From Candidatus Freyarchaeum deiterrae (GTDB taxonomy: Archaea > Asgardarchaeota > Jordiarchaeia > Jordiarchaeales > Jordiarchaeaceae), in NCBI GenBank assembly GCA_037305845.1, contig CP147778.1:1472001-1536000 (forward strand): DNA of 64,000 nt. Reading direction: 5' to 3'. The notes beneath the pieces were generated by a model. That model did not search any database, was not told where the DNA came from, and saw only the letters and a list, made by a program, of their open reading frames with translations. The translations under genes and the position numbers were made by a program. How positions within the stretch are numbered: position 1 is the stretch's first letter; every line of letters begins with the position of its first letter. Shown here in pieces: positions 1-64,000 of the stretch.

Positions 1-465
1 TGTTCCGATGATTAATGTGCGCTGAAATCCACAGGGAACTGATCCATCGAGATAGTTTTTTCGTAGGATGTGCAATTCGTCTATTACCTTTGCATTAAAC
101 AGGAGTGAAATTTCAATACCTATGTCTATCGCTTCTTGGGAGATGTCAAAAGGAGGTGTTTGATGCTTGCAGGTGTTCTACATGCAAGTTTCATCTATCT
201 CATATGTGCAGTTAACATCATTAAATCCTTCATATACGATAGTACGTCCTTTTTCATACTCAACTAGCATTGCTTCATCATACTTCCCCATCTCACCTAA
301 TACTGGTCTAAAATATCTCTTAACTAGAAATTCGGGTTCATCGGTTTTTAGAATTGGCTGACAGAGACAGAATAGTTTGCGATTGGTTAGAAGCTCCTGG
401 TGAATTTCAATTCCTGCCTTGAATCCTAGTTTTTCGTATTCTAGCTCCAATAGAACCGCCTCCAA
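1..465 (-). CDS. gatE: Glu-tRNA(Gln) amidotransferase subunit E, 5' part (runs off window start); interrupted by a 30-nt BHB intron at 160..189; exons 465..190 and 159..<1
   Basis: GFKAGIEIHQEL..KLFC motif; after intron removal reads CTYEIDE|TPPFDISQEAIDIG...LHILRKNYLDGSVPCGFQRT, matching GatE/GatB motifs. Start may be the TTG at 450. Confidence 0.92.
160..189 (-). other. BHB-type mRNA intron in gatE (30 nt, contains in-frame TAG)
   Basis: Minus strand GATG-AA|A-CTTGCA-loop-TGCAAG-CATC-AA|A: 4-bp helix GATG/CATC between two 3-nt bulges. Confidence 0.88.
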
Positions 466-640
466 TTTTTTAAGGTTTCAAACACATTATCCGATGGTAA
501 CAACAAGAACCAACACCTTTTTCTTCATAATAATATCTCTTTCTAAAAATCTTTTCTAAGGCTTACAAAAATTCAAAGTATTTATAACTATTTCATTGCC
601 TAGTCAGCATTGTATTCTAAACTTTTAGGGGCAAAAACAC

Positions 641-2248
641 TTGGAAACCACGGCTTCTCTTAAAAATATGCAAAAAATGGCTTGCAGGGAAATAATAGAG
701 CAGGTTCTAAACAATAAGGAAATGAACGAGGAGCTAAACAAATTAAAAATAAAAATTTGCCAGAAATATCACCTAAATAAGGTTCCTAGGAACTCGGAGA
801 TTCTTAGCTATGCCTCGGAACAAGAGAGACAATATCTGCTACCCCTCTTAAGAAAGAAGAGAACACGTACAATTTCAGGTATCGCCATCGTAGCCGTAAT
901 GTCTAAGCCGGCACCCTGCCCCGGTACTTGTATCTACTGCCCTGGAGGTACCATCGCTCCGAAATCCTACTCAGGGCATGAGCCAGCAGCCATGAGAGCT
1001 ATTCAGAATAATTTTGACCCATACTTACAGGTAAAATCTAGGATTAAACAACTAGGAGCAATCGGCCACAGGGTTGACGGAGGCAAAATAAAGCTCGTGG
1101 TAATGGGTGGAACATTTCTTTCTCTCCCAATAGATTATCAGCATTACTTTGTACAAAGATGCCTTGATGCAATAACCGATATTTCTTCAGATACACTGGA
1201 TGAAGCAAAAAGAAATGCAGAACATTCTCGTACTAGAAATGTGGGAATAACTTTCGAAACACGCCCTGATTATTGCAGAGAAAAGCACGTCGATAACATG
1301 CTCAATATGGGGGGAACTAAAGTGGAAATTGGAGTTCAAACTGTTTACGATGATATTTACAAACTTGTTCACAGAGGCCACACTGTACAAGATGTGGTAG
1401 AAGCTTTTAGGATAGCTAAGGATTCGGGTCTCAAGGTTACAGCGCACCTTATGCCTAATCTTCCGGGATCAGATTATAGTAGAGATTTGGATATGTTCAA
1501 AACCATCTTTGATGATCCAAGGTTTAAGCCCGACAGCCTGAAGATTTATCCTTGTTTGGTACTTGAAGGCACGCCTCTCTACGATTTGTATATTAAAGGT
1601 GAGTATAGCCCTTACACGACGGATGATATCGTCAAACTTGTTGCTGAAGCTAAACGTATAATTCCAAAATGGATCCGTATTCAACGTATTCAAAGAGATA
1701 TACCTTCAAACCTAATTGTTTGCGGTGTGAAGAATGGCAATCTAAGGGAGTTAGCCGCTGAGGAGCTGGCAAGAAGGGGGTATAAATGTCAATGTATACG
1801 TTGCAGAGAAGTAGGTCATGTATCGCAGAGAAATCCGAATCTTTTACAAGGGGCAGAAGTGTTTTTACACACTGAGAGCTACTCTGCATCGGAAGGGGAA
1901 GAAGTGTTTGTATCCTATGAAAATAAGGATAGAAGTATTTTAGTAGGGTTTTTAAGACTTAGACGACCATCAGATTTGGCTCATAGACCTGAGATTCGAA
2001 ATTGTGGGTCAATGGTTGTTAGAGAATTGCATGTTTATGGTCCACTTGTACCCGTTCATGAAAAGCCAAGGGATGAATGGCAACACCGGGGATACGGTAA
2101 AAATTTACTAAGTGAAGCCGAAAAAATTGCCAGAGAAGATTATGATGCAAAAAAGCTCCTAGTTCTCTCTGGCATAGGAGTTAAAGAGTATTACTATAAA
2201 CTGGGATACAAACCTGATGGCATCTATGTTTCAAAAAAATTAAAATAG
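641..2248 (+). CDS. elp3: Elp3 tRNA U34 carboxymethyltransferase (radical SAM + KAT)
   Basis: CPGTCIYCPGG, MGGTF, ETRPD, LKIYP, QRIQRDIP, VRELHVYG, QHRGYG motifs. Confidence 0.96.
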   Translation: METTASLKNMQKMACREIIEQVLNNKEMNEELNKLKIKICQKYHLNKVPRNSEILSYASEQERQYLLPLLRKKRTRTISGIAIVAVMSKPAPCPGTCIYCPGGTIAPKSYSGHEPAAMRAIQNNFDPYLQVKSRIKQLGAIGHRVDGGKIKLVVMGGTFLSLPIDYQHYFVQRCLDAITDISSDTLDEAKRNAEHSRTRNVGITFETRPDYCREKHVDNMLNMGGTKVEIGVQTVYDDIYKLVHRGHTVQDVVEAFRIAKDSGLKVTAHLMPNLPGSDYSRDLDMFKTIFDDPRFKPDSLKIYPCLVLEGTPLYDLYIKGEYSPYTTDDIVKLVAEAKRIIPKWIRIQRIQRDIPSNLIVCGVKNGNLRELAAEELARRGYKCQCIRCREVGHVSQRNPNLLQGAEVFLHTESYSASEGEEVFVSYENKDRSILVGFLRLRRPSDLAHRPEIRNCGSMVVRELHVYGPLVPVHEKPRDEWQHRGYGKNLLSEAEKIAREDYDAKKLLVLSGIGVKEYYYKLGYKPDGIYVSKKLK

Positions 2249-2390
2249 TTAAGTTCTCATTTTTTTCGAGAACCGTTGATTTGGCAAGAGTAGTATTCGC
2301 TTTTCTTCAAAGAAGTTCGCTTTAAGTTTAAGCAAAACGTGTTTTTTCCGACTAGGTAATGTTTACAAGGGTCACAGACAGTAACAGTTT

Positions 2391-2762
2391 TTACTTTAGT
2401 TCTGCTATTTTTTTAGCTATGTCATTAATTAAATCGCGTGCGTTTCCCGGTTCGATTATGCTCACGGCAGCAGATGGAACGTCTATTCCCGAGGCAGTGC
2501 CAATCTGTTCTCTACTGCGCACATAGATGTACGGAATTTTTTTCTCCTCGCAGAGCAGCGGCACATGAGCCACAACTTCTGGAGGGTCGACATCTTCTGC
2601 CAGTATAACTAGTTTAGCTTGCCCACGTTCTATGGTCTTAGTCGTCTCATTTGTGCCCTTTCTAATCTTACCGGTATCACGCGCAATCTCTAGCGCTTGC
2701 AGAGCTTTTTTGACTAGCTCATCTGGGACTTGAAACCTTACATAAAAGGGCTTCGACAACAA
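2391..2762 (-). CDS. rpl7ae: ribosomal protein L7Ae / K-turn binding protein
   Basis: [24 protein letters not shown] motifs. Confidence 0.97.
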
Positions 2763-2773
2763 TCATTCCTCCT

Positions 2774-2793
2774 TCGGGCAGCGCCCTCATCAT
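2774..2793 (-). promoter_or_regulatory. probable K-turn in the rpl7ae 5' leader (L7Ae autoregulation site)
   Basis: Minus strand ATGATGA-GGGC-GCT-GCCC-GA directly before the GGAGG RBS. Confidence 0.55.
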
Positions 2794-2912
2794 TTTGTGG
2801 GGCATCGCTCTGAATTGATTATTGGTAGGAAATAAGTTATCAAGTTTCGCTTATGAAATTTTTGGTGATATTAAAATTTGGAGAAGAACAGCGTAATTCG
2901 AGTGGATAAATT

Positions 2913-3428
2913 TTATCTAGACAGAAAGTTGAGAACTTCATTAAGAGCACATTTAAACCATATGGTGTATTTTTCTGGGTGTTTTTCTACGTTTTCTTTA
3001 AGCGTATCTATACTTACCCATTTAAAATCTTCTGCTTCTTCTGGATTTAGTTTGATTTTCCCGTCATGTTTTCCGATAAAAACGTGGTCGAATTCATATT
3101 CAGTAAGATTATGATCAAGATTAGCTTTATATACAAAATCGAAAGATTCTTTCAAATCACAATCAAAACCCATTTCTTCCATTAATCTTCTATGAGCAGC
3201 TTTATCTATAGCTTCCCCGGGTCTTGGATGGCTACAACAGGCATTTGACCATAGACCACCGGAGTGATACTTACTCTTTGCTCTTTTTTGGAGAAGCATT
3301 TCCTCCCTTGAGTTAAAGATAAAAATTGAGAACGCGCGATGTAGTTTCCCTTCTTCGTGTGCTTTTATCTTTTCTTCTGTGCCTATTTCTTTATCAGTCT
3401 CGTCCACTAGGATTACTGTTTCTTTCAT
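2913..3428 (-). CDS. idi: isopentenyl-diphosphate delta-isomerase, type 1 (Nudix fold)
   Basis: LHRAFSIFIFN, LLQKRA..KY, WSNACCSHP, EYEFDHVF, NPEE motifs; start placed at MKETVILVDE. Confidence 0.95.
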   Translation of the reverse strand: MKETVILVDETDKEIGTEEKIKAHEEGKLHRAFSIFIFNSREEMLLQKRAKSKYHSGGLWSNACCSHPRPGEAIDKAAHRRLMEEMGFDCDLKESFDFVYKANLDHNLTEYEFDHVFIGKHDGKIKLNPEEAEDFKWVSIDTLKENVEKHPEKYTIWFKCALNEVLNFLSR

Positions 3429-3499
3429 GTTTAATGCCTCTTTTTTATAAACTAATAACAATTTCGCATACATTGCCATGAAAACTTCAATTTTGATAA

Positions 3500-4318
3500 T
3501 TATTGGGCAGATATAAGAGTTCCCAACTCTTTATTTCCAAGTAGGGAGTTTAGTATGTATCCCTCCTTTTTAGCGTTTATTATTTCTACTTGGATCCCCC
3601 TTTCCACAAGAGGTAAGAGCTCCAATATTTTACGGCGCATTCCCCCAGTAACGTCGGTGGTTTTGGAACCTGAAACGTTTCTTAGAGTTTTTTCAATATT
3701 ATCTGGTGTAATTAAACGAATTAATTTAGCGTTTTTATTTGTGTTCGGATCAGAATCAAATACGCCGTCCACGTTAGTTCCGAAAATTACGCGTTCGGAG
3801 TTTAGTTTTTGGGCCAAAAAAGGTACGATATGGTCACCAGACAATATGCTGTAGCCCTGTTTTTCATCAAAAACAGCATCTCCCCAAAGCACAGGTATAC
3901 AACCCAGATTTAATGCTGACATCAGGGTTTTAGTGAACATGTCGGATAATTTACTATCCTTCTGGATAGAAATGGCAGAAGGCTGTAAAGGAATAGCGGG
4001 TAGTCCAAGGTTCTGAAGCTCCTCCACGAATATTAGATTAAGTTTACGCATAACTTGAACAGTTTTAGTAAATCCCAATATCTGATTACCAGACTTTAAA
4101 CCTAGATGCACATTATACTTAGCCGCAACGCTATGCCCAAAAGAACCTCCCCCGTGAACTAAAACTAGTTTCAAATTGGGAGAGCGGTCAAATGCTTCTT
4201 TAATCTCCATAGCTATTCTCTTTATGGCTTTGAAATCAGCGAGCATATCCTTCTCTTTTTTTGTAATGACACTTCCTCCAACCTTAAGTATAACAATGCT
4301 CATCGTTATCTCTTCCAA
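3500..4318 (-). CDS. ipk: isopentenyl phosphate kinase
   Basis: LKVGGSVIT, VHGGGSFGH, ILSGD, DVTGGM motifs; adjacent to mvk. Confidence 0.93.
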   Translation of the reverse strand: MEEITMSIVILKVGGSVITKKEKDMLADFKAIKRIAMEIKEAFDRSPNLKLVLVHGGGSFGHSVAAKYNVHLGLKSGNQILGFTKTVQVMRKLNLIFVEELQNLGLPAIPLQPSAISIQKDSKLSDMFTKTLMSALNLGCIPVLWGDAVFDEKQGYSILSGDHIVPFLAQKLNSERVIFGTNVDGVFDSDPNTNKNAKLIRLITPDNIEKTLRNVSGSKTTDVTGGMRRKILELLPLVERGIQVEIINAKKEGYILNSLLGNKELGTLISAQ

Positions 4319-4337
4319 AAGCAGTTTAGTTTTCCAT

Positions 4338-5304
4338 TTAGCTCTTCTCTATTTTCGCCCCTTCTTGGGATATGTTGGTAATAATGGGTTTTCCATCAGC
4401 TTTTAGTAAAGCATCAGCTATTTGTTTCTGTTTCATTTCCGGTGATAGAGCTATCATGCAGCCTCCTCCGCCTGCGCCTGTTAACTTTGCGCCATATGCC
4501 CCATTTGTTCTAGCTACGTTTATGAGTTTGTTGAGTTCAAAGGTGGAAACACCTATTGCCTCTAATAATCCTTGGTTAATGTCCATTAATTCTCCAAGCG
4601 CTGGTAAATCATTCTTTTCTAGAAACTTTAGACTCTCCATGACAAGTTTGCCTATTGAATTAATAATTGGGGTTACTACTTCGGTTTGTCTATCTCTCCT
4701 CAACCTAACCTTCCTAACCCATTCTGCCGTATTTCTCTCTATGCCTGTATCTCCGATCACGAGAGGTATTCTGGAGTTTAGTTTGACTGGTTTAATGGTG
4801 CCCCCTTTGTATAGTATAATACTTCCATTAGTTGCGATTGTGTTATCGATTCCGGAAGGCGTTCCATGGACAATTTTTTCAGCCTTAAAAGCTATATCAG
4901 AAATTTCGGATTTAGAGAGATTTAGATTTAGCAAAGCGTTTATGGCCATAGTAAGAGCTACAGAAACCGCTGCAGATGAACCTAGTCCAGCACCCGGAGG
5001 AATGTCCGACCTTATAGAAATATCAAAACCACGATCAAAACCGCTCCGATTTGAAATCTCTTTACAAACAGCACATGCTGGAATAAAAATACTTGGTAAA
5101 TGTGACTCTGGCTCGCTTTCATTAATTTTAAACTCACATGACTTCTTATATTCTTGGGAGAAGATTTGACATTCTTTTTTATCATTTAAACTGGCAGTTA
5201 CATAAACCCGCTTATCTATCGCAGCCACTAACGCGGGTTCCCCATAGACAACCGCATGTTCACCGAAAAAAAATAACCTTCCCCGGCGCCGAAGCTGTTA
5301 CCAT
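4338..5304 (-). CDS. mvk: mevalonate kinase; one extra base in a T8 run (5266..5273) frameshifts the N-terminus
   Basis: MVTASAPGKVIF / FGEHAVVYG lie in different frames; PGAGLGSSAA, HGTPSGID, GAKLTGAGGGG motifs. Confidence 0.9.
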
Positions 5305-5405
5305 ATCAATTCACCCATCGGTCAGCCAGCATGAGTCCTATAAGGCTCAGCTTATTCATTTATTTTTAATTCATACCTCTTATACCAATTCAAAACTACA
5401 ATTTT

Positions 5406-6014
5406 TTACCTTTTAACTTTGGCTTCAAAATCATCTACAGAAATGGGTAGTTCCCCGTCAGGCTGGATTTCTCCTCTCTCCCTTAGAACCTGCTGTGCTA
5501 ATAACCAGTATATAATGGAGAGCGCCCTACGTCCTTTATTATTACTTGGAATAACTAGATCAATATTCTCGGTAGAATTATCTGTATCACATAGAGCAAC
5601 CACCGGGATTCTAGCCGTTGCAGCTTCAGTTAATGCCTGCGAATCCGCCCGGGGATCGGTGAGCATTATAACATCAGGCTCAATGTACCTTCCTAAAGAG
5701 GGGTTTGTAAAAATTCCAGGAATAAATCTTCCAGCTATCGTGTTAGCACGGATTATGCTACTGAATTTACGTACAGGCCTTTGACCATATTGTCTTGCAG
5801 ATACAAGAGCTATTCTTGCTGGTTCGAATCTTGCTAGAAAACGACCAGTTACTCTTATTCTCTCATCGGTCTTTCTGATGTCGAGAACATAGAGTCCATC
5901 AGACCTTACCCTATAGATAAAGGGCTCCATACTTTTGGTTTTAACCTGTGTCCCAATATGGACTCCTGCGGCAAGATACTTATCCAATGGAATTAATAGT
6001 TCTGGCTCAGACAT
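5406..6014 (-). CDS. rps2: ribosomal protein uS2
   Basis: [28 protein letters not shown]. Confidence 0.97.
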
Positions 6015-6087
6015 TATGTAACACGCTCAAATTCTAATTGGATTTGGATGTCTGTGAAATAACGTTTAGACCTAAAAATTTTATGGG

Positions 6088-6288
6088 TTAGGTGTGTTGA
6101 CTAAAGGGAAGTATATCGTCAATTAGGTTAATATGACTAAGCATCATACGCCTACAACAGTATCGTGTAATTTTCAGACTGGTTAAAACGACATCCGGCG
6201 GCTCACCTTGTCTTACTCTTCTAATAAACTCTTCCCATTTGTCAGCTATCAATTTACCACATGTAAAGCATCTTATAGGTATAATCAT
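6088..6288 (-). CDS. rpoN: RNA polymerase subunit N (Rpo10)
   Basis: [12 protein letters not shown]...RYCCRRM. Confidence 0.97.
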
Positions 6289-6432
6289 ATGACAAATCTC
6301 CATCAACCATTAAAAACTGACCAAACTTTCCTATCACACAATGTTTTGTACTATTGGTGAAATAAACGTTTTTTGGATTTTTAAATAGAATGTAAAGATT
6401 ATGCAAAGCTCATCTGTTCTTAAATTAGCTCA

Positions 6433-6843
6433 TCACCTGTAACTCTTTTGGACTTTTGCCCTGGCGCCTCTTCCTCCAGGTTTCTTTGGTTCCTTTTGTC
6501 TAGGATCGGAAACTAGAAATTTTCTATCGTACTCTAGAAGTTTTTGTCTTATTTGAGGATCGTCGAAATATTGGGTTAAGGCCTTCGCAATGGTGGTTCT
6601 AGCTGCTTCTGCTTGACTCGTTATTCCTCCACCCTGAACTGTAACGTCTATGTCAACTTTGTTATATAAAGCGGGTTCTACCAGAATTAATGGTTCCATT
6701 ACTTTTTGGCGGGCTAAAAGTGGTTCTATTAGTTTAACGGGTGTCTTGTTAACTCTGATTCTTCCTGAGCCCGGTTTTAGAACCGCTCTGGCTATTGAAT
6801 TCTTCCTTTTTCCGCTAGTTAGTATTACTATCTTTTTACTCAC
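6433..6843 (-). CDS. rps9: ribosomal protein uS9
   Basis: GKRKNSIARA, GGG, EPKKPGGRGARAKVQKSYR. Confidence 0.97.
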   Translation of the reverse strand: MSKKIVILTSGKRKNSIARAVLKPGSGRIRVNKTPVKLIEPLLARQKVMEPLILVEPALYNKVDIDVTVQGGGITSQAEAARTTIAKALTQYFDDPQIRQKLLEYDRKFLVSDPRQKEPKKPGGRGARAKVQKSYR

Positions 6844-6862
6844 AATTAAACCTCCGTGAGTT

Positions 6863-7441
6863 CTAACCTACAGGCGATACCCATCCTATTTCATTGGAAA
6901 GTGTTTCTATAGTAATATAGGAACAATCTGATTTTTTAATATGAGCATAGGAAATGGTTTGGGAGGGAGCTTTGCCCAAATACTCGGGTACGCCTAGATA
7001 AACTCTTAGATGCTTGTAGGCAGCCTTTCCTTTAGGTCTCTTCCATGGAAGCATGCCTCGAATGGTACGTTTAACTATTCGGTCGGGTCTTCGAAAATGG
7101 AATGGCCCCTTCAAAGGTTGTGTGTGTGTTTTAATTTGTAATTTCCATTTGTATCGGGATATAATTGCTTTTTTGGTACCAGTAATTACTGCTTTCTCAG
7201 CATTAATGACGGCTACCCTTTGTCCTTGCACAAGATGTGAGGCGACCACGCTTGCCAACCTTCCGAGAATAAGGTTAGTGGCATCAATTACGACTAGGTT
7301 GTCTAGGGGGAGGGAGCCTCTAATTTTCTTTTCGCGGGGTTGTCTTGTTTTTTCTGATTTTTTCTCTATTTTCTTCTCTTCTACTGATTCCGTTTCTTTC
7401 TTTTTTCCAGATTTTTTGACTTGTTTTGACATTTTACCCAC
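6863..7441 (-). CDS. rpl13: ribosomal protein uL13 with Lys/Glu-rich N-terminal extension
   Basis: VIDATNLILGRLAS, NAEKAVITG, RTIRGMLP. Confidence 0.96.
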   Translation of the reverse strand: MGKMSKQVKKSGKKKETESVEEKKIEKKSEKTRQPREKKIRGSLPLDNLVVIDATNLILGRLASVVASHLVQGQRVAVINAEKAVITGTKKAIISRYKWKLQIKTHTQPLKGPFHFRRPDRIVKRTIRGMLPWKRPKGKAAYKHLRVYLGVPEYLGKAPSQTISYAHIKKSDCSYITIETLSNEIGWVSPVG

Positions 7442-7443
7442 GT

Positions 7444-7809
7444 TTACCCTATTATTTTGACATTAGTGCCTGAAGGATTTCTTTTCATAAGTTCTTGAAT
7501 GGTTATGCATTCTCCTCCAGTCTTTTTAGCTTTGTTTGTCGCTTCCTTAGAAAAAGATAATGCTGCTACACATACCTTATGGTTTAATTCTCCTGAACTC
7601 AAAACCTTTCCAGGCACTAAAACGGTGTCATCATCAACGGTGTATCTGTTAATTTTGGATAAGTTTACAGAAACCTGATTCCTAGCGGGTCTCCTTAATT
7701 CGTCTGCCACTCTGCTCCATAGGTTATTTTTTTCTGATTTTGATTTTTTTGTAAGTTCAGCTATCAATTTCCAAACTTCAGGATTCGTTGGTCCAGTTGG
7801 TTTAGGCAA
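7444..7809 (-). CDS. rpl18e: ribosomal protein eL18
   Basis: TNP, VNLSKINR, VPGKVL; conserved gene order. Confidence 0.95.
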   Translation of the reverse strand: MPKPTGPTNPEVWKLIAELTKKSKSEKNNLWSRVADELRRPARNQVSVNLSKINRYTVDDDTVLVPGKVLSSGELNHKVCVAALSFSKEATNKAKKTGGECITIQELMKRNPSGTNVKIIG

Positions 7810-7846
7810 TATTTAACCTCCGATTTTCATGTCTGACAATGTATAT

Positions 7847-8653
7847 TTATGTAGTTTGTGAGGCGAGAAGTGACTGTAGCTCTTTAACTTTTTTCTCAAA
7901 TATTTCAATAGATGTTTTTACTATCTCCTCTGGAGGGAGCGCCTCAGTGGATTCTATATTAAATATAAACGAGGTGTCATCCGCTTCAACGTGGATGGCG
8001 TCAAACTCGCATTCGTTTTCGCATGCTTTGCATAGTGAACAATTAAAGACATCCTTTATCATGATTGATTTATTCTTGAGATCCAAAACGCCTTTAGGAC
8101 AAATTTCTACACAATCACCACAAGCTTCGCATTTGTCTCCTTCAAGTTGCACGATTGGTTTATATTTATAAGAACATGTGGAAACGGGTTGGTATTTTGC
8201 ATGATCCTTGCCTCGACCAAGAGAGGCATAAGCTTCTAGTACTATCCGTTGCCCTCGTGCTAAGCGAACAATAGGAATTTTATCACTTACAGGAACTACT
8301 GAGGGATCCTGAGATTTTAGTTCCCCCGAATAAACTATTACTCCTTCTTCCTCCGCTTCCCTCTCGAGAGTAAAGGTAAGTTGACACTGAGTACACCCAG
8401 CTCCTTGGCAACTGCATTTTTCAGGTAAATTATAACCCTGCAAATCGGTTTTGAGAGGAATAAGACCTAAGCGGTGCCCAAGAACTTCATCAAATAGGGG
8501 AGATGTGTTTTCTATGATAATGACCTCATCAATAGCCATAACCGGCACTTCAGCTAAGATTATGCGCCGTAAAGCATTAGCGAATGAAACATCGATGTTC
8601 TCCACCATAAACTTCATTGTATTTTCATCCTTGGATAGTATACGGATGTTCAT
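7847..8653 (-). CDS. rpoD: RNA polymerase subunit D (Rpo3) with ferredoxin-like Fe-S domain
   Basis: ANALRR, HRLGLIP, GKDHAKYQP; CxxCxxCxxxCP and CxxCxxCxxxC. Confidence 0.97.
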   Translation of the reverse strand: MNIRILSKDENTMKFMVENIDVSFANALRRIILAEVPVMAIDEVIIIENTSPLFDEVLGHRLGLIPLKTDLQGYNLPEKCSCQGAGCTQCQLTFTLEREAEEEGVIVYSGELKSQDPSVVPVSDKIPIVRLARGQRIVLEAYASLGRGKDHAKYQPVSTCSYKYKPIVQLEGDKCEACGDCVEICPKGVLDLKNKSIMIKDVFNCSLCKACENECEFDAIHVEADDTSFIFNIESTEALPPEEIVKTSIEIFEKKVKELQSLLASQTT

Positions 8654-8798
8654 AATTACACCAACGAGCTAGTTAAAGTACATTAAATAATTAAAAACTC
8701 TTTCTTCAATAAGCACAATCAACAACATATAAAAATTATATAAAGTTACTCACTCTCTTTTTTCTAAAAATTTTAAGACGTAGGGAGTTATTATAATT

Positions 8799-9200
8799 TT
8801 AAACCCTACGACCACGTCGTCCTCCTGGTCTGCGTGTGCCGTCATGTGGATGTGGAGTTACCTCCTCAATTCTTCCAATTCTCAGTCCTGCTCTTGCCAG
8901 AGCACGTATGGCCGCTTGGGCCCCTGGACCTGGTGTTTTAGGGCCATGCCCACCAGGCGCTCTGACATAAATGTGTATAGCTGTAATTCCCTTGTCCATA
9001 GCCGTCTGAGCTGCCCTGTAAGCAGCTTGCATAGCTGCATACGGAGAAGATTCATCTCGATCGGCTTTTACAATCATTCCTCCTGAATATCTCGCAACTG
9101 TTTCAGCGCCCGAAACGTCAGTTATGTGAACAATAGTGTCGTTATAAGAAGAGTATATGCGGGCAATTCCCCAATGAATTTTTTTAGATTTTTCGCCCAT
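8799..9200 (-). CDS. rps11: ribosomal protein uS11
   Basis: [31 protein letters not shown]. Confidence 0.98.
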
Positions 9201-9232
9201 TTTTCATTCCTCTATTTTCTAATTTATCATCA

Positions 9233-9760
9233 TTATTCTTGGACATTTGCTTTGATGCGTGTTGGATGATTTGGATCACTTAATGGTGAAGAAGAAGCGA
9301 AAGATACTAGGCTCTCGCCTTTTCTATCCACTAGATATCCTGGTGATGTGATACGCTTTCCGTCTACAGCTATATGTCCATGTACTATTAATTGCCTGGA
9401 ATGGTAAATAGAATTTGACAGACCTTGCATTTGGACTAGGGTCTGTAGTCTTCTATTTAATATGTCTTCAATGTTTAGCCTAAGCACTTCATCCAGTGTA
9501 GCTTCTGGTGATAAGATGCCTAGACGATTAAGTTTTCCCACTAATTGGCTCCTTGCTTTTTCCTGTGCCTCATCTGGAAGAGCAAGTGAACGTCTGGCAT
9601 GCTTCCTTAAGCCTCTGAGCAGGGTAGTAGCTCGCCAGATTTCTCTCTTATTCCTCAATCCATACTTACCCATAAGAATTAGTTCACTGTGTATCCTATC
9701 CTTCGAAAATGGATGCATTGGAGTCTTATACTTCTTTCTTTGCCTCTTAGGATCGCCCAT
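9233..9760 (-). CDS. rps4: ribosomal protein uS4
   Basis: MGDPKRQRKKY, YGLRNKREIW, RRLQT, RQLIVHGHI. Confidence 0.97.
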   Translation of the reverse strand: MGDPKRQRKKYKTPMHPFSKDRIHSELILMGKYGLRNKREIWRATTLLRGLRKHARRSLALPDEAQEKARSQLVGKLNRLGILSPEATLDEVLRLNIEDILNRRLQTLVQMQGLSNSIYHSRQLIVHGHIAVDGKRITSPGYLVDRKGESLVSFASSSPLSDPNHPTRIKANVQE

Positions 9761-9777
9761 TTAAACTACCTCGAAAT

Positions 9778-10230
9778 TTACCTCTTCTTTCTCCTCACTC
9801 CCACGGTTTGACCTTTACGACCCGTGGTTTTGGTATGCTGCCCTCTGGACTTGAGTCCTAAAGCGTGGCGTATACCTCTGTAACTCTTCGTTTTTCTCAA
9901 ATCATCTATATCATTTTTGGTGATTAAAGTTAAATCATTGCCAATAAAATGTTTATCCTTACCTAAACTAACATCCTTCTGCCGATTCAACATCCAACCA
10001 GGGATACCGAATTTCATTGGATCATCTAGAACCTCTTCAACCTTTTTAACATCCTGATCCGAAACATATCCCATTCTAATATCCGGATTTAGACCAGTCA
10101 CCCGGATTATAGCTTGCGCTAACCTAATGCCTACGCCTTTAATACCCTTCAAAGCGTAAAGGAACCTTTTTGCACCATCTAAATCGGTACCTGAAACCCG
10201 AACAATATAACGATAACTTTCCGACGACAA
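9778..10230 (-). CDS. rps13: ribosomal protein uS13 (TTG start inferred)
   Basis: YIVRVSGTDLDG, IKGVG, YRGIRHALGLKSRGQ. Confidence 0.96.
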   Translation of the reverse strand: MSSESYRYIVRVSGTDLDGAKRFLYALKGIKGVGIRLAQAIIRVTGLNPDIRMGYVSDQDVKKVEEVLDDPMKFGIPGWMLNRQKDVSLGKDKHFIGNDLTLITKNDIDDLRKTKSYRGIRHALGLKSRGQHTKTTGRKGQTVGVRRKKR

Positions 10231-10397
10231 TAGTGAACACTCCTTGTTAGGATGCAAAAACATCAAAACATCCAAATAAACTTTACGTATAAACATGTGA
10301 TAAGCAACAATACAGAGTATAACTTTAAAAAATAAACATTTCTATTTAAAATACGCTGAAAACAAATAAATATACAAGGCTGTAAACTAAATAGCAA

Positions 10398-10542
10398 GCA
10401 GGGATAGCCAAGTGGTAAACGTTAAACGTATCCGCAACGGCGCAGATAGTCTACAATGGTAGATAGCGTAAGCCTGGAGAACTTTCTTGGAAGCCTGTGA
10501 TCCGTAAGGATCGCGTGGGTTCAAATCCCACTCCCTGCGCCA
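10398..10542 (+). tRNA. tRNA-Ser(GGA) with three introns (~10419..10436 D-loop, 10446..10471 anticodon stem 29/30, 10480..10491 at 37/38)
   Basis: GCAGGGA/TCCCTGC acceptor, long variable arm, TTCAAAT, encoded CCA; removing the introns gives an 89-nt cloverleaf; usual position upstream of rps13. Confidence 0.88.
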
Positions 10543-10629
10543 TTATTTGTTCCTTTTAATATAACTTGAAAAGAAATTCCATCTCTAAATTAAAATTCTT
10601 AAATCTTTAAAACTTGAGTCTAGTACTTT

Positions 10630-11672
10630 CTATTGGGTTTTTTCTTCTTTGTGTTTTTTCCATAGTGAGGGGTAGGTTCCGGGTTCCATTAGTACTCTGT
10701 CTACTTCTACTGCGATTCCGTGATTTGAAGAGTACATTTCTTCGCTGCTCATTTTTGAGCTGCCTAAAGCTACTGCTTCATTTTTGAGTGTGAAAATAGC
10801 AACAAGGTTCCTTACACCTATTTCGCTCTCTAGCTTTACTATTCCTGGGACTGTTAGGTTGGCGCCATGGCAGATAGAGTCCACGGCTGAGTCGCGTATG
10901 AATATTTTGGGTATGTGTTCTAATGCCTTTTCCATGGGTTGTATTATGTTTCTTAAGAAGGATTCATCTCCATCTTCCTTCCAAAAATGGTAAGCATCAA
11001 TAACATCATGCAGGTTTGCAAGAGTATCTTCTTTGAAAGGCCCGGTTCGGGTTCGTCTGAGTTCTTTCATATGGGCGCCGCAGCCCAAGATTTCACCAAT
11101 ATCGTGGCAGAGCTTTCTTATGTAGGTACCCGCCTCGCAACCAACGCGAAGAAGCCCGTTTCGAGCCTCCATCTCTTTTAATTCAATATAGTATATTTCC
11201 CTAATTCTAAGTCTTCTTCTAACGGAGGAGCGGAGTGGTGGGCGTTGATATATTGGCCCTACGAGCTCATTTACAACGTTCCTGAACTTCTCTTCTGGCA
11301 CGTCGCCGTGTAGTTGAATGACGCAGACGTATTCTTTCCCCGCCGGAAGAAGAGTCTGAACCACTTTGGTTGCTGATTCCAAAGCTACAGGGAGTACCCC
11401 GGTGACTTTGGGATTTCACTACTCCTCGCAAAATGCTAGAGGAGTTCTAGTGTCCCAGAGTGACCCGCCTTTTGAATATTGAGAATTTTTTTAACCCAGC
11501 TAACTACTTCATGCGAAGTTGGGCCAGGGGGCTTATCCACATTGATTATACCATTTTTTATGTATTCTTCTATTGGGCGTTGGTTGGGTGGGGTTCCATA
11601 CGTGGGGTCTGAAGTTGCTTCGGCTTTTTCAATTAATTCTCTTTTCTTGTCACTTGGTAAAAAGTGGTCCAT
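10630..11672 (-). CDS. cbf5: H/ACA pseudouridine synthase Cbf5 (TruB family), split by a 32-nt BHB intron; exons 11672..11447 + 11414..10630 = 336 aa
   Basis: [11 protein letters not shown], spliced [25 protein letters not shown] domain. Confidence 0.95.
11415..11446 (-). other. BHB mRNA intron in cbf5 within the catalytic Asp codon
   Basis: GGGA-CACT-AG|A-ACTCCTC...GAGGAGT-AGTG-AA|A-TCCC: strict BHB. Confidence 0.95.
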
Positions 11673-11762
11673 TAAACCAGCCTCATTGTAAATTTTTTTT
11701 AATTTCTTCTGGAATTTAAATAAAAAGAAGTGTAGATTGATTTTTTATACCAGTCTCTTTTT

Positions 11763-12044
11763 TTAGAGATTGATTTTTGCTTTTTCCTTCATCGTATCTA
11801 ACAAGCCGGCATTTTTTAGCAATTCAGCGATTTCGGAGTCTTCAGCCCCGCGTTTAATTTCAATCTTTTTCTCTGTGACTTCCAAATGTTTAACATTTGA
11901 TCTGCGTCTTCTAACCTTGTTTACTGAAGGCGGGCCTGTGATAAGGACATAGTTTTTGTCGATAACTTCAACTATTACGCATCTTTGGCCGGCTTCTCTT
12001 CCTGTTATTTTTATGCAGATTTTTCCGGGTTCAATTGCAGCCAT
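11763..12044 (-). CDS. rpl14e: ribosomal protein eL14
   Basis: GREAGQRCVIVEVIDKNYVLITGP; start MAAIEPG. Confidence 0.95.
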   Translation of the reverse strand: MAAIEPGKICIKITGREAGQRCVIVEVIDKNYVLITGPPSVNKVRRRRSNVKHLEVTEKKIEIKRGAEDSEIAELLKNAGLLDTMKEKAKINL

Positions 12045-12105
12045 TTTTCTAAACCTCCAGCCACTCTTGAGTCTTCCTCTAGGTCGCCCTAGTAGGTTCA
12101 ACCTC

Positions 12106-12648
12106 TTATGAGGACGAGGTGAGATACTCTTCTACAACAGTCTTTAAAATCTTTACTATAGAGTCGAGTGACCATAATTCTGTGTTGATTATTACATCGA
12201 AAATGGAGTAATCATCAACATTTATGTTATAGAGTTTTTTAAATCTCTCCTTCTCGCTCCTTTCTCTTACGAGGGTTTCCTCAAGAGCCTCCTTGTATGT
12301 TTTGTTATCTCTTTCAGAGAGCCTTTTAACTCTTACTTCTAATGGGGCGGTTAGTAATATCTTTATATCAGCAAAGTCTCCAGCTTTCCATGCGCTTAGA
12401 CAAGCATCTATAATCACATCGCCTTCTTTTGCGGCTTGAACAGTCTCCTCATCAATCTCATGATCTACTTCAGGATTTTTCTCAACATAACGGCTAAATT
12501 TCTCTAAGGACATGCCTTTTTCTTTAGCTAAGCGACGGAAGATATCTCCAGAAGAAAGATACTTCAAATTAAATTCCTTTGCTAAGATTTTCGCGCAACC
12601 AGATTTTCCTACGCCGTGCAAACCGCTAACGGTTACAACAATACCCAC
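12106..12648 (-). CDS. cmk: cytidylate kinase
   Basis: P-loop SGLHGVGKS, SSGDIFR; conserved position between rpl34e and rpl14e. Confidence 0.92.
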   Translation of the reverse strand: MGIVVTVSGLHGVGKSGCAKILAKEFNLKYLSSGDIFRRLAKEKGMSLEKFSRYVEKNPEVDHEIDEETVQAAKEGDVIIDACLSAWKAGDFADIKILLTAPLEVRVKRLSERDNKTYKEALEETLVRERSEKERFKKLYNINVDDYSIFDVIINTELWSLDSIVKILKTVVEEYLTSSS

Positions 12649-12914
12649 TACTTGATGCCCCTGATGCTACTCTTATAGAATAATTTTAAACATCGAGAAC
12701 AGAGATAACCACCGTAAGGTCTTTCTGGGCGCCTTTGAGTTTTTGATTTTGCTTCTGAAGTGCGTTCGCTCCAGCAGCCTGGAAGGATCGCCCCGCAGGA
12801 AGCGCAAACCGGTTTATCAGCCTTCTCTCGGCCGTAATGGGTAACCAGTTTCCCTCCCGGTGTTTTAACTTTCTTCCTTAGCATAGATCTAGATCTGTAT
12901 TTCGGACTAGGCAT
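12648..12914 (-). CDS. rpl34e: ribosomal protein eL34
   Basis: KTPGG, CxxC, RPERPYGGYLCSRC. Confidence 0.95.
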   Translation of the reverse strand: MPSPKYRSRSMLRKKVKTPGGKLVTHYGREKADKPVCASCGAILPGCWSERTSEAKSKTQRRPERPYGGYLCSRCLKLFYKSSIRGIK

Positions 12915-12927
12915 TTTTATCACCATC

Positions 12928-13575
12928 CTAAGTTTCAAAATTCACTCCAAACAGACGCATAAAAATACTCTGGAAAGCAAGGTTACAAATGAAATACCAC
13001 CATATAAACCAGAGTCCGAAGCCAGGAATTGAAGACCAAGCAATGGTAGGTAGGCCCAGAAGTGTATTCACATAAGAGGAGATTGTGGAGGCAAAAATTT
13101 GAGGCAAATAGACAAGTATACCCGCTTGCCACATTAACCAATTGAAGTTTATATATCCTGGTCCGACCAGCGCTCCCATCATTCCAGACGGAATAAAGGA
13201 AAGACTGTTTAGGTTAATTGGAAGCACCGCAGTTACGTAGGCAATCCCTGAGGTTGAATAGAGGCTGTTTAGATAAGCGAATATAATCCAAAATGGTATC
13301 ATGAAAAGGAGAGTGGGCCTGAGGCGTACTGTTCCTTGTTCTCTTGTAATTCTTTCAATAAACTTTTGTTTCCTCTCTAGTTTCAATATTAGTTTTTGGT
13401 TATTTTCCTTTTTCGCATCGGCCATGGCTTGTCGATATTTTCTGATCTCTCTGCTATATCTACGAATCTTAGCCACGGGTAAAACCAGCCTATTAACAGC
13501 ACCTGTAATAGCACCTATCGCAACAGAAACTCCAAGGATAACCCACATCGATTCAGGAGGAGCTTGAATACTCAT
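12928..13575 (-). CDS. EMC3/TMCO1 (DUF106, Oxa1 superfamily) membrane insertase
   Basis: TM + coiled coil + TMs, WFIWWYFIC motif; position between adk and rpl34e. Confidence 0.85.
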   Translation of the reverse strand: MSIQAPPESMWVILGVSVAIGAITGAVNRLVLPVAKIRRYSREIRKYRQAMADAKKENNQKLILKLERKQKFIERITREQGTVRLRPTLLFMIPFWIIFAYLNSLYSTSGIAYVTAVLPINLNSLSFIPSGMMGALVGPGYINFNWLMWQAGILVYLPQIFASTISSYVNTLLGLPTIAWSSIPGFGLWFIWWYFICNLAFQSIFMRLFGVNFET

Positions 13576-13605
13576 TTAACCACCTTCCAGTAGACTATAT
13601 ATACT

Positions 13606-14208
13606 CTATCTTTCCAAAGCCTTAAATAACTTAACGGTATCAGCAGCGGCTTCTTCTGCTTTTCCATCATGATTTATGATTATCTTCACAGTAGACCCAG
13701 AGATTTCCGCGCTGGCCAAAGCGGCAGCCCTGCATAACTCTTGGTGTAACTTTATATCTTCGACGGATTCTGTGTCCCGAGTTCTAGTCGCATCCTTGCT
13801 GCGTCGGCCCGCGACTTCTTCAGGAGAGGCCTCAACCAATATTATGGTGTCAGGACGAAGAGCTTCAGTAACCCAGATTGGAATACCCGGCAGAAAACCT
13901 TCGGGTGTTTTAATGAGAATGTGTGTATCCACAATAACAATCTTACTCTTTGCAGTGTTAGCAATCTTCTTAGCCGCTGAACGCTGTATTTCACGCTGCG
14001 TCTCAGCTGGTAAACCTCTCATTTGATCCCTACTCTCTACCAGGCCCTTAGATTTTGCCTCGTCAAACATTACTGTGCCGTAGTTCATTATCACAACCTC
14101 TCCCATACCCGAAGTACGAGCCGCCTCGATTGAAGCGTCTAAGACCGTACTCTTCCCAACTCCAGGTATTCCGGTTACAACGAATATTCTACCATGTCTA
14201 TCCGTCAA
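13606..14208 (-). CDS. adk: archaeal adenylate kinase
   Basis: GIPGVGKST, NYGTVM, RDQMR, VDTH, GFLPG. Confidence 0.96.
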   Translation of the reverse strand: MTDRHGRIFVVTGIPGVGKSTVLDASIEAARTSGMGEVVIMNYGTVMFDEAKSKGLVESRDQMRGLPAETQREIQRSAAKKIANTAKSKIVIVDTHILIKTPEGFLPGIPIWVTEALRPDTIILVEASPEEVAGRRSKDATRTRDTESVEDIKLHQELCRAAALASAEISGSTVKIIINHDGKAEEAAADTVKLFKALER

Positions 14209-14223
14209 TTAAAAGGCCTCCAA

Positions 14224-15903
14224 CTAATCAACACCAAGTAGGCCCTTGAGAGCAGGATTAACAGTTGCAAGTTGTTCCTGAGCGATTATTTGATAGTACT
14301 GGTAAATAATACCCACAGTTAACAGCACTCCAACACCACTGCCCAAAGCACCTGCAAAATCAGCCAAAGTAGCTAAAACACCAACACCTAACCCACCAAG
14401 AATTGTAACCACAGGAATATATCTGTCCAGTACCTTTTCAACAATTTTTGGTGATCTCCTAAATCCTGGCACCATCATTCCTGCTTGTATGAGCTGGTTT
14501 GCTATGTCTCGAGAACTTAATCCGGATACATCAATCCAGATGTATGCAAAAACAGCACATAAACCAGAGAATAGTAGCAGATAAACTCCCGCTCTTGCCG
14601 GGTTAGCGAAAACAGCGGATAAACCGTGTATTGTTGTTAAATAGTATACTGCACCACCGTAGGGTACTAATTGTGATTGCGTACCCCAGTTAGGGATAAA
14701 TTGGCCTAAAATGTTTACCAGAGGGTTAAAGTTCCAACCAACGTTATACTGTGCTATCCAGTAATATTGTAATAACCAACTAGAACTACCGGGTATTAGT
14801 GATAAGTAACTATAAATGGGTACGAAGCCGAAATTGGTCCATATCACTTGGGCCAACATCAAAGCGTTAGCGTAGAGCGCCCAAACTAGAATAACGGGGA
14901 TGTTTGAAGTGTAGAAGAATTTGATGGGATAACGGCCTCGAAAACCTCGATAACGAGCATACTGAAGTGGAATCTCCACTCTTACAGACTCTATGTAGAC
15001 AACAACAAGGAAGGTTATAAAGACCGCAATTAAACCAATCAGGTCGGGTTGACCACTACCTCTGTTAAAAAGATGCCAAATTGCCACTTGGGGATAGAAA
15101 AGTTGATATATGAATGCAGCTTGAGCCCACTGCGTAGCGTAAGGAAGCGCATTTATATAGTATAGGTAAGGCTGAGCAGCTGTGGGAGGGTAAATAATTC
15201 TAAACTGCGAAATGACTTGTTGGAACACTGTAAAAGTGTAAGTGTAGGGAAATTGCAGTGTTTGAATAGCTGCAAGAACTATACCGCTTGCTAGATAATC
15301 ATACGGACTTGAATTTAGGTTAAAGCAGCCATAAAAAATCTGCCCTGCAACGTTGGCTGCGATAAATAAGCTTACACCGCTACCAAGACCCCACCCCTTC
15401 TGAATCGTTTCATCCATAAGAATCAGAAGGAATCCTGAGAACAGTAATTGACCCAAGACGAAAATCATAGTGGTTCCGGAAAGTTGCCCGTAAGCGCCAG
15501 AGAGTATATAGATTAACCCCTGCACCAATGTAATTAGAAAAGCTAAAACTTTCTGTGTTCCAGTGAATAACGCACGGTCATCAGGATTACCGTAATCCAT
15601 CTGAATCAGGCGGGAACCGACGAGCAACTGCATTATAAGTCCAGCCGTCACAATCGGACCAATGCCTAGCTCCATCAAAGTCCCACGCGACGAGGCAAGG
15701 ATCGTACGCATGAAATAAAGGTAATCGTATCCTTGTCCAGATTGGATACCATATAATGGAATATTTGACATCACGAGAAAGATTACGAGGATTACACCTG
15801 TCCATAACAGTTTCTCTCTAAAGGATACCTGTCTCTCCGGTATTCTGATTTCGGGAAAGGACTTTATAATAGGTTTAAAAGCGCTTAGGAAGGTTCCTGC
15901 CAT
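14224..15903 (-). CDS. secY: preprotein translocase SecY/Sec61alpha with enlarged loops
   Basis: GTLMELGIGPIVTAG, GLGSGVSLFIA, YPIKFFYTSNIP, GSGVGVLL. Confidence 0.97.
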   Translation of the reverse strand: MAGTFLSAFKPIIKSFPEIRIPERQVSFREKLLWTGVILVIFLVMSNIPLYGIQSGQGYDYLYFMRTILASSRGTLMELGIGPIVTAGLIMQLLVGSRLIQMDYGNPDDRALFTGTQKVLAFLITLVQGLIYILSGAYGQLSGTTMIFVLGQLLFSGFLLILMDETIQKGWGLGSGVSLFIAANVAGQIFYGCFNLNSSPYDYLASGIVLAAIQTLQFPYTYTFTVFQQVISQFRIIYPPTAAQPYLYYINALPYATQWAQAAFIYQLFYPQVAIWHLFNRGSGQPDLIGLIAVFITFLVVVYIESVRVEIPLQYARYRGFRGRYPIKFFYTSNIPVILVWALYANALMLAQVIWTNFGFVPIYSYLSLIPGSSSWLLQYYWIAQYNVGWNFNPLVNILGQFIPNWGTQSQLVPYGGAVYYLTTIHGLSAVFANPARAGVYLLLFSGLCAVFAYIWIDVSGLSSRDIANQLIQAGMMVPGFRRSPKIVEKVLDRYIPVVTILGGLGVGVLATLADFAGALGSGVGVLLTVGIIYQYYQIIAQEQLATVNPALKGLLGVD

Positions 15904-16133
15904 TTTCCATTTCACTCCGCGGCTTTATGATTTGAAATTCGAGTTTGTTTGGTTTTGTGAGCGAATCCTTATATAATTTTCTTTATATTTTTTGCTATTG
16001 AATTGTTTTTTGGGTTTATATGTCCATTGGCTCTTTTAAAGACACTAATTTTATTGTATTTTATGCTTTGCGTTTAAAACTAATCCTTTAAGAAACATAG
16101 AAAATTAAATTAGTTATTTAACGAGTACGACTT

Positions 16134-16574
16134 TTATTTTTCTAGGGTAATGACCTTTCCGCCTGCTTCCTCAATTTTCTCTTTCGCTTTCTCGCTGAAG
16201 ATTTCTGCTTTTACTATCAGTGCTTTTGTTACCTTACCTGATCCAAGAACTTTAGTAAACCCTAAACTGTTAAGGTCTATTACAGGCATTTTTTCTTGTT
16301 TTTCTTTAGAGAGTTTCTCGGCATTCTGATCTATCTCGCCTACATTTATTGTCAGGTCCTTTGTCACGAGTCTTTCATATCTGATAAATCCATGTTTTCC
16401 GAAATAGTCCGGAAAGAATTTGATGGTTTTGATCCAATTGCCTTTGTGTCCTCCGGTGTTTCCTCTTCCGCCTTTCTGACCTTTGTTCCTATGTTGCCCA
16501 ACTTGTCCCCAGGTGTGGGTTCTGGACCCACGTAATTTCCTTGACTTTTTCCTTCTTCTTAACACTGCCATCAC
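16134..16574 (-). CDS. rpl15: ribosomal protein uL15
   Basis: RGSRTH, GGRG, FGKHGF, KVLGSG. Confidence 0.96.
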   Translation of the reverse strand: MMAVLRRRKKSRKLRGSRTHTWGQVGQHRNKGQKGGRGNTGGHKGNWIKTIKFFPDYFGKHGFIRYERLVTKDLTINVGEIDQNAEKLSKEKQEKMPVIDLNSLGFTKVLGSGKVTKALIVKAEIFSEKAKEKIEEAGGKVITLEK

Positions 16575-16773
16575 ACACTACCCAATTTAATTTGGTATAC
16601 GGTAGTTGCAATAAGCTTTGAGTCTTTATATTTTTTGCTACCAAACTGGTAGATGGGTTTAAAAAAACAGGTTGTTGGGATGGAGCTGAGACTGAAAACC
16701 ATCCTATAAGAAGAGTGCTTTTTATTTTGCTTTTTAAAAAAATGTTAGGTAGTTACTTGTTTTGTTTTTAGTT

Positions 16774-17319
16774 TTAGGCTTTTTGGGCGCGTATTTCTAG
16801 AACTCTATTTTTGTAAGTTGTTTCTACCGTTTTTGGGTTTATTTTGCATGGCATTTGGATTTCTTTGTTGTACTTTTTCATATTGGCATTAACCCATATG
16901 TAGATTGTATTTTTTGTAGCATCTATCTTTATATCGTCTTTTGTCACGCCGGGAATCTCTGCAAGGACTATAATTTCTTTACCTTCATCTAATACTTCAA
17001 CGAAGTGTTCCTCTTCTTTTTGTTCTAGTTGTGCTGGTGGGGGTAGAAATTGATTATCGCCCTTTCCAAGTTGTTTTATTTGAGGCTTACCGTCTGGACC
17101 AATTGTAACTGAGAAGCCATAAAACATGGGTGGTCGATTTTGGAAAAATTTTTCTGGATCTTTAAATATTTTTTCGGGGTTCTGATTCTGAAAAATTTGG
17201 CGCATCAATTCTTCTACCATTTGCTGAAATTGTTGAAAGTCCATGTTTCCAAAAATATCCCAGAAGGGGGGACGACGCTTCTTTTTTTCGTCACGGTCCT
17301 TTTCATCACGGTCTGGCAA
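16774..17319 (-). CDS. hsp20: small heat-shock protein (Hsp20 / alpha-crystallin)
   Basis: FYGFSVTIGPDGKP archaeal sHSP motif, AEIPGV.KDDI, YKN.VLEI. Confidence 0.9.
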   Translation of the reverse strand: MPDRDEKDRDEKKKRRPPFWDIFGNMDFQQFQQMVEELMRQIFQNQNPEKIFKDPEKFFQNRPPMFYGFSVTIGPDGKPQIKQLGKGDNQFLPPPAQLEQKEEEHFVEVLDEGKEIIVLAEIPGVTKDDIKIDATKNTIYIWVNANMKKYNKEIQMPCKINPKTVETTYKNRVLEIRAQKA

Positions 17320-17463
17320 ATAAAAAGCCTCCTAATAAACGGTTTACCACCGTGATATAATAATGTATCGAATGCGGTGATGAGTTCTTTGAAAGCGAGT
17401 AATTCTTTGATATTTTTATTTATGCTGAGATTATTGAAATAATTTTTTTTAAAAAGGTATTTT

Positions 17464-17943
17464 TCAAATCATTTTCATTAGGAGTTCATTAATCTTTTCT
17501 CCACGGTTTCCGAGTTCTCCACTTGCATGGAATGATTTTTTTATTGTTCTATGAAACCCCTTTTTAGGAGGACGGAGTCTAAAAACAGGTTTGAGGTAGG
17601 GTATATCGCTTAATTTAGCCTGGTTTTTGTAAACTGCATTTGCGAATTCATCTACGGTTTTGAATTTTACGTTCTCTTTTATGTATTGATCGTTAAGTCT
17701 CTTGTCCCCTATTAGGCGACCTCTTTTAATTAGGAGCCAACTTAGAGTTTCAGCGTCTATTTCTCCCCAGGTAATGTAGTCCTTAGCTTTCTGTAACATT
17801 CCAAGGTAGCTCGGCGAGCTATTTATTAATGCAACATGGTTTATGTGGTGTAATCTAAGCATTTTTAGAGTATCGTTTATCTCGCCCCTAATATTAACAA
17901 GCCCTCGAAGTCTTATTACCGCTAAAAGTTTGTTTGATTCCAT
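17464..17943 (-). CDS. rpl30: ribosomal protein uL30
   Basis: AVIRLRG, DTLKMLRL, KDYITWGE, RLRPP. Confidence 0.96.
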   Translation of the reverse strand: MESNKLLAVIRLRGLVNIRGEINDTLKMLRLHHINHVALINSSPSYLGMLQKAKDYITWGEIDAETLSWLLIKRGRLIGDKRLNDQYIKENVKFKTVDEFANAVYKNQAKLSDIPYLKPVFRLRPPKKGFHRTIKKSFHASGELGNRGEKINELLMKMI

Positions 17944-17948
17944 AGATT

Positions 17949-18581
17949 TCAGCTCCTTACCCAGTCTTTTGGATGCATTATCTCGTACGTTTTTCTTAGG
18001 GCATCAAAGGTGGCATAAGCAAAGTTTACCGTGGTTTTAGTATGCCCTCGTGACCAAGACCAAATGTCGGTAATGCCGGCTAACCTCAAAACTATTCTTG
18101 CAACATCGGAGGCAACAAGTCCAACTCCTCGGGGTGCAGGAATTAGTTTAAGTTCCACGCTTCCAGATTTGCCTGTTACTTTGAATGGTAAAGAGTGCGG
18201 ATCACCGCATCCGCATTCCCAGCTTCCGCAGCCTCTGCGGGCGGGTATTATATTCATTTTAGCGTTTAATATTGCTTTTCTTATTGCGGGGCCTATTTCT
18301 GCAGCTTTCGACTCGCTTAGTCCAATATATCCATTGTTATTACCAACGGCCACAGTAGCTTTAAATCGGTTTTTTTCTCCCGCGTCTGTTTGCTTTTGGA
18401 CTAGGTTGATATCTATCACTTCTTCTTCCAATCCGGGAAGAAGGGTGTCTACTATTTGGGGTTCCATTATACGTAGGCTTTGCTGGAAAATTTCCTCTAT
18501 GCTTGTGATTAATCCTTCTTTGACCATTAAGCCTACTCTTGTTCTTGGACGCCACTCCTCTTCGACTTGTGTTTGAGCCAT
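17949..18581 (-). CDS. rps5: ribosomal protein uS5
   Basis: [25 protein letters not shown]. Confidence 0.97.
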
Positions 18582-19187
18582 TTACTTTTTGCCTCCAAAA
18601 CTTGCGAGAATATTATTTTTTACCTCGTCGAAATGTTTGGGGAGATTTTCTGGTTTAACTCCGCGTTTTAACTGTTGCGAAAATTGTTTATTATATAGTT
18701 CAGATTTTTCAGATAGTGTCTTTGCGTATTTTGATATATGTTCACCGCGTATGCGGGAATCATCAGGAAGTACATCCTCACCGTGGGGAATATCAAGTTC
18801 TCCATCCAGAGCGCCCCTGAGAACCGCGAATAAGCTATTATTTTTAACAGATGGTTGTAATCCAATATCTAAAATGGTTTTTTTGATTTTTTTCTTTTGA
18901 GCCTTTAGGCCAATGAGAAGGCCTGTAAGGTAAGCTGCGGGAATGTTTCCACAGTGTCCTTTCCACCCATAGTTTTTCCTAAGCTCATTTGAATGAGCGG
19001 TAACTAAAACTCTATCCCCTTCGGGTAAGGATTCAATTATTTGTGCTGAAATATTATTTATATTCCTTCGCACAACTAACCTGGGTAATCTTGAAACTAA
19101 TAGTTTTCTTCTCAGATAGTAATCTGTTTTTTGTTCCCTTCTTCTTCTTACTGGAACTCTGTATCTCGGATTTTTGGGCATCATCAA
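18582..19187 (-). CDS. rpl18: ribosomal protein uL18
   Basis: RRRREQKTDY, PRLVVR, PAAYLTG, LDIG. Confidence 0.96.
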   Translation of the reverse strand: MMMPKNPRYRVPVRRRREQKTDYYLRRKLLVSRLPRLVVRRNINNISAQIIESLPEGDRVLVTAHSNELRKNYGWKGHCGNIPAAYLTGLLIGLKAQKKKIKKTILDIGLQPSVKNNSLFAVLRGALDGELDIPHGEDVLPDDSRIRGEHISKYAKTLSEKSELYNKQFSQQLKRGVKPENLPKHFDEVKNNILASFGGKK

Positions 19188-19335
19188 GACCTCTAATGAA
19201 AGATTAAACGCATTTTAATTAGTTATTTTAGTATGAAATTGTGAAATAAACATCAACACTTATTGTTTAAAAGATTTCTACTAAATTGTTTTCTCCTGCC
19301 TTTTTTGGACTAGGTTTGCTATCATTTATTAATGT

Positions 19336-19788
19336 TTACCGTCTTTTTGCTAATTTTTGTTCTTTTATGTAGGACTTTATGTGTGCAGTATTGCGGAAGG
19401 TTCCACCCTTAGCCAATAGGTAAAGCCTTCTATGAACGGTTGGAGTAATGGTTTTACTGGATCTCATCGCACGCAAGACTCTTCGGATCGGCCGGATTCT
19501 GTTTATCCAAAGCCGTTTTCTAGTAATGCGTGAATACTTTGCGCCTCTTCGTTTTCCCTCGCCACGCCTCTGTCCTTTCCTTTTTTTCTCTGTTAGGTTC
19601 CGTGTTCTTCCTCTGCTTGTTCCTACAATTCCTCTAGCACGTATTGCTTTGCTCCTAATTAAGGCTCGAACATCTTCCTTTCTAATAGCCATTGAAACGT
19701 TATCTATATTTTCAGGGTCTATCCATATCCTATTTTCACCGACTTTAAGGATACTTGCAGCCATTTTTCTCTGTGCTCTAAGATTCAA
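19336..19788 (-). CDS. rpl19e: ribosomal protein eL19
   Basis: QRKMAASILKVG..RIWIDP, WINRIR, AKGG.F. Confidence 0.96.
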   Translation of the reverse strand: MNLRAQRKMAASILKVGENRIWIDPENIDNVSMAIRKEDVRALIRSKAIRARGIVGTSRGRTRNLTEKKRKGQRRGEGKRRGAKYSRITRKRLWINRIRPIRRVLRAMRSSKTITPTVHRRLYLLAKGGTFRNTAHIKSYIKEQKLAKRR

Positions 19789-19829
19789 CGTGTTATCCCT
19801 CTTCTTTTTCTATGATTTTATTAGTCTTT

Positions 19830-20558
19830 TTACTTTTCTTCACCCTTTTTCTTGGTTTTTTCTTTTGCTGCTTCAACCAGTTCTTTAATCTGTGCAGCAG
19901 GTAATTTTATTATCTGGGATAGCTCATCAATTTCTGTTTCCTGAGCTAAATCATTTGCACTAAATATGCCTACTTCTTTGAGTTTCTTAACTATTGCCTT
20001 GTCCATGCCTTTAATGGCAGTTAATTCGATTTCTCCTCTGGTCAACCCTGCTTCTTGGACTTTCTTTTTACCTTTTTGCTTTTTATCAGTCTCTAATTCT
20101 TCTAGTTCTAGACCCTCGAGATCCTCCTCCCTGAGGGTTTCTCCTTTTTCTAGTCCTTCCTCAAACTCCTCCTCAGCTAGAATTACTCGCGGATTCAGCA
20201 CCCATATTGTCTTTTTTTCTGCCGAATCCATAATGTCAACTGCTTTACGTCTACCAACGGTGCTAGCTATACGAATAGCTTGTTTCTCGGGGTCAATCTT
20301 ATCTAAATCTTGAACATTATGGACTAATACTTCATCAAATCCCGAGGGGTGGAAACCCCTTATCTTCTTTGGTGCGCCATATCCTATGCTGGGAGATTTG
20401 GGTACACCCTTTCTCTTATGTCTCGTGATACTGTCGGTTCCCTTGGGTGCACGCCAATGCTTCTTTATTCTCTGGTGACGCCAACTTTCATAAGCAACAA
20501 AGGTTGGTTTTTTATCTTTGACCTTTTTACGAACCCGTAAGAGTCTCTTTTCACTCAA
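19830..20558 (-). CDS. rpl32e: ribosomal protein eL32 with acidic linker and C-terminal helix-hairpin-helix domain (TTG start inferred)
   Basis: KP.F, WRAPKG, GYG, RGFHPSG, IRIASTVG; C-terminal LTAIKGMDKAIVKKLKEVGI. Confidence 0.93.
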   Translation of the reverse strand: MSEKRLLRVRKKVKDKKPTFVAYESWRHQRIKKHWRAPKGTDSITRHKRKGVPKSPSIGYGAPKKIRGFHPSGFDEVLVHNVQDLDKIDPEKQAIRIASTVGRRKAVDIMDSAEKKTIWVLNPRVILAEEEFEEGLEKGETLREEDLEGLELEELETDKKQKGKKKVQEAGLTRGEIELTAIKGMDKAIVKKLKEVGIFSANDLAQETEIDELSQIIKLPAAQIKELVEAAKEKTKKKGEEK

Positions 20559-21139
20559 AGTAACTTCCCTTCTAGGAGTATTATCATAATTGATTAGCAT
20601 AAGATGAGAACGAGATAATATTCACCTTACTGCTATGCAGAATAAGCGATTACTTACTTAAACTTAAATTTTACGCATCCAGATTCAGAATATAGCTTTG
20701 AAACATTGTTTTATACTAATTTTTTACCAAAAATATCAATTTTATTTAATTCAACTCACTTTTCTTAATCGAGTTTTATTTTAATCTGTTTTGTACGCTT
20801 CTTTGACTGCTAAGGAAATAAAAAATTTTTGGCGTTTATCTTCGTTGTAACCTCGAATTCCAGTAGAAACTCATGAGAAGAACTGTAGAAATCCCAAAAA
20901 ATGGAAAAGATTGAAGAAAGATCATAAGAGACTATCCCCCTATCTTTTAGGGAATGAAACTTTCTTGTCTAAATCGTTTTAATATACAATTTATATATAT
21001 ACTTAGAAAGCAATAATTAAATCTGAATAGTATCTTAAGTCAATGCAATATATTGAAAACCTGTTTAATCCAAAATATGGAATTTGTTTCAGATATGAAT
21101 GCCCTTAATAGGACTGAAATGTTAAAGGAGGCCCACTGC

Positions 21140-21733
21140 ATGGGAGAACAAAAAGATAATGTTTCCAGAATTTACGAGGAACTTTCTGCGCTAAAAAGTA
21201 TTATGGATGATTTTGCAAAGGTTGTTGCCTCTGTTTTTAATGAAATTAAAGCCAGTATTTCGGATATTCAGGCAAACACTCAAGCTTTACAGAAGAGCAT
21301 TCAAAACTTGCAATCTGCGCTTCCACAGCAAATACGAGACTCTTTACAAACAGATCTAAACAATTTAAAAGAAGCTGTTCAATCTGCCTCAGTAAGTGCC
21401 CCACCACCTACTTCAGCCTATGCAGCTCCGGCTGCGGGGGATACTGCTTCGTCCAGAGTTGCCTACTCTGGAGCGGGTTTAAGACGCCCCGCTGACGCGT
21501 TCATGCCGTTAATTGAAGCTTTGGAAATGAGATCATCAGCTGTGGAGATTGCTGGGAAGTTGGAAGAAGCAAGAGACACACTGCAGTCCCGTTACCCTTC
21601 AAATCCAGCATTCTATGAAATCACGAAGATAGTAAAACAACTGAGGAGCAAGGGAAGCGCCAAACTGGATCGAAGTGCAACAAATGAATTAATGAAAATG
21701 ACAGAAGAGTGGAGCGGAAGAATAGTCAAGTAA
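21140..21733 (+). CDS. hypothetical protein: N-terminal coiled coil, Pro/Ala linker, helical C-terminal domain
   Basis: Long ORF, AAGGAGG RBS before ATG 21140. Confidence 0.8.
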   Translation: MGEQKDNVSRIYEELSALKSIMDDFAKVVASVFNEIKASISDIQANTQALQKSIQNLQSALPQQIRDSLQTDLNNLKEAVQSASVSAPPPTSAYAAPAAGDTASSRVAYSGAGLRRPADAFMPLIEALEMRSSAVEIAGKLEEARDTLQSRYPSNPAFYEITKIVKQLRSKGSAKLDRSATNELMKMTEEWSGRIVK

Positions 21734-21996
21734 TCTCATATCCTTTAAAAATATATAAAAAAACCTTTGTAAACTGATCTTAGAGTCTAATAAAAATTTT
21801 CTTAAAAAATGATAAGAAAAATTTTATATTTAACTACCCCATTCTACCCGTAACAAATATTAATTTAAATGTTATAGACTAGATGTTCATCAACATGAAT
21901 TCGATTAACGTTTTGCTAGGTCCAGAAATGGAGTATAATTAGCAACAGAAGCATCATTGCGAATGGTCTCACTAAAAACCTAAAGAAGGAAAGAAC

Positions 21997-22572
21997 ATGG
22001 TTAAAACAGCTTATTCAAAATTAGAAGTGGAAATCCCCACAAATGTCAATGTACAATTGAAAGACATGGTTGTAGACGTAAGTGGGCCGTTGGGATCCAC
22101 AAGCAGAGATTTTTCACACGCTAGGAATATAAGAATCTCGAAAATGGATAACAAAATTATTTTAGAAACGTCTTACCCGGATAAAAAGAAATTAGCATTA
22201 CTTGGTACAATAAAAAGCCACATAGTAAACATGATAGATGGTGTAACCCGTAAATTTAGATATGAAATGAAAATAGTCTACGCTCACTTCCCGATAACCG
22301 TTGAATACGAGTCCGCAAAAAACACATTACTGATAAAAAATTTCCTAGGTGAAAGAAGCCCCAGAAAGGCGAGTGTACTATCGGGAGTAGATGTTCGAGC
22401 TGCTGGTGATAACGTTACCCTTGAAGGTGTAGATAACGAAAGGGTTGGACAAACTGCAGCTAATATCCAAAAAGCTACCAAAATAAGAAAAAAGGATCCG
22501 AGGGTTTTCGGTGACGGTATTTACGTATATAGGAAATATATTGGCGACAAACTTGAGTGGAAAATACTTTAA
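21997..22572 (+). CDS. rpl6: ribosomal protein uL6 (inverted relative to the spc operon)
   Basis: VEIP..V, GPLG, YAHFPI, NFLGE, GQTAANI, DPRVFGDGIY. Confidence 0.97.
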   Translation: MVKTAYSKLEVEIPTNVNVQLKDMVVDVSGPLGSTSRDFSHARNIRISKMDNKIILETSYPDKKKLALLGTIKSHIVNMIDGVTRKFRYEMKIVYAHFPITVEYESAKNTLLIKNFLGERSPRKASVLSGVDVRAAGDNVTLEGVDNERVGQTAANIQKATKIRKKDPRVFGDGIYVYRKYIGDKLEWKIL

Positions 22573-22676
22573 ATTTATTTATTGTTTTTTAATTTAATAT
22601 TTTTAACAAGATTTATTATTTTCTAAATATACCATTAAAAATTAGTGCCCTGCTAAAGGGCTTTATTTTTATTTTT

Positions 22677-23078
22677 TTAATACACGTATGCGATTAGTCT
22701 ACCGCCTGTTTTTTGGGTTTTTGCCTCGTAGTGTGACATAACCCCATTTGGAGTTGACACTATTAGTACTCCAAAGTCTGGAGCGGGTAGATACTGAAAT
22801 TCCATTTTTTCGAAGTCTTTGTTTTTTACTGGGAATCGAGGTTTTATTACTCCACATTTATTTATTCTTCCAAGAAGTTGGACTCGGAATTTGCCGGCAC
22901 GCCCGTCATCTATGTACTCAAACTCCCCGATGTATCCCTGTTTTTGCATTACTCGGAGGACGCTTCCAATAAGTTTGGAAGCGATATTTATAGTCACTTC
23001 CCTTTTTCCTACGCTTTCACTATTACTTATGCTACAAAGGGCGCCCGCGACTGGATCATTTCTAGTCAAGCATTCCAC
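22677..23078 (-). CDS. rps8: ribosomal protein uS8
   Basis: [37 protein letters not shown]. Confidence 0.97.
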
Positions 23079-23087
23079 CTCTTATAT

Positions 23088-23234
23088 TCAATTATACTTT
23101 TTGAAGCCAATTTGTACAGCCTTTTCTCTGAAGCATCTTCTGCAAATATACAAGTTGTATCGCCTTATTATAGCTCTGTGGGTGCCACAGACTTTGCAAA
23201 CACGGCTGCCTCTACCAAATTTTTTCTTTGACAT
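23088..23234 (-). CDS. rps14: ribosomal protein uS14 (48 aa, below ORF-track cutoff)
   Basis: [17 protein letters not shown]...[14 protein letters not shown] read from the sequence. Confidence 0.96.
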
Positions 23235-23237
23235 GAT

Positions 23238-23813
23238 CTAATAGCTCTCCTCTTGCTCTTCTTTGAAGGAAACCCCGAACTCTTCTTCCATGAAAGTTAT
23301 TGTTTCCTCTTTAGTTACTTGATGTGAATGAGGAATCCTTCTACGCAAAAGTCTCCTTCTTTTAACCCTATATCCTGGGCGTTGCATAGCGACACAGATA
23401 TCCATACCGAATATACCTAGTTGTGGATCGTATCGAACTCCGGGAATCTCTATGTGCTCGGTGAGCCCAAAGGAGAAGTTTCCCATATTATCTATGGAGT
23501 TGGGGTCAAGCTTCATTTCCACGACTTCCAAAACTTTTCTTAAGAATTCTTTGGCCTTTTCGCCCCTAAGAGTTACCTTGCATGATATGGGTTCCCCTTT
23601 TCTTAATCCCCAGTCACGAATAGTTTTCTTAGATTTACATTGTACTGGTTTTTGTCCTGTTAAGCTTTCTAATACAGTGTTGGCTTTGACCAGTTTTTCT
23701 CCGCTACTACCTACCGCTAGATTGACCACTACTTTCTCAATGCGTGGTTTTCGCATCGGATATTCTACCCAATGTTTTAAAATTTGCTCTTTATCAATCG
23801 TCTCTTCGCTCAA
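23238..23813 (-). CDS. rpl5: ribosomal protein uL5
   Basis: KVVVN, TGQKP, KVTLRG, GNFSFG, YDP.LGIFG. Confidence 0.97.
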   Translation of the reverse strand: MSEETIDKEQILKHWVEYPMRKPRIEKVVVNLAVGSSGEKLVKANTVLESLTGQKPVQCKSKKTIRDWGLRKGEPISCKVTLRGEKAKEFLRKVLEVVEMKLDPNSIDNMGNFSFGLTEHIEIPGVRYDPQLGIFGMDICVAMQRPGYRVKRRRLLRRRIPHSHQVTKEETITFMEEEFGVSFKEEQEESY

Positions 23814-23817
23814 AGTA

Positions 23818-24588
23818 TTAACTCTCCAGTGCTTTTTCTACAAGTTGAATTTCGGGTTTGCTTTCTCCCACAGGGAACACATAATCTAATGCGGTTTCGA
23901 AGATAGTACCATCCGGTGCTTCTAATGAAACCACGCTGGCGTGGGGCCCAAAACGTGGGATTATTTCCTTTATTTTTCCCTGAAATCCCATATTTTTGCC
24001 AGCAATTACAATAGCGAAATTCTTCTCCTTAAACGGAATGTGCCCGATTATTTCTTGATCCGGTATAGAAAGTTTTAATGCATCTCGTGTTTTATAGGGG
24101 ACTAACTCACTGGGAGATGCTTTGGGATTTTCCGTTCGGATTAGTATATTGCGTCCATCATGTAGATTTATTTGCAAATGGCCTCCCTTGACAGTGACCT
24201 TATTTGTTATTTGGCATAGTTTATAAGAGGCTTCTTCATTTCCAATGGGAATAGGTCTCAATCCCTTTTTCGATACGGGTAGTATACGATAAAATTGGTT
24301 TAGTTTGGGAATTTCAATTACATCCATCAGACCGACAGGAAACCTGTGGTCACGTCTAACTTGCCCATCAACCTTTATGTTTCCCTCTGAAAGGATAAGT
24401 TTCGCCTCACTAGATGTGTTACTGTATTGCAGAATTTCGCGAATCAGTATCATGAGAGGTAAACTTTCACTAGCACTATGTGGTCCTGCCCTAGGTTTGA
24501 CAACCCACTTGGTTTCCTTTCTGTGAATTGGCCATATTTTTGGCGCTGATATTCTTTTCTGCTGTTTTCTTCCACCATGTTTACCCAA
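23818..24588 (-). CDS. rps4e: ribosomal protein eS4
   Basis: GPH, VDG.VRRD..FPVGLMDVI, LHDGRN. Confidence 0.97.
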   Translation of the reverse strand: MGKHGGRKQQKRISAPKIWPIHRKETKWVVKPRAGPHSASESLPLMILIREILQYSNTSSEAKLILSEGNIKVDGQVRRDHRFPVGLMDVIEIPKLNQFYRILPVSKKGLRPIPIGNEEASYKLCQITNKVTVKGGHLQINLHDGRNILIRTENPKASPSELVPYKTRDALKLSIPDQEIIGHIPFKEKNFAIVIAGKNMGFQGKIKEIIPRFGPHASVVSLEAPDGTIFETALDYVFPVGESKPEIQLVEKALES

Positions 24589-24589
24589 A

Positions 24590-24964
24590 CTAATCTACCT
24601 CTGCGGCTCCTGTTTTTCGTTTAATAATCTCTTTTCTTCTTTTGTCGTCTAGTTTAAGTTTGCCAATCATTACCTTGGAAGGGTGTATAGGATAAAAAAT
24701 CGTTTTGCCATCAGCTTTTTCTATGGTGGCTCCGGCTATCTGCACTCGATAGTTTTTTGTATCAATCTTTTCTATTTTGCCTTCCAAACCAGAGTATGAA
24801 CCAGACGTGACGACAACTTCGTCCTCTTTACGGAGAGGCATAGAAGTTATTCCGTATTTTGCTTTCAAATCTGGCGTCAAGGCTGCACTAACAGTTTTTC
24901 TCCTCTTATGAAGAGGAGCTGTGTAAGCCCTTTTTCTTTGGGTTCTTGGTTTTTTCGATTTCAC
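24590..24964 (-). CDS. rpl24: ribosomal protein uL24
   Basis: QRK..YTAPLH, PIHPSKV. Confidence 0.96.
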   Translation of the reverse strand: MKSKKPRTQRKRAYTAPLHKRRKTVSAALTPDLKAKYGITSMPLRKEDEVVVTSGSYSGLEGKIEKIDTKNYRVQIAGATIEKADGKTIFYPIHPSKVMIGKLKLDDKRRKEIIKRKTGAAEVD

Positions 24965-24986
24965 TGCCTTTAACTTCCTATAAGCT

Positions 24987-25412
24987 TTATACGATCATGC
25001 TTGCGACACCAGCCAAGCGTGACCAACGCTCCGCAGCCTCTTTAGCGATTGGCCCTCTAATTTCTGTGCCTTTAGGTTGACCATCTGGGCTGGTTATTAC
25101 TGCAGCGTTATCTTCGAATTGTACCCAATCACCATTTGGTCTGCGGAATGGTTTCTTTTGTCTTACAACTATTGCTCTTAATACCTGCCGCCGCATGTCA
25201 GGAGTTCCCTTCTTAACTGAGACCACGGTCATATCGCCAACTGTAGCAGCGGGTAACCTATTCAGTCGCCCCTTATATCCGATTACGTCAATTATTTCCA
25301 CTATCTTTGCGCCAGAATTATCAGCGCAAGGTACTTTTGCACCTACGTTTAATCCTCTAGATAGATCGGGAATGAATAATGCGCCTACTTTTCCACGGCC
25401 TCTTTTAGGCAT
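24987..25412 (-). CDS. rpl14: ribosomal protein uL14
   Basis: [28 protein letters not shown]. Confidence 0.97.
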
Positions 25413-25742
25413 TTATTTTTCCTCCTTTTTCTCTACAACTATAAATGAAACCGTTTTGCTTATTCGGCGGCACTCCATAAATTTCACTAAATCTCCAACT
25501 TTAACATCAATACAAGGAGGTTTGTGAGCGGGAGTGTGTGAATGTCTACGTTCATATCTATGGAACTTTCTAATATACCAGAGATAATCACGTCTGACTA
25601 TTACGGTGTCTTTCATCTTATCCGTGACGACTAACCCCTCGAAAAGCCTTCCTCGGACTGATATTTTCCCGTGGAAAGGACAATGTTCATCATCGCACTT
25701 GTTTTTTGGAGGGGTAACTTCTATTCCTATATTTCTTGACAT
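25413..25742 (-). CDS. rps17: ribosomal protein uS17
   Basis: CPFHG, RYERR, ECRRISKT. Confidence 0.97.
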   Translation of the reverse strand: MSRNIGIEVTPPKNKCDDEHCPFHGKISVRGRLFEGLVVTDKMKDTVIVRRDYLWYIRKFHRYERRHSHTPAHKPPCIDVKVGDLVKFMECRRISKTVSFIVVEKKEEK

Positions 25743-25841
25743 TACGATTCCTCTATATTGAGTTCATTTTTTACAAAATCGGTAAGAGCAATAGTCTAAG
25801 TTAACACATATTTTATGGATGAACCGATTTTTCGAGATTAT

Positions 25842-26144
25842 TTAAAAGTTTTGTGGACTTTTAATTTTATATATGTTTTTTGTACGATCCTCCGGTCTTC
25901 CTATGATTTTTTTACCTTCAACTTCTATTGCCGAACCATCGGAAAGTACGAATTCAAAGGTTGATACGCTTTTCGGAATTTTTTTTATCCCGTTACTTTC
26001 TATAACAATTATGTTTTTTGTTTCATCAATAACTATTCCACTAATTAAATAACCTTTGTGTGTACTCTTAACTACTCTAACTGGTAATCCAATTAATTCA
26101 TGGTATATTATGTTTTCCCTTGTTCTTTTTTTTGAAGGTTTCAT
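25842..26144 (-). CDS. rnp1: RNase P protein component 1 (Rpp29)
   Basis: HELIGL, G.VIDETKN, GRPEDR. Confidence 0.93.
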   Translation of the reverse strand: MKPSKKRTRENIIYHELIGLPVRVVKSTHKGYLISGIVIDETKNIIVIESNGIKKIPKSVSTFEFVLSDGSAIEVEGKKIIGRPEDRTKNIYKIKSPQNF

Positions 26145-26184
26145 ATGTTTTGTTAATTTTCTTGCTTAATAAAAGTTTCAAACA

Positions 26185-26397
26185 CTATTTTTCTTTTTCA
26201 GGTTTTTTCTCATTAGTTACTGTAAGAATTCTTGCTATTGTTCTTCTAATCTCTTTGATTCTACCCGGATTTTCGATTGCACCACCCGAAGCTTGTAAAG
26301 CCCTCTGTGCTAACAGCTCAGATCTGTACTCATCCAGTTTCTTCCCTAGCTCTTCCGGGGTCCATTTTCTAACATCCTTCATTCTGACTACGGGCAT
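26185..26397 (-). CDS. rpl29: ribosomal protein uL29
   Basis: ENPGRIKEIRRTIARILT. Confidence 0.96.
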   Translation of the reverse strand: MPVVRMKDVRKWTPEELGKKLDEYRSELLAQRALQASGGAIENPGRIKEIRRTIARILTVTNEKKPEKEK

Positions 26398-26428
26398 TTC
26401 TATACCTCAATTATATTATTTTTAGATT

Positions 26429-27094
26429 CTACTCCCCGCCTTCCGCGCCTTCTCCCTCTGCTTTTACTTCCGCCTCATGTTCACCCTCAGCAGTCCCCTC
26501 AGGTTCCACAATTTCTATATCATCCGGTAAATGTGAATTGGGAAGCATTATACTGACGTGTACACCAGTTATTCCTGGTTTACTCAAAGCGTGGGCAACG
26601 GCATCGTCAACAAATAGAAGCGCCGGCTCACCAGTTTTTGAAATGAATCCATCCCTAAATTTTTGGTATTTTGCGCGCTGACTTGTAAGTTTTCCACTAA
26701 CCTTTATTTCAACACCCTTGGCACCAGCTGCCATTACTCTTCTAAGAATTGAGTATGCGGCTCTTCTGAAGTGAATTCCTCTTTCCAAGGCGGATGCTAG
26801 ACGTGTTGCCATTACACGGGCATTAAGTTCCGGTTTTTCGATTTCATTAACTTCGATTTGAGGGTTCTCAACTCCAAATTTACTTTCTAAAGCTTCGGTA
26901 AGGTCTCTCACAGTACGTCCTCTTCTTCCAATAACTAAACCGGGACGTGCTGCATGAATTATTACCCGTGTCCCTAGAGCGGTCTTTTGAATATCCACCT
27001 TTCCATACCCAGCCTTCTTAAGCTCATTGGCCAAGTAGTCATCTATTTCCGCCTTTCTTATTCCTCTTTCAATAAAATGATCCTTTGCTGGCAT
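26429..27094 (-). CDS. rps3: ribosomal protein uS3
   Basis: RPGLVIGRRG KH motif, FRRAAY, GAKGVEI..SGKL. Confidence 0.97.
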   Translation of the reverse strand: MPAKDHFIERGIRKAEIDDYLANELKKAGYGKVDIQKTALGTRVIIHAARPGLVIGRRGRTVRDLTEALESKFGVENPQIEVNEIEKPELNARVMATRLASALERGIHFRRAAYSILRRVMAAGAKGVEIKVSGKLTSQRAKYQKFRDGFISKTGEPALLFVDDAVAHALSKPGITGVHVSIMLPNSHLPDDIEIVEPEGTAEGEHEAEVKAEGEGAEGGE

Positions 27095-27108
27095 TATGCT
27101 CCTTCCAA

Positions 27109-27594
27109 TTACTCTTCAGCTGATATTCTTTCTTCTTCAAGAACAATTTCGACATGAGTTAAATTTCTGTATTTGGGTGATGTTCTTCCAAAAGCACGCG
27201 GCATAGCTCGCTTAATTATGCGTCCGTGTTCAGTCGCCGCATGAATGATACGTAAACTATCGGTGTCCAAGCCCTTGTAGCTTGCAATTCCCTCAACATT
27301 ATCGAGAATTTTTAATATAGCCCGGGCAGCCTTTACGGGATAACCTCCAGTATGCCATTTATGGAGACCCTTGTGATGCGCCCTTAGTTTATTGTATCTC
27401 TTAAAGGGAACCATCTGCTTCATTTCGATGACTGCTTCTAAATATTCCTTTGCGTCATCTAGCATCTTACCCTTGATGCTAAGGCATATTTCGCGTGCAT
27501 GTTTTGGCGAAATTCGAAGATCACGCCCACTGCCTTTCGCAGTACGAGCGGGATCCAGTCCAAACACCGAATATCCAAAGTTAGGCATCCGCAC
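27109..27594 (-). CDS. rpl22: ribosomal protein uL22
   Basis: ISPKHAREIC, VPFKR, GYP.KA, PRAFGR. Confidence 0.97.
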   Translation of the reverse strand: MRMPNFGYSVFGLDPARTAKGSGRDLRISPKHAREICLSIKGKMLDDAKEYLEAVIEMKQMVPFKRYNKLRAHHKGLHKWHTGGYPVKAARAILKILDNVEGIASYKGLDTDSLRIIHAATEHGRIIKRAMPRAFGRTSPKYRNLTHVEIVLEEERISAEE

Positions 27595-27856
27595 ACACCT
27601 ATATACTCATGTGAGTTATATCCACACTAAGCGACGTATAAAAACGTTTTGCTTTTATAATAATCCGATAGCTTGTAGCAACCAGTTTTAAAGGGTAATC
27701 TAATAATTTTCAAGTTTTTTTATCAGTAAACCTTTTAGACCTTATTTACATATAAAATCAAATGAAGTTTATTTATTGATTCAAGATTAAGTTAATTATT
27801 GCTTAATGTCTTGATTCTTAATTCAACGTGTCTAAAATTGTAATGGAGGAAATGAA

Positions 27857-28288
27857 TTGAGTGGTATTGCAGTTGGTGATTTCTTTAAAGAGCTATCAGC
27901 TCTTCTCGGATCGCGGGTTGAAGTTAACACCGAAATCGGAAAATCTTACAATGGTATCCTCAAAGGATTTGACAGAACCACACTCAGTATAGTATTAGCG
28001 GAAGCTAAGGATAATAAAGGAACTTATTATCACCGCATATTTATACGAGGCGAAAAGATCAATGAAATAATAAAAGCAGAGGAACCCTTTGACATGAAAG
28101 GACTTTATTTTGAACTCAGAAAAAGTTACCCCCCTGGGGAAGTAGAGTTTTTAGAAGACAGCCGAATTATACTTGTTCTAAAGAAGATAAGAGTAACCGA
28201 GGACGGGGTTGAAGGAGAGGGGCCCCTAGCAGACAGGATAAGACAGGTATATGACAAATATATTCAAGAGAAAAAACCAAAGCAGTAA
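27857..28288 (+). CDS. Lsm/Sm-like RNA-binding protein with C-terminal domain (SmAP3-like)
   Basis: Sm1 GKSYNGILKGFD..LSIVL, Sm2 IFIRG; extended C-terminus. Confidence 0.85.
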   Translation: MSGIAVGDFFKELSALLGSRVEVNTEIGKSYNGILKGFDRTTLSIVLAEAKDNKGTYYHRIFIRGEKINEIIKAEEPFDMKGLYFELRKSYPPGEVEFLEDSRIILVLKKIRVTEDGVEGEGPLADRIRQVYDKYIQEKKPKQ

Positions 28289-28389
28289 CCAACCAATTTT
28301 TTCTATTCGTAGCAAAGACACAACAGTAGGGTGAACTTTGGTTCGTATGTAGCATAATGACCCGTTGCAAAAGGTACTCATAGTGTTTT

Positions 28390-28739
28390 CTATTCTACCT
28401 TAAGTGGAAACGTGTAAATTCTACATAGAGCCACTGCTTTCCAAGGGTCCAGCAACCCCTGCTTCTGTTGATAATCTTTTCTTGCCTTTTCTTCCCTCGC
28501 TTCAATGCAACTTTTGCACCGAGGATGCCTCGGATCGATTAGCCCAGCCTGCGGCTGTGTGGCCCTTCACATGAAGCGCAGTGAAGCATTAGAACAGGCA
28601 GATTTTCACTGATTTCTATGCGAAAATACTCGTTGCCATCAAACTCATCCTTAAAATCGGGCCAAATTCCGTAAAGATTCTGAGACTCAAGAACTTCTTT
28701 TAAACGAATGAATATTTTTTCGAAACTCGTCATCTCCAT
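28390..28739 (-). CDS. small Cys-rich conserved protein (109 aa), split by a 20-nt BHB intron; exons 28739..28559 + 28538..28390
   Basis: Spliced product ...LHCASCEGPL DPRHPRCKSCIEARE...WKAVALCRIYTFPLKVE*; the unspliced frame stops inside the intron. Confidence 0.8.
28539..28558 (-). other. BHB-type mRNA intron (20 nt)
   Basis: GGCC-AC|A-CAGCC-GCA-GGCTG-GGCT-AA|T. Confidence 0.82.
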
Positions 28740-28989
28740 ACACCACTCATAATTTCTCGATACTCCTAACTTTTAAAGACAAAAAATTTCTGAGAATTAA
28801 TGGAGGAAGCTCTTTACACTTTGATCATGAGCCTTATCAATTCTTTAAGAGCTCTATCCAAATACCTCCGGTAATTTACTATTCTTGGTTTAGAATTAGT
28901 TTAATTTAAATTCTAGTAATATCTAAGATAGATTCCTCAACGTTTTCCAGATTGTAGACGATACAAAAAGCCCTTGCCGCTTTTTTAAA

Positions 28990-29640
28990 CTATTTTTCTT
29001 TGCAGAATTTTTGGATATATTCAACAGCGTATTCCAATGCTTGATCCAAATCTTTTTCGCTTATTCCAGGAACCCCGCAGGACATTAAAATAATTTTTTG
29101 GGTTTTTAGAGTTATTTTCGTATCGTCAGAATCGCGATAGGGATAAACAGCTACAAGCCGGTTATCATCAGACACAACTATTTCGCCCCCATTGAGACTT
29201 TTTGGTTTCTCCATCCCTATGCCTAGGAACATCTCGCCAACAATTGAAAATCGCATAGTTAAACTGCCAACAACAGTATCCACGTCAAATGCTGCAATTG
29301 GTACTCCGCTCGTTATAGATGCTAAATTGTAGGCGTCAACAGCAGTATTTATCTTTGGAATAGGGTTTTCTTGGAGAATCCGTCTAATTAGAGCCTCAGA
29401 AGCGGGGCGGATTTTTGTGGGGTCGATGCCTATTTTCCAGAAGAAATCCCGGTATTTCCGCATCTTCTCATCATTTTTTAGACTCTCAAGATCGTATTTC
29501 CCTTTTATCTTCGAAAAAACCGATTTTTTGAATTCTTCAAGTTCACTTTTATCCCTCTCTATACGCACCCCATCAACCACCACAATTTTTGCGTTTAAAT
29601 CGGGAAACCTTTCTCTAATCTCTTCGTCGATAACAAGCAT
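28990..29640 (-). CDS. stand-alone B3/B4 domain protein (PheRS-beta editing-like)
   Basis: YRDFFW.IGIDPTK.RPASEAL.RR, INT.VDAYN, YPYRD. Confidence 0.9.
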   Translation of the reverse strand: MLVIDEEIRERFPDLNAKIVVVDGVRIERDKSELEEFKKSVFSKIKGKYDLESLKNDEKMRKYRDFFWKIGIDPTKIRPASEALIRRILQENPIPKINTAVDAYNLASITSGVPIAAFDVDTVVGSLTMRFSIVGEMFLGIGMEKPKSLNGGEIVVSDDNRLVAVYPYRDSDDTKITLKTQKIILMSCGVPGISEKDLDQALEYAVEYIQKFCKEK

Positions 29641-29689
29641 GTTAATCCCCTGCGAGAAAAAGGTAATTAAAAAATTTCAAAAGTTTTAG

Positions 29690-29840
29690 TGGTGGGCAGG
29701 AGAGGAACTTCCGCATATCACAGGAAGTGATACGCTTTTGAACCCCTTTAAGGAACACTTAAACTGTGTTTGACCTCCTGAGCCCAAGTCAGGAATCATA
29801 CCAAGTTTTCCGCTACACATTAGCTCTAGACTACCTGCCC
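29690..29840 (-). tRNA. tRNA-Pro(TGG) with three introns (29806..29825 D-loop, 29748..29771 variable/T-stem junction, 29707..29736 T-loop 59/60)
   Basis: GGGCAGG/CCTGCCC acceptor, CCTGA-CTTGGGC-TCAGG arm, encoded CCA; 77 nt after splicing. Confidence 0.9.
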
Positions 29841-30067
29841 ACTGGACTTTTTACTTTTCTTTGAAAGGGTAGTTAGAATTTTTTGTGGTATGTTTCTATT
29901 CTACGTGAAGTGTTTAAAAAGATTACTTTTATTAAAGCTTACTGAGTGTTTAAGAGTTATATTAAAATGAGAACCTATGGTTAAATTATCGTCAATAGTC
30001 CTTGACATATTAACGGTATAATAAGAATATTACAAATTAAACATTGATTAACTAAGGGGAAGAGTAA

Positions 30068-32539
30068 ATGGAACCTGTGCACTATAAAATACATCTGGAA
30101 CCTGATCTTGATAGTTTTACTTTTCAGGGAGCAACAGATATTGAAATAACGGCTGAAAATTCAGTTGACCGAATTATTTTAAACGCAAACGATTTAGATT
30201 TGCAGAGTTGTAAAGTTAAAAAAGGCGAGGAATATCTTGAATGCATTTTTTCTTTTGATTCGAAAAATGAGGAAGTTACCATTAATCTCCCCAGAAAAAT
30301 GGAAGGTTCTATTGAGCTAACGATTGATTATGTAGGTAATATAAATGATTTAATGGCCGGGTTTTATCGAAGTAAATATGAACAAGATGGACAAGCTAAA
30401 TACATAGCAGTCACACAATTCGAAGAGAGAGAAGCTCGCAGAGCATTTCCCTGCTTCGACCATCCTTTAAAAAAAGCTACTTTCGATGTCGAGTTTGTTA
30501 TCGATGAAAATTTGAAAGGAATTGCAAACACCGCCATAGTTGAAGAGAGGAAATTGGGTAACGGAAAGAAATTGGTACGTTTTGAACGGACACCAAAAAT
30601 GTCCACTTACCTACTTTTCTTCGGTGTTGGAGATTTTGAATTCATTGAAGATTCTTCTGCCAGACCGGTCGTTAGAGTAGCGACGACCCCGGGAAAAACC
30701 CAATATGGTAATTTTGGGCTGCAAATGGGCCGCAAGTCTCTAAAATTTGGCGAAGAATACACCGGCTTTGAATTCCCAATTTCGAAGTGCGACTATATCG
30801 CCGTCCCTGATTTTGCCTTCGGAGCCATGGAGAATTATGGAGCTATCACATTTCGTGAAAACGCCCTCCTAGTATATCCGGGGGTAACCTCTAAACCAGC
30901 TATAGCGAGAATAGCATCAGTAATCGCCCATGAAACCGCCCACATGTGGTTTGGGGACCTCGTAAGTCCAGCAGAGTGGAAATACGTCTGGTTGAATGAA
31001 TCCTTTGCATCATACTTCACGTACACCATTGTTGATAACTATTATCCGGAATGGTCAGTGTGGAATATGTTTGTTGCTGATGAAACGGTCACCGGTCTTG
31101 AAAGAGACTCGCTAGTTGAAACCATGCCGCTAGAGCTGCCAAGCGATGTGGAAGTACGTATTGACGAAGCGAATGCAGATATAATTTATGAGAAGGGGGC
31201 CTCAATCCTCCGCATGCTGGTAGGGTACCTCGGAGAAGAGAAATTCAGAAAAGGCATCCAATACTTTTTAAATAAGCATAAATTCGCCTGTGCGACATCT
31301 CAGGAATTTTGGGCGGCTATTGAAGAAGCTACAGGTGAACCCATAAATGAATTCGCCGAAAGCTGGGTTTATCAATCCGGTTACCCAATCGTCGAAGTGA
31401 AAAGAAAGAGCAATGAACTAATTCTCACCCAGCAAATATTTACGTTCATCCATCAAAACTTAGATAAATCTTGGTTAATTCCGATTAATATATTATTAAT
31501 CCTGAAAAACGGAAAGACAAAGATAATCAACACACTTTTTAAAGGGGAAACAACAAGTGTCCCAATTCCAGAGAACGTAGTTGCTTTCAAAGTAAACACC
31601 GAGCAAACCGGCTTTTACCGAGTCAAATACGAAAAAGAAATGCTAAACAAACTTGGACAACTGGTAAAACAGAAAAAATTATCCGAAATGGACAGCTTCG
31701 GCTTGGAAAACGACCTCTACGCCCTAGTTCAAAGAGGAGACTACTCACTAAGAGACTATCTAGATTTTCTCGAAAAGTACTTCAAACAAGAAGACAGATT
31801 CCTACCACTACTAGATATTTCCCAAAATCTAAAGGAAGCACACCAGGTAGTTGAATCCAAGAGAGAACAAATAAGCAGCCTTGGAAGAAAACTATTTGAA
31901 AACGCCCTCAAAAAGATTGGCTTCGAACCCAAAGACGACGACGGACTACAAGTTTCCACAATCAGAGACATTCTTATCTGGACCGCTTTCACCTTCGACT
32001 CCCAAGACGCCGCCAAGTTCGGAGCAACCAAGTTCCAAAAACTTTTAGACGGAAAAAAAGTACACGCAGACATTCTCCCCAGCACATTGAGAATCGGAGC
32101 AGCAACCAACGAACAAGCAATGGAATACTTGATGAAAAAAATAACAGCCGCAGACACCCCAGAATTGGAAAAATTGTACAGCCTCAATGCACTAGGCTGC
32201 ATAAGAGACAAGCAGAAAATATTAACAGCCTTAGAGTTTAATTTAGAACAGGTTCCCAAAAAGAACAGAAACCAAATAATCAACATGGCAATACAAAACC
32301 CCATCATGACCGACTACATGTGGCAATGGTTCCTCGACAACCAAGTGAAACTGGAACAACTCCACCCAATACACTTCGAAAGAGTAATCGCCGGCCTAAT
32401 CCCCATATGCGGACTAGACAAAGAAACCGAAGTGAAAAAATTCTTCGAAGACTACATGAAGAAAAAAGAAGCCGTCAAAGACACGATAAAAATGACACTC
32501 GAAAAACTAGAAGTAAACTCCAGACTAAGAAATACTTAA
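30068..32539 (+). CDS. M1 family aminopeptidase (PepN / tricorn-interacting factor-like)
   Basis: TQFE, ARRAFPCFD, GAMENYG, HETAH..WLNE, IYEKG, ERAP1-like C-terminus. Confidence 0.95.
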   Translation: MEPVHYKIHLEPDLDSFTFQGATDIEITAENSVDRIILNANDLDLQSCKVKKGEEYLECIFSFDSKNEEVTINLPRKMEGSIELTIDYVGNINDLMAGFYRSKYEQDGQAKYIAVTQFEEREARRAFPCFDHPLKKATFDVEFVIDENLKGIANTAIVEERKLGNGKKLVRFERTPKMSTYLLFFGVGDFEFIEDSSARPVVRVATTPGKTQYGNFGLQMGRKSLKFGEEYTGFEFPISKCDYIAVPDFAFGAMENYGAITFRENALLVYPGVTSKPAIARIASVIAHETAHMWFGDLVSPAEWKYVWLNESFASYFTYTIVDNYYPEWSVWNMFVADETVTGLERDSLVETMPLELPSDVEVRIDEANADIIYEKGASILRMLVGYLGEEKFRKGIQYFLNKHKFACATSQEFWAAIEEATGEPINEFAESWVYQSGYPIVEVKRKSNELILTQQIFTFIHQNLDKSWLIPINILLILKNGKTKIINTLFKGETTSVPIPENVVAFKVNTEQTGFYRVKYEKEMLNKLGQLVKQKKLSEMDSFGLENDLYALVQRGDYSLRDYLDFLEKYFKQEDRFLPLLDISQNLKEAHQVVESKREQISSLGRKLFENALKKIGFEPKDDDGLQVSTIRDILIWTAFTFDSQDAAKFGATKFQKLLDGKKVHADILPSTLRIGAATNEQAMEYLMKKITAADTPELEKLYSLNALGCIRDKQKILTALEFNLEQVPKKNRNQIINMAIQNPIMTDYMWQWFLDNQVKLEQLHPIHFERVIAGLIPICGLDKETEVKKFFEDYMKKKEAVKDTIKMTLEKLEVNSRLRNT

Positions 32540-32738
32540 ACCCCATCGATTTCTCAGAAAAAAGGGGTTTTTTACCAGAAACAGCAACTCAATTACATAC
32601 AGTTTCTCTCCATAAGAAACCTCATCGGGTAGAATAAATCAACTAAATCCTCAAAATGATAATAAACTTATAACTAAGCAAAAGCTTTGAAAAAACTTAA
32701 ATTCTAGCTTCGCATTTTTCATTTCAACAATAAAACGA

Positions 32739-32836
32739 GCCGCCGTAGCTCAGCTCGCAGATGCAAAAATGAAGCAGCCAAAAGCGTCAGACTTGTAATT
32801 TGATGGTCACGCGTTCAAATCGCGTCGGCGGCTCCA
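32739..32836 (+). tRNA. tRNA-Thr(TGT) with one D-arm intron (32761..32782)
   Basis: GCCGCCG/CGGCGGC, CT-TGT-AA loop, TTCAAAT, encoded CCA; D-loop GG appears as CG. Confidence 0.85.
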
Positions 32837-32954
32837 CTTTCTTCTATATTAATTAACGAAAATAGGACAATTTGAACTTTTTTTATATGGTTTGAACCGA
32901 AATAAATAATTCTGGAAAAGGAAAATGGCTCAAAAAGTTCGAGCCTTATTAGGG

Positions 32955-33101
32955 TGGTGCCGAGAGCCAGATTCGAACTGGCGACCTCCGGATCTCTTAT
33001 TCCTGGTTATCTGACCCCATTCTATACAAGATTATGAGTCCGGCGCTCTTTCCTGGGCGTATGGGCTAACCATAAGCCAAGCCAGGCTGAGCGACCTCGG
33101 C
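32955..33101 (-). tRNA. tRNA-Met(CAT), elongator type, with two introns (~33050..33080 D-loop, 32994..33032 at 37/38)
   Basis: GCCGAGG/TCTCGGC, CCGGA-CTCATA|A-TCCGG, TTCGAAT, CCA; 77 nt after splicing. Confidence 0.88.
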
Positions 33102-33285
33102 CCTAGTTTGTAGTTACATGATTGCCTTTTTGTAAGATAAATTTTTTCGTAGGGTTTTTAATTAGTGGATTTAACTGTTTTTTGGTCTTATTTTTTTATC
33201 CTAACTATTAAAGTTTATATGGGGAGTAGTTAAGCTCTTTAGGGGAGTGTTATATTTAAAATTTAGGATTCTTGGTGGGGTTTTT

Positions 33286-35646
33286 ATGAGGTTGGAGTTT
33301 TGGATACTGGATGTGGGTCAAAGGGTTGAGGATGGTGTTTCTAATGTTTTGATGTGGGGCGTTGATAGTGAGGATGGTAGAGTTTTGGTAATGGATGATA
33401 GTTTTCAGCCTTATTTTTATGTTATTCCAGAGGAAGGTGTGGATATTGGGGCGCTGGGTGAGTCTTTGAAGGGTTTGTCGATTTCTGATTCTCCTATTTT
33501 GGGGGTTGATGTTGTTAAGAGGAAGTTGTTTGGAAGGGCTCGGGATGTTATTAGGGTTGTTTTTCGGGATTTTGAGGATGGTTCGAACTATGTTAAAGCC
33601 TTTAAGAAAGTCGATGGTGTTGAGGATTTTCTCGAGGTGGATATTAGGCATTATGTGCGTTACTTGGCGGATAAGAGGATTCGTCCTTGTGGCTGGTATT
33701 CGGCTGAGGTTCAGGAGGTTGAGGGTTTAAAAAGTGGGGGGTATTCGGTTTATAGGCTTGTTGGGGATTTGAAGCCTGTGGAGCGTATGAATTTGCCTGG
33801 GCTGAGGGTGTTAGCTTTTGATATTGAGATTTATAGTCCTTCGGGGGCTTTGAATCCTGAGAAGGATTCTGTGATAATCATAAGTGTGGCTACTAATGGT
33901 GGTGTGGAGAAGCAGTTTGTGGCTAAGGATGGGGAGGATAGGGATGTTTTGAAGGAGTTCTCGGGGTATGTTACAGAGTTTGATCCGGATGTGATTGTGG
34001 GTTACGATTCTAATTTTTTCGATTTTCCGTTTTTGATTGATAGGGCGAAGAAGCTTCGTGTGAAGTTTACTGTTTGTAGAGATGGTTCGGAGCCGCATCT
34101 TAGTGTTTATGGACATGTTTCTGTTGCTGGGAGGGCTCACTTGGAGCTTTATGATATGGCGGAGATGGTGGTTGAGGTCAAAGTTAAGACTCTGAAGAAT
34201 ATTGCGGATTATCTGAAGGTGATGGCGAAGGATTCTCGTGTTTTGATAGAGCATGCTCAGATTCCGAAATATTGGGATGATAAGGATTTGAGAAAACAGC
34301 TTCTACTGTACGCAGCTCAGGATGCTAAGTCCACCATAGGGATTGCTGATAAATTGTTACCCACTGCGATTTCTATGGCTCAGGTTTCGGGTATGCCTCT
34401 AGATCAGGTTATGCGGGCGGGTGTTGGATTCAGGGTGGAGAATATGCTTCTTACGGAGGGGCATATGATTGAGGAGCTTATTCCTAATAAACCTGCGTTT
34501 GGTGGGGGTACTTATGCTGGGGGGTACGTTTTGCAGCCGGTTTCGGGGGTTCATGATAACATTGCGGTGTTTGATTTTGCGTCCATGTATCCGAATCTTA
34601 TGATAAAGTATAACATTTCTCCTGATACTTATGTGCCGCCGAATGAGAAAGTTTCTGAGGATGAGGTGAATATTGCTCCAGTGGTTGGGCATCGCTTCAG
34701 GAAGGAGCCGCCCGGATTCTACAAGAGGATAATTGAGGAATTAATTGCGGAGAGGAGGAAGATTCAGAAAGGCATGGAGAAATTGAATCCGCAAACATTA
34801 CAGTACATTATGATGAACGAGAGGCAGAAAGCGTTCAAAATTATGACAAACGCTGTTTATGGTTATTGTGGTTGGCTTGGTGCCAAATGGTATCTTAAGC
34901 CTGTGGCTGAAGCCACATCCGCATGGGGGAGAGAGATCATAAAGGAAACTATTGAGATGACTAAGAAGTACGGGCTTAAAGTGATTTATGCGGATACGGA
35001 TAGCGTTTTTGTAACTAATGTGAGTGGTGTTGCTGAATTTAGCCGGGAGGTTACGCAGAAGTTGGGGTTGGAAATAAAACCCGATAAATTATACAAGAGA
35101 GTCTTCTTTACCGAGGCGAAGAAGAAGTACGCTGGGCTTTTGGAGAACGATACACTGGATGTGGTGGGTTTTGAAATTGTGAGGGGGGACTGGCCCGAGA
35201 TTGCTAGGGAGGTACAGGAAAACGTGCTTGATATAATTCTTAGAGAGAAAGATTTGGAGAAGGCAATCAAATTTGTTAATGAAACCATCCAGAGGCTGCG
35301 GGAAGGCAAGGTTTCTTTAGATGAACTTGTGATCTGGGAGACTCTGACTAAAACTCCGGAGAAATACAAGGTTAAGGCCCCGCATGTGAGTGCAGCTAAG
35401 AAACTTATGGAGGCAGGAGGCCGCTTAGAAGCGGGTTCAAAGATAGGTTACGTGATAGGAAAAGGCCAAGGCAGTATTTCGGATAGAGCGATTCCCTACA
35501 GTCTAGCTGACATTGGTAATATTGACGTTGAGTATTATGTTGAAAGGCAGATTGCATCAGCAGCATTAAGAGTGCTTGAATATTTTGGAGTAAAAGAAAG
35601 CCAATTCACGGGTAAAAAATCTTCACGACAAACAAAGCTCAAGTAA
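33286..35646 (+). CDS. polB: family B DNA polymerase (PolB3-like)
   Basis: ExoI AFDIE, DFASMYP, KIMTNAVYGY, YADTDS, KKKY; no intein. Confidence 0.96.
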   Translation: MRLEFWILDVGQRVEDGVSNVLMWGVDSEDGRVLVMDDSFQPYFYVIPEEGVDIGALGESLKGLSISDSPILGVDVVKRKLFGRARDVIRVVFRDFEDGSNYVKAFKKVDGVEDFLEVDIRHYVRYLADKRIRPCGWYSAEVQEVEGLKSGGYSVYRLVGDLKPVERMNLPGLRVLAFDIEIYSPSGALNPEKDSVIIISVATNGGVEKQFVAKDGEDRDVLKEFSGYVTEFDPDVIVGYDSNFFDFPFLIDRAKKLRVKFTVCRDGSEPHLSVYGHVSVAGRAHLELYDMAEMVVEVKVKTLKNIADYLKVMAKDSRVLIEHAQIPKYWDDKDLRKQLLLYAAQDAKSTIGIADKLLPTAISMAQVSGMPLDQVMRAGVGFRVENMLLTEGHMIEELIPNKPAFGGGTYAGGYVLQPVSGVHDNIAVFDFASMYPNLMIKYNISPDTYVPPNEKVSEDEVNIAPVVGHRFRKEPPGFYKRIIEELIAERRKIQKGMEKLNPQTLQYIMMNERQKAFKIMTNAVYGYCGWLGAKWYLKPVAEATSAWGREIIKETIEMTKKYGLKVIYADTDSVFVTNVSGVAEFSREVTQKLGLEIKPDKLYKRVFFTEAKKKYAGLLENDTLDVVGFEIVRGDWPEIAREVQENVLDIILREKDLEKAIKFVNETIQRLREGKVSLDELVIWETLTKTPEKYKVKAPHVSAAKKLMEAGGRLEAGSKIGYVIGKGQGSISDRAIPYSLADIGNIDVEYYVERQIASAALRVLEYFGVKESQFTGKKSSRQTKLK

Positions 35647-35747
35647 CAATTTTATTCTTCTTTTTTTTTGAGTTTTAAGGGGCGTTTAATTAAAGGCAAG
35701 TCACTGGAATATTCGGAATGATTCAGTGATTAATAATTATGTTTCTA

Positions 35748-37868
35748 TTAGCATGTTGAGCATCGGATTGAAGGTGAACCGCCTGCATACTCAGACTCTG
35801 CTCTCACATAACGTTCCTCGGGAGGTCGTATAACTAGAACTTGTTCTCTTTTGCTTCCGTATCTAAATATGGTTATACCTTTACATTTTAACTTGTAAGC
35901 AAGCCAATATATTTTTGATGCATCCTCTATGGTAGCCTCTTGTGGGAGATTAACAGTTTTTGACACCGCGTTGTCTACGTATTTCTGGAAAGCCGCCTGC
36001 ATTCTTACATGCCATTCAGGATCTATATCAAGAGCTGTGACGAAAATTCTACGAACGTCTTCAGGGATAGTTTTCATACCCTGAATTGAACCCCTTCTAG
36101 CGATTTCTGTCATTAATTCCGAGTTGTAGAATCCCCTCTCTTTAGCCACCTTTTCAAAGAGAGGGTTTGTTTCAAAGAGTTGAGTTCCAATGACGTTTCT
36201 AACGAATGAGACGGCGAACAGAGGTTCTATACCACTTGATGCCCCTGCAATTATGCTTATCGTTCCAGTAGGAGCTATCGATGTTAAGGTAGCATTGCGC
36301 AAAGCTTTATGCCCTCTCTCTTTCCATATACTATCTTCGAAGTTTGGAAAAGAACCTCTTTCCAAAGCTAATTCCTCCGATTTCTTTACCGCTTCTTTAC
36401 TTATGAATGACATAATCTCCTCGGCAACATCAATAGCCTTGTTTGAATCATATGGAATATTAAGCTGAATGAGCATATCTGCAAAACCCATCACCCCCAA
36501 CCCTATTTTTCGATTCGCCCTTGTAGCCCTATCTACCTGCGGAAGAGGATATTTACTAGCATCAATTACATTATCCAAAAAATGCACCGCCAACCGAACC
36601 AACTCCCTTAGCTTATCCCAGTCTATTTCATCATCTTTAACCATTTTAGGCAAATTAATTGAGCCAAGATTGCAGGATTCATATGGTAATAAGGGAATTT
36701 CCCCACAAGGATTAGTGCTTTCGATTTGTCCAACGTGAGGAGTAGGATTGTGGCGATTTACCTCGTCCAGAAAAATCATACCCGGATCCCCCGTTTTCCA
36801 AGCAGATTCTATCACACTATTAAAAACATCCCTTGCTTTGAGTTTCGTAACAGGTTCCTCTGTTCTAGGATTGATAAGTTCATATGTTCCATCCTTTTCA
36901 ACAACCTCCATGAAAGCATCCGTTACCCCAACGGAGATATTGAAGTTACTAAAGGAGCCCTCCTTCTCCTTCGCTGAAATGAAATCCAGTATGTCAGGAT
37001 GATCTACACGCAGTATGCCCATATTGGCGCCTCTTCTCCGTCCACCCTGCTTGATAACATCCGTAGCGGTGTCAAAAATTCTCATAAAGGAAACAGGGCC
37101 ACTTGCGACCCCCTTAGTGGATCCAACGATATCGCCACTAGGCCTTAATCTAGAAAACGAAAACCCAGTTCCTCCACCAGACTTGTGGATTAACGCCATA
37201 AATTTCAAAGCATCGAAAATCTCATCTATAGAGTCACCCACAGGCAGAACAAAGCATGCAGCAAGCTGGCCGATATTTGTACCCGCGTTCATCAGAGTCG
37301 GAGAATTTGGAAGAAACTCTAATCTAGACATTATTCCATAAAACGCATCCTCAGTCTTCTCTGTTTCAGCGTCGCTATCATAAGATTTATCAACCGCAGC
37401 CAACGTATGAGCAACTCTACGGAACATTTGAGAAGTAGTTTCAATAACTTTACCTTGATCGTCCTTCAAAAGATATCTATTTTCCAAAACCTGTGCGGCG
37501 TTTAAAGACAGTTTTAGATCGTCACTAACCCCTAATAATTTCTTGGCTTCTCTAAGCTCTGTCCTCTTCTGGCGATACAATATGTAAGCCTTGGCAACAT
37601 CCGAAAAACCATTTTTGATAAGCACATTCTCAACAGTGTCCTGTACATCTTCCACCGAGGGAATTCTACCACTAAAATTCTCCTCGATAGTAGCAACCAC
37701 TTGATCCGATAGATTCTTCGCAGTTTCCTCATCTTCCTCTTTAACCGCAATAATCGCCTTATGAATAGCATTAGTAATCTTAACCGGTTCAAATTTAACT
37801 ATACGACCATCACGCTTCCTAATTTCAGAAATACTCGACGCCTCAACCATTTTAATATCCCTCTCCAT
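35748..37868 (-). CDS. nrdJ: class II (B12-dependent) ribonucleotide reductase with ATP cone
   Basis: KRDGR ATP cone, [35 protein letters not shown]. Confidence 0.95.
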
Positions 37869-38025
37869 AAAAATGAAAATTCAACTAGAAGCAAATATTA
37901 TTCATTATACTATTGTATCAAGATGAATGTTATTATCTTTTATTCTTTTAAGAGTTATAAACCAAAATTGAGAATTAAGTACTTATAGCAATTATAAATT
38001 TTCCTGTAAAACAGAAGTTAATGAG

Positions 38026-38168
38026 TGGTGCGGGGAGCGAGATTCGAACTCGCGTACTCCTACGAGACTGGATTTTATATCCTAGCTTTTGGGCTACTTT
38101 TTTGGATCTTAAGTCCAGCGCCTGTGATCTTGTCTGACCCCAATTTGACCTGTCTCGGCTATCCCCGC
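38026..38168 (-). tRNA. tRNA-Leu(TAA) with two introns (38124..38144 D-loop, 38074..38107 at 37/38)
   Basis: GCGGGGA/TCCCCGC, CTGGA-CTTAAG|A-TCCAG, variable arm, CCA; 88 nt after splicing. Confidence 0.9.
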
Positions 38169-38271
38169 GATTTTTGGGGTTGAAATTTGAGTGGGCTTTG
38201 TTTCTTATATTTTTATTTGAGGGATAAGCAAGATTTATTTATAGGAGATTATAAGATTTTTGTACCCAACT

Positions 38272-38349
38272 GCCCTGATAGCTCAGCCTGGCTAGAGCGT
38301 CTCATTGGTAATGAGAAGGCCGCGGGTTCGAATCCCGCCCGGGGCTCCA
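38272..38349 (+). tRNA. tRNA-Thr(GGT), intronless
   Basis: TCTCA-TTGGTAA-TGAGA arm, TTCGAAT, CCA; A7-C66 mismatch. Confidence 0.93.
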
Positions 38350-38535
38350 ATTCTTTTTCATTTAAATTGTTTTATTAAATAAACTTAATTTAAGAGGCTT
38401 CAGATTTAAGTTTCAGAGAGAATTTCTAAATTTTGAATGAAGTAGATGTAATAATTATATGGACTGAAAAATTTTTTTGGCGATAGATTGATTAATGTTT
38501 GTAGTAATCTTTGTGTATTCTTGGGTGGTGATGCT

Positions 38536-39219
38536 TTGGCGAACACCGAGTCAAAGAAACGTGCTGCTATGGCTGCTATAAAACATGTTAAGGATGATAT
38601 GGTCATTGGTGTTGGCACTGGTTCCACGGTTTCGTGTTTTATTGAGATTTTGAGTGAGAAGGTTAGAGGGGGTTTGAAGGTTCTTGCAGTGCCCACTTCT
38701 TATCAGTCCGCTATTTTGCTATCTGAACAGGGAGTTCCATTGACCACGCTGATGGATCATCCTTTTCTAGACCTCGTGGTTGATGGTGCGGATGAGATTG
38801 ATCCGGATCTGAACCTTATTAAGGGTGGGGGGGCGGCTCTTACTCAGGAGAAGATTGTAGCGTCCGCTACGGAACATTTGATTATTATTGTTGATTCCTC
38901 CAAACTTGTTCAGCGTCTTGGCGAAACTGGGGCTGTTCCAGTGGAGGTGATTCCTATGGCTTGGAAGCTGGTGAAAATTAAATTGGAAGAGAGGGGTGCG
39001 AGAGTGGTTCTGAGAGAGGGGACTGGAAAGGCTGGCCCCGTGGTCACGGATAATGGTAACTTCGTTTTGGACGCCTACTTTGCAAAAATATCTGATCCCG
39101 GCAGTTTGGAGAAAGAATTGAAGTCTATACCGGGGGTTGTAGAGAATGGCTTGTTTGTTGGTATGGCAGAAATGGTTTATGTGGGATCAGATAAGGATTT
39201 GAAAATTTTACAGAAGTAG
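38536..39219 (+). CDS. rpiA: ribose-5-phosphate isomerase A
   Basis: GVGTGSTV, DGADE, IKGGGAAL..EK, TDNGN. Confidence 0.97.
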   Translation: MANTESKKRAAMAAIKHVKDDMVIGVGTGSTVSCFIEILSEKVRGGLKVLAVPTSYQSAILLSEQGVPLTTLMDHPFLDLVVDGADEIDPDLNLIKGGGAALTQEKIVASATEHLIIIVDSSKLVQRLGETGAVPVEVIPMAWKLVKIKLEERGARVVLREGTGKAGPVVTDNGNFVLDAYFAKISDPGSLEKELKSIPGVVENGLFVGMAEMVYVGSDKDLKILQK

Positions 39220-39222
39220 TAT

Positions 39223-39341
39223 TGGCGGACCGGGCGCGAGTTTCGCTGTTTTCAAGTTTTTACAGCTTCGAACGCGCGGCATCAGGCTTAGGAGGCCTGC
39301 GCCCTTTCAGTTTTTTGTAATCCTGTCTAGGCCACCGGTCC
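39223..39341 (-). tRNA. tRNA-Arg(CCT) with two introns (~39306..39319 D-loop, 39240..39266 T-loop 59/60)
   Basis: GGACCGG/CCGGTCC, CAGGC-CTCCTAA-GCCTG; strict BHB TTCG-AA|G...CGAA-AC|T. Confidence 0.9.
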
Positions 39342-39375
39342 ACTTTTTAGAGATTTTGTTTTGAGTTATTTTTAT

Positions 39376-41028
39376 TTATGTTTTTGCGTATATTTTTTTT
39401 CTGTTCTTAATATTTTCTGTTAGTTTTTTTCCGTAGAATGTGGTTTTTCTTACGCGTATTTGTCCGTCTCTGTTGGTTTTTGAGGTGAATATTGGTTCGT
39501 TGTCTGCGTAGAACTGTAGGTAGTTTTTTCCGTATTCTCTGGATACTGTGAGGATTACATGTTTTTTGTTGATTTCGACTTCTACTGGTACGGTTACTTT
39601 TTCTGCTGTTCTTTTTTCTGCTGGTTCAAGGTTTTCATATCTTTGCTGTTTTCTCTTAGAACCTTTTCTTGTCTCTCCTCCGATTTGTATTACTATGGTT
39701 TGCTCTCCGAAGGTGTATATTTCGTATTGCAGTTGATTGGTTTCGAAGTCACGTACTTCTATTACTGGGCGTGATAGGTCTGATTCGGTCATTCCGGTGG
39801 GAACTTTTACTAGCAGTTTTAGGGAGAGTACTTGGTTTACTTCGCCGCCTTCTATGAAGATTACAGTGTCAACGACTCTGCTTATTAGTCCCAGTTCTAC
39901 TCTTCCTATGAATCGTTCGATGGCGTCTACGGCTCTTGAGGCGTGTACTACTCCGACTAATCCTACGCCTGCGAATCTGAGGTCGGTGTAGATTTTGAAA
40001 TCTTTGGTTTTGCGTAGCTCGTCATATATCACATAGTCGGGTCTTACTAGTAGGAGGATGTCGGCGGTTTTTTCCATATCTCCCCTTAGTGCTGTATACT
40101 GTGTGATTTCGGGGCCTACAGGTAGGTCTCGCGGTTTTTCTAGTGTTTTTACTATTTTGTCTTGTTTTTGGTAAAACTCCGCTAGGGCTGCGGCGAATGT
40201 GCTTTTTCCTGCTCCAGGCTTACCCGCTACTAGTATGCCTTCAGCCTTTTCTTTTAATCGGTCTTTTAGTCTATCCGAGAGGTGGTAGTAGTCTAGGTTT
40301 ACTGATAGTAAGGGTCTCACCGCGGTTATTTCCATTCTGTCTGATAGAGGTGGGCTGATTATGGCTATTCGGTATTCGTGGAGTTGGACTACTGTTGCGC
40401 CTTCCTCGTTTATTTCTATGAAGCAGTCCTTGTCCACTTCTGCGCTCTCAATAATTGAGGTGGTGAGTTTCTGTAGTTGTTGCAGAGTCATGGGTTCGTT
40501 GCTTATGTTTTCTAGTTTCCAGTTTCCAGGTCTTCCTCTTTTTGTCTGGGGGGGTACACCATCCTTCAGATGTACTGAGAGGGAGTCTGGCTGAAAGAAG
40601 TCCTGTATCCTTAATTCTGGTTCTTTTCGTTCACGCTTTATGTAAATTACTTCTATTCCTTCGGCTTCGGAAACTGCTGCTTGGACATAGTCGCTGGTGA
40701 TTAGGGTTGCACCGTTTTTCCTGGCTTCTGAGCGTATGATTTCATCAAGAGCTCCGCTTTCCGCTCTTGTTATATGTTGGAAGCTGGGTCTCTCGCCAGT
40801 AATAGTCAATTTTATTATTCCTTGGTTGTGAAGGCTCCGAATTTTTTTAAGCTCCTCCAATCCTAGCATTCCGGTGGTTTTGGAGCGATTGGCCTGATTT
40901 TCTATTTCCGCTAGAACCGTCTGCGGTATAATTATCTCAATGTCTGTTTCGTTCTTTAGGAAGCCTTCTTCTAACTCTTTGGAGAGAGTTGAACCCAAAA
41001 GTACACTGGTGTCAACAACGTACTTCAT
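39376..41028 (-). CDS. PIN-domain ATPase (PINA family)
   Basis: VVDTS PIN start, GKPGAGKST, LLVRPD..YDE, GVVHA, RFIGRVELG. Confidence 0.92.
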   Translation of the reverse strand: MKYVVDTSVLLGSTLSKELEEGFLKNETDIEIIIPQTVLAEIENQANRSKTTGMLGLEELKKIRSLHNQGIIKLTITGERPSFQHITRAESGALDEIIRSEARKNGATLITSDYVQAAVSEAEGIEVIYIKRERKEPELRIQDFFQPDSLSVHLKDGVPPQTKRGRPGNWKLENISNEPMTLQQLQKLTTSIIESAEVDKDCFIEINEEGATVVQLHEYRIAIISPPLSDRMEITAVRPLLSVNLDYYHLSDRLKDRLKEKAEGILVAGKPGAGKSTFAAALAEFYQKQDKIVKTLEKPRDLPVGPEITQYTALRGDMEKTADILLLVRPDYVIYDELRKTKDFKIYTDLRFAGVGLVGVVHASRAVDAIERFIGRVELGLISRVVDTVIFIEGGEVNQVLSLKLLVKVPTGMTESDLSRPVIEVRDFETNQLQYEIYTFGEQTIVIQIGGETRKGSKRKQQRYENLEPAEKRTAEKVTVPVEVEINKKHVILTVSREYGKNYLQFYADNEPIFTSKTNRDGQIRVRKTTFYGKKLTENIKNRKKIYAKT

Positions 41029-41184
41029 TTTTCATTCTCCGAATACGTAGTTCTTAAAAGTTTAAACAAATTACCTTGTGAAAGGTACAAAACGGATAGC
41101 CTAAAAAGATTTTCTACGCTATAGAAAAATTAGAAACTCCGTAAGAAAGATTGATATAAATCTTTTGCGATAAAGTTCAGAGAT

Positions 41185-41311
41185 GGGCCTGTAGTCTAGT
41201 GGATAGGGCGCCGGCCTTCGGATAAATGTAATGTTTAGAAGAGAGCCGGATGTCGGGAGTTCAAAAGCATATCAATGGTGTGATATGCGGATAGTCTCTC
41301 CAGGCCCGCCA
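41185..41311 (+). tRNA. tRNA-Arg(TCG) with two introns (41222..41243 at 37/38, 41266..41294 T-loop 59/60)
   Basis: GGGCCTG/CAGGCCC, CCGGC-CTTCGG|A-GCCGG, CCA; 76 nt after splicing. Confidence 0.92.
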
Positions 41312-41343
41312 TTCTGTATTTCCATTGTTTGAGGTAGATTTAA

Positions 41344-41865
41344 TTGAAAATGTCTTTTGAAATGGGGTCGGTTCTGAGTGGAAGAGAGATTCGGGAGATG
41401 GTTCTCGGAGGAAAGCTTGTTCGAGAGTATCTTGACTTGGATACCCAGTTAACGCCAAATGGTTTTGACCTCTCCTTGAGAGAGATTCATGCTTTTAAAG
41501 ATCCGGGCTATGTTGATTTTTCTAATAAGAGTAGACATGTTTCTGAAACTGAACCCTTAGATTTCGAACAAAAATTGTTTCTTAATCCGGGGGCTTATAA
41601 GATTGTTTATAACGAGATTGTGGATCTTCCCAATGATATACTAGCCATTGGACGGACTAGATCAACACTTTTGAGGTGTGGTACGAGTGTGGTTTCAGCT
41701 GTTTTTGACGCAGGCTATGTTGGCAGATGTGAGTCCCTGCTTATAGTAAGCAACCCTCACGGCTTCGTTTTAGAGAAGGATGCGCGGGTGCTGCAGCTTA
41801 TTTTCTTGAAGCTGTCTTCATCCTCTGAAGGATATTCTGGAGTGTACAAAGGAGAAAACATTTGA
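41344..41865 (+). CDS. trimeric dUTPase / dCTP deaminase family
   Basis: QLTPNGFDL, RSTLLRCG, DAGY.G, QLIF, GYSG.Y.GE. Confidence 0.88.
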   Translation: MKMSFEMGSVLSGREIREMVLGGKLVREYLDLDTQLTPNGFDLSLREIHAFKDPGYVDFSNKSRHVSETEPLDFEQKLFLNPGAYKIVYNEIVDLPNDILAIGRTRSTLLRCGTSVVSAVFDAGYVGRCESLLIVSNPHGFVLEKDARVLQLIFLKLSSSSEGYSGVYKGENI

Positions 41866-42101
41866 TTAGCAAAAGCGTGTTTAATATTCGAAAGCAGATT
41901 TTGAGTGATAGTGGAGATTGGATGTTCGGTTCAAATTTTTTGTTTATTAATTTTTCAAAGAATATTTATATATGTATTTATGAAATCAGTTTAGTCGTTT
42001 CACTGTAGGTAGATATCTTTATTATGTCTTGATGATGTTAATAACCGAAAAAGAGCCGTGGTTGTTTTTTTAGTGAATACGTTTATTGGAGTAGACATAA
42101 A

Positions 42102-42848
42102 TTGACTCTGGAAACGCATGTCTTAGACATTAAAAAAAGAATGAAATCAGTTGAGCTTTTGAAGATACTGAAAAAGGATCGCACGTACGAAGAGTTGTCC
42201 AAAATCACAAATTTGCCGATAACTGTCCTTAACCGATATGTCAAAGGGCATGTGCTTCCAAGCAAAAACCGGGCGGACGAACTTTTTGAAATATTTGATA
42301 AACTGTTTGATTTAAAGGAAGAGGTTTCACGAAGGATTAAATTTGATGGGCGTGAATATTTTGATAATACCGAACTATTAGGAGACACACTACTTATGAG
42401 AGTAGTGTCAGAGATGGTCTCTGAAAAGTTTATGGGGCAAAAGATTTCAAAGGTTTTAACAGCTGCGGTAGACGGGATTCCCATAGCAACACAAATAGCG
42501 AACCAACTAGAAGCTCAGTTAATAATAGCGAAAAGAAGTCGAGAAGTTGGAGTTTCAAAGTTCATAGAAGAATCGTATGTTCCTTCATTCTCGGGAGTAC
42601 TTATGACTCTTTACCTACCGAAAGGGGCCTTAACCAGTAGAGATCGTGTCCTAATAGTTGATGATATTATCCGCTCAGGCGAAACACAGAGAGCGTTAGT
42701 AAACATTGTAGAAAAATCAGGTGCTAAAATAGTGGGAATATTCTTCATAATTTCGATTGGTAAAAATTGGGAGAAAACAATAAGAACCCCGCCTAATTGT
42801 ACTGTTGAGATAGTTCTTCAGCTCCCAGAACCTAGTACATCATCGTAA
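42102..42848 (+). CDS. HTH + phosphoribosyltransferase (PurR/Apt-like)
   Basis: N-terminal HTH LNRYVKGHVLP; PRPP motif VLIVDDIIRSGET. Confidence 0.88.
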   Translation: MTLETHVLDIKKRMKSVELLKILKKDRTYEELSKITNLPITVLNRYVKGHVLPSKNRADELFEIFDKLFDLKEEVSRRIKFDGREYFDNTELLGDTLLMRVVSEMVSEKFMGQKISKVLTAAVDGIPIATQIANQLEAQLIIAKRSREVGVSKFIEESYVPSFSGVLMTLYLPKGALTSRDRVLIVDDIIRSGETQRALVNIVEKSGAKIVGIFFIISIGKNWEKTIRTPPNCTVEIVLQLPEPSTSS

Positions 42849-42941
42849 GTTAATAACAACCCTAAAGACATTATTTTCATAAAAAAAGTTGAAAAGATTT
42901 TGCTTTTATAATTTCGAGTTTTAAAAACAAGTAAATAAGGG

Positions 42942-43748
42942 CTACACTATTAGCTTCAATATCTTTTCGTGCAATATGCTATTTCCCGCTGCTACCAAAT
43001 TTTGTTTTCCGGTTAAGTCGATTTTGCCCTCAATCGGATTACCCTTATCATCTGAAATGATTCCACCTGCCTCCTCTATAATAAGCTTCGCAGAAGCAAA
43101 GTTTTCAGGGCTTAAAATATTTCTCAAGTCTAGAAAGGCTTCGTAACCACCTGAGGAAACATAGGAAAGTTCAAGGGAGTTTGATCCAATTTTTCGAATC
43201 TTTTTTACCCTTCTCAACAGGGGGATCACTTTATCCAAATCCGATTTATCTGGGAAATCCAAGTCGACTCCGACTATAGCCTCCTGCAGTTCTTTAGTTT
43301 GGGAAGGAGTTACTCTCAATCCGTCAAGAAAGGCACCTTTACCTTTGATAGCGTAGTAAGTCTTTCCAGATATTATATCCTTGACTATGGCGATTTCAAC
43401 TTCCTCAAAATAGGGCGAAGGAGCAACGGCTATGGAGATAGCGCTAAGCCCAATTCCTCTTGAAAAATTTGAGCTCCCATCGCACGGGTCAATTATTATG
43501 TATACATCTTCTCCCTCTTTAACAACTCCGGCTTCTTCGGCTAAGAAAGTAATGTTTCCGTAAATTTTCCTTATCTCAGACATAATGAAGTCTTCAGAAG
43601 ATTTGTCAAAACCCCTAGTAATATCACCCTTAACATTTAAACCTAAAAGCTCATTCGATCCAGAGCCTTCCTTAAGAAGCTTAACCCGAGCCCTTTCAGC
43701 CACACCCAATAACAACTTAAGATAATCATTTTTACGCACGCTAAACAC
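42942..43748 (-). CDS. inositol monophosphatase / FBPase (SuhB family)
   Basis: EE, IIDPCDGSSNF, EEAGG..SD. Confidence 0.9.
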   Translation of the reverse strand: MFSVRKNDYLKLLLGVAERARVKLLKEGSGSNELLGLNVKGDITRGFDKSSEDFIMSEIRKIYGNITFLAEEAGVVKEGEDVYIIIDPCDGSSNFSRGIGLSAISIAVAPSPYFEEVEIAIVKDIISGKTYYAIKGKGAFLDGLRVTPSQTKELQEAIVGVDLDFPDKSDLDKVIPLLRRVKKIRKIGSNSLELSYVSSGGYEAFLDLRNILSPENFASAKLIIEEAGGIISDDKGNPIEGKIDLTGKQNLVAAGNSILHEKILKLIV

Positions 43749-43934
43749 CCTTGAAAGAATATAGTATTTTAGCTACTCAAATCAGTTTTGGGACTTTTAA
43801 TGGAGTTCTCGAAGCCCACAAATCAAAAATTCATTTAACTGTCTTCCAAAGTGAAAAAAATTAAACATAAAAATTAGATAGGGAGGGATGGATGCTCTAA
43901 GCTAGAGATGATAGTAGGAGTGGAGAAAAAACCG

Positions 43935-44657
43935 TTAAATATACATGTCTTCTCGCGGTTCTCGTCTCTGAAATTCTTCTTGTTGTTTGAGTATTTTCCC
44001 AACTTCTTCTTCTATCTCATGTGCATCTCTAATTAGTTCTGTGGTGGATACCGATAATCCGTAAAGGGCATTAATCTTCTCGATGACAACAGCAGCTGCT
44101 CTGGGGTCGGGTCTTCCTCTTTGAGCAAAGGGGAGAATGGAAAGGGCAGGAAAGTTTCCGATTTCTAGGTAAATCAACATTAATGCCAAAGGACCGAAAA
44201 CATTTAACCCCTCCTCAAGTAGAACGAAATTATTTTCTTGGGCCTTTTTAAGCATCGCTCCAGTGGGAACTACCCTAAATTCAGCCTCTCCCACCTTAAA
44301 CTGGTTATCTAATCCTCCTACTAAAACAGCTTCGCTGAATTTGTTTTCAATTAACCATTGGGTTATGGTTTGCGCAAATCGTCTCTGTTCCGCACGGTAA
44401 GGAATAACCCGTGGAAAAAGAATAACTAAATTACCACTTTTAAAAAGTTCAAAGGGGAGAGTTAATCGGGAATTCTCCAAACCGGTTAGTTGTGGTAAAA
44501 GTGTGGTGTCTATAAAGCCTATCCGCTCAGCTTGTAGAGTTTTAATTAAATGTCTTACTGCGATATATCCAGTTTCGCCAATGGCACTATGAAAACCAGT
44601 TATAAAAATACAGTCTTTAAGGTCAATATTCTCTTTGACTTTAATTTCAATACTCAA
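43935..44657 (-). CDS. PAC2-family proteasome assembly chaperone
   Basis: ITGF...G.TGYIA, LVGGLD, GPLA, PDPRAA. Confidence 0.85.
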   Translation of the reverse strand: MSIEIKVKENIDLKDCIFITGFHSAIGETGYIAVRHLIKTLQAERIGFIDTTLLPQLTGLENSRLTLPFELFKSGNLVILFPRVIPYRAEQRRFAQTITQWLIENKFSEAVLVGGLDNQFKVGEAEFRVVPTGAMLKKAQENNFVLLEEGLNVFGPLALMLIYLEIGNFPALSILPFAQRGRPDPRAAAVVIEKINALYGLSVSTTELIRDAHEIEEEVGKILKQQEEFQRREPREDMYI

Positions 44658-45084
44658 TACACGTCACCTCTCACACAACACAAATCATAAAAAGTGATCA
44701 GAACAAATTTTTCCGATTTAAACAATTCATTATATCAAAGTGGAAATGTCAGCAATAATTTGAATTAGTATTTTTTGAGTGAAGTAGACAATAATAATCA
44801 AACAATGGGAATCATGGAAATAAAGTTTTTTAAATTTTAAAAAATTTTTCCCACGGAATGTTTTTATAGTTCTCTGAGAATTGTAAAAACATTAAGAAGA
44901 AAACCGTGTTTCTTTATTTATTATTCACCAGCCTTTTTGTTTAAGATATAATGAAAGGTTTGGATATCAGTTGTTTCTCTATCATTCAGAGACTCGGAGA
45001 AATGACCAACTTACATAAGGAACATGCAATCTTCTATTGATAAATCTAAGTTATACTAACAAGTAGCATACGGAGGTTACTTTA

Positions 45085-46350
45085 ATGCAAATTACTTTTT
45101 TAGGCGGATGCCAAGCGGTAGGTGGCTCCGGGATTTTTGTGTCTGCTGGTGAAACTCAAATTCTTGCGGATTATGGAATTTATATGAACCGCCGCAATGA
45201 ACCAAGATTTCCGCTTCCCCCACCAGAAGAAGTGGACGCCGCGTTCATGACGCATGCACACTTGGACCATTCTGGAGCGTTCCCTCAACTCTACTCTAAT
45301 TCTGATGATTTTCCGCTTTATTTGACAGCGCCCACACGCGATCTTGTTAATCTTCTTTATGATGACATGTTTAAATTGGAGAAATTTCCTTTTGGTAAAG
45401 AAGAGAAAAGAAGAACTTTGAAGAATAGCATTCCAGTAAATTATGGGCAACAGATTTCCCTTAACCATGATTGTAAAATCACCTTTTTGAATGCAGGACA
45501 TATTCCGGGAAGTTACTCTTTGTTAATAGAGGCGGAAGGAAAAAGACTGCTTTATACATCCGACTTTAATACAGTTACAACCCAGTTATTAGAAGGAGCA
45601 AAATTTGACAATTTAAAACTAGACGCCGTAATATTAGAGAGCACCTACGCGCTTGAAACCCATCCCGATAGAACGGCTACGGAGAAACAGTTTATACGAA
45701 CTGTTCATGACACCTTAGATAACGGTGGATCGGTTTTGATACCAGCGTTTGCGGTGGCGCGTTCTCAAGAAATATTATGTCTTCTTTATAGGAATTATAG
45801 GGATTACCCAATCACACTGGACGGTATGGCTAGGGGTGCGAGTAGAGCGATTAGTCAATATCCAGAATTCGTTAGAGATTACGGACTCTTACTAAAATCA
45901 CTTAGCTCATGCCGATGGGTAAAAAATGATAGTGACAGGATTAAAGCAATTTTTAGCCAAGGAATTATAGTGTCTCCCGCAGGCATGATGAGAGGCGGAC
46001 CAGTAGATCACTATATGAAGATATTGGCTGAAGATCCAGATAACGCGGTACTCCTAGTGAGTTTTCAGATTCCAGGAACACCCGGGCGAACACTAGTAGA
46101 GACTGGGCAATATTTTATGGATGGAAAAATGAGTAAGGTAAATGCGCATGTTAAAAGCTTTAACTTTTCATCACACTCGGATAGACCTCAACTATTTCAC
46201 ACAATTGAGAAACTAAAGCAGAACTCGGAAACTACTGTTTTCCTGGTTCATGGTGAGAAGAAAGTGTGTACTACCTTTAGGGATGATGTAGAAGCAGAAT
46301 TCAAATTACCAACCTTCTGCCCAAAAAATGGGGAGGCATTCATAATTTAA
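45085..46350 (+). CDS. MBL / beta-CASP ribonuclease (aCPSF2-like)
   Basis: HAHLDHSG, AGHIPGS, ESTY, PAFAVAR.QE, FSSH, VHGE. Confidence 0.92.
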   Translation: MQITFLGGCQAVGGSGIFVSAGETQILADYGIYMNRRNEPRFPLPPPEEVDAAFMTHAHLDHSGAFPQLYSNSDDFPLYLTAPTRDLVNLLYDDMFKLEKFPFGKEEKRRTLKNSIPVNYGQQISLNHDCKITFLNAGHIPGSYSLLIEAEGKRLLYTSDFNTVTTQLLEGAKFDNLKLDAVILESTYALETHPDRTATEKQFIRTVHDTLDNGGSVLIPAFAVARSQEILCLLYRNYRDYPITLDGMARGASRAISQYPEFVRDYGLLLKSLSSCRWVKNDSDRIKAIFSQGIIVSPAGMMRGGPVDHYMKILAEDPDNAVLLVSFQIPGTPGRTLVETGQYFMDGKMSKVNAHVKSFNFSSHSDRPQLFHTIEKLKQNSETTVFLVHGEKKVCTTFRDDVEAEFKLPTFCPKNGEAFII

Positions 46351-46397
46351 ATGCTAAATTAAGATGAAAAAGATTGTTTAAAGAATAGTTGGGAAGC

Positions 46398-46622
46398 TTA
46401 GCGAGGTTTTATTTTTCTCGCTTCTCTCTCTGTTTCCCTGAGCATTAGTATGTCTCCCTTTTTTACGGGGCCCTTAACGTTGCGTGTAAGAATACGCCCT
46501 TTATCCCGCCCTTCAAGAATGCGAACCTTCACCTGTATTATTTCTCCAGTTACCCCTGTACGGGCAACCACACTTATCACTTCTGAAGGAATAGATTGAT
46601 CTTCTGTGCTCATGTCTATCAT
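46398..46622 (-). CDS. rps28e: ribosomal protein eS28
   Basis: [26 protein letters not shown]. Confidence 0.97.
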
Positions 46623-46798
46623 ACTCCAAAATTTTCACTAAAAGAGGAGAATAAGTAAAAGCTTTAAAACTTTCGCTAAACATAGTTTACTAACGTTGAG
46701 AACCTTATTTTATCAAAATTCATTAGCTTAGAGGTAGAAAGATTCTTATATTCTGATAAGTAAAGGATTCGCGCATAATTCATATAAGGCGACCGAAG

Positions 46799-46981
46799 AT
46801 GGTGAGAAAGTATAACTGCGCATTCTGCGGAGAGGAAATTGAAACTGGAACAGGCTCACAATATATTCGTAGAGACGGCTCATCGCTCTACTTTTGCTCT
46901 AGCAAATGCAAAAAGAACCTACTAGTTCTGAAAAGAAAACCACGAAAATTCAAATGGTCCAAGCTTTATGAAAAACAATAA
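46799..46981 (+). CDS. rpl24e: ribosomal protein eL24 (inverted relative to flanking genes)
   Basis: CAFCG..I..GTG, FCSSKC.K, RKPRK..W. Confidence 0.96.
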   Translation: MVRKYNCAFCGEEIETGTGSQYIRRDGSSLYFCSSKCKKNLLVLKRKPRKFKWSKLYEKQ

Positions 46982-47053
46982 AAAATTAGTACCTACTTTT
47001 TGAAAGATATTTCGAACTATTAAGTTGAGGATAAGAAAAATAGTTGTGATTGG

Positions 47054-47704
47054 TTAGGTCTCCAAAACTGCTGCCGCAATAGCATCTTCGAGACCAGTTA
47101 GTTGTTTTTTATTAGAGTAGGGATTCTCAGCAAGTAGATAGTCTCTTATTTGCTGCCTAACGGTTTTCACGAGACTGTGATCCTCTGAAAGTTTTTTGCA
47201 AGCTTCTCTAAGTTTAGAAGTTAATTCTATGTTAATTTTTGGAGCCCATTCAGAAATATATTTCTCAGTGTTTTCGTATCCATCACTTTTGGCTAGTGAT
47301 GTTTTACTTCTCCAGAGTTTTATTTCACGTTTTGCGCTTTCACCAGAGTCTGAAGCGTGAATTACATTGATTCCGCCCCAAATTCCGTATTTTCCCCTAA
47401 TTGTGTCAGCATCTGCTTTGTTAGCCATGGTGGCTCCCGCCATATCGCGAATCGTTCGAATGATTCCACTTCCAGTAACGACCATTGCCACAATGGGGCA
47501 TAGTGTTATGTATGCTTTCAAGCTGGGGAAAAAGGGCTTATCCTTATGCTCTGCGTAATGTTTTTCCCCAAGATCTTCAGAGACCTGAAGCTCTAGGAAG
47601 TTTTCAATTCCAAAACCTTTCTCTAAAAAGTTTTCCAAGACACGGACGCCGACAACTCGTCTGAGCACCGCATCAGGTTTCAAAAGAACTAAACTTTGCT
47701 CCAT
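47054..47704 (-). CDS. ndk: nucleoside diphosphate kinase with C-terminal extension
   Basis: LLKPDAV, HYAEHKDKPFF, TIRG, NVIHASD. Confidence 0.93.
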   Translation of the reverse strand: MEQSLVLLKPDAVLRRVVGVRVLENFLEKGFGIENFLELQVSEDLGEKHYAEHKDKPFFPSLKAYITLCPIVAMVVTGSGIIRTIRDMAGATMANKADADTIRGKYGIWGGINVIHASDSGESAKREIKLWRSKTSLAKSDGYENTEKYISEWAPKINIELTSKLREACKKLSEDHSLVKTVRQQIRDYLLAENPYSNKKQLTGLEDAIAAAVLET

Positions 47705-47865
47705 AAGACATACCTCAAAAAGGAAACTGAAACATAATCAGTTTTTAGTTTTTGTTAGCTTCCAACACTTTGGAAATATGGAAATTTAAGTATTATTCAG
47801 AATATTCAAAATTCTCAATTGGATTTAACAGAGTTTTCATATAGTTCTAGTTTCATGTCTAATAC

Positions 47866-48204
47866 TCATAAAAAACGTTTCCCCGCAATGTAGGTATAGG
47901 CCTCAATATTCCCTTGATTTGTTGAAACCTTAACCCTAATTCGTTTATACAAACCCGAATTGACCCCTTCATACCTATCAAGAATTTTAAAGGAATCCTC
48001 GTCTAAACCCTTTATTAGCATCCCCTCAACCGCACAACCATCATGAGGTATAATATAATTATAGGGAAAAAGCTCACTTGGATTAATTTTTTCAAAACCG
48101 TGAAGTTTTGCCGGCAAATAAGTTAAGCCTTTTCCAACGAGATTTTCGGTAAACTCTTGATCTAATAGAGTACCATAAACGAATAAGCAAATTTGGCTAT
48201 CCAT
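47866..48204 (-). CDS. gamma-glutamylcyclotransferase / AIG2-like
   Basis: FVYGTL, VEG.L, LDRYEG...Y.R. Confidence 0.88.
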   Translation of the reverse strand: MDSQICLFVYGTLLDQEFTENLVGKGLTYLPAKLHGFEKINPSELFPYNYIIPHDGCAVEGMLIKGLDEDSFKILDRYEGVNSGLYKRIRVKVSTNQGNIEAYTYIAGKRFL

Positions 48205-48394
48205 CGAATATCAACCAATTTTCGTTACTTATTAAATGGAGATCATTAGACGTCAGAAAGCATAATCTCATAATTTGAACCTTTTCTCTTAACAATAATT
48301 GGTTTCTATGTGTTAAATAACTCTTTAAAATGTCCTCTCAAAATATTAACAAATAAATATAACTTGCTTCTCTAAATATTTGAGGTGGATGAAT

Positions 48395-48544
48395 TTGGAA
48401 GTTAAAGTAACTATAGACGGGAAAAAGATTGAAATGAACGAGTATGTAACAACTGTCTTTTTCGAAGTATGTGCTGGCTTATTAAGAACGCTCAGAGGAG
48501 TAAAAGAAGATTGGAAGGGGCTTGATATTCAAATTAAAAAGTGA
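48395..48544 (+). CDS. small hypothetical protein (49 aa)
   Basis: GAGGTGG RBS; MEVKVTIDGKKIEMNEYV...GLLRTLRGV..., resembles small archaeal proteins / MobB C-terminal tails. Confidence 0.65.
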   Translation: MEVKVTIDGKKIEMNEYVTTVFFEVCAGLLRTLRGVKEDWKGLDIQIKK

Positions 48545-48671
48545 AACTAAATTAAAAATGTTATCCAAAAAAGCTGAGGTTCAACCCAAAAATAAGTTCT
48601 TATATTCCACTCTTTGTTCTTTTAGAAGTTTCTTTTGTTTCGTTTAGTTTTTACCATTTTTAAACACTAAT

Positions 48672-49619
48672 TTACGCGTCTTTTACACCGTCTTCTTCTA
48701 TAGCGAAGACTACTTCAGCTTCGGGTAAGTATGGGCTGTCGACCAGACGAGCTATTCGCTGATTTCCTCTGCTTTTTCGGAGATAAATTCTAGTGGTAGA
48801 ATTGTGAGCAACTATATGCCCACCAACGGGTTCTGTCGGGTCTCCAAAGAAAGCGTCTGGTTTTGCCATAACTTGATTCGAAATAACCACAGCCAAGTTA
48901 TATAGTTCGGCTAATCTTAACAATGTGTGAAGATGCTTGTTTAGTTTTTGTTGGCGTTCCGCTAGCATACCACGCCCTATGTACTCTGCTCTAAAGTAGC
49001 CGATAATGCTGTCCACGATAATTAGTTTAACATTTTTGCCTTTTTCAATAAGCTCACCTATATTCTGGGAGAGATAAAGTTGGTGATCTGAGTTATAGGC
49101 TCTAGCAAAAACTATGTTTTTTAAAACTTCTTTGGGTTCTAGTGTAAATCTCTCAGAGATAGGAATCAAGCGTTCAGGTCTAAAAGTCCCTTCAGTATCG
49201 ATGTAAACTGCCACCCCGCCTAATCCTCCCAATTCTTCAGGTAGTTGGACCGTTACGGAGAGTTGATGGCATATCTGAGTTTTACCCGTTCGGAACTCTC
49301 CGAAAAATTCTGTAATCCCTTTGGCTTCGACTCCTCCGCCCAGTAATTGATCCAGATTCTTGGTGCCTGTTGTAATTTGAGATAATTTCCTTCTTTGGTT
49401 TAAGAATTCCTGAGCGGATATGAATCCAATATTCAATTGCTCCCTCGCTGCTTCAATGATTCTTGTGGCAGTTGACTCACCAATATCCGCTGCTTTGGCT
49501 AATTCCTTTGGCGTGGCAACAGCTACAGCTTCGGGAGTTTTAAAACCTCCCTCACTTAACTTTTTGGAGATAGCGGGGCCTACTCCCGGAAGATCTTGTA
49601 ACGACATTAAACTACTCAA
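48672..49619 (-). CDS. radA: DNA repair recombinase RadA
   Basis: N-terminal HhH LPGVG, GEFRTGKTQ, YIDTEGTFRPER, RAYNSDHQ, GRG.LAERQ. Confidence 0.97.
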   Translation of the reverse strand: MSSLMSLQDLPGVGPAISKKLSEGGFKTPEAVAVATPKELAKAADIGESTATRIIEAAREQLNIGFISAQEFLNQRRKLSQITTGTKNLDQLLGGGVEAKGITEFFGEFRTGKTQICHQLSVTVQLPEELGGLGGVAVYIDTEGTFRPERLIPISERFTLEPKEVLKNIVFARAYNSDHQLYLSQNIGELIEKGKNVKLIIVDSIIGYFRAEYIGRGMLAERQQKLNKHLHTLLRLAELYNLAVVISNQVMAKPDAFFGDPTEPVGGHIVAHNSTTRIYLRKSRGNQRIARLVDSPYLPEAEVVFAIEEDGVKDA

Positions 49620-49669
49620 TCAAACCATTCTCCAGAATAAAGGTTTAGAATATAATTAGATGGGGGGTT

Positions 49670-49868
49670 TAGAGAGGACGTTCAAACTGCTTTTTTCAAG
49701 CAGAGCATGAAAAGCGGCCTACAGGTGGAGGATGCGGTAGCCCCATACTAAATGGGGGCTCAGCGGTCAGAGAAGTTGAGAGACTTGAAAATTTGATCTT
49801 TGGATGTTATTAGGGGTGGTCATTATAGCTCTCTTCTCTGAACCGCATCAAACTAAACGTCCTCTCTA
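49670..49868. other. ~200-nt structured non-coding element bounded by a 13-bp perfect inverted repeat (ncRNA or MITE candidate)
   Basis: TAGAGAGGACGTT...AACGTCCTCTCTA; inner stems GATGCGGT/ACCGCATC, CAGAGAAG/CTTCTCTG and side hairpins. Confidence 0.5.
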
Positions 49869-50259
49869 TGGGAGGTGTATTATAATTTTATTATTGGTTA
49901 TCAGGTTAATAACCACGTGTGTAAGTGTTATTTCCAGTATTTCCAGTGTTACCACAAAAAGTATTGGAGACGCATAAAGGGTTATTCTTTCTAGGGAGAC
50001 GCATTTTCGCGTGAAGCGTTCTCATTCGGAGAGTTGACGGCCTCTGTCCCATCTGGTCTGGCGACACCAGTAATTAAATTAAAAAAATGTTTAGAAATTA
50101 GAGTTTAGATTCTTAAATTTCAACCAACATTAAATTTATTTAACGAGCATAAATCATAAATGGGATATTAACTATAAAATTAGCAATGAGTGCTAAAAAC
50201 TGACGAAGAGTAATAGGAGTTATGGTATCGAAAAATACTTCCTAGGAGGGCGAAGGAGT

Positions 50260-50556
50260 TTGTCTTCCAATATGGAAAAGGAAAAATATTTGAAAAATTT
50301 ACTTAAGGACTGGGTTGAGAAAGGGGTAAAGGCCAAAACTAAGGATAATAAAGATTTAAACATTGATATTGTATCTAGTGCTGTTAAGGCAGCAATTTCT
50401 CAAAAGGAGATTAACGATTTAGAACTTAAAAAAATTATAAACAATGTCCGTGATGAAGAGGTGATAGCCTATGTTAATTGGGAAGGATTTGAAGACCGTC
50501 AGAAAAGGTTTAATGCGTTAAAAAGCAAGTTAAAGGAATTGAATTTACAAATCTAA
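50260..50556 (+). CDS. hypothetical protein
   Basis: AT-rich ORF with GGAG RBS; no recognised motif. Confidence 0.6.
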   Translation: MSSNMEKEKYLKNLLKDWVEKGVKAKTKDNKDLNIDIVSSAVKAAISQKEINDLELKKIINNVRDEEVIAYVNWEGFEDRQKRFNALKSKLKELNLQI

Positions 50557-50612
50557 ATCCTAGGTCGAATATCTCCTGCGTGTCTAAATAAATCTTGAAT
50601 TTTTGTTGTTTT

Positions 50613-51044
50613 TCAGCCCCTTTGGTAGACTCGTATGTATGGTCCTGGTGTAACCAGTATGTATTCGTTTCCTAGTTGAGCTATGTCTCCTTCTATTTGA
50701 CGGCAAATGCCTCTCAACTGATCTACTGCTCTTTTGAGTTCGTTGTTCGATTGCCCTCTCTGGATGAATTGTCTTATATGTATTAGAATTATGTTTCCCG
50801 ACTTTAGCTCCTCTGCTATTCTCGGAATATCTGATAGTGTTAAAAGCGGAATGGACTTTATGTAAACTACACCCGAATCAACCACTTCTTGGGGGATTTG
50901 CTCTGTTTTGGCCCCCTCATCGAAGACGCCCAGTTTCGATAAATACTCTTCGGTACCTAATGAGACGCCGTTATCATTGTCCAAGTTTAGAGTTTCTTCT
51001 CTTTTCGCTTTAACTCTTTTAAGGAACGCCATTTTTACCGCCAA
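50613..51044 (-). CDS. sepF: cell division protein SepF
   Basis: ELKSGNIILI, ELKRAVDQL, GDIAQLG..YILVTP. Confidence 0.88.
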   Translation of the reverse strand: MAVKMAFLKRVKAKREETLNLDNDNGVSLGTEEYLSKLGVFDEGAKTEQIPQEVVDSGVVYIKSIPLLTLSDIPRIAEELKSGNIILIHIRQFIQRGQSNNELKRAVDQLRGICRQIEGDIAQLGNEYILVTPGPYIRVYQRG

Positions 51045-51211
51045 CTTATATTTTATAGTAGCTATTTCCTAATAGATTAAAGAAAGTAAGCCCCACGGAA
51101 TACATTTATAAATTTATTTGATTTTCACCATTTTTCCACAAGGGAGCTACAGGCTTGCTGTAGGTTCTTGGCGTCTAAAAATGTTTATATTACATTTTTA
51201 AAAAGCGAAAT

Positions 51212-51958
51212 TTAAATCTTGATTTTTATCATTTCGTGTTTTTTACCCATCCATTCAGCTAAGTTTTTTTCAACCATAATTTTCATAATCTCTTTCATGT
51301 CCTCTGGTGGTAAACTGCTGAACTCTTCTTTTTCATCCATTATCTCAAACAAGGTGAAATCGATATGCCCAGTTTTCATCGCCCAACGGTAGATGACTTC
51401 ACACCAGTCTTCGAGAGAACGCCAGTAAATTCTTACTAATGTCTTATCTTTATCCGACCACTTTATAGAACTCTTCGAACTCATATACTCTAGAATGTCT
51501 CTTAATGTAATCTCGGATAGTTTGTCGAACGGATTTTTCTGCATCAGTTCAGCTACACTAATCAAGTGTATTATCAGAAATTTTGCCCATTTTAACATGT
51601 AATTAGACCAATCGCTTCTCCAAGACTCTAAGAATTTGGTATTTTCAGGTTTAATATACATCCAGGGTAAGTTTACCCACTCAGGTGGAGGAGCCTTCCT
51701 TTCCATAACCTGTTGAGAACTATTTATAATAAGATCTTGAGACGTGCTGTAGGATTTGTTTAGTACACCCATTGCTGAGCTCTTTATGATTTGTAGTTCC
51801 ATTTTTAACCGCTCAATCTCTTCCCTTAGCATTTGAATCTTAAGCGCGTTTAATTCTGAAGCATCAAGCGACTCATCTATTTCTGTTTCGTCCGCTTCCG
51901 AAATATTCGGCTCTTTTGTAGTTTTTCCTTTTACGCGTTCCTTCTGTTTTTCCGACAT
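51212..51958 (-). CDS. vps25: ESCRT-II Vps25-like winged-helix protein with N-terminal coiled coil
   Basis: P-rich PPPEW..LPWMY start of the domain; IYWRSLEDW..IY.W, TLFEI, EF motifs typical of Vps25. Confidence 0.78.
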   Translation of the reverse strand: MSEKQKERVKGKTTKEPNISEADETEIDESLDASELNALKIQMLREEIERLKMELQIIKSSAMGVLNKSYSTSQDLIINSSQQVMERKAPPPEWVNLPWMYIKPENTKFLESWRSDWSNYMLKWAKFLIIHLISVAELMQKNPFDKLSEITLRDILEYMSSKSSIKWSDKDKTLVRIYWRSLEDWCEVIYRWAMKTGHIDFTLFEIMDEKEEFSSLPPEDMKEIMKIMVEKNLAEWMGKKHEMIKIKI

Positions 51959-51981
51959 TGTTATCCCAAGACCCGTAGAGT

Positions 51982-53148
51982 TTATTCCACTGAAAATTCG
52001 TCAGCCCATTCTTTGAACTTGACCAACTCCGAGGGGGAAACCACAGGCTTTACTCCCTGCAACGCCTCTAGAAAATCTTTACGATTTACAGGGCGCACCT
52101 TAACATTCTTATCAGTAAGCATACCATTCGCATCAAGCTCTCGGATAGGCATCATTAAAGCTTCCCTACATATCATGGCTATGTCGCTCCCCACATAGCC
52201 TTCTGTCAACTTCGCCATTTCTTTAAACTCTATGTCCTTTTCCAGCTCAACTCCTCGCGTATGTATTTTGAAAATTTCGTCTCTAGATTCTTCCTCAGGC
52301 ATGTTAATGTAAATTCTTTTTTCGAATCTCCTACGCAACGCTGGATCGAGCTCCCAAGGCACGTTAGTGGCTCCAAGAACAATTAGTCGATCCTTACTAT
52401 TTGAAGTCACTCCATCCATTTCCTGCATAAGCTGGGTTTTCAGCCTACGCTCCCCGCCTACTTCGTCTCCTTCACGCCTTGTTGCAACGCTATCAACTTC
52501 ATCAATGAAAACTATGGCGGGTTGCTTTGCGCGAGCAGTGTTGAAAAGTTCCCTCACCAGTTTTTCTGATTCACCTAACCACTTCGATACTATACTGGCT
52601 GCTGAAACATTAAAAAATGTAGCATTAACTTCTGATGCGACTGCTTTGGCAATTAGCGTTTTACCGCAACCGGGTGGACCGAATAACAATATACCTTTCC
52701 ATGGTTTTCGCGCTCCTTCGAATAGGTCTGGTCTCATTATTGGCAGAATTATCGCCTCTCTCAGAGCTTGTTTTGCAATGCTAAGATTTGCAATGTCGTT
52801 CCATTTAACGTCTGGTTTCTCTTCTATTATTATATCGGAAATTGCCTTTGATAATTCCGCCTCATCGTCTTCGCCTTCTTCTCTTGTTGTTACACTAGTT
52901 TTCTGCGAAGTGGTTGTACGGGGTGAACCGGAGCCCTTCTTAAGTTGTTTACAGCGTTTAACATATTTTTGTGCTCTCTCATAGTAAATTTGTCTCAGTT
53001 CAGGATTGTCGGTAAATTGTATGCATCTGAGTAGTATGTCAGCCGCTCTTAGATATTGTTCATAGGCTTGTTTATAATTTCCGCGGTTATCTTGTTCAAT
53101 TGCGTCTTGAGCTATTTGCGAAGCGTATTTAAACAGTTTTTCTGCCAT
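51982..53148 (-). CDS. vps4: Vps4-like AAA ATPase with MIT domain
   Basis: MIT (A..AIEQD..G.Y..A...Y), PWKGILLFGPPGCGKT, SKWLGESEKLV, RRRFEKRIYI. Confidence 0.93.
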   Translation of the reverse strand: MAEKLFKYASQIAQDAIEQDNRGNYKQAYEQYLRAADILLRCIQFTDNPELRQIYYERAQKYVKRCKQLKKGSGSPRTTTSQKTSVTTREEGEDDEAELSKAISDIIIEEKPDVKWNDIANLSIAKQALREAIILPIMRPDLFEGARKPWKGILLFGPPGCGKTLIAKAVASEVNATFFNVSAASIVSKWLGESEKLVRELFNTARAKQPAIVFIDEVDSVATRREGDEVGGERRLKTQLMQEMDGVTSNSKDRLIVLGATNVPWELDPALRRRFEKRIYINMPEEESRDEIFKIHTRGVELEKDIEFKEMAKLTEGYVGSDIAMICREALMMPIRELDANGMLTDKNVKVRPVNRKDFLEALQGVKPVVSPSELVKFKEWADEFSVE

Positions 53149-53321
53149 TTTTCCTCACTTACCTAGGTTTCTAGTTAATAAAGAGCTAGCCGAAAGTTAT
53201 TATTCTTTCTCTAAGTGCAATTCGGAAAAGCATTTCTTGAATAAAATCTCTTAAAAAGGAATATCTCTTGACGGAGAGAAATCCAATGTTGTGGCAGTAT
53301 TTTTAATTGCTGCGGGTTGTA

Positions 53322-54008
53322 TCATTCGTTTTTTTCTTTTGTGTATTTTTTTGGTAGTCTTTTGAAAGCGTAATAAAATCTCTGGAGAACTGTGAAATGA
53401 GTTAGAATGGCTAGTATGATAATTGCCCAATAAATAATAGGCTGTTGAGTGGGAAGCGTTGACGTTACGAATAGTACTCCTTGGATGAGAATTGCAACAC
53501 CCAGTATTACGAGTCGTTCTGGCCTTTCGGCTAACCCAATTCCTAAATTTTTTAGACCCGCTGCTTCCGCACGGGCTCTAGCGTAGCTCACCAAAAGGGC
53601 TCCAACTAGGGCAATAATTCCCCAGATAGTGTTGCAGTAACCCGCTATAATCAATGCTGCGAAAAAAAATACTTCAGTATAGCGGTCTAGCACCGAGTCT
53701 AGGAACCCGCCGAATGATGTTACCATACCCTTTGATCGAGCGACCAGCCCATCGAGTAAATCGCAGAATCCCACGCCAAATATAGTTATTGAAGTGAGAA
53801 TTAGTCTCCATCCTTCACCTATAAGATCAACGGGGTATATTAGGTTTCCAGCGATTAATACACCCCCAATAATAGAGAAAAGAAATCCTAAAATGGATAT
53901 GCGGTTAGGCGTTAATCCAATCCTAACCGCGCCGTCCGCTACCGGTAAAAATAATTTTGAAAGAGCCTCTTTGAATTTTCCCAGCAAACCATTACCTCCA
54001 GAAAGCAT
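53322..54008 (-). CDS. CDP-alcohol phosphatidyltransferase (archaetidylinositol-phosphate synthase-like)
   Basis: TPN, DLLDG.VAR..G..T.FGGFLDS.LDR, SYARARAE. Confidence 0.92.
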   Translation of the reverse strand: MLSGGNGLLGKFKEALSKLFLPVADGAVRIGLTPNRISILGFLFSIIGGVLIAGNLIYPVDLIGEGWRLILTSITIFGVGFCDLLDGLVARSKGMVTSFGGFLDSVLDRYTEVFFFAALIIAGYCNTIWGIIALVGALLVSYARARAEAAGLKNLGIGLAERPERLVILGVAILIQGVLFVTSTLPTQQPIIYWAIIILAILTHFTVLQRFYYAFKRLPKKYTKEKNE

Positions 54009-54074
54009 AATTTATCTCAATAGATGGGAGAATTATGAAGGTCGTATTTCTTTATTTATGAAGTTGTGCTTTTT

Positions 54075-55703
54075 CTATTGATAAGCTTCTCGTAATCTTT
54101 TAAGAAGCAAGCTTCTATCCATTAGTAGTATAAATGAACCAAGTCTTGGACCTTGTTTTTGTCCGAATAGAACTAGATAAATCAGTTGGAAAAACTTTTT
54201 AGAACCCAAATCTGCCTCTTCTTTCGCAACGCGATAAAGAATATTTTCTAATTCATTCTCTGTAAGTTCTCTGTCACCTAATCTTTCAACAAGTACCCTC
54301 AAGGCATCCTTTTCTTCTTCTTTGAGCTGTTGCTTTAGGGTAAGAGGAAGTTCCTCGAGAACTTTCAACTTTAATCTCTCGGGTGCGTATTTCTCAAGCC
54401 AAGCTTTAGCTTCATTCAGTCTTTTTTCAATTCTAATTTTATCCTCTTCAGAAGGTTCACCGCTGAGAAGACCAGTAGTTTTGAGTTTTGTTATCGCATC
54501 CTCTAGAAGCTTTTCTTTAGAAAGAGTTTGTATTAGAGTCACAGCGTGGGCATATCTTAGCTGGAAAGGTAGAACTTTGGGCGGCAATCTAAGCTGAGAC
54601 AGTTCGTAACTTCTTCTCATCTCGAATTCTTCTTTTTCCTGCGTAACTTTTTCAACTCCATAGTATACTCTCTCCGCTTGATCATAAATCTCGGAGTGCT
54701 CAGGGACTCGTGATACGTCTATAACTACCCTTTTCATAGGCTTATTTTTCAGGTAGAGATATCTAAGAACCTCCGGCTCCGACACTTCTAACCAATCAGC
54801 TGGCGTAATACCCAAAAAATCGCTGGAACCCATGTCACCCATATCTTTACCATCCACAGAGAAACCAACCCATTCGTAAGGATAACCAAAAGGCGGCTTC
54901 CTTTCAAAAATTTTTTCAACTATCTCGACACAACTGTCACGAGAGCCACCCGGAGTAGCATGATCCTTACCGTACGGTTCGAAACTTACATTAAAAAGCG
55001 CCCACAGAGCAGACCATTCCACACGCCAATTAAGTTTTCCGTCCTCCATACTTGAAACCCCTTGAGCTCCACAATGGTTGCAAACGTATTCAACCTTATA
55101 GTCATCAAGGTTTACACTTAGGATCTTATGTTGACCAATGGTAAGACACTCGTTACAAAAGGTCTCGAAGGGTATCCAATCTTTAGGATAGGGAGTTCTA
55201 CCTCTGTACTTGTTAATAACCTGTCTAAGCTCTTCTTTCCGCTGAATGGTTTTTCTGACAAGCTCTTTCATCCCTTCAGTTTTGTAAAGGTCAGTAGTTG
55301 AAACAGTTTTGACTCCAATAGAAAAACTATTTAAACAGTCTCTGAAGGGAGACCAATAGTGTTCTACCCAGTTATTGTGGCAACCAAAAGGGTCGGGGAC
55401 ATCAATCAAACGCCTGCTGCGATACTTTTCAGCTTCCTCTTTGTCAGAAAACTGCCCTAGTTGGGCTCCCTTGCCCTTCCACTGATCCTGTGTATAAAGA
55501 ACCAAAAAGTGTTCTGTTTCTTTCCCCATTCTTAAAAGTTCTTCCTTCACCGTATTCGTAAGAACAATTTCGCCACGAAGACGACCAAGATGTTGCAGTC
55601 CAGAAACAGACATTCCACAACTGCAAACGTAAAGCTCCCGATCTTTCCAGTACTCAACAATGTTTTCCACTGTTTCATCGATCCAATGCCAATATTTTTC
55701 CAA
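54075..55703 (-). CDS. lysS: class I lysyl-tRNA synthetase
   Basis: SG..HLG, GKL.WRVEW, EPYGKDH, GPRLG. Confidence 0.95.
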   Translation of the reverse strand: MEKYWHWIDETVENIVEYWKDRELYVCSCGMSVSGLQHLGRLRGEIVLTNTVKEELLRMGKETEHFLVLYTQDQWKGKGAQLGQFSDKEEAEKYRSRRLIDVPDPFGCHNNWVEHYWSPFRDCLNSFSIGVKTVSTTDLYKTEGMKELVRKTIQRKEELRQVINKYRGRTPYPKDWIPFETFCNECLTIGQHKILSVNLDDYKVEYVCNHCGAQGVSSMEDGKLNWRVEWSALWALFNVSFEPYGKDHATPGGSRDSCVEIVEKIFERKPPFGYPYEWVGFSVDGKDMGDMGSSDFLGITPADWLEVSEPEVLRYLYLKNKPMKRVVIDVSRVPEHSEIYDQAERVYYGVEKVTQEKEEFEMRRSYELSQLRLPPKVLPFQLRYAHAVTLIQTLSKEKLLEDAITKLKTTGLLSGEPSEEDKIRIEKRLNEAKAWLEKYAPERLKLKVLEELPLTLKQQLKEEEKDALRVLVERLGDRELTENELENILYRVAKEEADLGSKKFFQLIYLVLFGQKQGPRLGSFILLMDRSLLLKRLREAYQ

Positions 55704-55884
55704 TACACTACCTTCTTAACCTTTTACATCATCGAAACAAACACGTATTAGTAAATCTTTCGGACAAATGCAATTTTGCTTAAAAATTAATTTCAAGGGG
55801 AAGATGATGGAAACATTTTTGTTATACTAAACATGTTTAGAAAAATTTAAGTATTTGTATGAATCGCATTCATATGAGTTTTAA

Positions 55885-56048
55885 GCGGCCTTGGTCTAGT
55901 GGCTAGGATTCCAGCCTGCCACACCCTACCCCAAGGTAGGTGGGCGAAGCTGGTGATAATCGAAGCTTAGGTTTCCTTTACTAGGCGCCCGGGTTCGAAA
56001 AAATGTAAGGGATATCCCCCTTTTCTGAAACTCCCGGAGGCCGCACCA
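55885..56048 (+). tRNA. tRNA-Gly(GCC) with three introns (55923..55948 at 38/39, 55956..55986 variable loop, 56000..56031 T-loop)
   Basis: GCGGCCT/AGGCCGC, CCAGC-CTGCCAC|-GCTGG, CCA; 75 nt after splicing. Confidence 0.9.
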
Positions 56049-56067
56049 ATTAAACTTGCTGTATTAT

Positions 56068-56766
56068 TCATTTTTTGTTTGAATTCTTATTTAGGACTAT
56101 TTCTTCGTAGCAGTATAGGGTTCTTGAGACAACTATCCAAGTGTCTAGGGTTTCATGGGATATTGATATCTTTTTATCGGATAGATTTAATGTCTTTTGA
56201 GAGAAGTCTCCGTGGGGGAAGCCACCTATTATTATCACTGGATTTTCTTGTTTTGAGCATTCATTCATGATTGGTTTTAGTTTTGAAAAGGTTCCTTTTT
56301 CTGTGAACATTATTGTTTCAGATGGTTTCAAATTTTTGATTAGGGTTTCTAGAGTCATTTTTTCCAAGGTTAATAGCGGAGGCCCCTCTGGGGGCACCTT
56401 TCCGAGATTGTAAAGTTGTTCCATGAGACCGATGAATCGGTTGTAATTTTTTGGTAGTCTGGTTTGGGGGTCTATTCTGATTACTAAATCTTGGACAGTG
56501 TGAACGAATATTTGTAGAAACCCGCGTTTGTTTAGGGGAGTGCCCAATGCTGCGAGTAGGGAGAGATGTACGATATCCGGACGCCCCCTTTTTTCAGGGT
56601 TTGGTAGCTTCTGTAAGATTCGGCGGTGTAAGGAGACATCTAGTATTGTTCCGTCTTTCTTTCTCTCCTTTTTTCCTAGAGGTTTATTAAGGCCGTATCT
56701 CTCATTTTTGGGAGAAATGGTTTCTAAGGAGGATTCGGCCAAGATTAGTGTTAGCATTTTTCCCAC
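56068..56766 (-). CDS. nep1: Nep1/Emg1 rRNA pseudouridine N1-methyltransferase
   Basis: RGRPDIVH, RLPKNYNRF.GL..QL, IGGFPHG. Confidence 0.95.
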   Translation of the reverse strand: MGKMLTLILAESSLETISPKNERYGLNKPLGKKERKKDGTILDVSLHRRILQKLPNPEKRGRPDIVHLSLLAALGTPLNKRGFLQIFVHTVQDLVIRIDPQTRLPKNYNRFIGLMEQLYNLGKVPPEGPPLLTLEKMTLETLIKNLKPSETIMFTEKGTFSKLKPIMNECSKQENPVIIIGGFPHGDFSQKTLNLSDKKISISHETLDTWIVVSRTLYCYEEIVLNKNSNKK

Positions 56767-56917
56767 TTTTATTGAAAGAGTAATCTTTAAAACATGTATA
56801 TGAGTTTTTCATTTGATTAAATGTTGGTTAATAATTGATATTTTGATTGTTAAATCCGTTGTTATAAGGTTATTATGTTTAATTATTTTAGATATTGTTT
56901 CTGACTGCTGATGTTCG

Positions 56918-57247
56918 GTGATACTTTTGATGTCTAGGTCAAAGAAGCGTAGAAGGATAGAGGTCGAGAGGATTTCCAAAGAGAGGATAGAATATTTGAT
57001 GAGCCTAGCGGATGAAGTGTTTTTACAGGATCCGAATAGAGCGCAACGTTACGTGGATTTGAGTTTGAGGATAGCTATGAGAAACAGAGTTAGGCTTCCC
57101 AGAGTTTGGCGCAGGAGGATTTGTCATAATTGTAAGGCTTTTCTCTGGCCTGGTGTTAATTGCAGGATTAGATTGAGAAAAAGACGCCAGCATCATGTAG
57201 TGGTAACCTGTTTTAACTGCGGGCACTATACACGTTATAATATTTAG
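56918..57247 (+). CDS. rnp4: RNase P protein component 4 (Rpp21)
   Basis: ERI..L, RYV, CxxC...PG...R.R...CxxCG. Confidence 0.93.
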   Translation: MILLMSRSKKRRRIEVERISKERIEYLMSLADEVFLQDPNRAQRYVDLSLRIAMRNRVRLPRVWRRRICHNCKAFLWPGVNCRIRLRKRRQHHVVVTCFNCGHYTRYNI

Positions 57248-57259
57248 GAGTTCTAGAGG

Positions 57260-57526
57260 ATGGAAAAAAGGAACAGTGAAATAATCAAGGAGATAAGAAG
57301 CAAATCGGCGGCCCTCATCTTGGGTAAGAACGGAGTAACAGAGGAATTTATTGGGGAGGTTAAAAGGCAGTTAAAAAGAAAAAAGGTATTAAAAATTAAA
57401 GTGCTAAAGAGCTTACTGGTCGAAAAAAGTGTGGATGAGTTTGCCTCGGAGGTAGCAGCAAAATCGAATTCCAAGCTTTTAGAAACTAGGGGATACACCA
57501 TGCTGCTTGCTAGGAGCCGTTTTTAA
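57260..57526 (+). CDS. YhbY/CRM RNA-binding protein
   Basis: LGKNGVT, KIKVLK, RG.T..L. Confidence 0.88.
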   Translation: MEKRNSEIIKEIRSKSAALILGKNGVTEEFIGEVKRQLKRKKVLKIKVLKSLLVEKSVDEFASEVAAKSNSKLLETRGYTMLLARSRF

Positions 57527-57616
57527 TTAATACGTCATGTTTATATAATCTTCGGGAAAGATGTTAATAGCTTTATGTTACTATACACTAACGCCCTATT
57601 GAATGGTGAAATGTGA

Positions 57617-58057
57617 ATGTCAACAGTTTACGATGTACCCGCATGGAAACTTATTGTAGAGGTAGCGGAAATTCTTAAAAAGGATCACCCAGAGGTCACA
57701 CCGCCACAGTATTCCCAGTTTTGGAAGACCGGCATATTTAAGGAGAGAGCGCCGGAAAGGCCAGACTGGTGGTGGATTCGATGCGCGTCTATACTTAGAA
57801 AAGTATATTTGACTGGCCCCGTGGGGATCTCGAGGATGAGAACAGTCTACGGCGGAAGAAATAGAAGGGATGTTAAATTAGCACACTTTGCGAGAGGCAG
57901 TGGCTCAATAATAAGAAAAGCATTCCAGCAACTTCATAAAGCGGGTTTGCTTGAAATAACGGAGGGAAAAGGAAGAAGAATCAGTGGAAAGGGAAAATCG
58001 CTACTAGATAGGGCTTCCCATCAAGTTAATCTGAAATTAGAAAAGGTAGCATCTTAA
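57617..58057 (+). CDS. rps19e: ribosomal protein eS19
   Basis: TVYDVP, KTG..KE..P, R.ASILRKVY, GSGSIIRK. Confidence 0.97.
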   Translation: MSTVYDVPAWKLIVEVAEILKKDHPEVTPPQYSQFWKTGIFKERAPERPDWWWIRCASILRKVYLTGPVGISRMRTVYGGRNRRDVKLAHFARGSGSIIRKAFQQLHKAGLLEITEGKGRRISGKGKSLLDRASHQVNLKLEKVAS

Positions 58058-58073
58058 AAGATGTAGTAAGGAT

Positions 58074-58415
58074 GTGGCTTCTTTGTCAGGTGAAGAAGAA
58101 ATAGATGAAATTAAGAAGCGTAGAATGTTACAACTCCAGCAGCAAATAATTGAGGCTCAAAGGCAGGAAAAGGCTCAAAGGGAATATGAAACCCAGAAGC
58201 AAGCAGCTCTCAGACAAATACTGACACCGGAAGCCAGAAGCAGGCTCACCAATCTTAAAATGGTTAAACCAGAGTTTGCCGACCAAATAGAAATTCAACT
58301 CATTCAGTTAGCACAATCAGGAAGGATTAATGCGCCTCTAACCGATGAACAACTTAAAACGATACTTAAACAGTTACAGGAAAAAAAGAGAGAGACGAAG
58401 ATAAAATACAGATAA
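58074..58415 (+). CDS. PDCD5-like DNA-binding protein
   Basis: LRQILTPEARSRL.N, QLIQLAQSG. Confidence 0.93.
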   Translation: MASLSGEEEIDEIKKRRMLQLQQQIIEAQRQEKAQREYETQKQAALRQILTPEARSRLTNLKMVKPEFADQIEIQLIQLAQSGRINAPLTDEQLKTILKQLQEKKRETKIKYR

Positions 58416-58429
58416 GGAGATAACCTACC

Positions 58430-58585
58430 ATGGCCAGAAATAAGCCCCTAGCAAAAAAGCTTAGACTAGGAAAAGCGGGTAAACAAAACCAAGGAACCCC
58501 AACTTGGATCATAGTTAAAACAAGAGGTCGGGTGAGAACTCATCCGAAGCGCAGAAATTGGAGATCCAGCCACCTTCAGAGGTGA
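58430..58585 (+). CDS. rpl39e: ribosomal protein eL39 (51 aa, below ORF-track cutoff)
   Basis: [20 protein letters not shown]...PTWIIVKT...HPKRRNWR. Confidence 0.95.
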
Positions 58586-58590
58586 AATGA

Positions 58591-58989
58591 ATGTCTAAAG
58601 AGAAGACTGCAAAAAAGAAGACTGCTGAAGAGAAGACGAAGACTACGAAAGTAAAGACTGCAAAAAAGAAGATTTCTGAAGAGAAAGAAGAGAAGACTTC
58701 AGAAGAAAGAGCTCCCAGTGCAGAAAAAAAGATTGTATTAGAACGTGTTTATACGGTTCCGCTCAAAGACGCGAGATATGTTGCTCCGAATCGCAGAGCT
58801 AGTAAGGCAATAAGAATTTTGAAAAAGTTTATTGAAAGGCACCTCAAGGCAGGGAGCATTGTTATTCTTCCAGAGGTAAATGAAAAAATATGGGAGAGGG
58901 GCATAAAAAAGCCTCCACGTAAGATTAGAGTAAAGGCTTCCAAGGATGAAGATGGTTTAGTGGAAGTAGCTCTTGCTGTTGAGGAGTAA
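58591..58989 (+). CDS. rpl31e: ribosomal protein eL31 with Lys/Glu/Thr-rich N-terminal extension
   Basis: ERVYTVPL, RA.KA, VNEKIWERG..KPP. Confidence 0.95.
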   Translation: MSKEKTAKKKTAEEKTKTTKVKTAKKKISEEKEEKTSEERAPSAEKKIVLERVYTVPLKDARYVAPNRRASKAIRILKKFIERHLKAGSIVILPEVNEKIWERGIKKPPRKIRVKASKDEDGLVEVALAVEE

Positions 58990-59005
58990 GCGGGGTAGAC
59001 CCTAT

Positions 59006-59674
59006 TTGGTTATTATGAGGAGTAGCGTTTTTGGCGATTCTAACATAGGCGTATTTTTATTGGTTACTGAAAACTATGCTATTTTACCGAAAAGTAGGCC
59101 AATAACCAATAAGAGATTGATTGAAAGAGCTCTTAACGTGGAGATTGTTGAAACAAATATAGGACAAAGCTTTATTATCGGTGTTTTGGCAGCTGGAAAT
59201 TCTGGTGGTTTAGTGGTTCCAGAGTTTACTAGCGATGAGGAAATTGAAAATATTAAACAGCATCTCGATATTAATATTGAGAGAGTACCGGGAAAAATCA
59301 ATGCCTTGGGAAACACGATTCTTGTGAATGATAATGCAGCTTTGGTTCACCCAGGGTTTAGTGAGGAAGCCATAAATGTTATAAAGAAAAACCTAAATGT
59401 TGATGTTTACCAAGGAAATATCGCGGAGTCTCCCTTGGTTAGCTCAGTAGCGGTTGCAACAAACAGCGGGATTTTGGCTCATCCCTTAACAGATGATAAA
59501 ACTTTGGAATGGCTTAGCGAAAAATTCAATACACCTGCAAATGTAGGAACAATTAATTGTGGTTATCCGTATGTAAAAATTGGTCTGGTGGCAAACACTA
59601 AGGGAGCCTTGGCGGGTAAAGAAACCACAGGTCCTGAACTATTTCAAATAGGTCAAGCGCTAAATCTTGAATAG
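59006..59674 (+). CDS. eif6: translation initiation factor 6
   Basis: NIGVF, GNS.G, ALGN.ILVND, GTIN.G, G..TTGPE. Confidence 0.95.
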   Translation: MVIMRSSVFGDSNIGVFLLVTENYAILPKSRPITNKRLIERALNVEIVETNIGQSFIIGVLAAGNSGGLVVPEFTSDEEIENIKQHLDINIERVPGKINALGNTILVNDNAALVHPGFSEEAINVIKKNLNVDVYQGNIAESPLVSSVAVATNSGILAHPLTDDKTLEWLSEKFNTPANVGTINCGYPYVKIGLVANTKGALAGKETTGPELFQIGQALNLE

Positions 59675-59691
59675 AGCAGGAGAGATAAAAC

Positions 59692-59940
59692 ATGTCGAAG
59701 GAACCCGAAGTAAAAATATTCAGAGTAAAAGGAAAGATTGTCGGAAAAAGAGAAAAAATTCCATTTATTAGAGAGATTAGAGCATTAAACGAAGAAGATG
59801 CGAAAGAAATTGTATATTCAGAAATTGGAAGCAAACACAAAGTTATTAGAAAACACATTCAAGTAGAAGAGATAAAAACCATAGATCCGAAAGAAAGCAA
59901 AGACCCAATTATAAGACATCTTTCAGGTTTGGAGAGGTAG
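59692..59940 (+). CDS. rpl18a: ribosomal protein eL20 (LX/L18a)
   Basis: KIFRVKG, A.E.VYSEIGSKH. Confidence 0.93.
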   Translation: MSKEPEVKIFRVKGKIVGKREKIPFIREIRALNEEDAKEIVYSEIGSKHKVIRKHIQVEEIKTIDPKESKDPIIRHLSGLER

Positions 59941-59944
59941 TAAC

Positions 59945-60367
59945 ATGTCAGAGGATGAACGTAATTTAGAAAAAATACTTGTAGAATTGAATACTTATGA
60001 ACAACAGGCTCAAATTCTGCAGAGAAGAATAGACCTGATAAATTCTTCACTTCAGGAAATAGCGTTAACCAGTGAGTCTCTAGAGGAACTCAAAAATATC
60101 GAAGAGGATAATGAGGTTCTTATGCCCTTGGGATCTGGTATCTATGTTAAAGCAAGAGTAGTTGAGAGAAAAAAAGTGATATTCAGTCTTGGAGCGGATA
60201 TAGTTGCAGACAGAGATATTACGGGTGCACAGCTCAGCCTAGATCAGAGATCTATGGCTCTTCAAAATGCGCTGCAGAACACTGGGCAACAGTTGCAGCA
60301 GATGGCTGGTAGGATGAACGAATTAAACAGAACAGCGCAAGCTCTTGCCAACAAAGTGAAGAGCTAA
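59945..60367 (+). CDS. pfdA: prefoldin alpha subunit
   Basis: coiled coils flanking VLMPLGSG..V and LGA hairpins. Confidence 0.92.
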   Translation: MSEDERNLEKILVELNTYEQQAQILQRRIDLINSSLQEIALTSESLEELKNIEEDNEVLMPLGSGIYVKARVVERKKVIFSLGADIVADRDITGAQLSLDQRSMALQNALQNTGQQLQQMAGRMNELNRTAQALANKVKS

Positions 60368-60452
60368 AACTTTTAAAAATCTAATTTATTTTTAAAACTG
60401 TATTCTAATTTGCCTAATTGTTTTTATTCATATATTCTGCGGGGAACACTCA

Positions 60453-61361
60453 GTGTTTGATAAGTTCAAGACAAGTTTGGGTAAAGTGGTTGAGAAGCTG
60501 AGTACGAAGGAATTAAGCGATAAAAGCTTGGATGAAGTTTTGTGGGATTTGCAGCTAACTCTTATTCAAAACGATGTATCGGTAAAAGTTGCAGAATTGA
60601 TAGCAAATGATGTGAAAAAAGAGTTAATGGGAGAAAGGGTCGGCAGATTTGAGAACACTCGTGAGAGAGTTAATGCTGCTCTAGAAAAGGCAATCTATAA
60701 TGTTCTTTCCAGTAAACAGAATATTGATATTTTCCAAATGGCGAAAGAAAAGAAATCAGAGAAAAAACCACTCACAATAGTTGTTGTGGGAATAAATGGT
60801 ACTGGAAAGACCACCACAATAGCTAAGCTCGCTTACGCCTTTCAAAAAAATGGTTTCAATTGTGTTTTAGCCGCAGCAGACACCTATAGAGCGGGCAGCA
60901 TTGAACAAATAGAAAAGCATGCCAAAAATCTCGGTATCAGAGTAATAAAACACGATTATCATTCCGACGCAGCATCTGTGGCATTTGATGCCGTCAAACA
61001 TGCAGAGGCCCGAAATATTAATGTTGTTTTAATTGATACAGCTGGGAGAATACAGACCAATGTGAATCTGCTGGATGAGATGAAAAAGATTATACGCATA
61101 GTTAATCCAGATATAAAAATATTCATAGGCGACGCCCTAACCGGAAATGACGCGGTGGATCAGGCGGAGAAGTTTAATGAAGCAATTCAATTTGATGCTT
61201 CCATAATAGCTAAAGTTGATGCTGATACAAAAGGCGGAGTAGCTCTCTCAATTTCTTACGCTACTAAAAAGCCTATAATTTTCGTAGGAACCGGTCAAAA
61301 ATATAGTGACTTAGAACCCTTTAATCCAGAATGGTTTACAAATAAAATTTTGGGAAAATAG
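60453..61361 (+). CDS. ftsY: SRP receptor FtsY
   Basis: GINGTGKTTTIAK, DTYRAG, DTAGR, GTGQ. Confidence 0.96.
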   Translation: MFDKFKTSLGKVVEKLSTKELSDKSLDEVLWDLQLTLIQNDVSVKVAELIANDVKKELMGERVGRFENTRERVNAALEKAIYNVLSSKQNIDIFQMAKEKKSEKKPLTIVVVGINGTGKTTTIAKLAYAFQKNGFNCVLAAADTYRAGSIEQIEKHAKNLGIRVIKHDYHSDAASVAFDAVKHAEARNINVVLIDTAGRIQTNVNLLDEMKKIIRIVNPDIKIFIGDALTGNDAVDQAEKFNEAIQFDASIIAKVDADTKGGVALSISYATKKPIIFVGTGQKYSDLEPFNPEWFTNKILGK

Positions 61362-61372
61362 GGGGAACTTTT

Positions 61373-62284
61373 TTGGTTAGGCATTTCCTTACTTTGAACG
61401 ATTTTTCTTCTGAGGAGATTCATAAACTCATAACTACCGCGGAAAAACTCAAGACCGGAAAGGAAAAGCCTAAAGTCCTTAAAGAAAAAAACATTGCCGC
61501 AATCTTTGAGAAGACCTCCACCAGAACCCGGGTTTCATTTGAGGTTGCGGTTAGCCAGTTGGGAGGAAACTTCATTTTTTTAAGGGCGGACGAACTCCAA
61601 CTCAGTAGAGGCGAACCTGTTAAGGATACCGCTCGAGTTCTGGGCCGCTACGTGGACGGCATAGTAGCTAGAGTCTACAAACATGATGACTTACTAGAAC
61701 TAGCAAAATATTCAGGTGTACCAGTAATAAACGCGTTGAGTAATCTTTACCACCCATGCCAAATATTAGCCGACCTTCTGACCATTAAAGAAAAGAAGAA
61801 AAAGTTGGAAGGATTGAAACTAGCGTATATAGGTGATGGAAACAACGTTTGCAACTCTCTCTTAATAGGTTGCACAAAAATCGGCTTAAATATTAGCATT
61901 GGATCGCCCAAAAAATACGAACCTAAGAAGGAAATAGTAGAAAAGGCTAAGAATAATTCTGAAAAAGCAGGATCAAAGGTTGAAATAACTAACTCTCCAC
62001 AAGAAGCAGTAAGGGACGCAGATATAGTCTATACCGACGTATTCGTAAGCATGGGCGACGAAAAAGAAAGCGAGGAAAGAATGAAAACATTTCTTCCGGA
62101 TTTTCAAGTTAACGCCAAACTACTAAAAAACGCTTCGCCAGACGCTATAGTTATGCATTGCTTACCAGCACATAGAGGACAAGAAATAACCGATGAGGTA
62201 CTAGAGGGAAAACAGTCAGTTGTCTGGGACCAAGCAGAAAACAGATTACACGCACAAAAAGCTATTTTCATCTACTTGTTTTAA
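61373..62284 (+). CDS. argF: ornithine carbamoyltransferase
   Basis: STRTR, HPCQ, GDGNNV, SMG, HCLP. Confidence 0.96.
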   Translation: MVRHFLTLNDFSSEEIHKLITTAEKLKTGKEKPKVLKEKNIAAIFEKTSTRTRVSFEVAVSQLGGNFIFLRADELQLSRGEPVKDTARVLGRYVDGIVARVYKHDDLLELAKYSGVPVINALSNLYHPCQILADLLTIKEKKKKLEGLKLAYIGDGNNVCNSLLIGCTKIGLNISIGSPKKYEPKKEIVEKAKNNSEKAGSKVEITNSPQEAVRDADIVYTDVFVSMGDEKESEERMKTFLPDFQVNAKLLKNASPDAIVMHCLPAHRGQEITDEVLEGKQSVVWDQAENRLHAQKAIFIYLF

Positions 62285-62484
62285 AAAACAGGAGAAAAAG
62301 AACAACAAACATTAAAACCAATCAGGAACACTTTTGCAAAAAAAATGAATTAATGCCTCAGACTAAACCAGTTTTCCTTCAACAAATGTATAACACACAA
62401 AACGGGCAACCAAAAGGTAACAGTGTTTAGATAAACCGTGAACTTTTTTTAGAAAGTTTTAGCAGTATTTTATTATACTATATG

Positions 62485-63330
62485 TTAGGGAGTAAGAACA
62501 TCTTTCGTTTTCAAAACTTCAATACCGTTGTTTTCCGCAAAATGAATTATTTGCGACCTTTCTTCCGATTTTACACCCTTCCAATCTATAATGAAAAATT
62601 TCAATTCCCCGAGAGTCTTATTGACAATTTGTTTGAACATAAGCTCATCCAGTAGAGGTACAGCGTACTTTGATGCTATATGTCCTACAGCTATATCTGA
62701 ATTCAAATTAATTTCAGAGAATTTAGGAGCGTAGTGACCGCCTCCAAAACCTGCCGATACACGCCAATTTTTACTCTCCAAGTGCAGAACATCAATTATT
62801 GCTTGAGCAACAGCAGAACCCGCATTCTCATCCTTCCACTGTTTTTCAGAGCTCCCAATCTCAATAAAAAATGAGGGACATAAAGTTGTAGGACCATGAT
62901 GTGTCTGCTCTTGGGAAACCTCGTAGTCTAACCCCAATTTATTTTTCATCTCAAACAACTTTAATAAGGAGGCTTTCAAATGATGAGGAGGAGCTACGGA
63001 TAAGGTTCTTGGTAACCCTCCGTATTTCGCTTCACCAAAATTACCTGAGACGTGTACCGTTAGGGTTCGTTCTCCGGTAGCACTACTATGCCTGCTAGCA
63101 AATATTATTAGCTCAGGACGAAGCTTTTCCAAATTGTTACAATAAAGAATGCCTTCTCGGCATTGCACCAGAAATACTTCTTTCCCAGCAATTTCACCAA
63201 CCCATCTTCTTTCTTCTTTATCCTTAGCCTCGGCTTCGGTGAAATCAACCAACTCTCTGAGCTTTTTAGAAATATTTGTCCCTGCGGCGTCTAGAATAGA
63301 ACTTACAATAAGTATCAAAAAGTTCCCCAC
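62485..63330 (-). CDS. dtdA: D-aminoacyl-tRNA deacylase (DTD2)
   Basis: SRHSS, LTVH..GN, E.THHGP, FIEIGS, GGGHYAP. Confidence 0.93.
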   Translation of the reverse strand: MGNFLILIVSSILDAAGTNISKKLRELVDFTEAEAKDKEERRWVGEIAGKEVFLVQCREGILYCNNLEKLRPELIIFASRHSSATGERTLTVHVSGNFGEAKYGGLPRTLSVAPPHHLKASLLKLFEMKNKLGLDYEVSQEQTHHGPTTLCPSFFIEIGSSEKQWKDENAGSAVAQAIIDVLHLESKNWRVSAGFGGGHYAPKFSEINLNSDIAVGHIASKYAVPLLDELMFKQIVNKTLGELKFFIIDWKGVKSEERSQIIHFAENNGIEVLKTKDVLTP

Positions 63331-63526
63331 TAGAGATTTTAATTAATTAGGATAACTGTTAGATTATTAAAGCATTGTGAAATTAACTGTCACATTTTTC
63401 GTGAGTTCTCTCGCTATTAATTATTTTAGCGGCGGGAATCATAGCACTATCTTGGTAATACGTGGATATTATTAATAGTTTTTATTTCAGAATGTATGAG
63501 TTCTTTAGCGTGAGAGAGTGCCAGAC

Positions 63527-64000
63527 ATGAATCAAGTTTCTGAGGAAACAACCAAAAACCAGAGTTATAAGAATTTATTCAAATCCGAGACGGTTAATCA
63601 ACAACTCTATGAAATACTTAACAGTGATAAGGCGAAAGTACAAGTCTTTGGTATTGGAGGAGCCGGTAACAACGCGGTCTCCCATCTAATGGAGAACATC
63701 GTGGAAGGCGTTGAAACCATAGCAGTCAACACCGATGCACAGAACCTGCTATGTACGAATGCGGACTGCAAGTTACTTATAGGTAAAAAACTAACCGGTG
63801 GACTAGGTGCAGGGAATAATCCAGAAGTCGGCATGGCGGCGGCTCAAGAGAGTTTGGAGGAAATCAAAAAAACAATTTCGGCGGATATGGTTTTCATCGC
63901 ATGTGGATTGGGAGGGGGAACCGGAACCGGAGCCGCGCCCATAGTTGCCGAGACAGCTCGCGAATCAGGAGCTCTCACCATTTCATTCTGCTTTTTACCA
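63527..64000 (+). CDS. ftsZ: cell division protein FtsZ (5' part, runs off window end)
   Basis: [29 protein letters not shown] tubulin signature. Confidence 0.96.

Follow-up and report, generated by a model that had tools for sequence, protein, structure and literature searches.

Three protein-coding genes in a 64-kb window (the whole stretch of DNA analyzed) of the complete Ca. Freyarchaeum genome are interrupted by short inserts which, judged by sequence comparison, are very likely real introns that are taken out of the mRNA by the archaeal tRNA-splicing pathway. The inserts interrupt gatE, cbf5, and a gene for a Cys-rich protein; all are on the minus strand and lie exactly where the first-pass annotation had placed them (Table 1). 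Its expectation that many more would exist genome-wide is borne out: we count 29 introns of the bulge-helix-bulge (BHB) type in 26 genes of this genome. Because three genes in the window and about 23 elsewhere carry tRNA-type inserts, mRNA splicing is very probably routine in Ca. Freyarchaeum cells.

Table 1. Predicted exons and introns of the three split genes, and a neighboring tRNA gene
Feature	Position	Strand	Description
gatE exon 1	190..465	-	92 codons from TTG; ORF 178..465; PF02934 GatB/GatE N-terminal, profile positions 2-34
gatE intron	160..189	-	30 nt, phase 0 (in frame); no exon-exon helix
gatE intron pairing	central helix 192-195 with 162-165	-	6-bp inner hairpin; in-frame TAG 178-180
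gatE exon 2, start	1..159	-	547 codons, continues beyond window; PF02934 profile positions 47-89
tRNA-Ser(GGA)	10398..10542	+	just downstream of cbf5, opposite strand; Supplementary Data 4 of PMC11291895
tRNA-Ser(GGA) introns	10446-10471 and 10480-10491	+	comparison substrate of same machinery
cbf5 exon 2	10630..11414	-	TruB_N, TruB_C_2, PUA
cbf5 intron	11415..11446	-	32 nt, canonical BHB; TAG at 11436-11438
cbf5 intron helices	4-bp central helix 11449-11452 with 11417-11420	-	5-bp exon helix; 7-bp inner helix
cbf5 exon 1	11447..11672	-	DKCLD domain; last base is first base of catalytic Asp codon
Cys-rich gene exon 2	28390..28538	-	second CxxC
Cys-rich gene intron	28539..28558	-	20 nt, relaxed BHB; last three bases are in-frame TAA
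Cys-rich gene exon 1	28559..28739	-	109-aa protein with two CxxC motifs

Removal of each insert restores the reading frame and a conserved motif, and yields a full-length protein from a gene with no intact duplicate in the genome. Spliced gatE encodes 639 residues joined between EIDE and TPPF, although the true start may lie some codons further in than the TTG. The cbf5 product has 336 residues; its insert separates the first base of the GTLD Asp codon from the second, which is the position of the crenarchaeal cbf5 intron (PMC2738675). The Cys-rich gene gives 109 residues joined between CEGP and LDPR; an intronless homologue has no significant Pfam or Atlas family. Each of the three inserts contains a stop codon, begins with A, and ends in AA. 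The first-pass annotation had likened these ends to those of many tRNA introns, which holds for the initial A (44 of 60 listed tRNA introns; seven of nine in the window) but less so for the final AA (29 of 60; two of nine in the window).

The same annotation had all three inserts folding as BHB motifs. A fully paired (4/4) central helix and an inner hairpin are indeed present in each, but the full motif occurs only in cbf5. The exon-exon helix has 5 bp in cbf5, 1 bp in the Cys-rich gene, and 0 bp in gatE, and for this reason the latter two motifs are termed relaxed. The predicted cuts, after the second base of each bulge, coincide with the junctions defined by homology. Folding z-scores were −4.5 for cbf5, −2.7 for gatE, and −0.3 for the Cys-rich gene. 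Having the shape of a BHB does not by itself identify an intron: the window contains about 40 further motif matches that score similarly to the Cys-rich insert, so the shape of this insert is no proof of an intron, whereas its homologues do provide that proof. An Rfam search of the window returned only two tRNAs. Group I, group II, and homing-endonuclease introns, which span hundreds of bases and have a ribozyme core or an encoded nuclease, do not fit inserts of 20–32 nt.

Comparison with relatives showed either no insert or an insert at the same site with a different length and compensatory base pairs. All 11 genomes of the order have the gatE insert at one shared site (29–35 nt); 97.7% of the aligned cells are paired, both sides have changed in seven of 13 pairs, and the pairing score exceeds those of all 500 shuffles and all slid controls. 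In cbf5, the central helix is fully paired (4/4) in 58 of 59 distinct versions, with changes on both strands, and CTA is the Leu codon preceding the site in 48 of 60 genes with the intron, compared with four of 57 without it. The intron of the Cys-rich gene is present in six genomes (20–25 nt) and missing at exactly the same site in seven. Clean absence from some close relatives was also seen for alba, rtcB, ahcY, and tyrS. Other lineages have introns in different genes and at different sites.

About 22 of the 29 introns are backed by homologues or profiles; the other seven (in rps26e, ychF, moaE, kae1, and fbp, and two in a RuBisCO-like gene) rest on what we take to be family motifs. The hosts include the ligase gene rtcB, tyrS, alba, and ahcY, the last with three introns. 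Eight of the 29 have an exon-exon helix of at least 3 bp, and relaxed motifs are likewise common among the tRNA introns of this genome. In a homology-first test, the eight well-aligned, frame-breaking insertions in the genome scored 17.9–25.9 as BHB motifs; about 60 in-frame indels scored at most 13.2. An ab initio scan gave 14 matches with a score of at least 19, versus one under mirror geometry. Mirror geometry served as the null; shifting the cuts was rejected as a null, since a broken gene remains broken at nearby cuts. Two candidates were removed: 305904-305943, which proved to be two separate genes, and 2928975-2929004, which is antisense to a real gene. Protein conservation at the intron sites ranks at the 65th–98th percentile. 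The mRNA introns share no sequence family or terminal repeats, and their likeness to tRNA introns does not rise above a reversed-sequence control.

Stop codons are a recurrent feature of the set. An in-frame stop is found in 26 of 27 short introns, and a stop in the frame of exon 1 in 18 of 19 frameshifting introns versus 14 of 38 other frames (p = 4e-5), counts that may be biased by the origin of most of the additional sites. For comparison, tRNA introns have a stop in 46% of frames. Introns of length 3n in relatives contained a stop in 19 of 19 and 13 of 13 cases.

The machinery for such splicing is encoded in the genome as two EndA paralogues (alpha and beta) and one RtcB. The best match of EndA alpha among solved structures is the Aeropyrum (ab)2 EndA (E 8e-43), with an alignment that covers the catalytic-motif region as well as the loop insert; the other paralogue is without the His motif. 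Determination of the EndA architecture, called for in the first-pass annotation, thus points to two subunits and to an Aeropyrum-like loop; the Aeropyrum enzyme has broad specificity, and this likeness suggests that the Ca. Freyarchaeum EndA would be similarly broad. The sole rtcB gene is itself split by a 29-nt intron immediately after the Asp codon that ends the LPD of its LPD-AHQG motif; four genus mates carry an intron at this site and the fifth has a stop inside the gene. We propose that the two-subunit EndA would cut full or relaxed BHB motifs after the second base of each bulge and that RtcB would then join the exons. A permissive EndA would tolerate insertions, and the 29 introns may represent a genome-wide load that grew alongside the many tRNA introns of the lineage. 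They would persist mainly in genes long present in the genome, at catalytic motifs, where nothing short of precise excision is harmless. An internal stop would be maintained by selection as a means of halting ribosomes early on unspliced transcripts.

The leading alternative accepts splicing but makes it regulated, with introns gating output on EndA/RtcB capacity or stress and the rtcB intron acting as positive feedback. The model is HAC1/XBP1, a single target spliced by Ire1 and Trl1/RtcB under stress regulation at a motif of two stem-loops instead of a BHB. The resemblance extends to a short frame-changing intron, protein-only cutting and ligation, and, in animals, an RtcB-type ligase; the nuclease, the recognition motif, the stress regulation, and the single target all differ, and the hosts here are functionally mixed. 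The split in the only rtcB, the retention of intron sites across an order, and the several hosts that act on RNA or translation (gatE, cbf5, tyrS, kae1, rps26e, and alba) would fit such control. However, metabolic, Fe-S, and cofactor genes make up most of the 26 hosts, so the HAC1-like coupling to RNA-maturation enzymes proposed in the first-pass annotation is unsupported, with rtcB the sole suggestive case. The clean losses in close relatives, the different genes and sites used by other lineages, and the want of a common intron sequence also argue against regulation, which we regard as unlikely. Splicing is probably constitutive housekeeping and not a switch.

Excision might instead occur at the DNA level, in part of the population. 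In related species, contigs from SRR28530378 and SRR28530379 align to a contig from SRR28530383 without a single mismatch across about 13 kb and 8 kb, and differ from it only in lacking the 30-nt alba intron. If the runs are of DNA, this joined and unjoined alba of one strain could reflect precise DNA loss. A second species in SRR28530378 has the same exact gap, and two species without the same intron in one run are more simply explained by RNA than by DNA excision. The inserts also have no common terminal repeats, and what is conserved is an RNA helix that, in gatE, includes G-U pairs; chromosomal excision is accordingly very improbable. Two scans of metagenome contigs for the spliced-junction patterns of cbf5 and alba found no match, a result that carries little weight in either direction.

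Short hairpins with an in-frame stop, as seen here, are also a feature of ribosomal bypass elements such as those of T4 gene 60 and yeast mitochondrial byps, in which ribosomes would hop over an insert in uncut RNA. Take-off and landing codons, however, mismatch in all three window genes and match for only five of 24 tabulated introns; the conserved feature is exon-intron pairing in EndA geometry; and contigs without the alba insert exist. In Crenarchaeota, splicing takes place at the same site of cbf5 (PMC2738675), and we give bypass hardly any credence. Pseudogenes or assembly errors, suggested by the disrupted frames and added stops in a metagenome-derived genome, are least probable of all and close to negligible: 10 Logan contigs, assembled from separate runs, contain the split cbf5, and the insert is identical in all six that are readable; inserts recur in independent genomes of the genus and order; the host genes have no backup copies; and in cbf5 exon 2, compared with genus mates, 40–44 of every 100 codons differ synonymously versus 12–16 with an amino-acid change.

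The mechanism favored here, splicing by EndA and RtcB, is already known from crenarchaeal cbf5, whose pre-mRNA carries introns of 16–44 bp in Desulfurococcales and Sulfolobales (Watanabe 2002; Yokobori 2009, PMC2738675). Gene, position, similar size, BHB geometry, and heteromeric EndA are all shared with Ca. Freyarchaeum. There, cbf5 is the only confirmed mRNA case, whereas the Ca. Freyarchaeum cbf5 intron belongs to a set of about 29 in 26 genes; cbf5 is also the one gene for which archaeal splicing within coding sequence is reported in the literature searched. A BHB intron in Haloferax volcanii HVO_1309 is likewise an mRNA substrate of the archaeal splicing endonuclease and is cut in vitro (PMC7714728), cutting that is predicted for the inserts here; it is a single case in a 5′ UTR and leaves the reading frame unbroken. 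Non-canonical tRNA introns are described in Freyarchaeia and Atabeyarchaeia (PMC11291895; bioRxiv 10.64898/2026.10.13.758758), and a term search of these two sources found tRNA introns only. Those introns and the mRNA introns have in common the genome, size range, end preferences, relaxed motifs, and presumed enzymes, but the mRNA introns carry in-frame stops and share no sequence with them. A literature search that covered few subscription journals did not reveal any earlier description of multiple BHB introns in protein genes of Asgards. What seems new is the scale, which we did not find in print.

About 26 genes appear to depend on splicing, including several central, single-copy ones (GatE, TyrRS, Cbf5, RtcB, AhcY, and a ribosomal protein). 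As predicted, they are mis-annotated: databases carry the exon fragments as separate proteins, and full-length spliced Cbf5, GatE, and Cys-rich proteins are absent from protein clusters. This affects the metabolic and phylogenomic inventories drawn up for these lineages. Beyond this genome, we consider it somewhat more probable than otherwise that Jordarchaeia/Freyarchaeia and other Asgards routinely splice tens of core-gene mRNAs by a non-spliceosomal route, with stops as a fail-safe, and that the self-dependent rtcB intron may tie the set to ligase capacity. The phenomenon is not Asgard-specific, because Bathyarchaeia and Thermoprotei also commonly carry the cbf5 intron; its site is occupied in 44 further genomes from outside the Asgards, far more widely than in the two orders reported. 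The bearing on the origin of mRNA introns claimed in the first-pass annotation finds no support, as nothing tested connects the inserts to spliceosomal introns; the splicing machinery is unrelated and no ancestry is shown. If correct, routine splicing would provide a living prokaryotic model of many mRNA introns, in which one could test how an intron load is tolerated under coupled transcription and translation and what keeps inserted elements at catalytic motifs from being lost.

The window is positions 1472001-1536000 of a single contig, C1, of 3,576,204 bases. The coordinates that the first-pass annotation gave for inserts in gatE, cbf5, and a gene for a Cys-rich protein were all correct, as were its claims that each folds as a central helix (4/4) with an inner hairpin, begins with A, and ends in AA (3/3 inserts). 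All three carry a stop codon within the exon-1 frame, and their removal yields proteins of 639 (GatE), 336 (Cbf5), and 109 amino acids, the last with two CxxC motifs. An exon–exon helix is found in cbf5 only; folding z-scores are −4.5 (strong) for cbf5, −2.7 for gatE, and −0.3 for the Cys gene. Checks were made for an assembly artefact and for intact second copies: the cbf5 insert has the same sequence in six independently assembled runs, and each gene has one copy in the genome. Judged from sequence, the three inserts are very probably introns and are predicted to be spliced. The Cys-rich protein belongs to a small family of this order and a few other Asgard genomes, and its gene is convergent with an Lsm gene at the head of a ribosomal protein cluster.

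Of 41 Asgard genomes, 16 carry a cbf5 insert (26–41 nt) at the very base occupied here, and the site is empty in the other 25. This is the site of the crenarchaeal cbf5 intron, of which the present one is a further example; outside Asgard, the Asp-codon intron (11–42 nt) was found in 44 loci (L228–L301) from Bathyarchaeia, Thermoprotei, Culexmicrobium, and Nitrososphaerota, a much broader range than the two orders of Yokobori 2009 (PMC2738675). Across 59 distinct versions of the insert, 58 retain the central helix although both strands vary. A second cbf5 site (NLD/KPP, 40–41 nt) is filled in two other Asgard genomes. The gatE intron (29–35 nt) is present at the same site in 11/11 genomes of the order, and 17 other genomes are intronless. 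Of its base pairs, 7/13 changed on both sides (one of the seven joins a synonymous exon base to an intron base); these counts come from kin genomes and are hence non-independent, but slid controls were only 12–53% paired. Both Atabeyarchaeia genomes have a different gatE intron, of 41 nt, 5 nt upstream. The Cys gene insert is present in six genomes and absent at exactly the same point in seven.

Positions of features (G000, source genome; L numbers, other loci)
Feature	Position	Remark
gatE intron	window 160-189 (-)	30 nt
cbf5 intron	window 11415-11446 (-)	32 nt
Cys gene intron	window 28539-28558 (-)	20 nt
Cys-rich protein gene	window 28390-28739	
Lsm gene	window 27857-28288	
tRNA genes	window 10398-10542, 32739-33101, 38026-38349, 39223-39341, 41185-41311, 55885-56048	table published in PMC11291895
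rtcB intron	G000:C1:1452796-1452824 (L143)	29 nt, relaxed BHB; 19 kb before window
ahcY	G000:C1:1876203-1877066 (L190)	introns of 56, 29, 191 nt
mRNA intron arc	G000:C1:987065-2636190	1.65 Mb
Second cbf5 site	L084:852-892; L284 near 3455	
aIF5B, pyrG, rpl44e BHB introns	L153:19163; L161:6573; L150; L010/L012/L013/L014/L018	other Asgard
Apparent rps11 BHB intron	L253 near 15208	22 nt
alba gene call	L305:75-431	

The genome was scanned for BHB motifs, scored with end preferences taken from its own tRNA introns, whose removal joins two coding-like frames. At a score of ≥19 there were 14 matches, versus one with mirror geometry; checks by paralogue gap lengths, collinear profile halves, and external homologues exposed one of the 14 as false. 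When homology was used as the starting point, 8/8 well-aligned frame-breaking insertions scored 17.9–25.9 as BHB, about 60 in-frame indels scored ≤13.2, and three poorly aligned stop cases were also low. Further introns, as predicted, were found genome-wide, and the tally is 29 in 26 genes, a lower bound because the scan missed two of the eight homology-defined cases. The hosts are gatE, cbf5, the Cys gene, rtcB, tyrS, ahcY (three introns), alba, rps26e, kae1, ychF, pcm, selD, nadE, moaE, fbp, porA, hacA/leuC, hdrC, mvhD, hypD, and genes for TIGR00375-family, HD-domain, ferredoxin, flavin oxidoreductase, radical SAM, and RuBisCO-like (two introns) proteins. Seven of the 29 were placed by what we take to be family motifs. 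Most introns are 20–39 nt; four are 56–191 nt. No fourth intron was found in the 36.6 kb of the window covered by external homologues.

A stop lies in the exon-1 frame of 26/27 short introns. For frameshifting introns, where this was no condition of the scan filter, the figure is 18/19 versus 14/38 in other frames (p = 4e-5); tRNA introns have a stop in 46% per frame. Among 3n introns with a good motif, homology searches found none that lacks a stop, and eight intron sites in six proteins fall at the 65th–98th percentile of conservation. We infer that selection acts against proteins carrying an active-site insertion and that introns persist where nothing but exact removal is tolerated. On short contigs, stop-bearing introns can mimic an alternative genetic code; in one case, a gene caller passed the alba intron stop by selecting TAG=Q.

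For alba, Logan contigs from the public runs SRR28530378 and SRR28530379 match a contig from SRR28530383 with 0 mismatches, except that 30 nt are missing at the predicted intron. In SRR28530378, another species, otherwise 99.6% identical to comparison genome G001, shows this gap too. That two species lack one and the same intron in a single run suggests spliced RNA as the probable source of these contigs, for a gene that is not among the three of the window. The genome encodes two EndA paralogues and one RtcB. The nearest solved structure to the EndA alpha subunit is that of Aeropyrum pernix EndA, and the alignment spans the loop insert, which enables cleavage of relaxed motifs in that enzyme. 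The sole rtcB is itself interrupted directly after the Asp codon of LPD/AHQG, and therefore the making of fresh RtcB would depend on RtcB already in the cell or on a different ligase. The insert is 30 nt in four genus mates; the gene is intact in other genomes searched.

The proposed splicing would work as for the crenarchaeal cbf5 intron, and its extension to many genes appears to be new. The mRNA cases listed in a 2020 paper are only the cbf5 intron and one in the 5′ UTR of a Haloferax gene, Yokobori 2009 (PMC2738675) says that others had been predicted, unconfirmed, and our literature search found no report of BHB mRNA introns at the present scale. The Ca. Freyarchaeum genome paper (PMC11291895) describes introns in 92–95% of tRNA genes, and a term search of its text and supplements gave no match for introns in mRNA; its table has eight tRNA genes in the window, seven intron-bearing, and of the eight ARAGORN detects only one and Rfam two. 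Regulation through the mRNA introns seems less likely; the make-up of the host gene set argues for a general intron load.

All 29 mRNA introns, and nearly all tRNA genes, lie within one arc. The remaining 1.9 Mb, home to the CRISPR-like arrays and repeat proteins, yielded no mRNA intron; the distribution suggests slow accumulation in long-resident genes. Different sets of introns occur in other Asgard genomes, in what we presume from motifs to be aIF5B (two different sites), rpl44e, pyrG, and ahcY (other sites), as well as the second cbf5 site. The surroundings of cbf5 in non-Asgard archaea yielded a single non-cbf5 intron, in an apparent rps11 of a Bathyarchaeota genome. In ahcY of the source genome, introns 1 and 3 are alike above background, and site 3 is also filled in comparison genomes G021 and G035; the 191-nt intron is a long hairpin that could contain a nested intron or small RNA.

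What the first reader, a model, noticed from the sequence alone, without database searches (positions are those of the whole stretch)
160..189. BHB intron in gatE (Gln-tRNA amidotransferase)
The ORF track stops at ...YEIDETCM*, but a clear GatE continuation follows (TPPFDISQEAIDIG...RKNYLDGSVPCGFQRT). The intervening 30 nt, ACTTGCATGTAGAACACCTGCAAGCATCAA, form GATG/CATC helix + AAA bulges + CTTGCA/TGCAAG stem and carry an in-frame TAG. Excision yields DETPP, matching the conserved DEEPP motif. GatE is normally required for Gln-tRNA synthesis in archaea, so decay is unlikely. The exon-side helix is only partly paired, which implies a relaxed-specificity EndA. I am not aware of a described gatE intron.
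Basis: partly seen in the sequence, partly recalled or inferred. Interest (0 to 1): 0.88.

Follow-up and report, generated by a model that had tools for sequence, protein, structure and literature searches.

The report
tRNA-type mini-intron in Asgard gatE
The only gatE gene of this Asgard archaeon (needed to make glutamine-charged tRNA) is split by a conserved 30-base intron of the kind normally cut out of tRNAs, so the message very probably has to be cut and rejoined, something I found in print for only one other archaeal coding sequence; no RNA data could be checked here.

Summary
Confirmed. gatE (minus strand, starts at window 450) carries a 30-nt insert at 189-160 with an in-frame TAG. Removing it at the standard BHB cut sites gives a continuous 634-aa GatE; 119 intronless homologues gap exactly 10 residues there. 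The genome length matches the complete Freyarchaeia (Asgard) genome. All 11 genomes of its order carry a 29-35-nt insert at the same site. Of 13 predicted pairs, 7 show compensatory changes, one linking an exon wobble base to an intron base. The 29-, 31- and 35-nt versions shift the frame, which argues against read-through. Two other Asgard lineages have unrelated BHB inserts at the same site (51 nt) or 5 nt upstream (35-41 nt). GatD is adjacent and intact, there is no GlnRS or second gatE, and the EndA has an Aeropyrum-like specificity loop. My genome scan found about a dozen more such inserts (cbf5, selD, pcm, hacA and others). The scan noted this intron before in another genome, and similar introns in many Asgard genomes. 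Verdict: a real EndA-type mRNA intron, a new variant of the cbf5 kind.

The parts
190..450 (-). gatE exon 1, 87 codons from a TTG start, with GGAGG about 10 nt upstream; contains the conserved GxEIHQ motif and ends GAT GAA (D-E)
   Evidence: Matches NF003107 positions 3-88; called as a separate 90-aa 'hypothetical' protein in databases; upstream sequence
192..195 (-). Exon strand of the 4-bp central helix (GATG), followed by the 5' bulge AA^A (191-189)
160..189 (-). 30-nt BHB (HBh') intron: A + hairpin (188-166, with the in-frame TAG at 180-178 in its loop region) + CATC + AA
159..165 (-). Intron strand of the central helix (CATC, 165-162) and the 3' bulge AA^A (161-159)
1..159 (-). Start of gatE exon 2 (TPPF...). 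It runs off the window's left edge to genome position 1470516 (547 codons); gatD follows directly
   Evidence: Matches NF003107 positions 90-628; gatD intact
11415..11446 (-). Second BHB intron in this window: 32 nt in cbf5, between the first and second base of the Asp codon of GTLDP, as in Crenarchaeota
   Evidence: position compared with PMC2738675

Best explanation
The insert is a tRNA-type intron in the gatE message. In the pre-mRNA the intron folds into a hairpin, and its 3' end (CAUC) pairs with the last exon bases (GAUG), leaving two 3-nt AAA bulges on opposite strands. The two-subunit splicing endonuclease EndA cuts after the second base of each bulge, and an RNA ligase (RtcB, by analogy with archaeal tRNA splicing) joins GAU GAA to ACA CCU, giving full-length GatE. 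Unspliced RNA yields only a 90-aa fragment. Shown: the anatomy, the exact gap, the conservation and covariation, and the presence of the enzyme genes. Inferred: cleavage, ligation and the identity of the ligase. It is one of at least a dozen such coding-sequence introns in this genome.
For: Exact 10-residue gap against 119 intronless homologues and the solved structure 2D6F. Same-site insert in 11 of 11 genomes of the order plus further contigs, 29/30/31/35 nt long, the stop being TAG, TGA or TAA. In 13 distinct versions 98.2% of cells pair, 7 of 13 pairs change on both sides, 0 of 500 shuffles reach this, and slid registers give 13-52%; RNAalifold finds the same structure unaided. The Asp wobble base of exon 1 (T/C) covaries with the intron base A/G in 5 sequences. 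Both exons show purifying selection, and the intron changes less than third codon positions (7-37% against 25-72%). Unrelated inserts in two other lineages also form BHB motifs that restore the motif. No GlnRS, one gatE, intact gatD; in archaea GatCAB serves only Asn-tRNA (PMC2943598). Two EndA paralogues; the catalytic one is closest to Aeropyrum pernix and keeps the K-P-K loop.
Against: The exon-side helix is missing. Folded with 15-60 nt of flank at 37 C, the central helix is only 14-23% populated (72% with 8 nt). One relative has a mismatch in the central helix. The 13 sequences are related, so the shuffle control overstates significance.
Confidence: 0.93

Rival explanations
1. The ribosome hops over the hairpin (translational bypassing, as recalled for T4 gene 60 and yeast mitochondrial byps), taking off at ACT (Thr) and landing on ACA (Thr) 30 nt on, with no RNA cutting.
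For: In this genome a Thr-to-Thr hop would give the same protein, and AAAC is repeated at both ends of the insert.
Against: In relative G006 the insert starts with ATG, so no matched codon exists. The Atabeya-type gatE inserts and the cbf5, alba, porA, tyrS and pcm inserts split a codon and have no productive hop. Bypassing does not explain the conserved exon-intron helix or the invariant 3-nt bulges.
Confidence: 0.03
2. The stop is read through or recoded, and GatE carries a 10-residue insertion.
For: The insert is a multiple of three in this genome and in most relatives.
Against: Relatives have 29, 31 and 35 nt at the same site, which shift the frame. The stop varies (TAG, TGA, TAA) and some versions have two stops. 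None of 119 homologues has an insertion in the DETPP motif.
Confidence: 0.015
3. gatE is a split gene giving two polypeptides (a 90-aa piece and a re-initiated piece), or a pseudogene, or an assembly error.
For: Databases annotate it that way: a hypothetical protein plus 'GatE, partial' starting inside or after the insert.
Against: The break lies inside a near-invariant motif; the apparent start differs between relatives; both parts are under purifying selection; the insert recurs in many independent assemblies with a conserved structure; no substitute pathway was found.
Confidence: 0.025

Closest known systems
cbf5 pre-mRNA intron of Desulfurococcales and Sulfolobales (Watanabe 2002; Yokobori 2009, PMC2738675)
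   Same: Short (16-44 nt), ORF-less intron inside a conserved coding motif; BHB-like junction cut after the second base of each bulge; two-subunit EndA of the Aeropyrum type.
   Different: Another gene (gatE, part of the translation supply chain), another phylum (Asgard), a junction between codons rather than inside one, little exon-side helix, and many genes per genome instead of one. Splicing was shown for cbf5 but is only inferred here.
Non-canonical tRNA introns of Freyarchaeia and Atabeyarchaeia (PMC11291895; bioRxiv 10.64898/2026.10.13.758758)
   Same: Same organisms, same motif classes, same enzyme. The lineages in which I found gatE introns correspond, by my inference from genome sizes and record titles, to the tRNA-intron-rich classes, which also differ in intron positions.
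   Different: Those papers treat tRNA genes only; text searches of both showed no mRNA introns.
BHB intron in the 5' UTR of Haloferax volcanii HVO_1309 (PMC7714728)
   Same: An mRNA processed by EndA at a BHB motif.
   Different: It lies outside the coding sequence, so the reading frame does not depend on it.

Membership tests
Archaeal EndA-spliced (BHB) intron | 4-bp central helix between the exon end and the intron end | tested here: met
   GATG/CATC; 98% of cells paired in 13 versions, with an exon-intron compensatory change
Archaeal EndA-spliced (BHB) intron | Two 3-nt bulges on opposite strands; cutting after the second base restores the product | tested here: met
   AAA/AAA invariant; excision gives the exact homologue length and motif
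Archaeal EndA-spliced (BHB) intron | At least one outer helix (intron-side h' or exon-side h) | tested here: met
   h' present, 6-11 bp, covarying; h largely absent, so class HBh' as defined in the preprint
Archaeal EndA-spliced (BHB) intron | Full strict hBHBh' motif with an exon-side helix | tested here: not met
   Exon pairs .|.|||.| with a mismatch next to the bulge; not required for membership, and many cbf5 introns are also unconventional
Archaeal EndA-spliced (BHB) intron | Host encodes EndA (here two-subunit, with a specificity loop) and a ligase | tested here: met
   Two paralogues; the catalytic one aligns to 3P1Z at E 8e-43, loop included; an rtcB-like gene is present, itself interrupted
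Archaeal EndA-spliced (BHB) intron | The intron is removed from RNA in the cell, by EndA | not testable with these tools
Translational bypass element | Matched take-off and landing codons in all versions | tested here: not met
   Possible here (ACT/ACA) but absent in G006 and in most other inserts
Group I / group II self-splicing intron or other Rfam RNA | Ribozyme core of hundreds of bases matching a family model | tested here: not met
   30 nt only; no credible Rfam match

The most novel reading that the evidence does not exclude
These Asgard lineages run tRNA-type splicing as a routine step of protein-gene expression: a dozen or more unrelated genes per genome, several of them essential (gatE, tyrS, cbf5, rtcB), carry EndA-dependent mini-introns. 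The gatE DE-TPP region took up such an intron more than once (two junctions 5 nt apart, three separate branches of the GatE tree), which would make it an insertion hot spot where the exon already supplies half of the motif.
Probability: 0.75. Interest if true: 0.87.

Novelty: new variant of a known kind. Interest (0 to 1): 0.72.

Why it matters
In the papers I could search, cbf5 is the only archaeal coding sequence known to be spliced. A conserved, obligatory intron in gatE, beside about a dozen others in one genome, would make mRNA splicing an ordinary process in a branch of the archaea closest to eukaryotes. It bears on how protein-spliced introns arise and spread, and it gives a tractable case of repeated intron gain at one site. 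It also explains mis-annotated 'partial' and 'hypothetical' genes in these genomes. Public RNA data for this very genome exist, so the claim can be tested directly.

Tried and rejected
Protein searches for a junction-spanning Jordarchaeia GatE found none among the hits listed (lengths 354-1127 and 52-168 aa; 169-353 aa not searched). My first genome-wide BHB scan was too loose (121 true against 153 mirror-geometry hits). The relaxed-motif scan showed no clear enrichment overall, so only strict candidates and those with family support are counted. No donor for the intron in the genome: best other match 20 of 30 bases. Rfam and sigma-70 promoter scans were uninformative. The GatE tree is the quick version only and test_one_clade was not run, so the number of gains is not proven. 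G048 and G110 looked split but are contig breaks. Read-through, bypassing, split gene and pseudogene were considered and rejected as above.

Full report
What is there. The minus strand of window 450-190 encodes 87 codons of GatE and runs into T-C-M-stop; the same frame resumes 30 nt after the exon end and continues off the left edge of the window. Removing 189-160 gives an open frame of 634 residues. The two parts match adjoining stretches of the GatE model NF003107, positions 3-88 and 90-628. gatD follows directly and is intact. The genome is one contig of 3,576,204 bases, the length published for the complete Freyarchaeia genome from wetland soil (PMC11291895). Related loci are titled Jordarchaeum, Jordarchaeia and Freyarchaeota.

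The gap is exact. In an alignment with the best protein hits, all 119 full-length homologues lack exactly the ten insert codons, between D-E (or D-D) and T-P-P. The solved M. thermautotrophicus GatE shows the same ten-residue gap. The only close hit (93%) is an annotated 'partial' GatE that begins inside the insert.

The structure. The last exon bases GATG pair with CATC near the intron end, each strand is followed by an AAA bulge, and the rest of the insert is a hairpin. Cutting after the second base of each bulge gives precisely the boundaries that homology demands. Such a 30-nt motif arises at 4 of 300,000 random positions and in none of 100,000 shuffles. The exon-side helix is poor, so the class is HBh'. 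Thermodynamic folding with longer flanks puts the central helix at only 14-23% occupancy. That is a caution, and may mean that enzyme binding or folding during transcription matters.

Relatives. All six genomes of the genus and all five of the sister family are interrupted at the same base, as are further contigs. Lengths are 29, 30, 31 and 35 nt, and the stop is TAG, TGA or TAA. Across 13 distinct versions 98.2% of cells pair, seven of 13 pairs change on both sides, and neither shuffles nor slid registers come near; RNAalifold predicts the same structure. The most telling pair joins the synonymous third base of the exon's Asp codon to an intron base: U-A in 7 versions, C-G in 5. The sequences are related, so these counts are not independent events. 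Both exons differ from relatives mostly at third codon positions, and the intron is more conserved than those positions.

Other lineages. Among 282 genomes of the phylum with a match, most listed rows show an intact gene; 155 weaker matches were not listed. Two further lineages are interrupted. G288 has an unrelated 51-nt insert at the same junction with the same GATG/CATC helix. G021, G031 and G041 have 41-, 41- and 35-nt inserts 5 nt upstream, inside the Asp codon, with a fuller exon helix. G021 and G031 are closed 2.8-Mb genomes, which fits the published Atabeyarchaeia genomes (inference). In a quick GatE tree the three groups sit in separate branches among intronless genes. Repeated gain is the simplest reading, but it was not tested formally.

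Why it must be removed. The genome has one gatE, no GlnRS above the family cut-off, and a gatB. Archaea lack GlnRS and use GatCAB only for Asn-tRNA (PMC2943598), so Gln-tRNA should depend on GatDE. Exon 1 holds strongly conserved residues.

The machinery. There are two EndA paralogues. One keeps the catalytic motif region and is closest to the A. pernix catalytic subunit, including the loop with K-P-K where A. pernix has K44-P45-R46, which is linked to broad substrate range. Similar loops are present in Asgard genomes without the gatE intron, so the enzyme permits the intron but does not explain where it occurs. An rtcB-like gene lies 19 kb away and carries a 29-nt insert of its own.

Not an isolated case. 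A genome-wide scan for strict BHB motifs whose removal joins two coding frames gave 11 hits of 27-34 nt against 1 for the mirror-image geometry at the same thresholds. For cbf5, pcm, selD and hacA/leuC the two flanks map to adjoining positions of one family model. For alba, porA, tyrS, ahcY, endoQ and an OYE-family oxidoreductase the family hits are consistent with a single interrupted gene but do not reach both sides of the junction. The cbf5 intron in this window splits the Asp codon after its first base, as in Crenarchaeota, and recurs in G006, G021 and G033.

Rivals. Read-through fails on the frame-shifting relatives. Ribosome hopping is formally possible in this one genome (ACT to ACA) but not in G006 or in the codon-splitting inserts. 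Decay and assembly error fail on conservation and recurrence.

What is known. Five targeted paper searches and two broader ones found no gatE intron and no report of mRNA introns in Asgard archaea; the library omits most subscription journals. cbf5 and a Haloferax 5' UTR intron are the cases in print. Two papers describe very many tRNA introns in these lineages without mentioning mRNAs. Earlier notes of this scan report the same gatE intron in another genome and RNA-level joining for other Asgard genes; these are unchecked AI notes and I do not count them as evidence.

Verdict. The mechanism is known from cbf5; the gene, the phylum, the repeated gains and the multi-gene scale are new relative to what I found in print.

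Noticed in passing
window 11415-11446 (-): 32-nt strict BHB intron in cbf5 at the crenarchaeal position (inside the Asp codon of GTLDP). Also present in G006 (29 nt), G021 (41 nt) and G033 (26 nt); absent in G016 and G288. Either very old or gained repeatedly.
   Followed up: partly
window 28539-28558 (-): 20-nt BHB candidate in a CxxC-containing protein; removal joins two frames, but no family hit to validate it.
   Followed up: partly
L054 (genome 1452796-1452824, -): 29-nt insert with one central mismatch in an rtcB-like gene; removal restores PDAHQGYG, so the ligase may depend on its own splicing.
   Followed up: partly
L044-L053 (genome 987065, 1125569, 1589354, 1873137, 1876899, 2244134, 2285374, 2434689, 2458220, 2494680, 2636158): Further 28-34-nt BHB inserts in an HD-domain gene, alba, porA, tyrS, ahcY, pcm, endoQ, a conserved hypothetical gene, selD, an OYE oxidoreductase and hacA/leuC. 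Most interrupt a conserved motif.
   Followed up: partly
L068 (G288): A genome from another Asgard family has an unrelated 51-nt BHB insert at exactly the same gatE junction, while its cbf5 is intact. Taxon not named; binning not checked.
   Followed up: partly
L015, L018, L067 (G021, G031, G041): gatE inserts of 41, 41 and 35 nt lying 5 nt upstream of the junction studied here, splitting the Asp codon.
   Followed up: yes
whole genome G000: ARAGORN finds only 17 tRNA genes, several of them implausible, consistent with the published heavy tRNA-intron load (the paper reports 38 tRNAs).
   Followed up: no
window 641-2248 (+): An Elp3-family radical SAM/acetyltransferase gene is transcribed divergently from gatE, an arrangement kept in relatives.
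   Followed up: no
proteins P0011, P0124, P0126, P0136: Public annotation calls exon 1 a hypothetical protein and exon 2 a partial GatE, a systematic mis-annotation caused by the intron.
   Followed up: yes

What the first reader, a model, noticed from the sequence alone, without database searches (positions are those of the whole stretch)
28390..28739. Hidden 109-aa Cys-rich gene revealed only by removing a 20-nt BHB intron
The 66-aa ORF ends ...CASCEGPHSRRLG*, while another frame continues DPRHPRCKSCIEAREEKARKDYQQKQGLLDPWKAVALCRIYTFPLKVE*. The junction is GGCC-AC|A-CAGCC-GCA-GGCTG-GGCT-AA|T. Excision of exactly 20 nt gives CxxCxGPLDPRHPRCxxC, a plausible metal-binding motif. From memory it resembles small conserved archaeal proteins of unknown function (unverified). 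The intron separates the two CxxC pairs, so unspliced mRNA would give an inactive product.
Basis: partly seen in the sequence, partly recalled or inferred. Interest (0 to 1): 0.85.

Follow-up and report, generated by a model that had tools for sequence, protein, structure and literature searches.

The report
tRNA-type intron in hidden Asgard gene
A small metal-binding protein gene of an Asgard archaeon, which databases list only as a truncated fragment, is split by a 20-base intron of the kind archaea cut out of tRNAs; relatives show it must be removed from the mRNA, and the papers I could search confirm such splicing inside a coding sequence for only one archaeal gene (cbf5).

Summary
Confirmed by comparison; splicing itself was not observed. 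The minus-strand gene carries a 20-nt insert (28558-28539) shaped as a relaxed bulge-helix-bulge (BHB) intron. Cutting at the standard sites gives C-x2-C-EGPLDPRHPR-C-x2-C, the junction that intron-free relatives encode contiguously. Eleven distinct inserts (20, 21, 22, 25 nt; all three phases; the in-frame one holds a stop) sit at the same base in related Jordarchaeia. They keep the helix, and both exons are under purifying selection. This argues against assembly error, pseudogene and frameshifting. The likely start is ATG 28733 (107 aa, not 109). The genome, probably the complete Freyarchaeum, encodes two EndA subunits and RtcB. It has about a dozen more such mRNA introns; I checked nadE, ahcY, alba and pcm against relatives. 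The protein family is unnamed and has no fold match. Outside Jordarchaeia it lies directly upstream of the DNA polymerase D large subunit (74 of 77 loci, plus divergent Asgard copies), so a PolD-linked accessory role is my best guess (about 50%). The scan already noted this intron system in this genome and in other Asgard genomes.

The parts
28559..28733 (-). Exon 1 (ATG 28733; codons 1-58 plus the first base of Leu59; holds F4-E5, the WP-x-F motif and the first CxxC). An in-frame ATG at 28739 would add two residues.
   Evidence: homologues start at MTSFE; NCBI's truncated 64-aa product starts here
28539..28558 (-). 20-nt BHB intron: 5-bp hairpin CAGCC/GGCTG with a GCA loop, 3' strand of the central helix (GGCT, 28544-28541) and AA of the second bulge. 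Its last three bases (TAA) stop the unspliced frame.
28559..28565 (-). Exon-1 half of the BHB motif: G (1-bp outer pair with C28537), GGCC (5' strand of the central helix, 28564-28561), AC (first two bases of bulge 1). Reads GGG-CCA-C in all intron-bearing copies; the four intron-free orthologues use GGC or GGT for this Gly.
28390..28538 (-). Exon 2 (DPRH, second CxxC, long helix, W and the LCRI strand; stop TAG)
   Evidence: pN 0.04-0.13 against pS 0.32-0.80 within the family
28741..28748 (-). Probable ribosome-binding site (GAGTGGTG), 7 nt before ATG 28733 but only 1 nt before ATG 28739
   Evidence: sequence; the same motif precedes the start in L116 and L117; inference
11415..11446 (-). 32-nt BHB insert in cbf5 (GHSGTL^DPKVTG), same system
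   Evidence: not compared with relatives here
160..189 (-). 30-nt BHB insert with an in-frame stop in gatE, same system
   Evidence: not compared with relatives here

Best explanation
The gene is intact and is expressed through tRNA-type mRNA splicing. Step 1 (shown in sequence): the pre-mRNA can fold into a relaxed BHB made of exon 1 (GGCC-AC) and the insert. Step 2 (inferred from known archaeal biochemistry): the two-subunit splicing endonuclease EndA cuts after the second base of each bulge and RtcB joins the exons. Step 3 (shown by homology): the joined message encodes a 107-aa protein whose four Cys form one probable Zn site; unspliced mRNA stops inside the intron and gives a 64-aa fragment with two Cys. 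History (inferred): one gain in a Jordarchaeales ancestor, length drift in the loop only, and one precise loss in genus g2. It is one of at least a dozen mRNA introns in this genome, most likely tolerated because EndA is permissive rather than kept for regulation. Protein role (inferred from gene order only, about 50%): a dispensable accessory of DNA polymerase D or of the replisome.
For: Same insertion point in 11 distinct introns of 20, 21, 22 and 25 nt from two families; the 21-nt in-frame one has an in-frame TAA. All 64 BHB pair cells are paired in 8 copies, against 14-53% for slid registers, with only G-C/G-U-type changes. One stem pair takes C-G, A-U and U-A forms among 20-nt copies. Both exons are under purifying selection. 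Four intron-free orthologues read GPLDPRH. Two EndA paralogues and RtcB are in the genome. Other BHB inserts restore Pfam or NCBIfam profiles in register: NAD synthase 136/138, PCMT 59/61, AhcY 182/184. These too are conserved in position with varying length: pcm in 11 of 11 genomes (25-32 nt), alba in 8 present and 2 absent, ahcY present in f1 and G005 and absent in g2, nadE in 2 of 10. DP2 is the next gene in 74 of 77 non-Jordarchaeia loci and after divergent homologues.
Against: Covariation is thin: one pair with two-sided change, not above the shuffles (56 of 500), and the copies are related. The outer helix is 1 bp. In Jordarchaeia the gene is not next to DP2 (G000 DP2 lies at 1,744,897-1,748,319), and most PolD-bearing Asgard and Bathyarchaeia genomes searched had no match.
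Confidence: 0.9

Rival explanations
1. Programmed ribosomal frameshifting or bypassing on unspliced mRNA joins the two frames.
For: A hairpin lies at the frame switch; cbf5 introns were once mistaken for frameshifts (PMC2738675).
Against: Relatives would need a -1, a +1 and a stop read-through at the same site (20, 22/25 and 21 nt). It would leave 6-8 extra residues between the CxxC pairs, which no intron-free family member has. No slippery run is present.
Confidence: 0.02
2. The gene is a pseudogene, or the insert is an assembly error.
For: The gene is dispensable in many lineages; one same-genus genome (G008, 97% complete) had no match.
Against: Identical in three other runs. Exon 2 keeps pN/pS of about 0.1-0.2 within the family and stays open in every copy. 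The insert keeps its pairing across two families.
Confidence: 0.02
3. The intron is spliced and is also a regulatory gate: splicing capacity (EndA/RtcB) sets the ratio of full to truncated protein, coupling this gene and others to RNA processing.
For: The intron is kept over a divergence at which synonymous sites approach saturation (pS about 0.75); every version truncates the protein between the CxxC pairs; cbf5 and other RNA-processing or translation genes carry such inserts.
Against: Lost cleanly in genus g2, and absent from the other lineages searched. Host genes are unrelated in function. Truncation is expected for any intron that is not a multiple of 3.
Confidence: 0.2
4. The insert is removed by something other than EndA/RtcB (another nuclease, or excision from DNA), or the two halves are made as separate peptides.
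For: The motif is relaxed; no Asgard EndA has been assayed (bioRxiv 10.64898/2026.10.13.758758). In G005 the insert is flanked by a 7-nt direct repeat, which could allow precise DNA deletion.
Against: The conserved positions are exactly the BHB helix and bulges. Exon 2 has no start codon before the second CxxC. The direct repeat is imperfect in the other copies, and same-family DNA without the insert was not found.
Confidence: 0.05

Closest known systems
cbf5 pre-mRNA intron of Desulfurococcales and Sulfolobales (Watanabe 2002; Yokobori 2009, PMC2738675)
   Same: Short (16-44 nt there, 20-25 nt here) ORF-less BHB intron inside a coding sequence, often with a relaxed motif, splitting a conserved codon, with gain and loss among relatives and a hetero-oligomeric EndA in the host.
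   Different: Another gene and another phylum (Asgard); one of many mRNA introns in the same genome; splicing was shown by experiment for cbf5 but not here.
BHB intron in the 5' UTR of Haloferax HVO_1309 (Schwarz 2020, PMC7714728)
   Same: An mRNA substrate of EndA.
   Different: Untranslated region there; here the reading frame depends on removal.
tRNA introns of Freyarchaeia and Atabeyarchaeia (PMC11291895; bioRxiv 10.64898/2026.10.13.758758)
   Same: Same lineage and same motif; 92-95% of tRNA genes carry introns; two-subunit EndA. The tRNA at window 38029-38168 has a 21-nt insert of the same design.
   Different: In the passages searched, both papers deal with tRNA genes only ('mRNA' does not occur in the preprint).
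Treble-clef-type and other 4-Cys zinc modules (from memory)
   Same: CxxC after a beta-hairpin, then CxxC at the start of a helix (AlphaFold model, pLDDT 89).
   Different: No Pfam, NCBIfam or PDB sequence match and no clear fold match; resemblance only.

Membership tests
Archaeal BHB (EndA-spliced) intron | 4-bp central helix formed between exon and intron | tested here: met
   GGCC/GGCU; paired in all 8 copies counted
Archaeal BHB (EndA-spliced) intron | Two 3-nt bulges on opposite strands, cut after the second base | tested here: met
   AC|A and AA|U; only this register restores GPLDPRH
Archaeal BHB (EndA-spliced) intron | Intron-side helix (h') | tested here: met
   5 bp here, 3-5 bp in relatives
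Archaeal BHB (EndA-spliced) intron | Exon-side outer helix of 2 or more pairs (strict hBHBh') | tested here: not met
   One G-C or G-U pair only; this is the relaxed form, also frequent in cbf5 introns (PMC2738675)
Archaeal BHB (EndA-spliced) intron | Host encodes a splicing endonuclease and a ligase | tested here: met
   Two PF01974 genes; PF01139 RtcB
Archaeal BHB (EndA-spliced) intron | Precise removal from RNA in vivo or cleavage by EndA in vitro | not testable with these tools
Self-splicing group I/II intron or homing-endonuclease intron | Ribozyme core or intron ORF | tested here: not met
   20 nt long; no Rfam match at this site
PolD subunit or accessory factor | Conserved genomic link to DP2/DP1 | tested here: met
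   Directly upstream of DP2 in 74 of 77 non-Jordarchaeia loci and in divergent lineages; not in Jordarchaeia
PolD subunit or accessory factor | Present wherever PolD is present | tested here: not met
   Found in 21 of 301 Asgard and 24 of 201 Bathyarchaeia-class genomes with single-protein queries; not a core subunit
PolD subunit or accessory factor | Physical binding to PolD | not testable with these tools
   Needs a pull-down; see Tried and rejected
Known zinc-finger folds | Structural match to a solved fold | tested here: inconclusive
   Best Z 3.4; no Foldseek match at E<=0.001; Atlas TM <=0.42

The most novel reading that the evidence does not exclude
Jordarchaeales (and other Asgard archaea) routinely splice many mRNAs with the tRNA endonuclease and ligase, with introns gained, inherited and precisely lost as in intron-bearing eukaryotic genes; this intron hides one member of an undescribed, PolD-linked metal-binding protein family.
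Probability: 0.75. Interest if true: 0.85.

Novelty: new variant of a known kind. Interest (0 to 1): 0.72.

Why it matters
Splicing inside an archaeal coding sequence is confirmed for cbf5 only in the papers I could search (PMC7714728, PMC2738675). Here a prokaryotic relative of eukaryotes appears to need protein-catalysed splicing for many unrelated genes. That bears on how intron-bearing genes can arise without a spliceosome and on the ancestry of tRNA-ligase-dependent mRNA splicing in eukaryotes (HAC1/XBP1; my own knowledge). It is directly testable, because metatranscriptomes from the source soil exist (PMC11291895). It also means Asgard annotations hold truncated genes: NCBI lists this one as a 64-aa hypothetical. 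Separately, the restored protein belongs to an unnamed family tied by gene order to DNA polymerase D, a lead for an accessory replication factor.

Tried and rejected
A JGI scan for the spliced junction found nothing; this is uninformative, since transcript contigs of a small gene are rare. Complex prediction of a Bathyarchaeia homologue with two DP2 fragments (1-285 and 560-1134) gave no verdict (score 0.00); it is evidence neither way and left out residues 286-559 and DP1. Pfam, NCBIfam, PDB sequence, ESM Atlas and three fold searches gave no family. No longer, fused forms were found (weak evidence). My recollection of a likeness to the N-terminal domain of archaeal secretion ATPases was not supported by any hit. 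The genome-wide BHB scan is noisy: frame-restoring hits at the exact cut exceed offset and antisense controls only about twofold (13 against 3-6; 29 against 13-19), so I count only cases that restore recognisable motifs, and the scan missed introns noted by others (rtcB, tyrS, queE). One search used a mis-registered structure (corrected) and one search had a script error (corrected). The genome-contig search pattern required a contiguous GP-x-D, so it could not show intron-bearing copies outside Jordarchaeia; the six-frame searches could, and showed none. The sigma-70 promoter scan does not apply to archaea.

Full report
Setting. The window comes from a single-contig genome of 3,576,204 bp. 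Its class relatives are named Jordarchaeia or Jordarchaeales and near-identical proteins are labelled Freyarchaeota. The size matches the complete 3.58-Mbp Freyarchaeum genome of PMC11291895; that identity is my inference. The gene lies on the minus strand between a B3/4-domain gene and a convergent Lsm gene, upstream of the L22-S3-L29 ribosomal cluster.

Observation. The 66-aa ORF, the second frame and the junction are as described. Many excisions restore a frame, but among 20-nt excisions only 28558-28539, the cut after the second base of each bulge, gives GPLDPRH. The fold has a 4-bp central helix (GGCC/GGCU), bulges ACA and AAU, a 5-bp intron stem and a 1-bp outer pair, so it is a relaxed BHB. 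A shuffled insert at this site gives such a motif in 12 of 200,000 trials. Three other runs reproduce all 350 nt. The start is probably ATG 28733 (107 aa): homologues begin at MTSFE, the upstream ATG is replaced in relatives, and the spacing to the purine-rich motif fits.

Comparison. Ten of 11 genomes of the class have the gene. All five copies from the window's genus and G005 from the second family carry an insert at the same base; the four genomes of genus g2 have none and read GPLDPRH. With metagenome copies there are 11 distinct introns of 20, 21, 22 and 25 nt. They cover all three phases, and the 21-nt one has an in-frame TAA, so every unspliced version is truncated (61-79 aa). No single recoding event can explain this. 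All 64 cells of the eight BHB pairs are paired in eight copies, against 14-53% when the register is slid. Among ungapped 20-nt copies the fifth stem pair is C-G, A-U or U-A, with one mismatch; this does not beat the shuffle control, so covariation is suggestive only. Exon 2 is under purifying selection (pN 0.04-0.13, pS 0.32-0.80 within the family). The exon codons in the helix are GGG-CCA in every intron-bearing copy, but in 11 of 77 intron-free loci outside Jordarchaeia and none of the four g2 genes; kin are not independent. In the protein tree the Jordarchaeia clade (99/98) splits into f1 (all with intron) and a branch in which G005 (intron) is sister to g2 (none), with moderate support (87/90 and 82/85). 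One gain and one precise loss is the simplest reading, since the G005 and f1 introns share their stem; two gains are not excluded.

The system. The genome has two EndA genes and RtcB. An (alpha-beta)2 enzyme is typical of Asgard genomes (10.64898/2026.10.13.758758) and in crenarchaea is linked to relaxed motifs (PMC2738675). My genome scan returned 29-39 frame-disrupting BHB candidates, about twice the control rate. About a dozen restore recognisable motifs: an HD protein, alba, gatE, cbf5, this gene, nadE, a radical SAM gene, ahcY (two, plus a 191-nt third insert), pcm, a TIGR00375 gene and a LeuC-family gene. Profile positions continue in register across the cut for nadE (136/138), pcm (59/61) and ahcY (182/184). 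In relatives the pcm intron is in 11 of 11 genomes (25-32 nt), alba in 8 with 2 intron-free, one ahcY intron has the same distribution as this gene's (f1 and G005, not g2), and nadE is in 2 of 10. Earlier notes of this scan describe the same system here and in other Asgard genomes; I used them as leads, not support.

The protein. The profile finds 28 cluster representatives, none longer than 185 aa. In 53 homologues F4, E5, W24, P25, F27, three Cys and R93 are invariant and the fourth Cys, G-P, D, R-H nearly so. AlphaFold gives a confident alpha/beta domain (pLDDT 89) with one CxxC after a hairpin and the other at the start of a helix, a plausible single Zn site (inferred). No family or fold match was found. 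The family is patchy. Outside Jordarchaeia the next gene is the PolD large subunit DP2 in 74 of 77 loci, mostly Bathyarchaeia and so not independent. The same holds for divergent homologues in different contexts: after radB, divergent from DP1, in Odinarchaeia-type L022, and others. In Jordarchaeia the link is broken. I read it as a dispensable PolD or replisome accessory at about 50%; this rests on gene order alone.

Mechanism. Shown: the motif, its conservation, the need to remove exactly this insert, and the presence of the enzymes. Inferred: cutting by EndA and joining by RtcB; a Zn site; neutral persistence rather than regulation.

Literature. PMC7714728 states that cbf5 was the only earlier mRNA example and adds a 5' UTR case in Haloferax. 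PMC2738675 notes unconfirmed predictions in other genes. Ten searches found no paper on Asgard mRNA introns or on this protein family; the library lacks most subscription journals.

Verdict. A real intron in a real gene (0.9). The chemistry is a known kind; its use in many coding sequences of an Asgard lineage is a new variant. Interest 0.72.

Noticed in passing
L006:1479-1505 (-) (G005); G000:C1:1877011-1877072 (-): In G005 the intron ends in GGGCCAC, an exact repeat of the 7 exon bases before it; the 56-nt ahcY intron likewise repeats CCGGAA. With a palindromic 4-mer, a short duplication around a hairpin creates a BHB at once. A possible route of intron birth, but alba, nadE and pcm do not show it.
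   Followed up: partly
window 38029-38168 (-): tRNA gene of 140 nt missed by ARAGORN; it has a 21-nt BHB insert in the D-arm region and further extra sequence.
   Followed up: partly
window 11415-11446 (-) and 160-189 (-): BHB inserts in cbf5 (32 nt, splitting the catalytic Asp codon) and gatE (30 nt, in-frame stop).
   Followed up: partly
G000:C1:987065, 1125569, 1619887, 1863944, 1876927, 1877066, 1883212, 2244134, 2285374, 2636190: Further BHB inserts (29-56 nt) in HD-domain, alba, nadE, radical SAM, ahcY, OB-fold, pcm, TIGR00375 and LeuC-family genes; alba, nadE, ahcY and pcm were checked in relatives.
   Followed up: partly
G000:C1 0.98-2.64 Mb: The motif-restoring mRNA introns all fall in this part of the 3.58-Mb chromosome, where many core genes lie; not tested statistically.
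   Followed up: no
L041-L115: Conserved Bathyarchaeia block: Elf1 zinc ribbon, GGGP synthase (PcrB), this gene, DP2, small HTH gene, often near cdc6 and DP1. L018, L108 and L115 keep the block without DP2.
   Followed up: partly
window 27857-28288 (+): Lsm protein with an Lsm_C domain (SmAP3 type), convergent with this gene in all Jordarchaeia loci examined.
   Followed up: no
G008: A 97% complete same-genus genome had no match to the gene with either query: loss or assembly gap.
   Followed up: no
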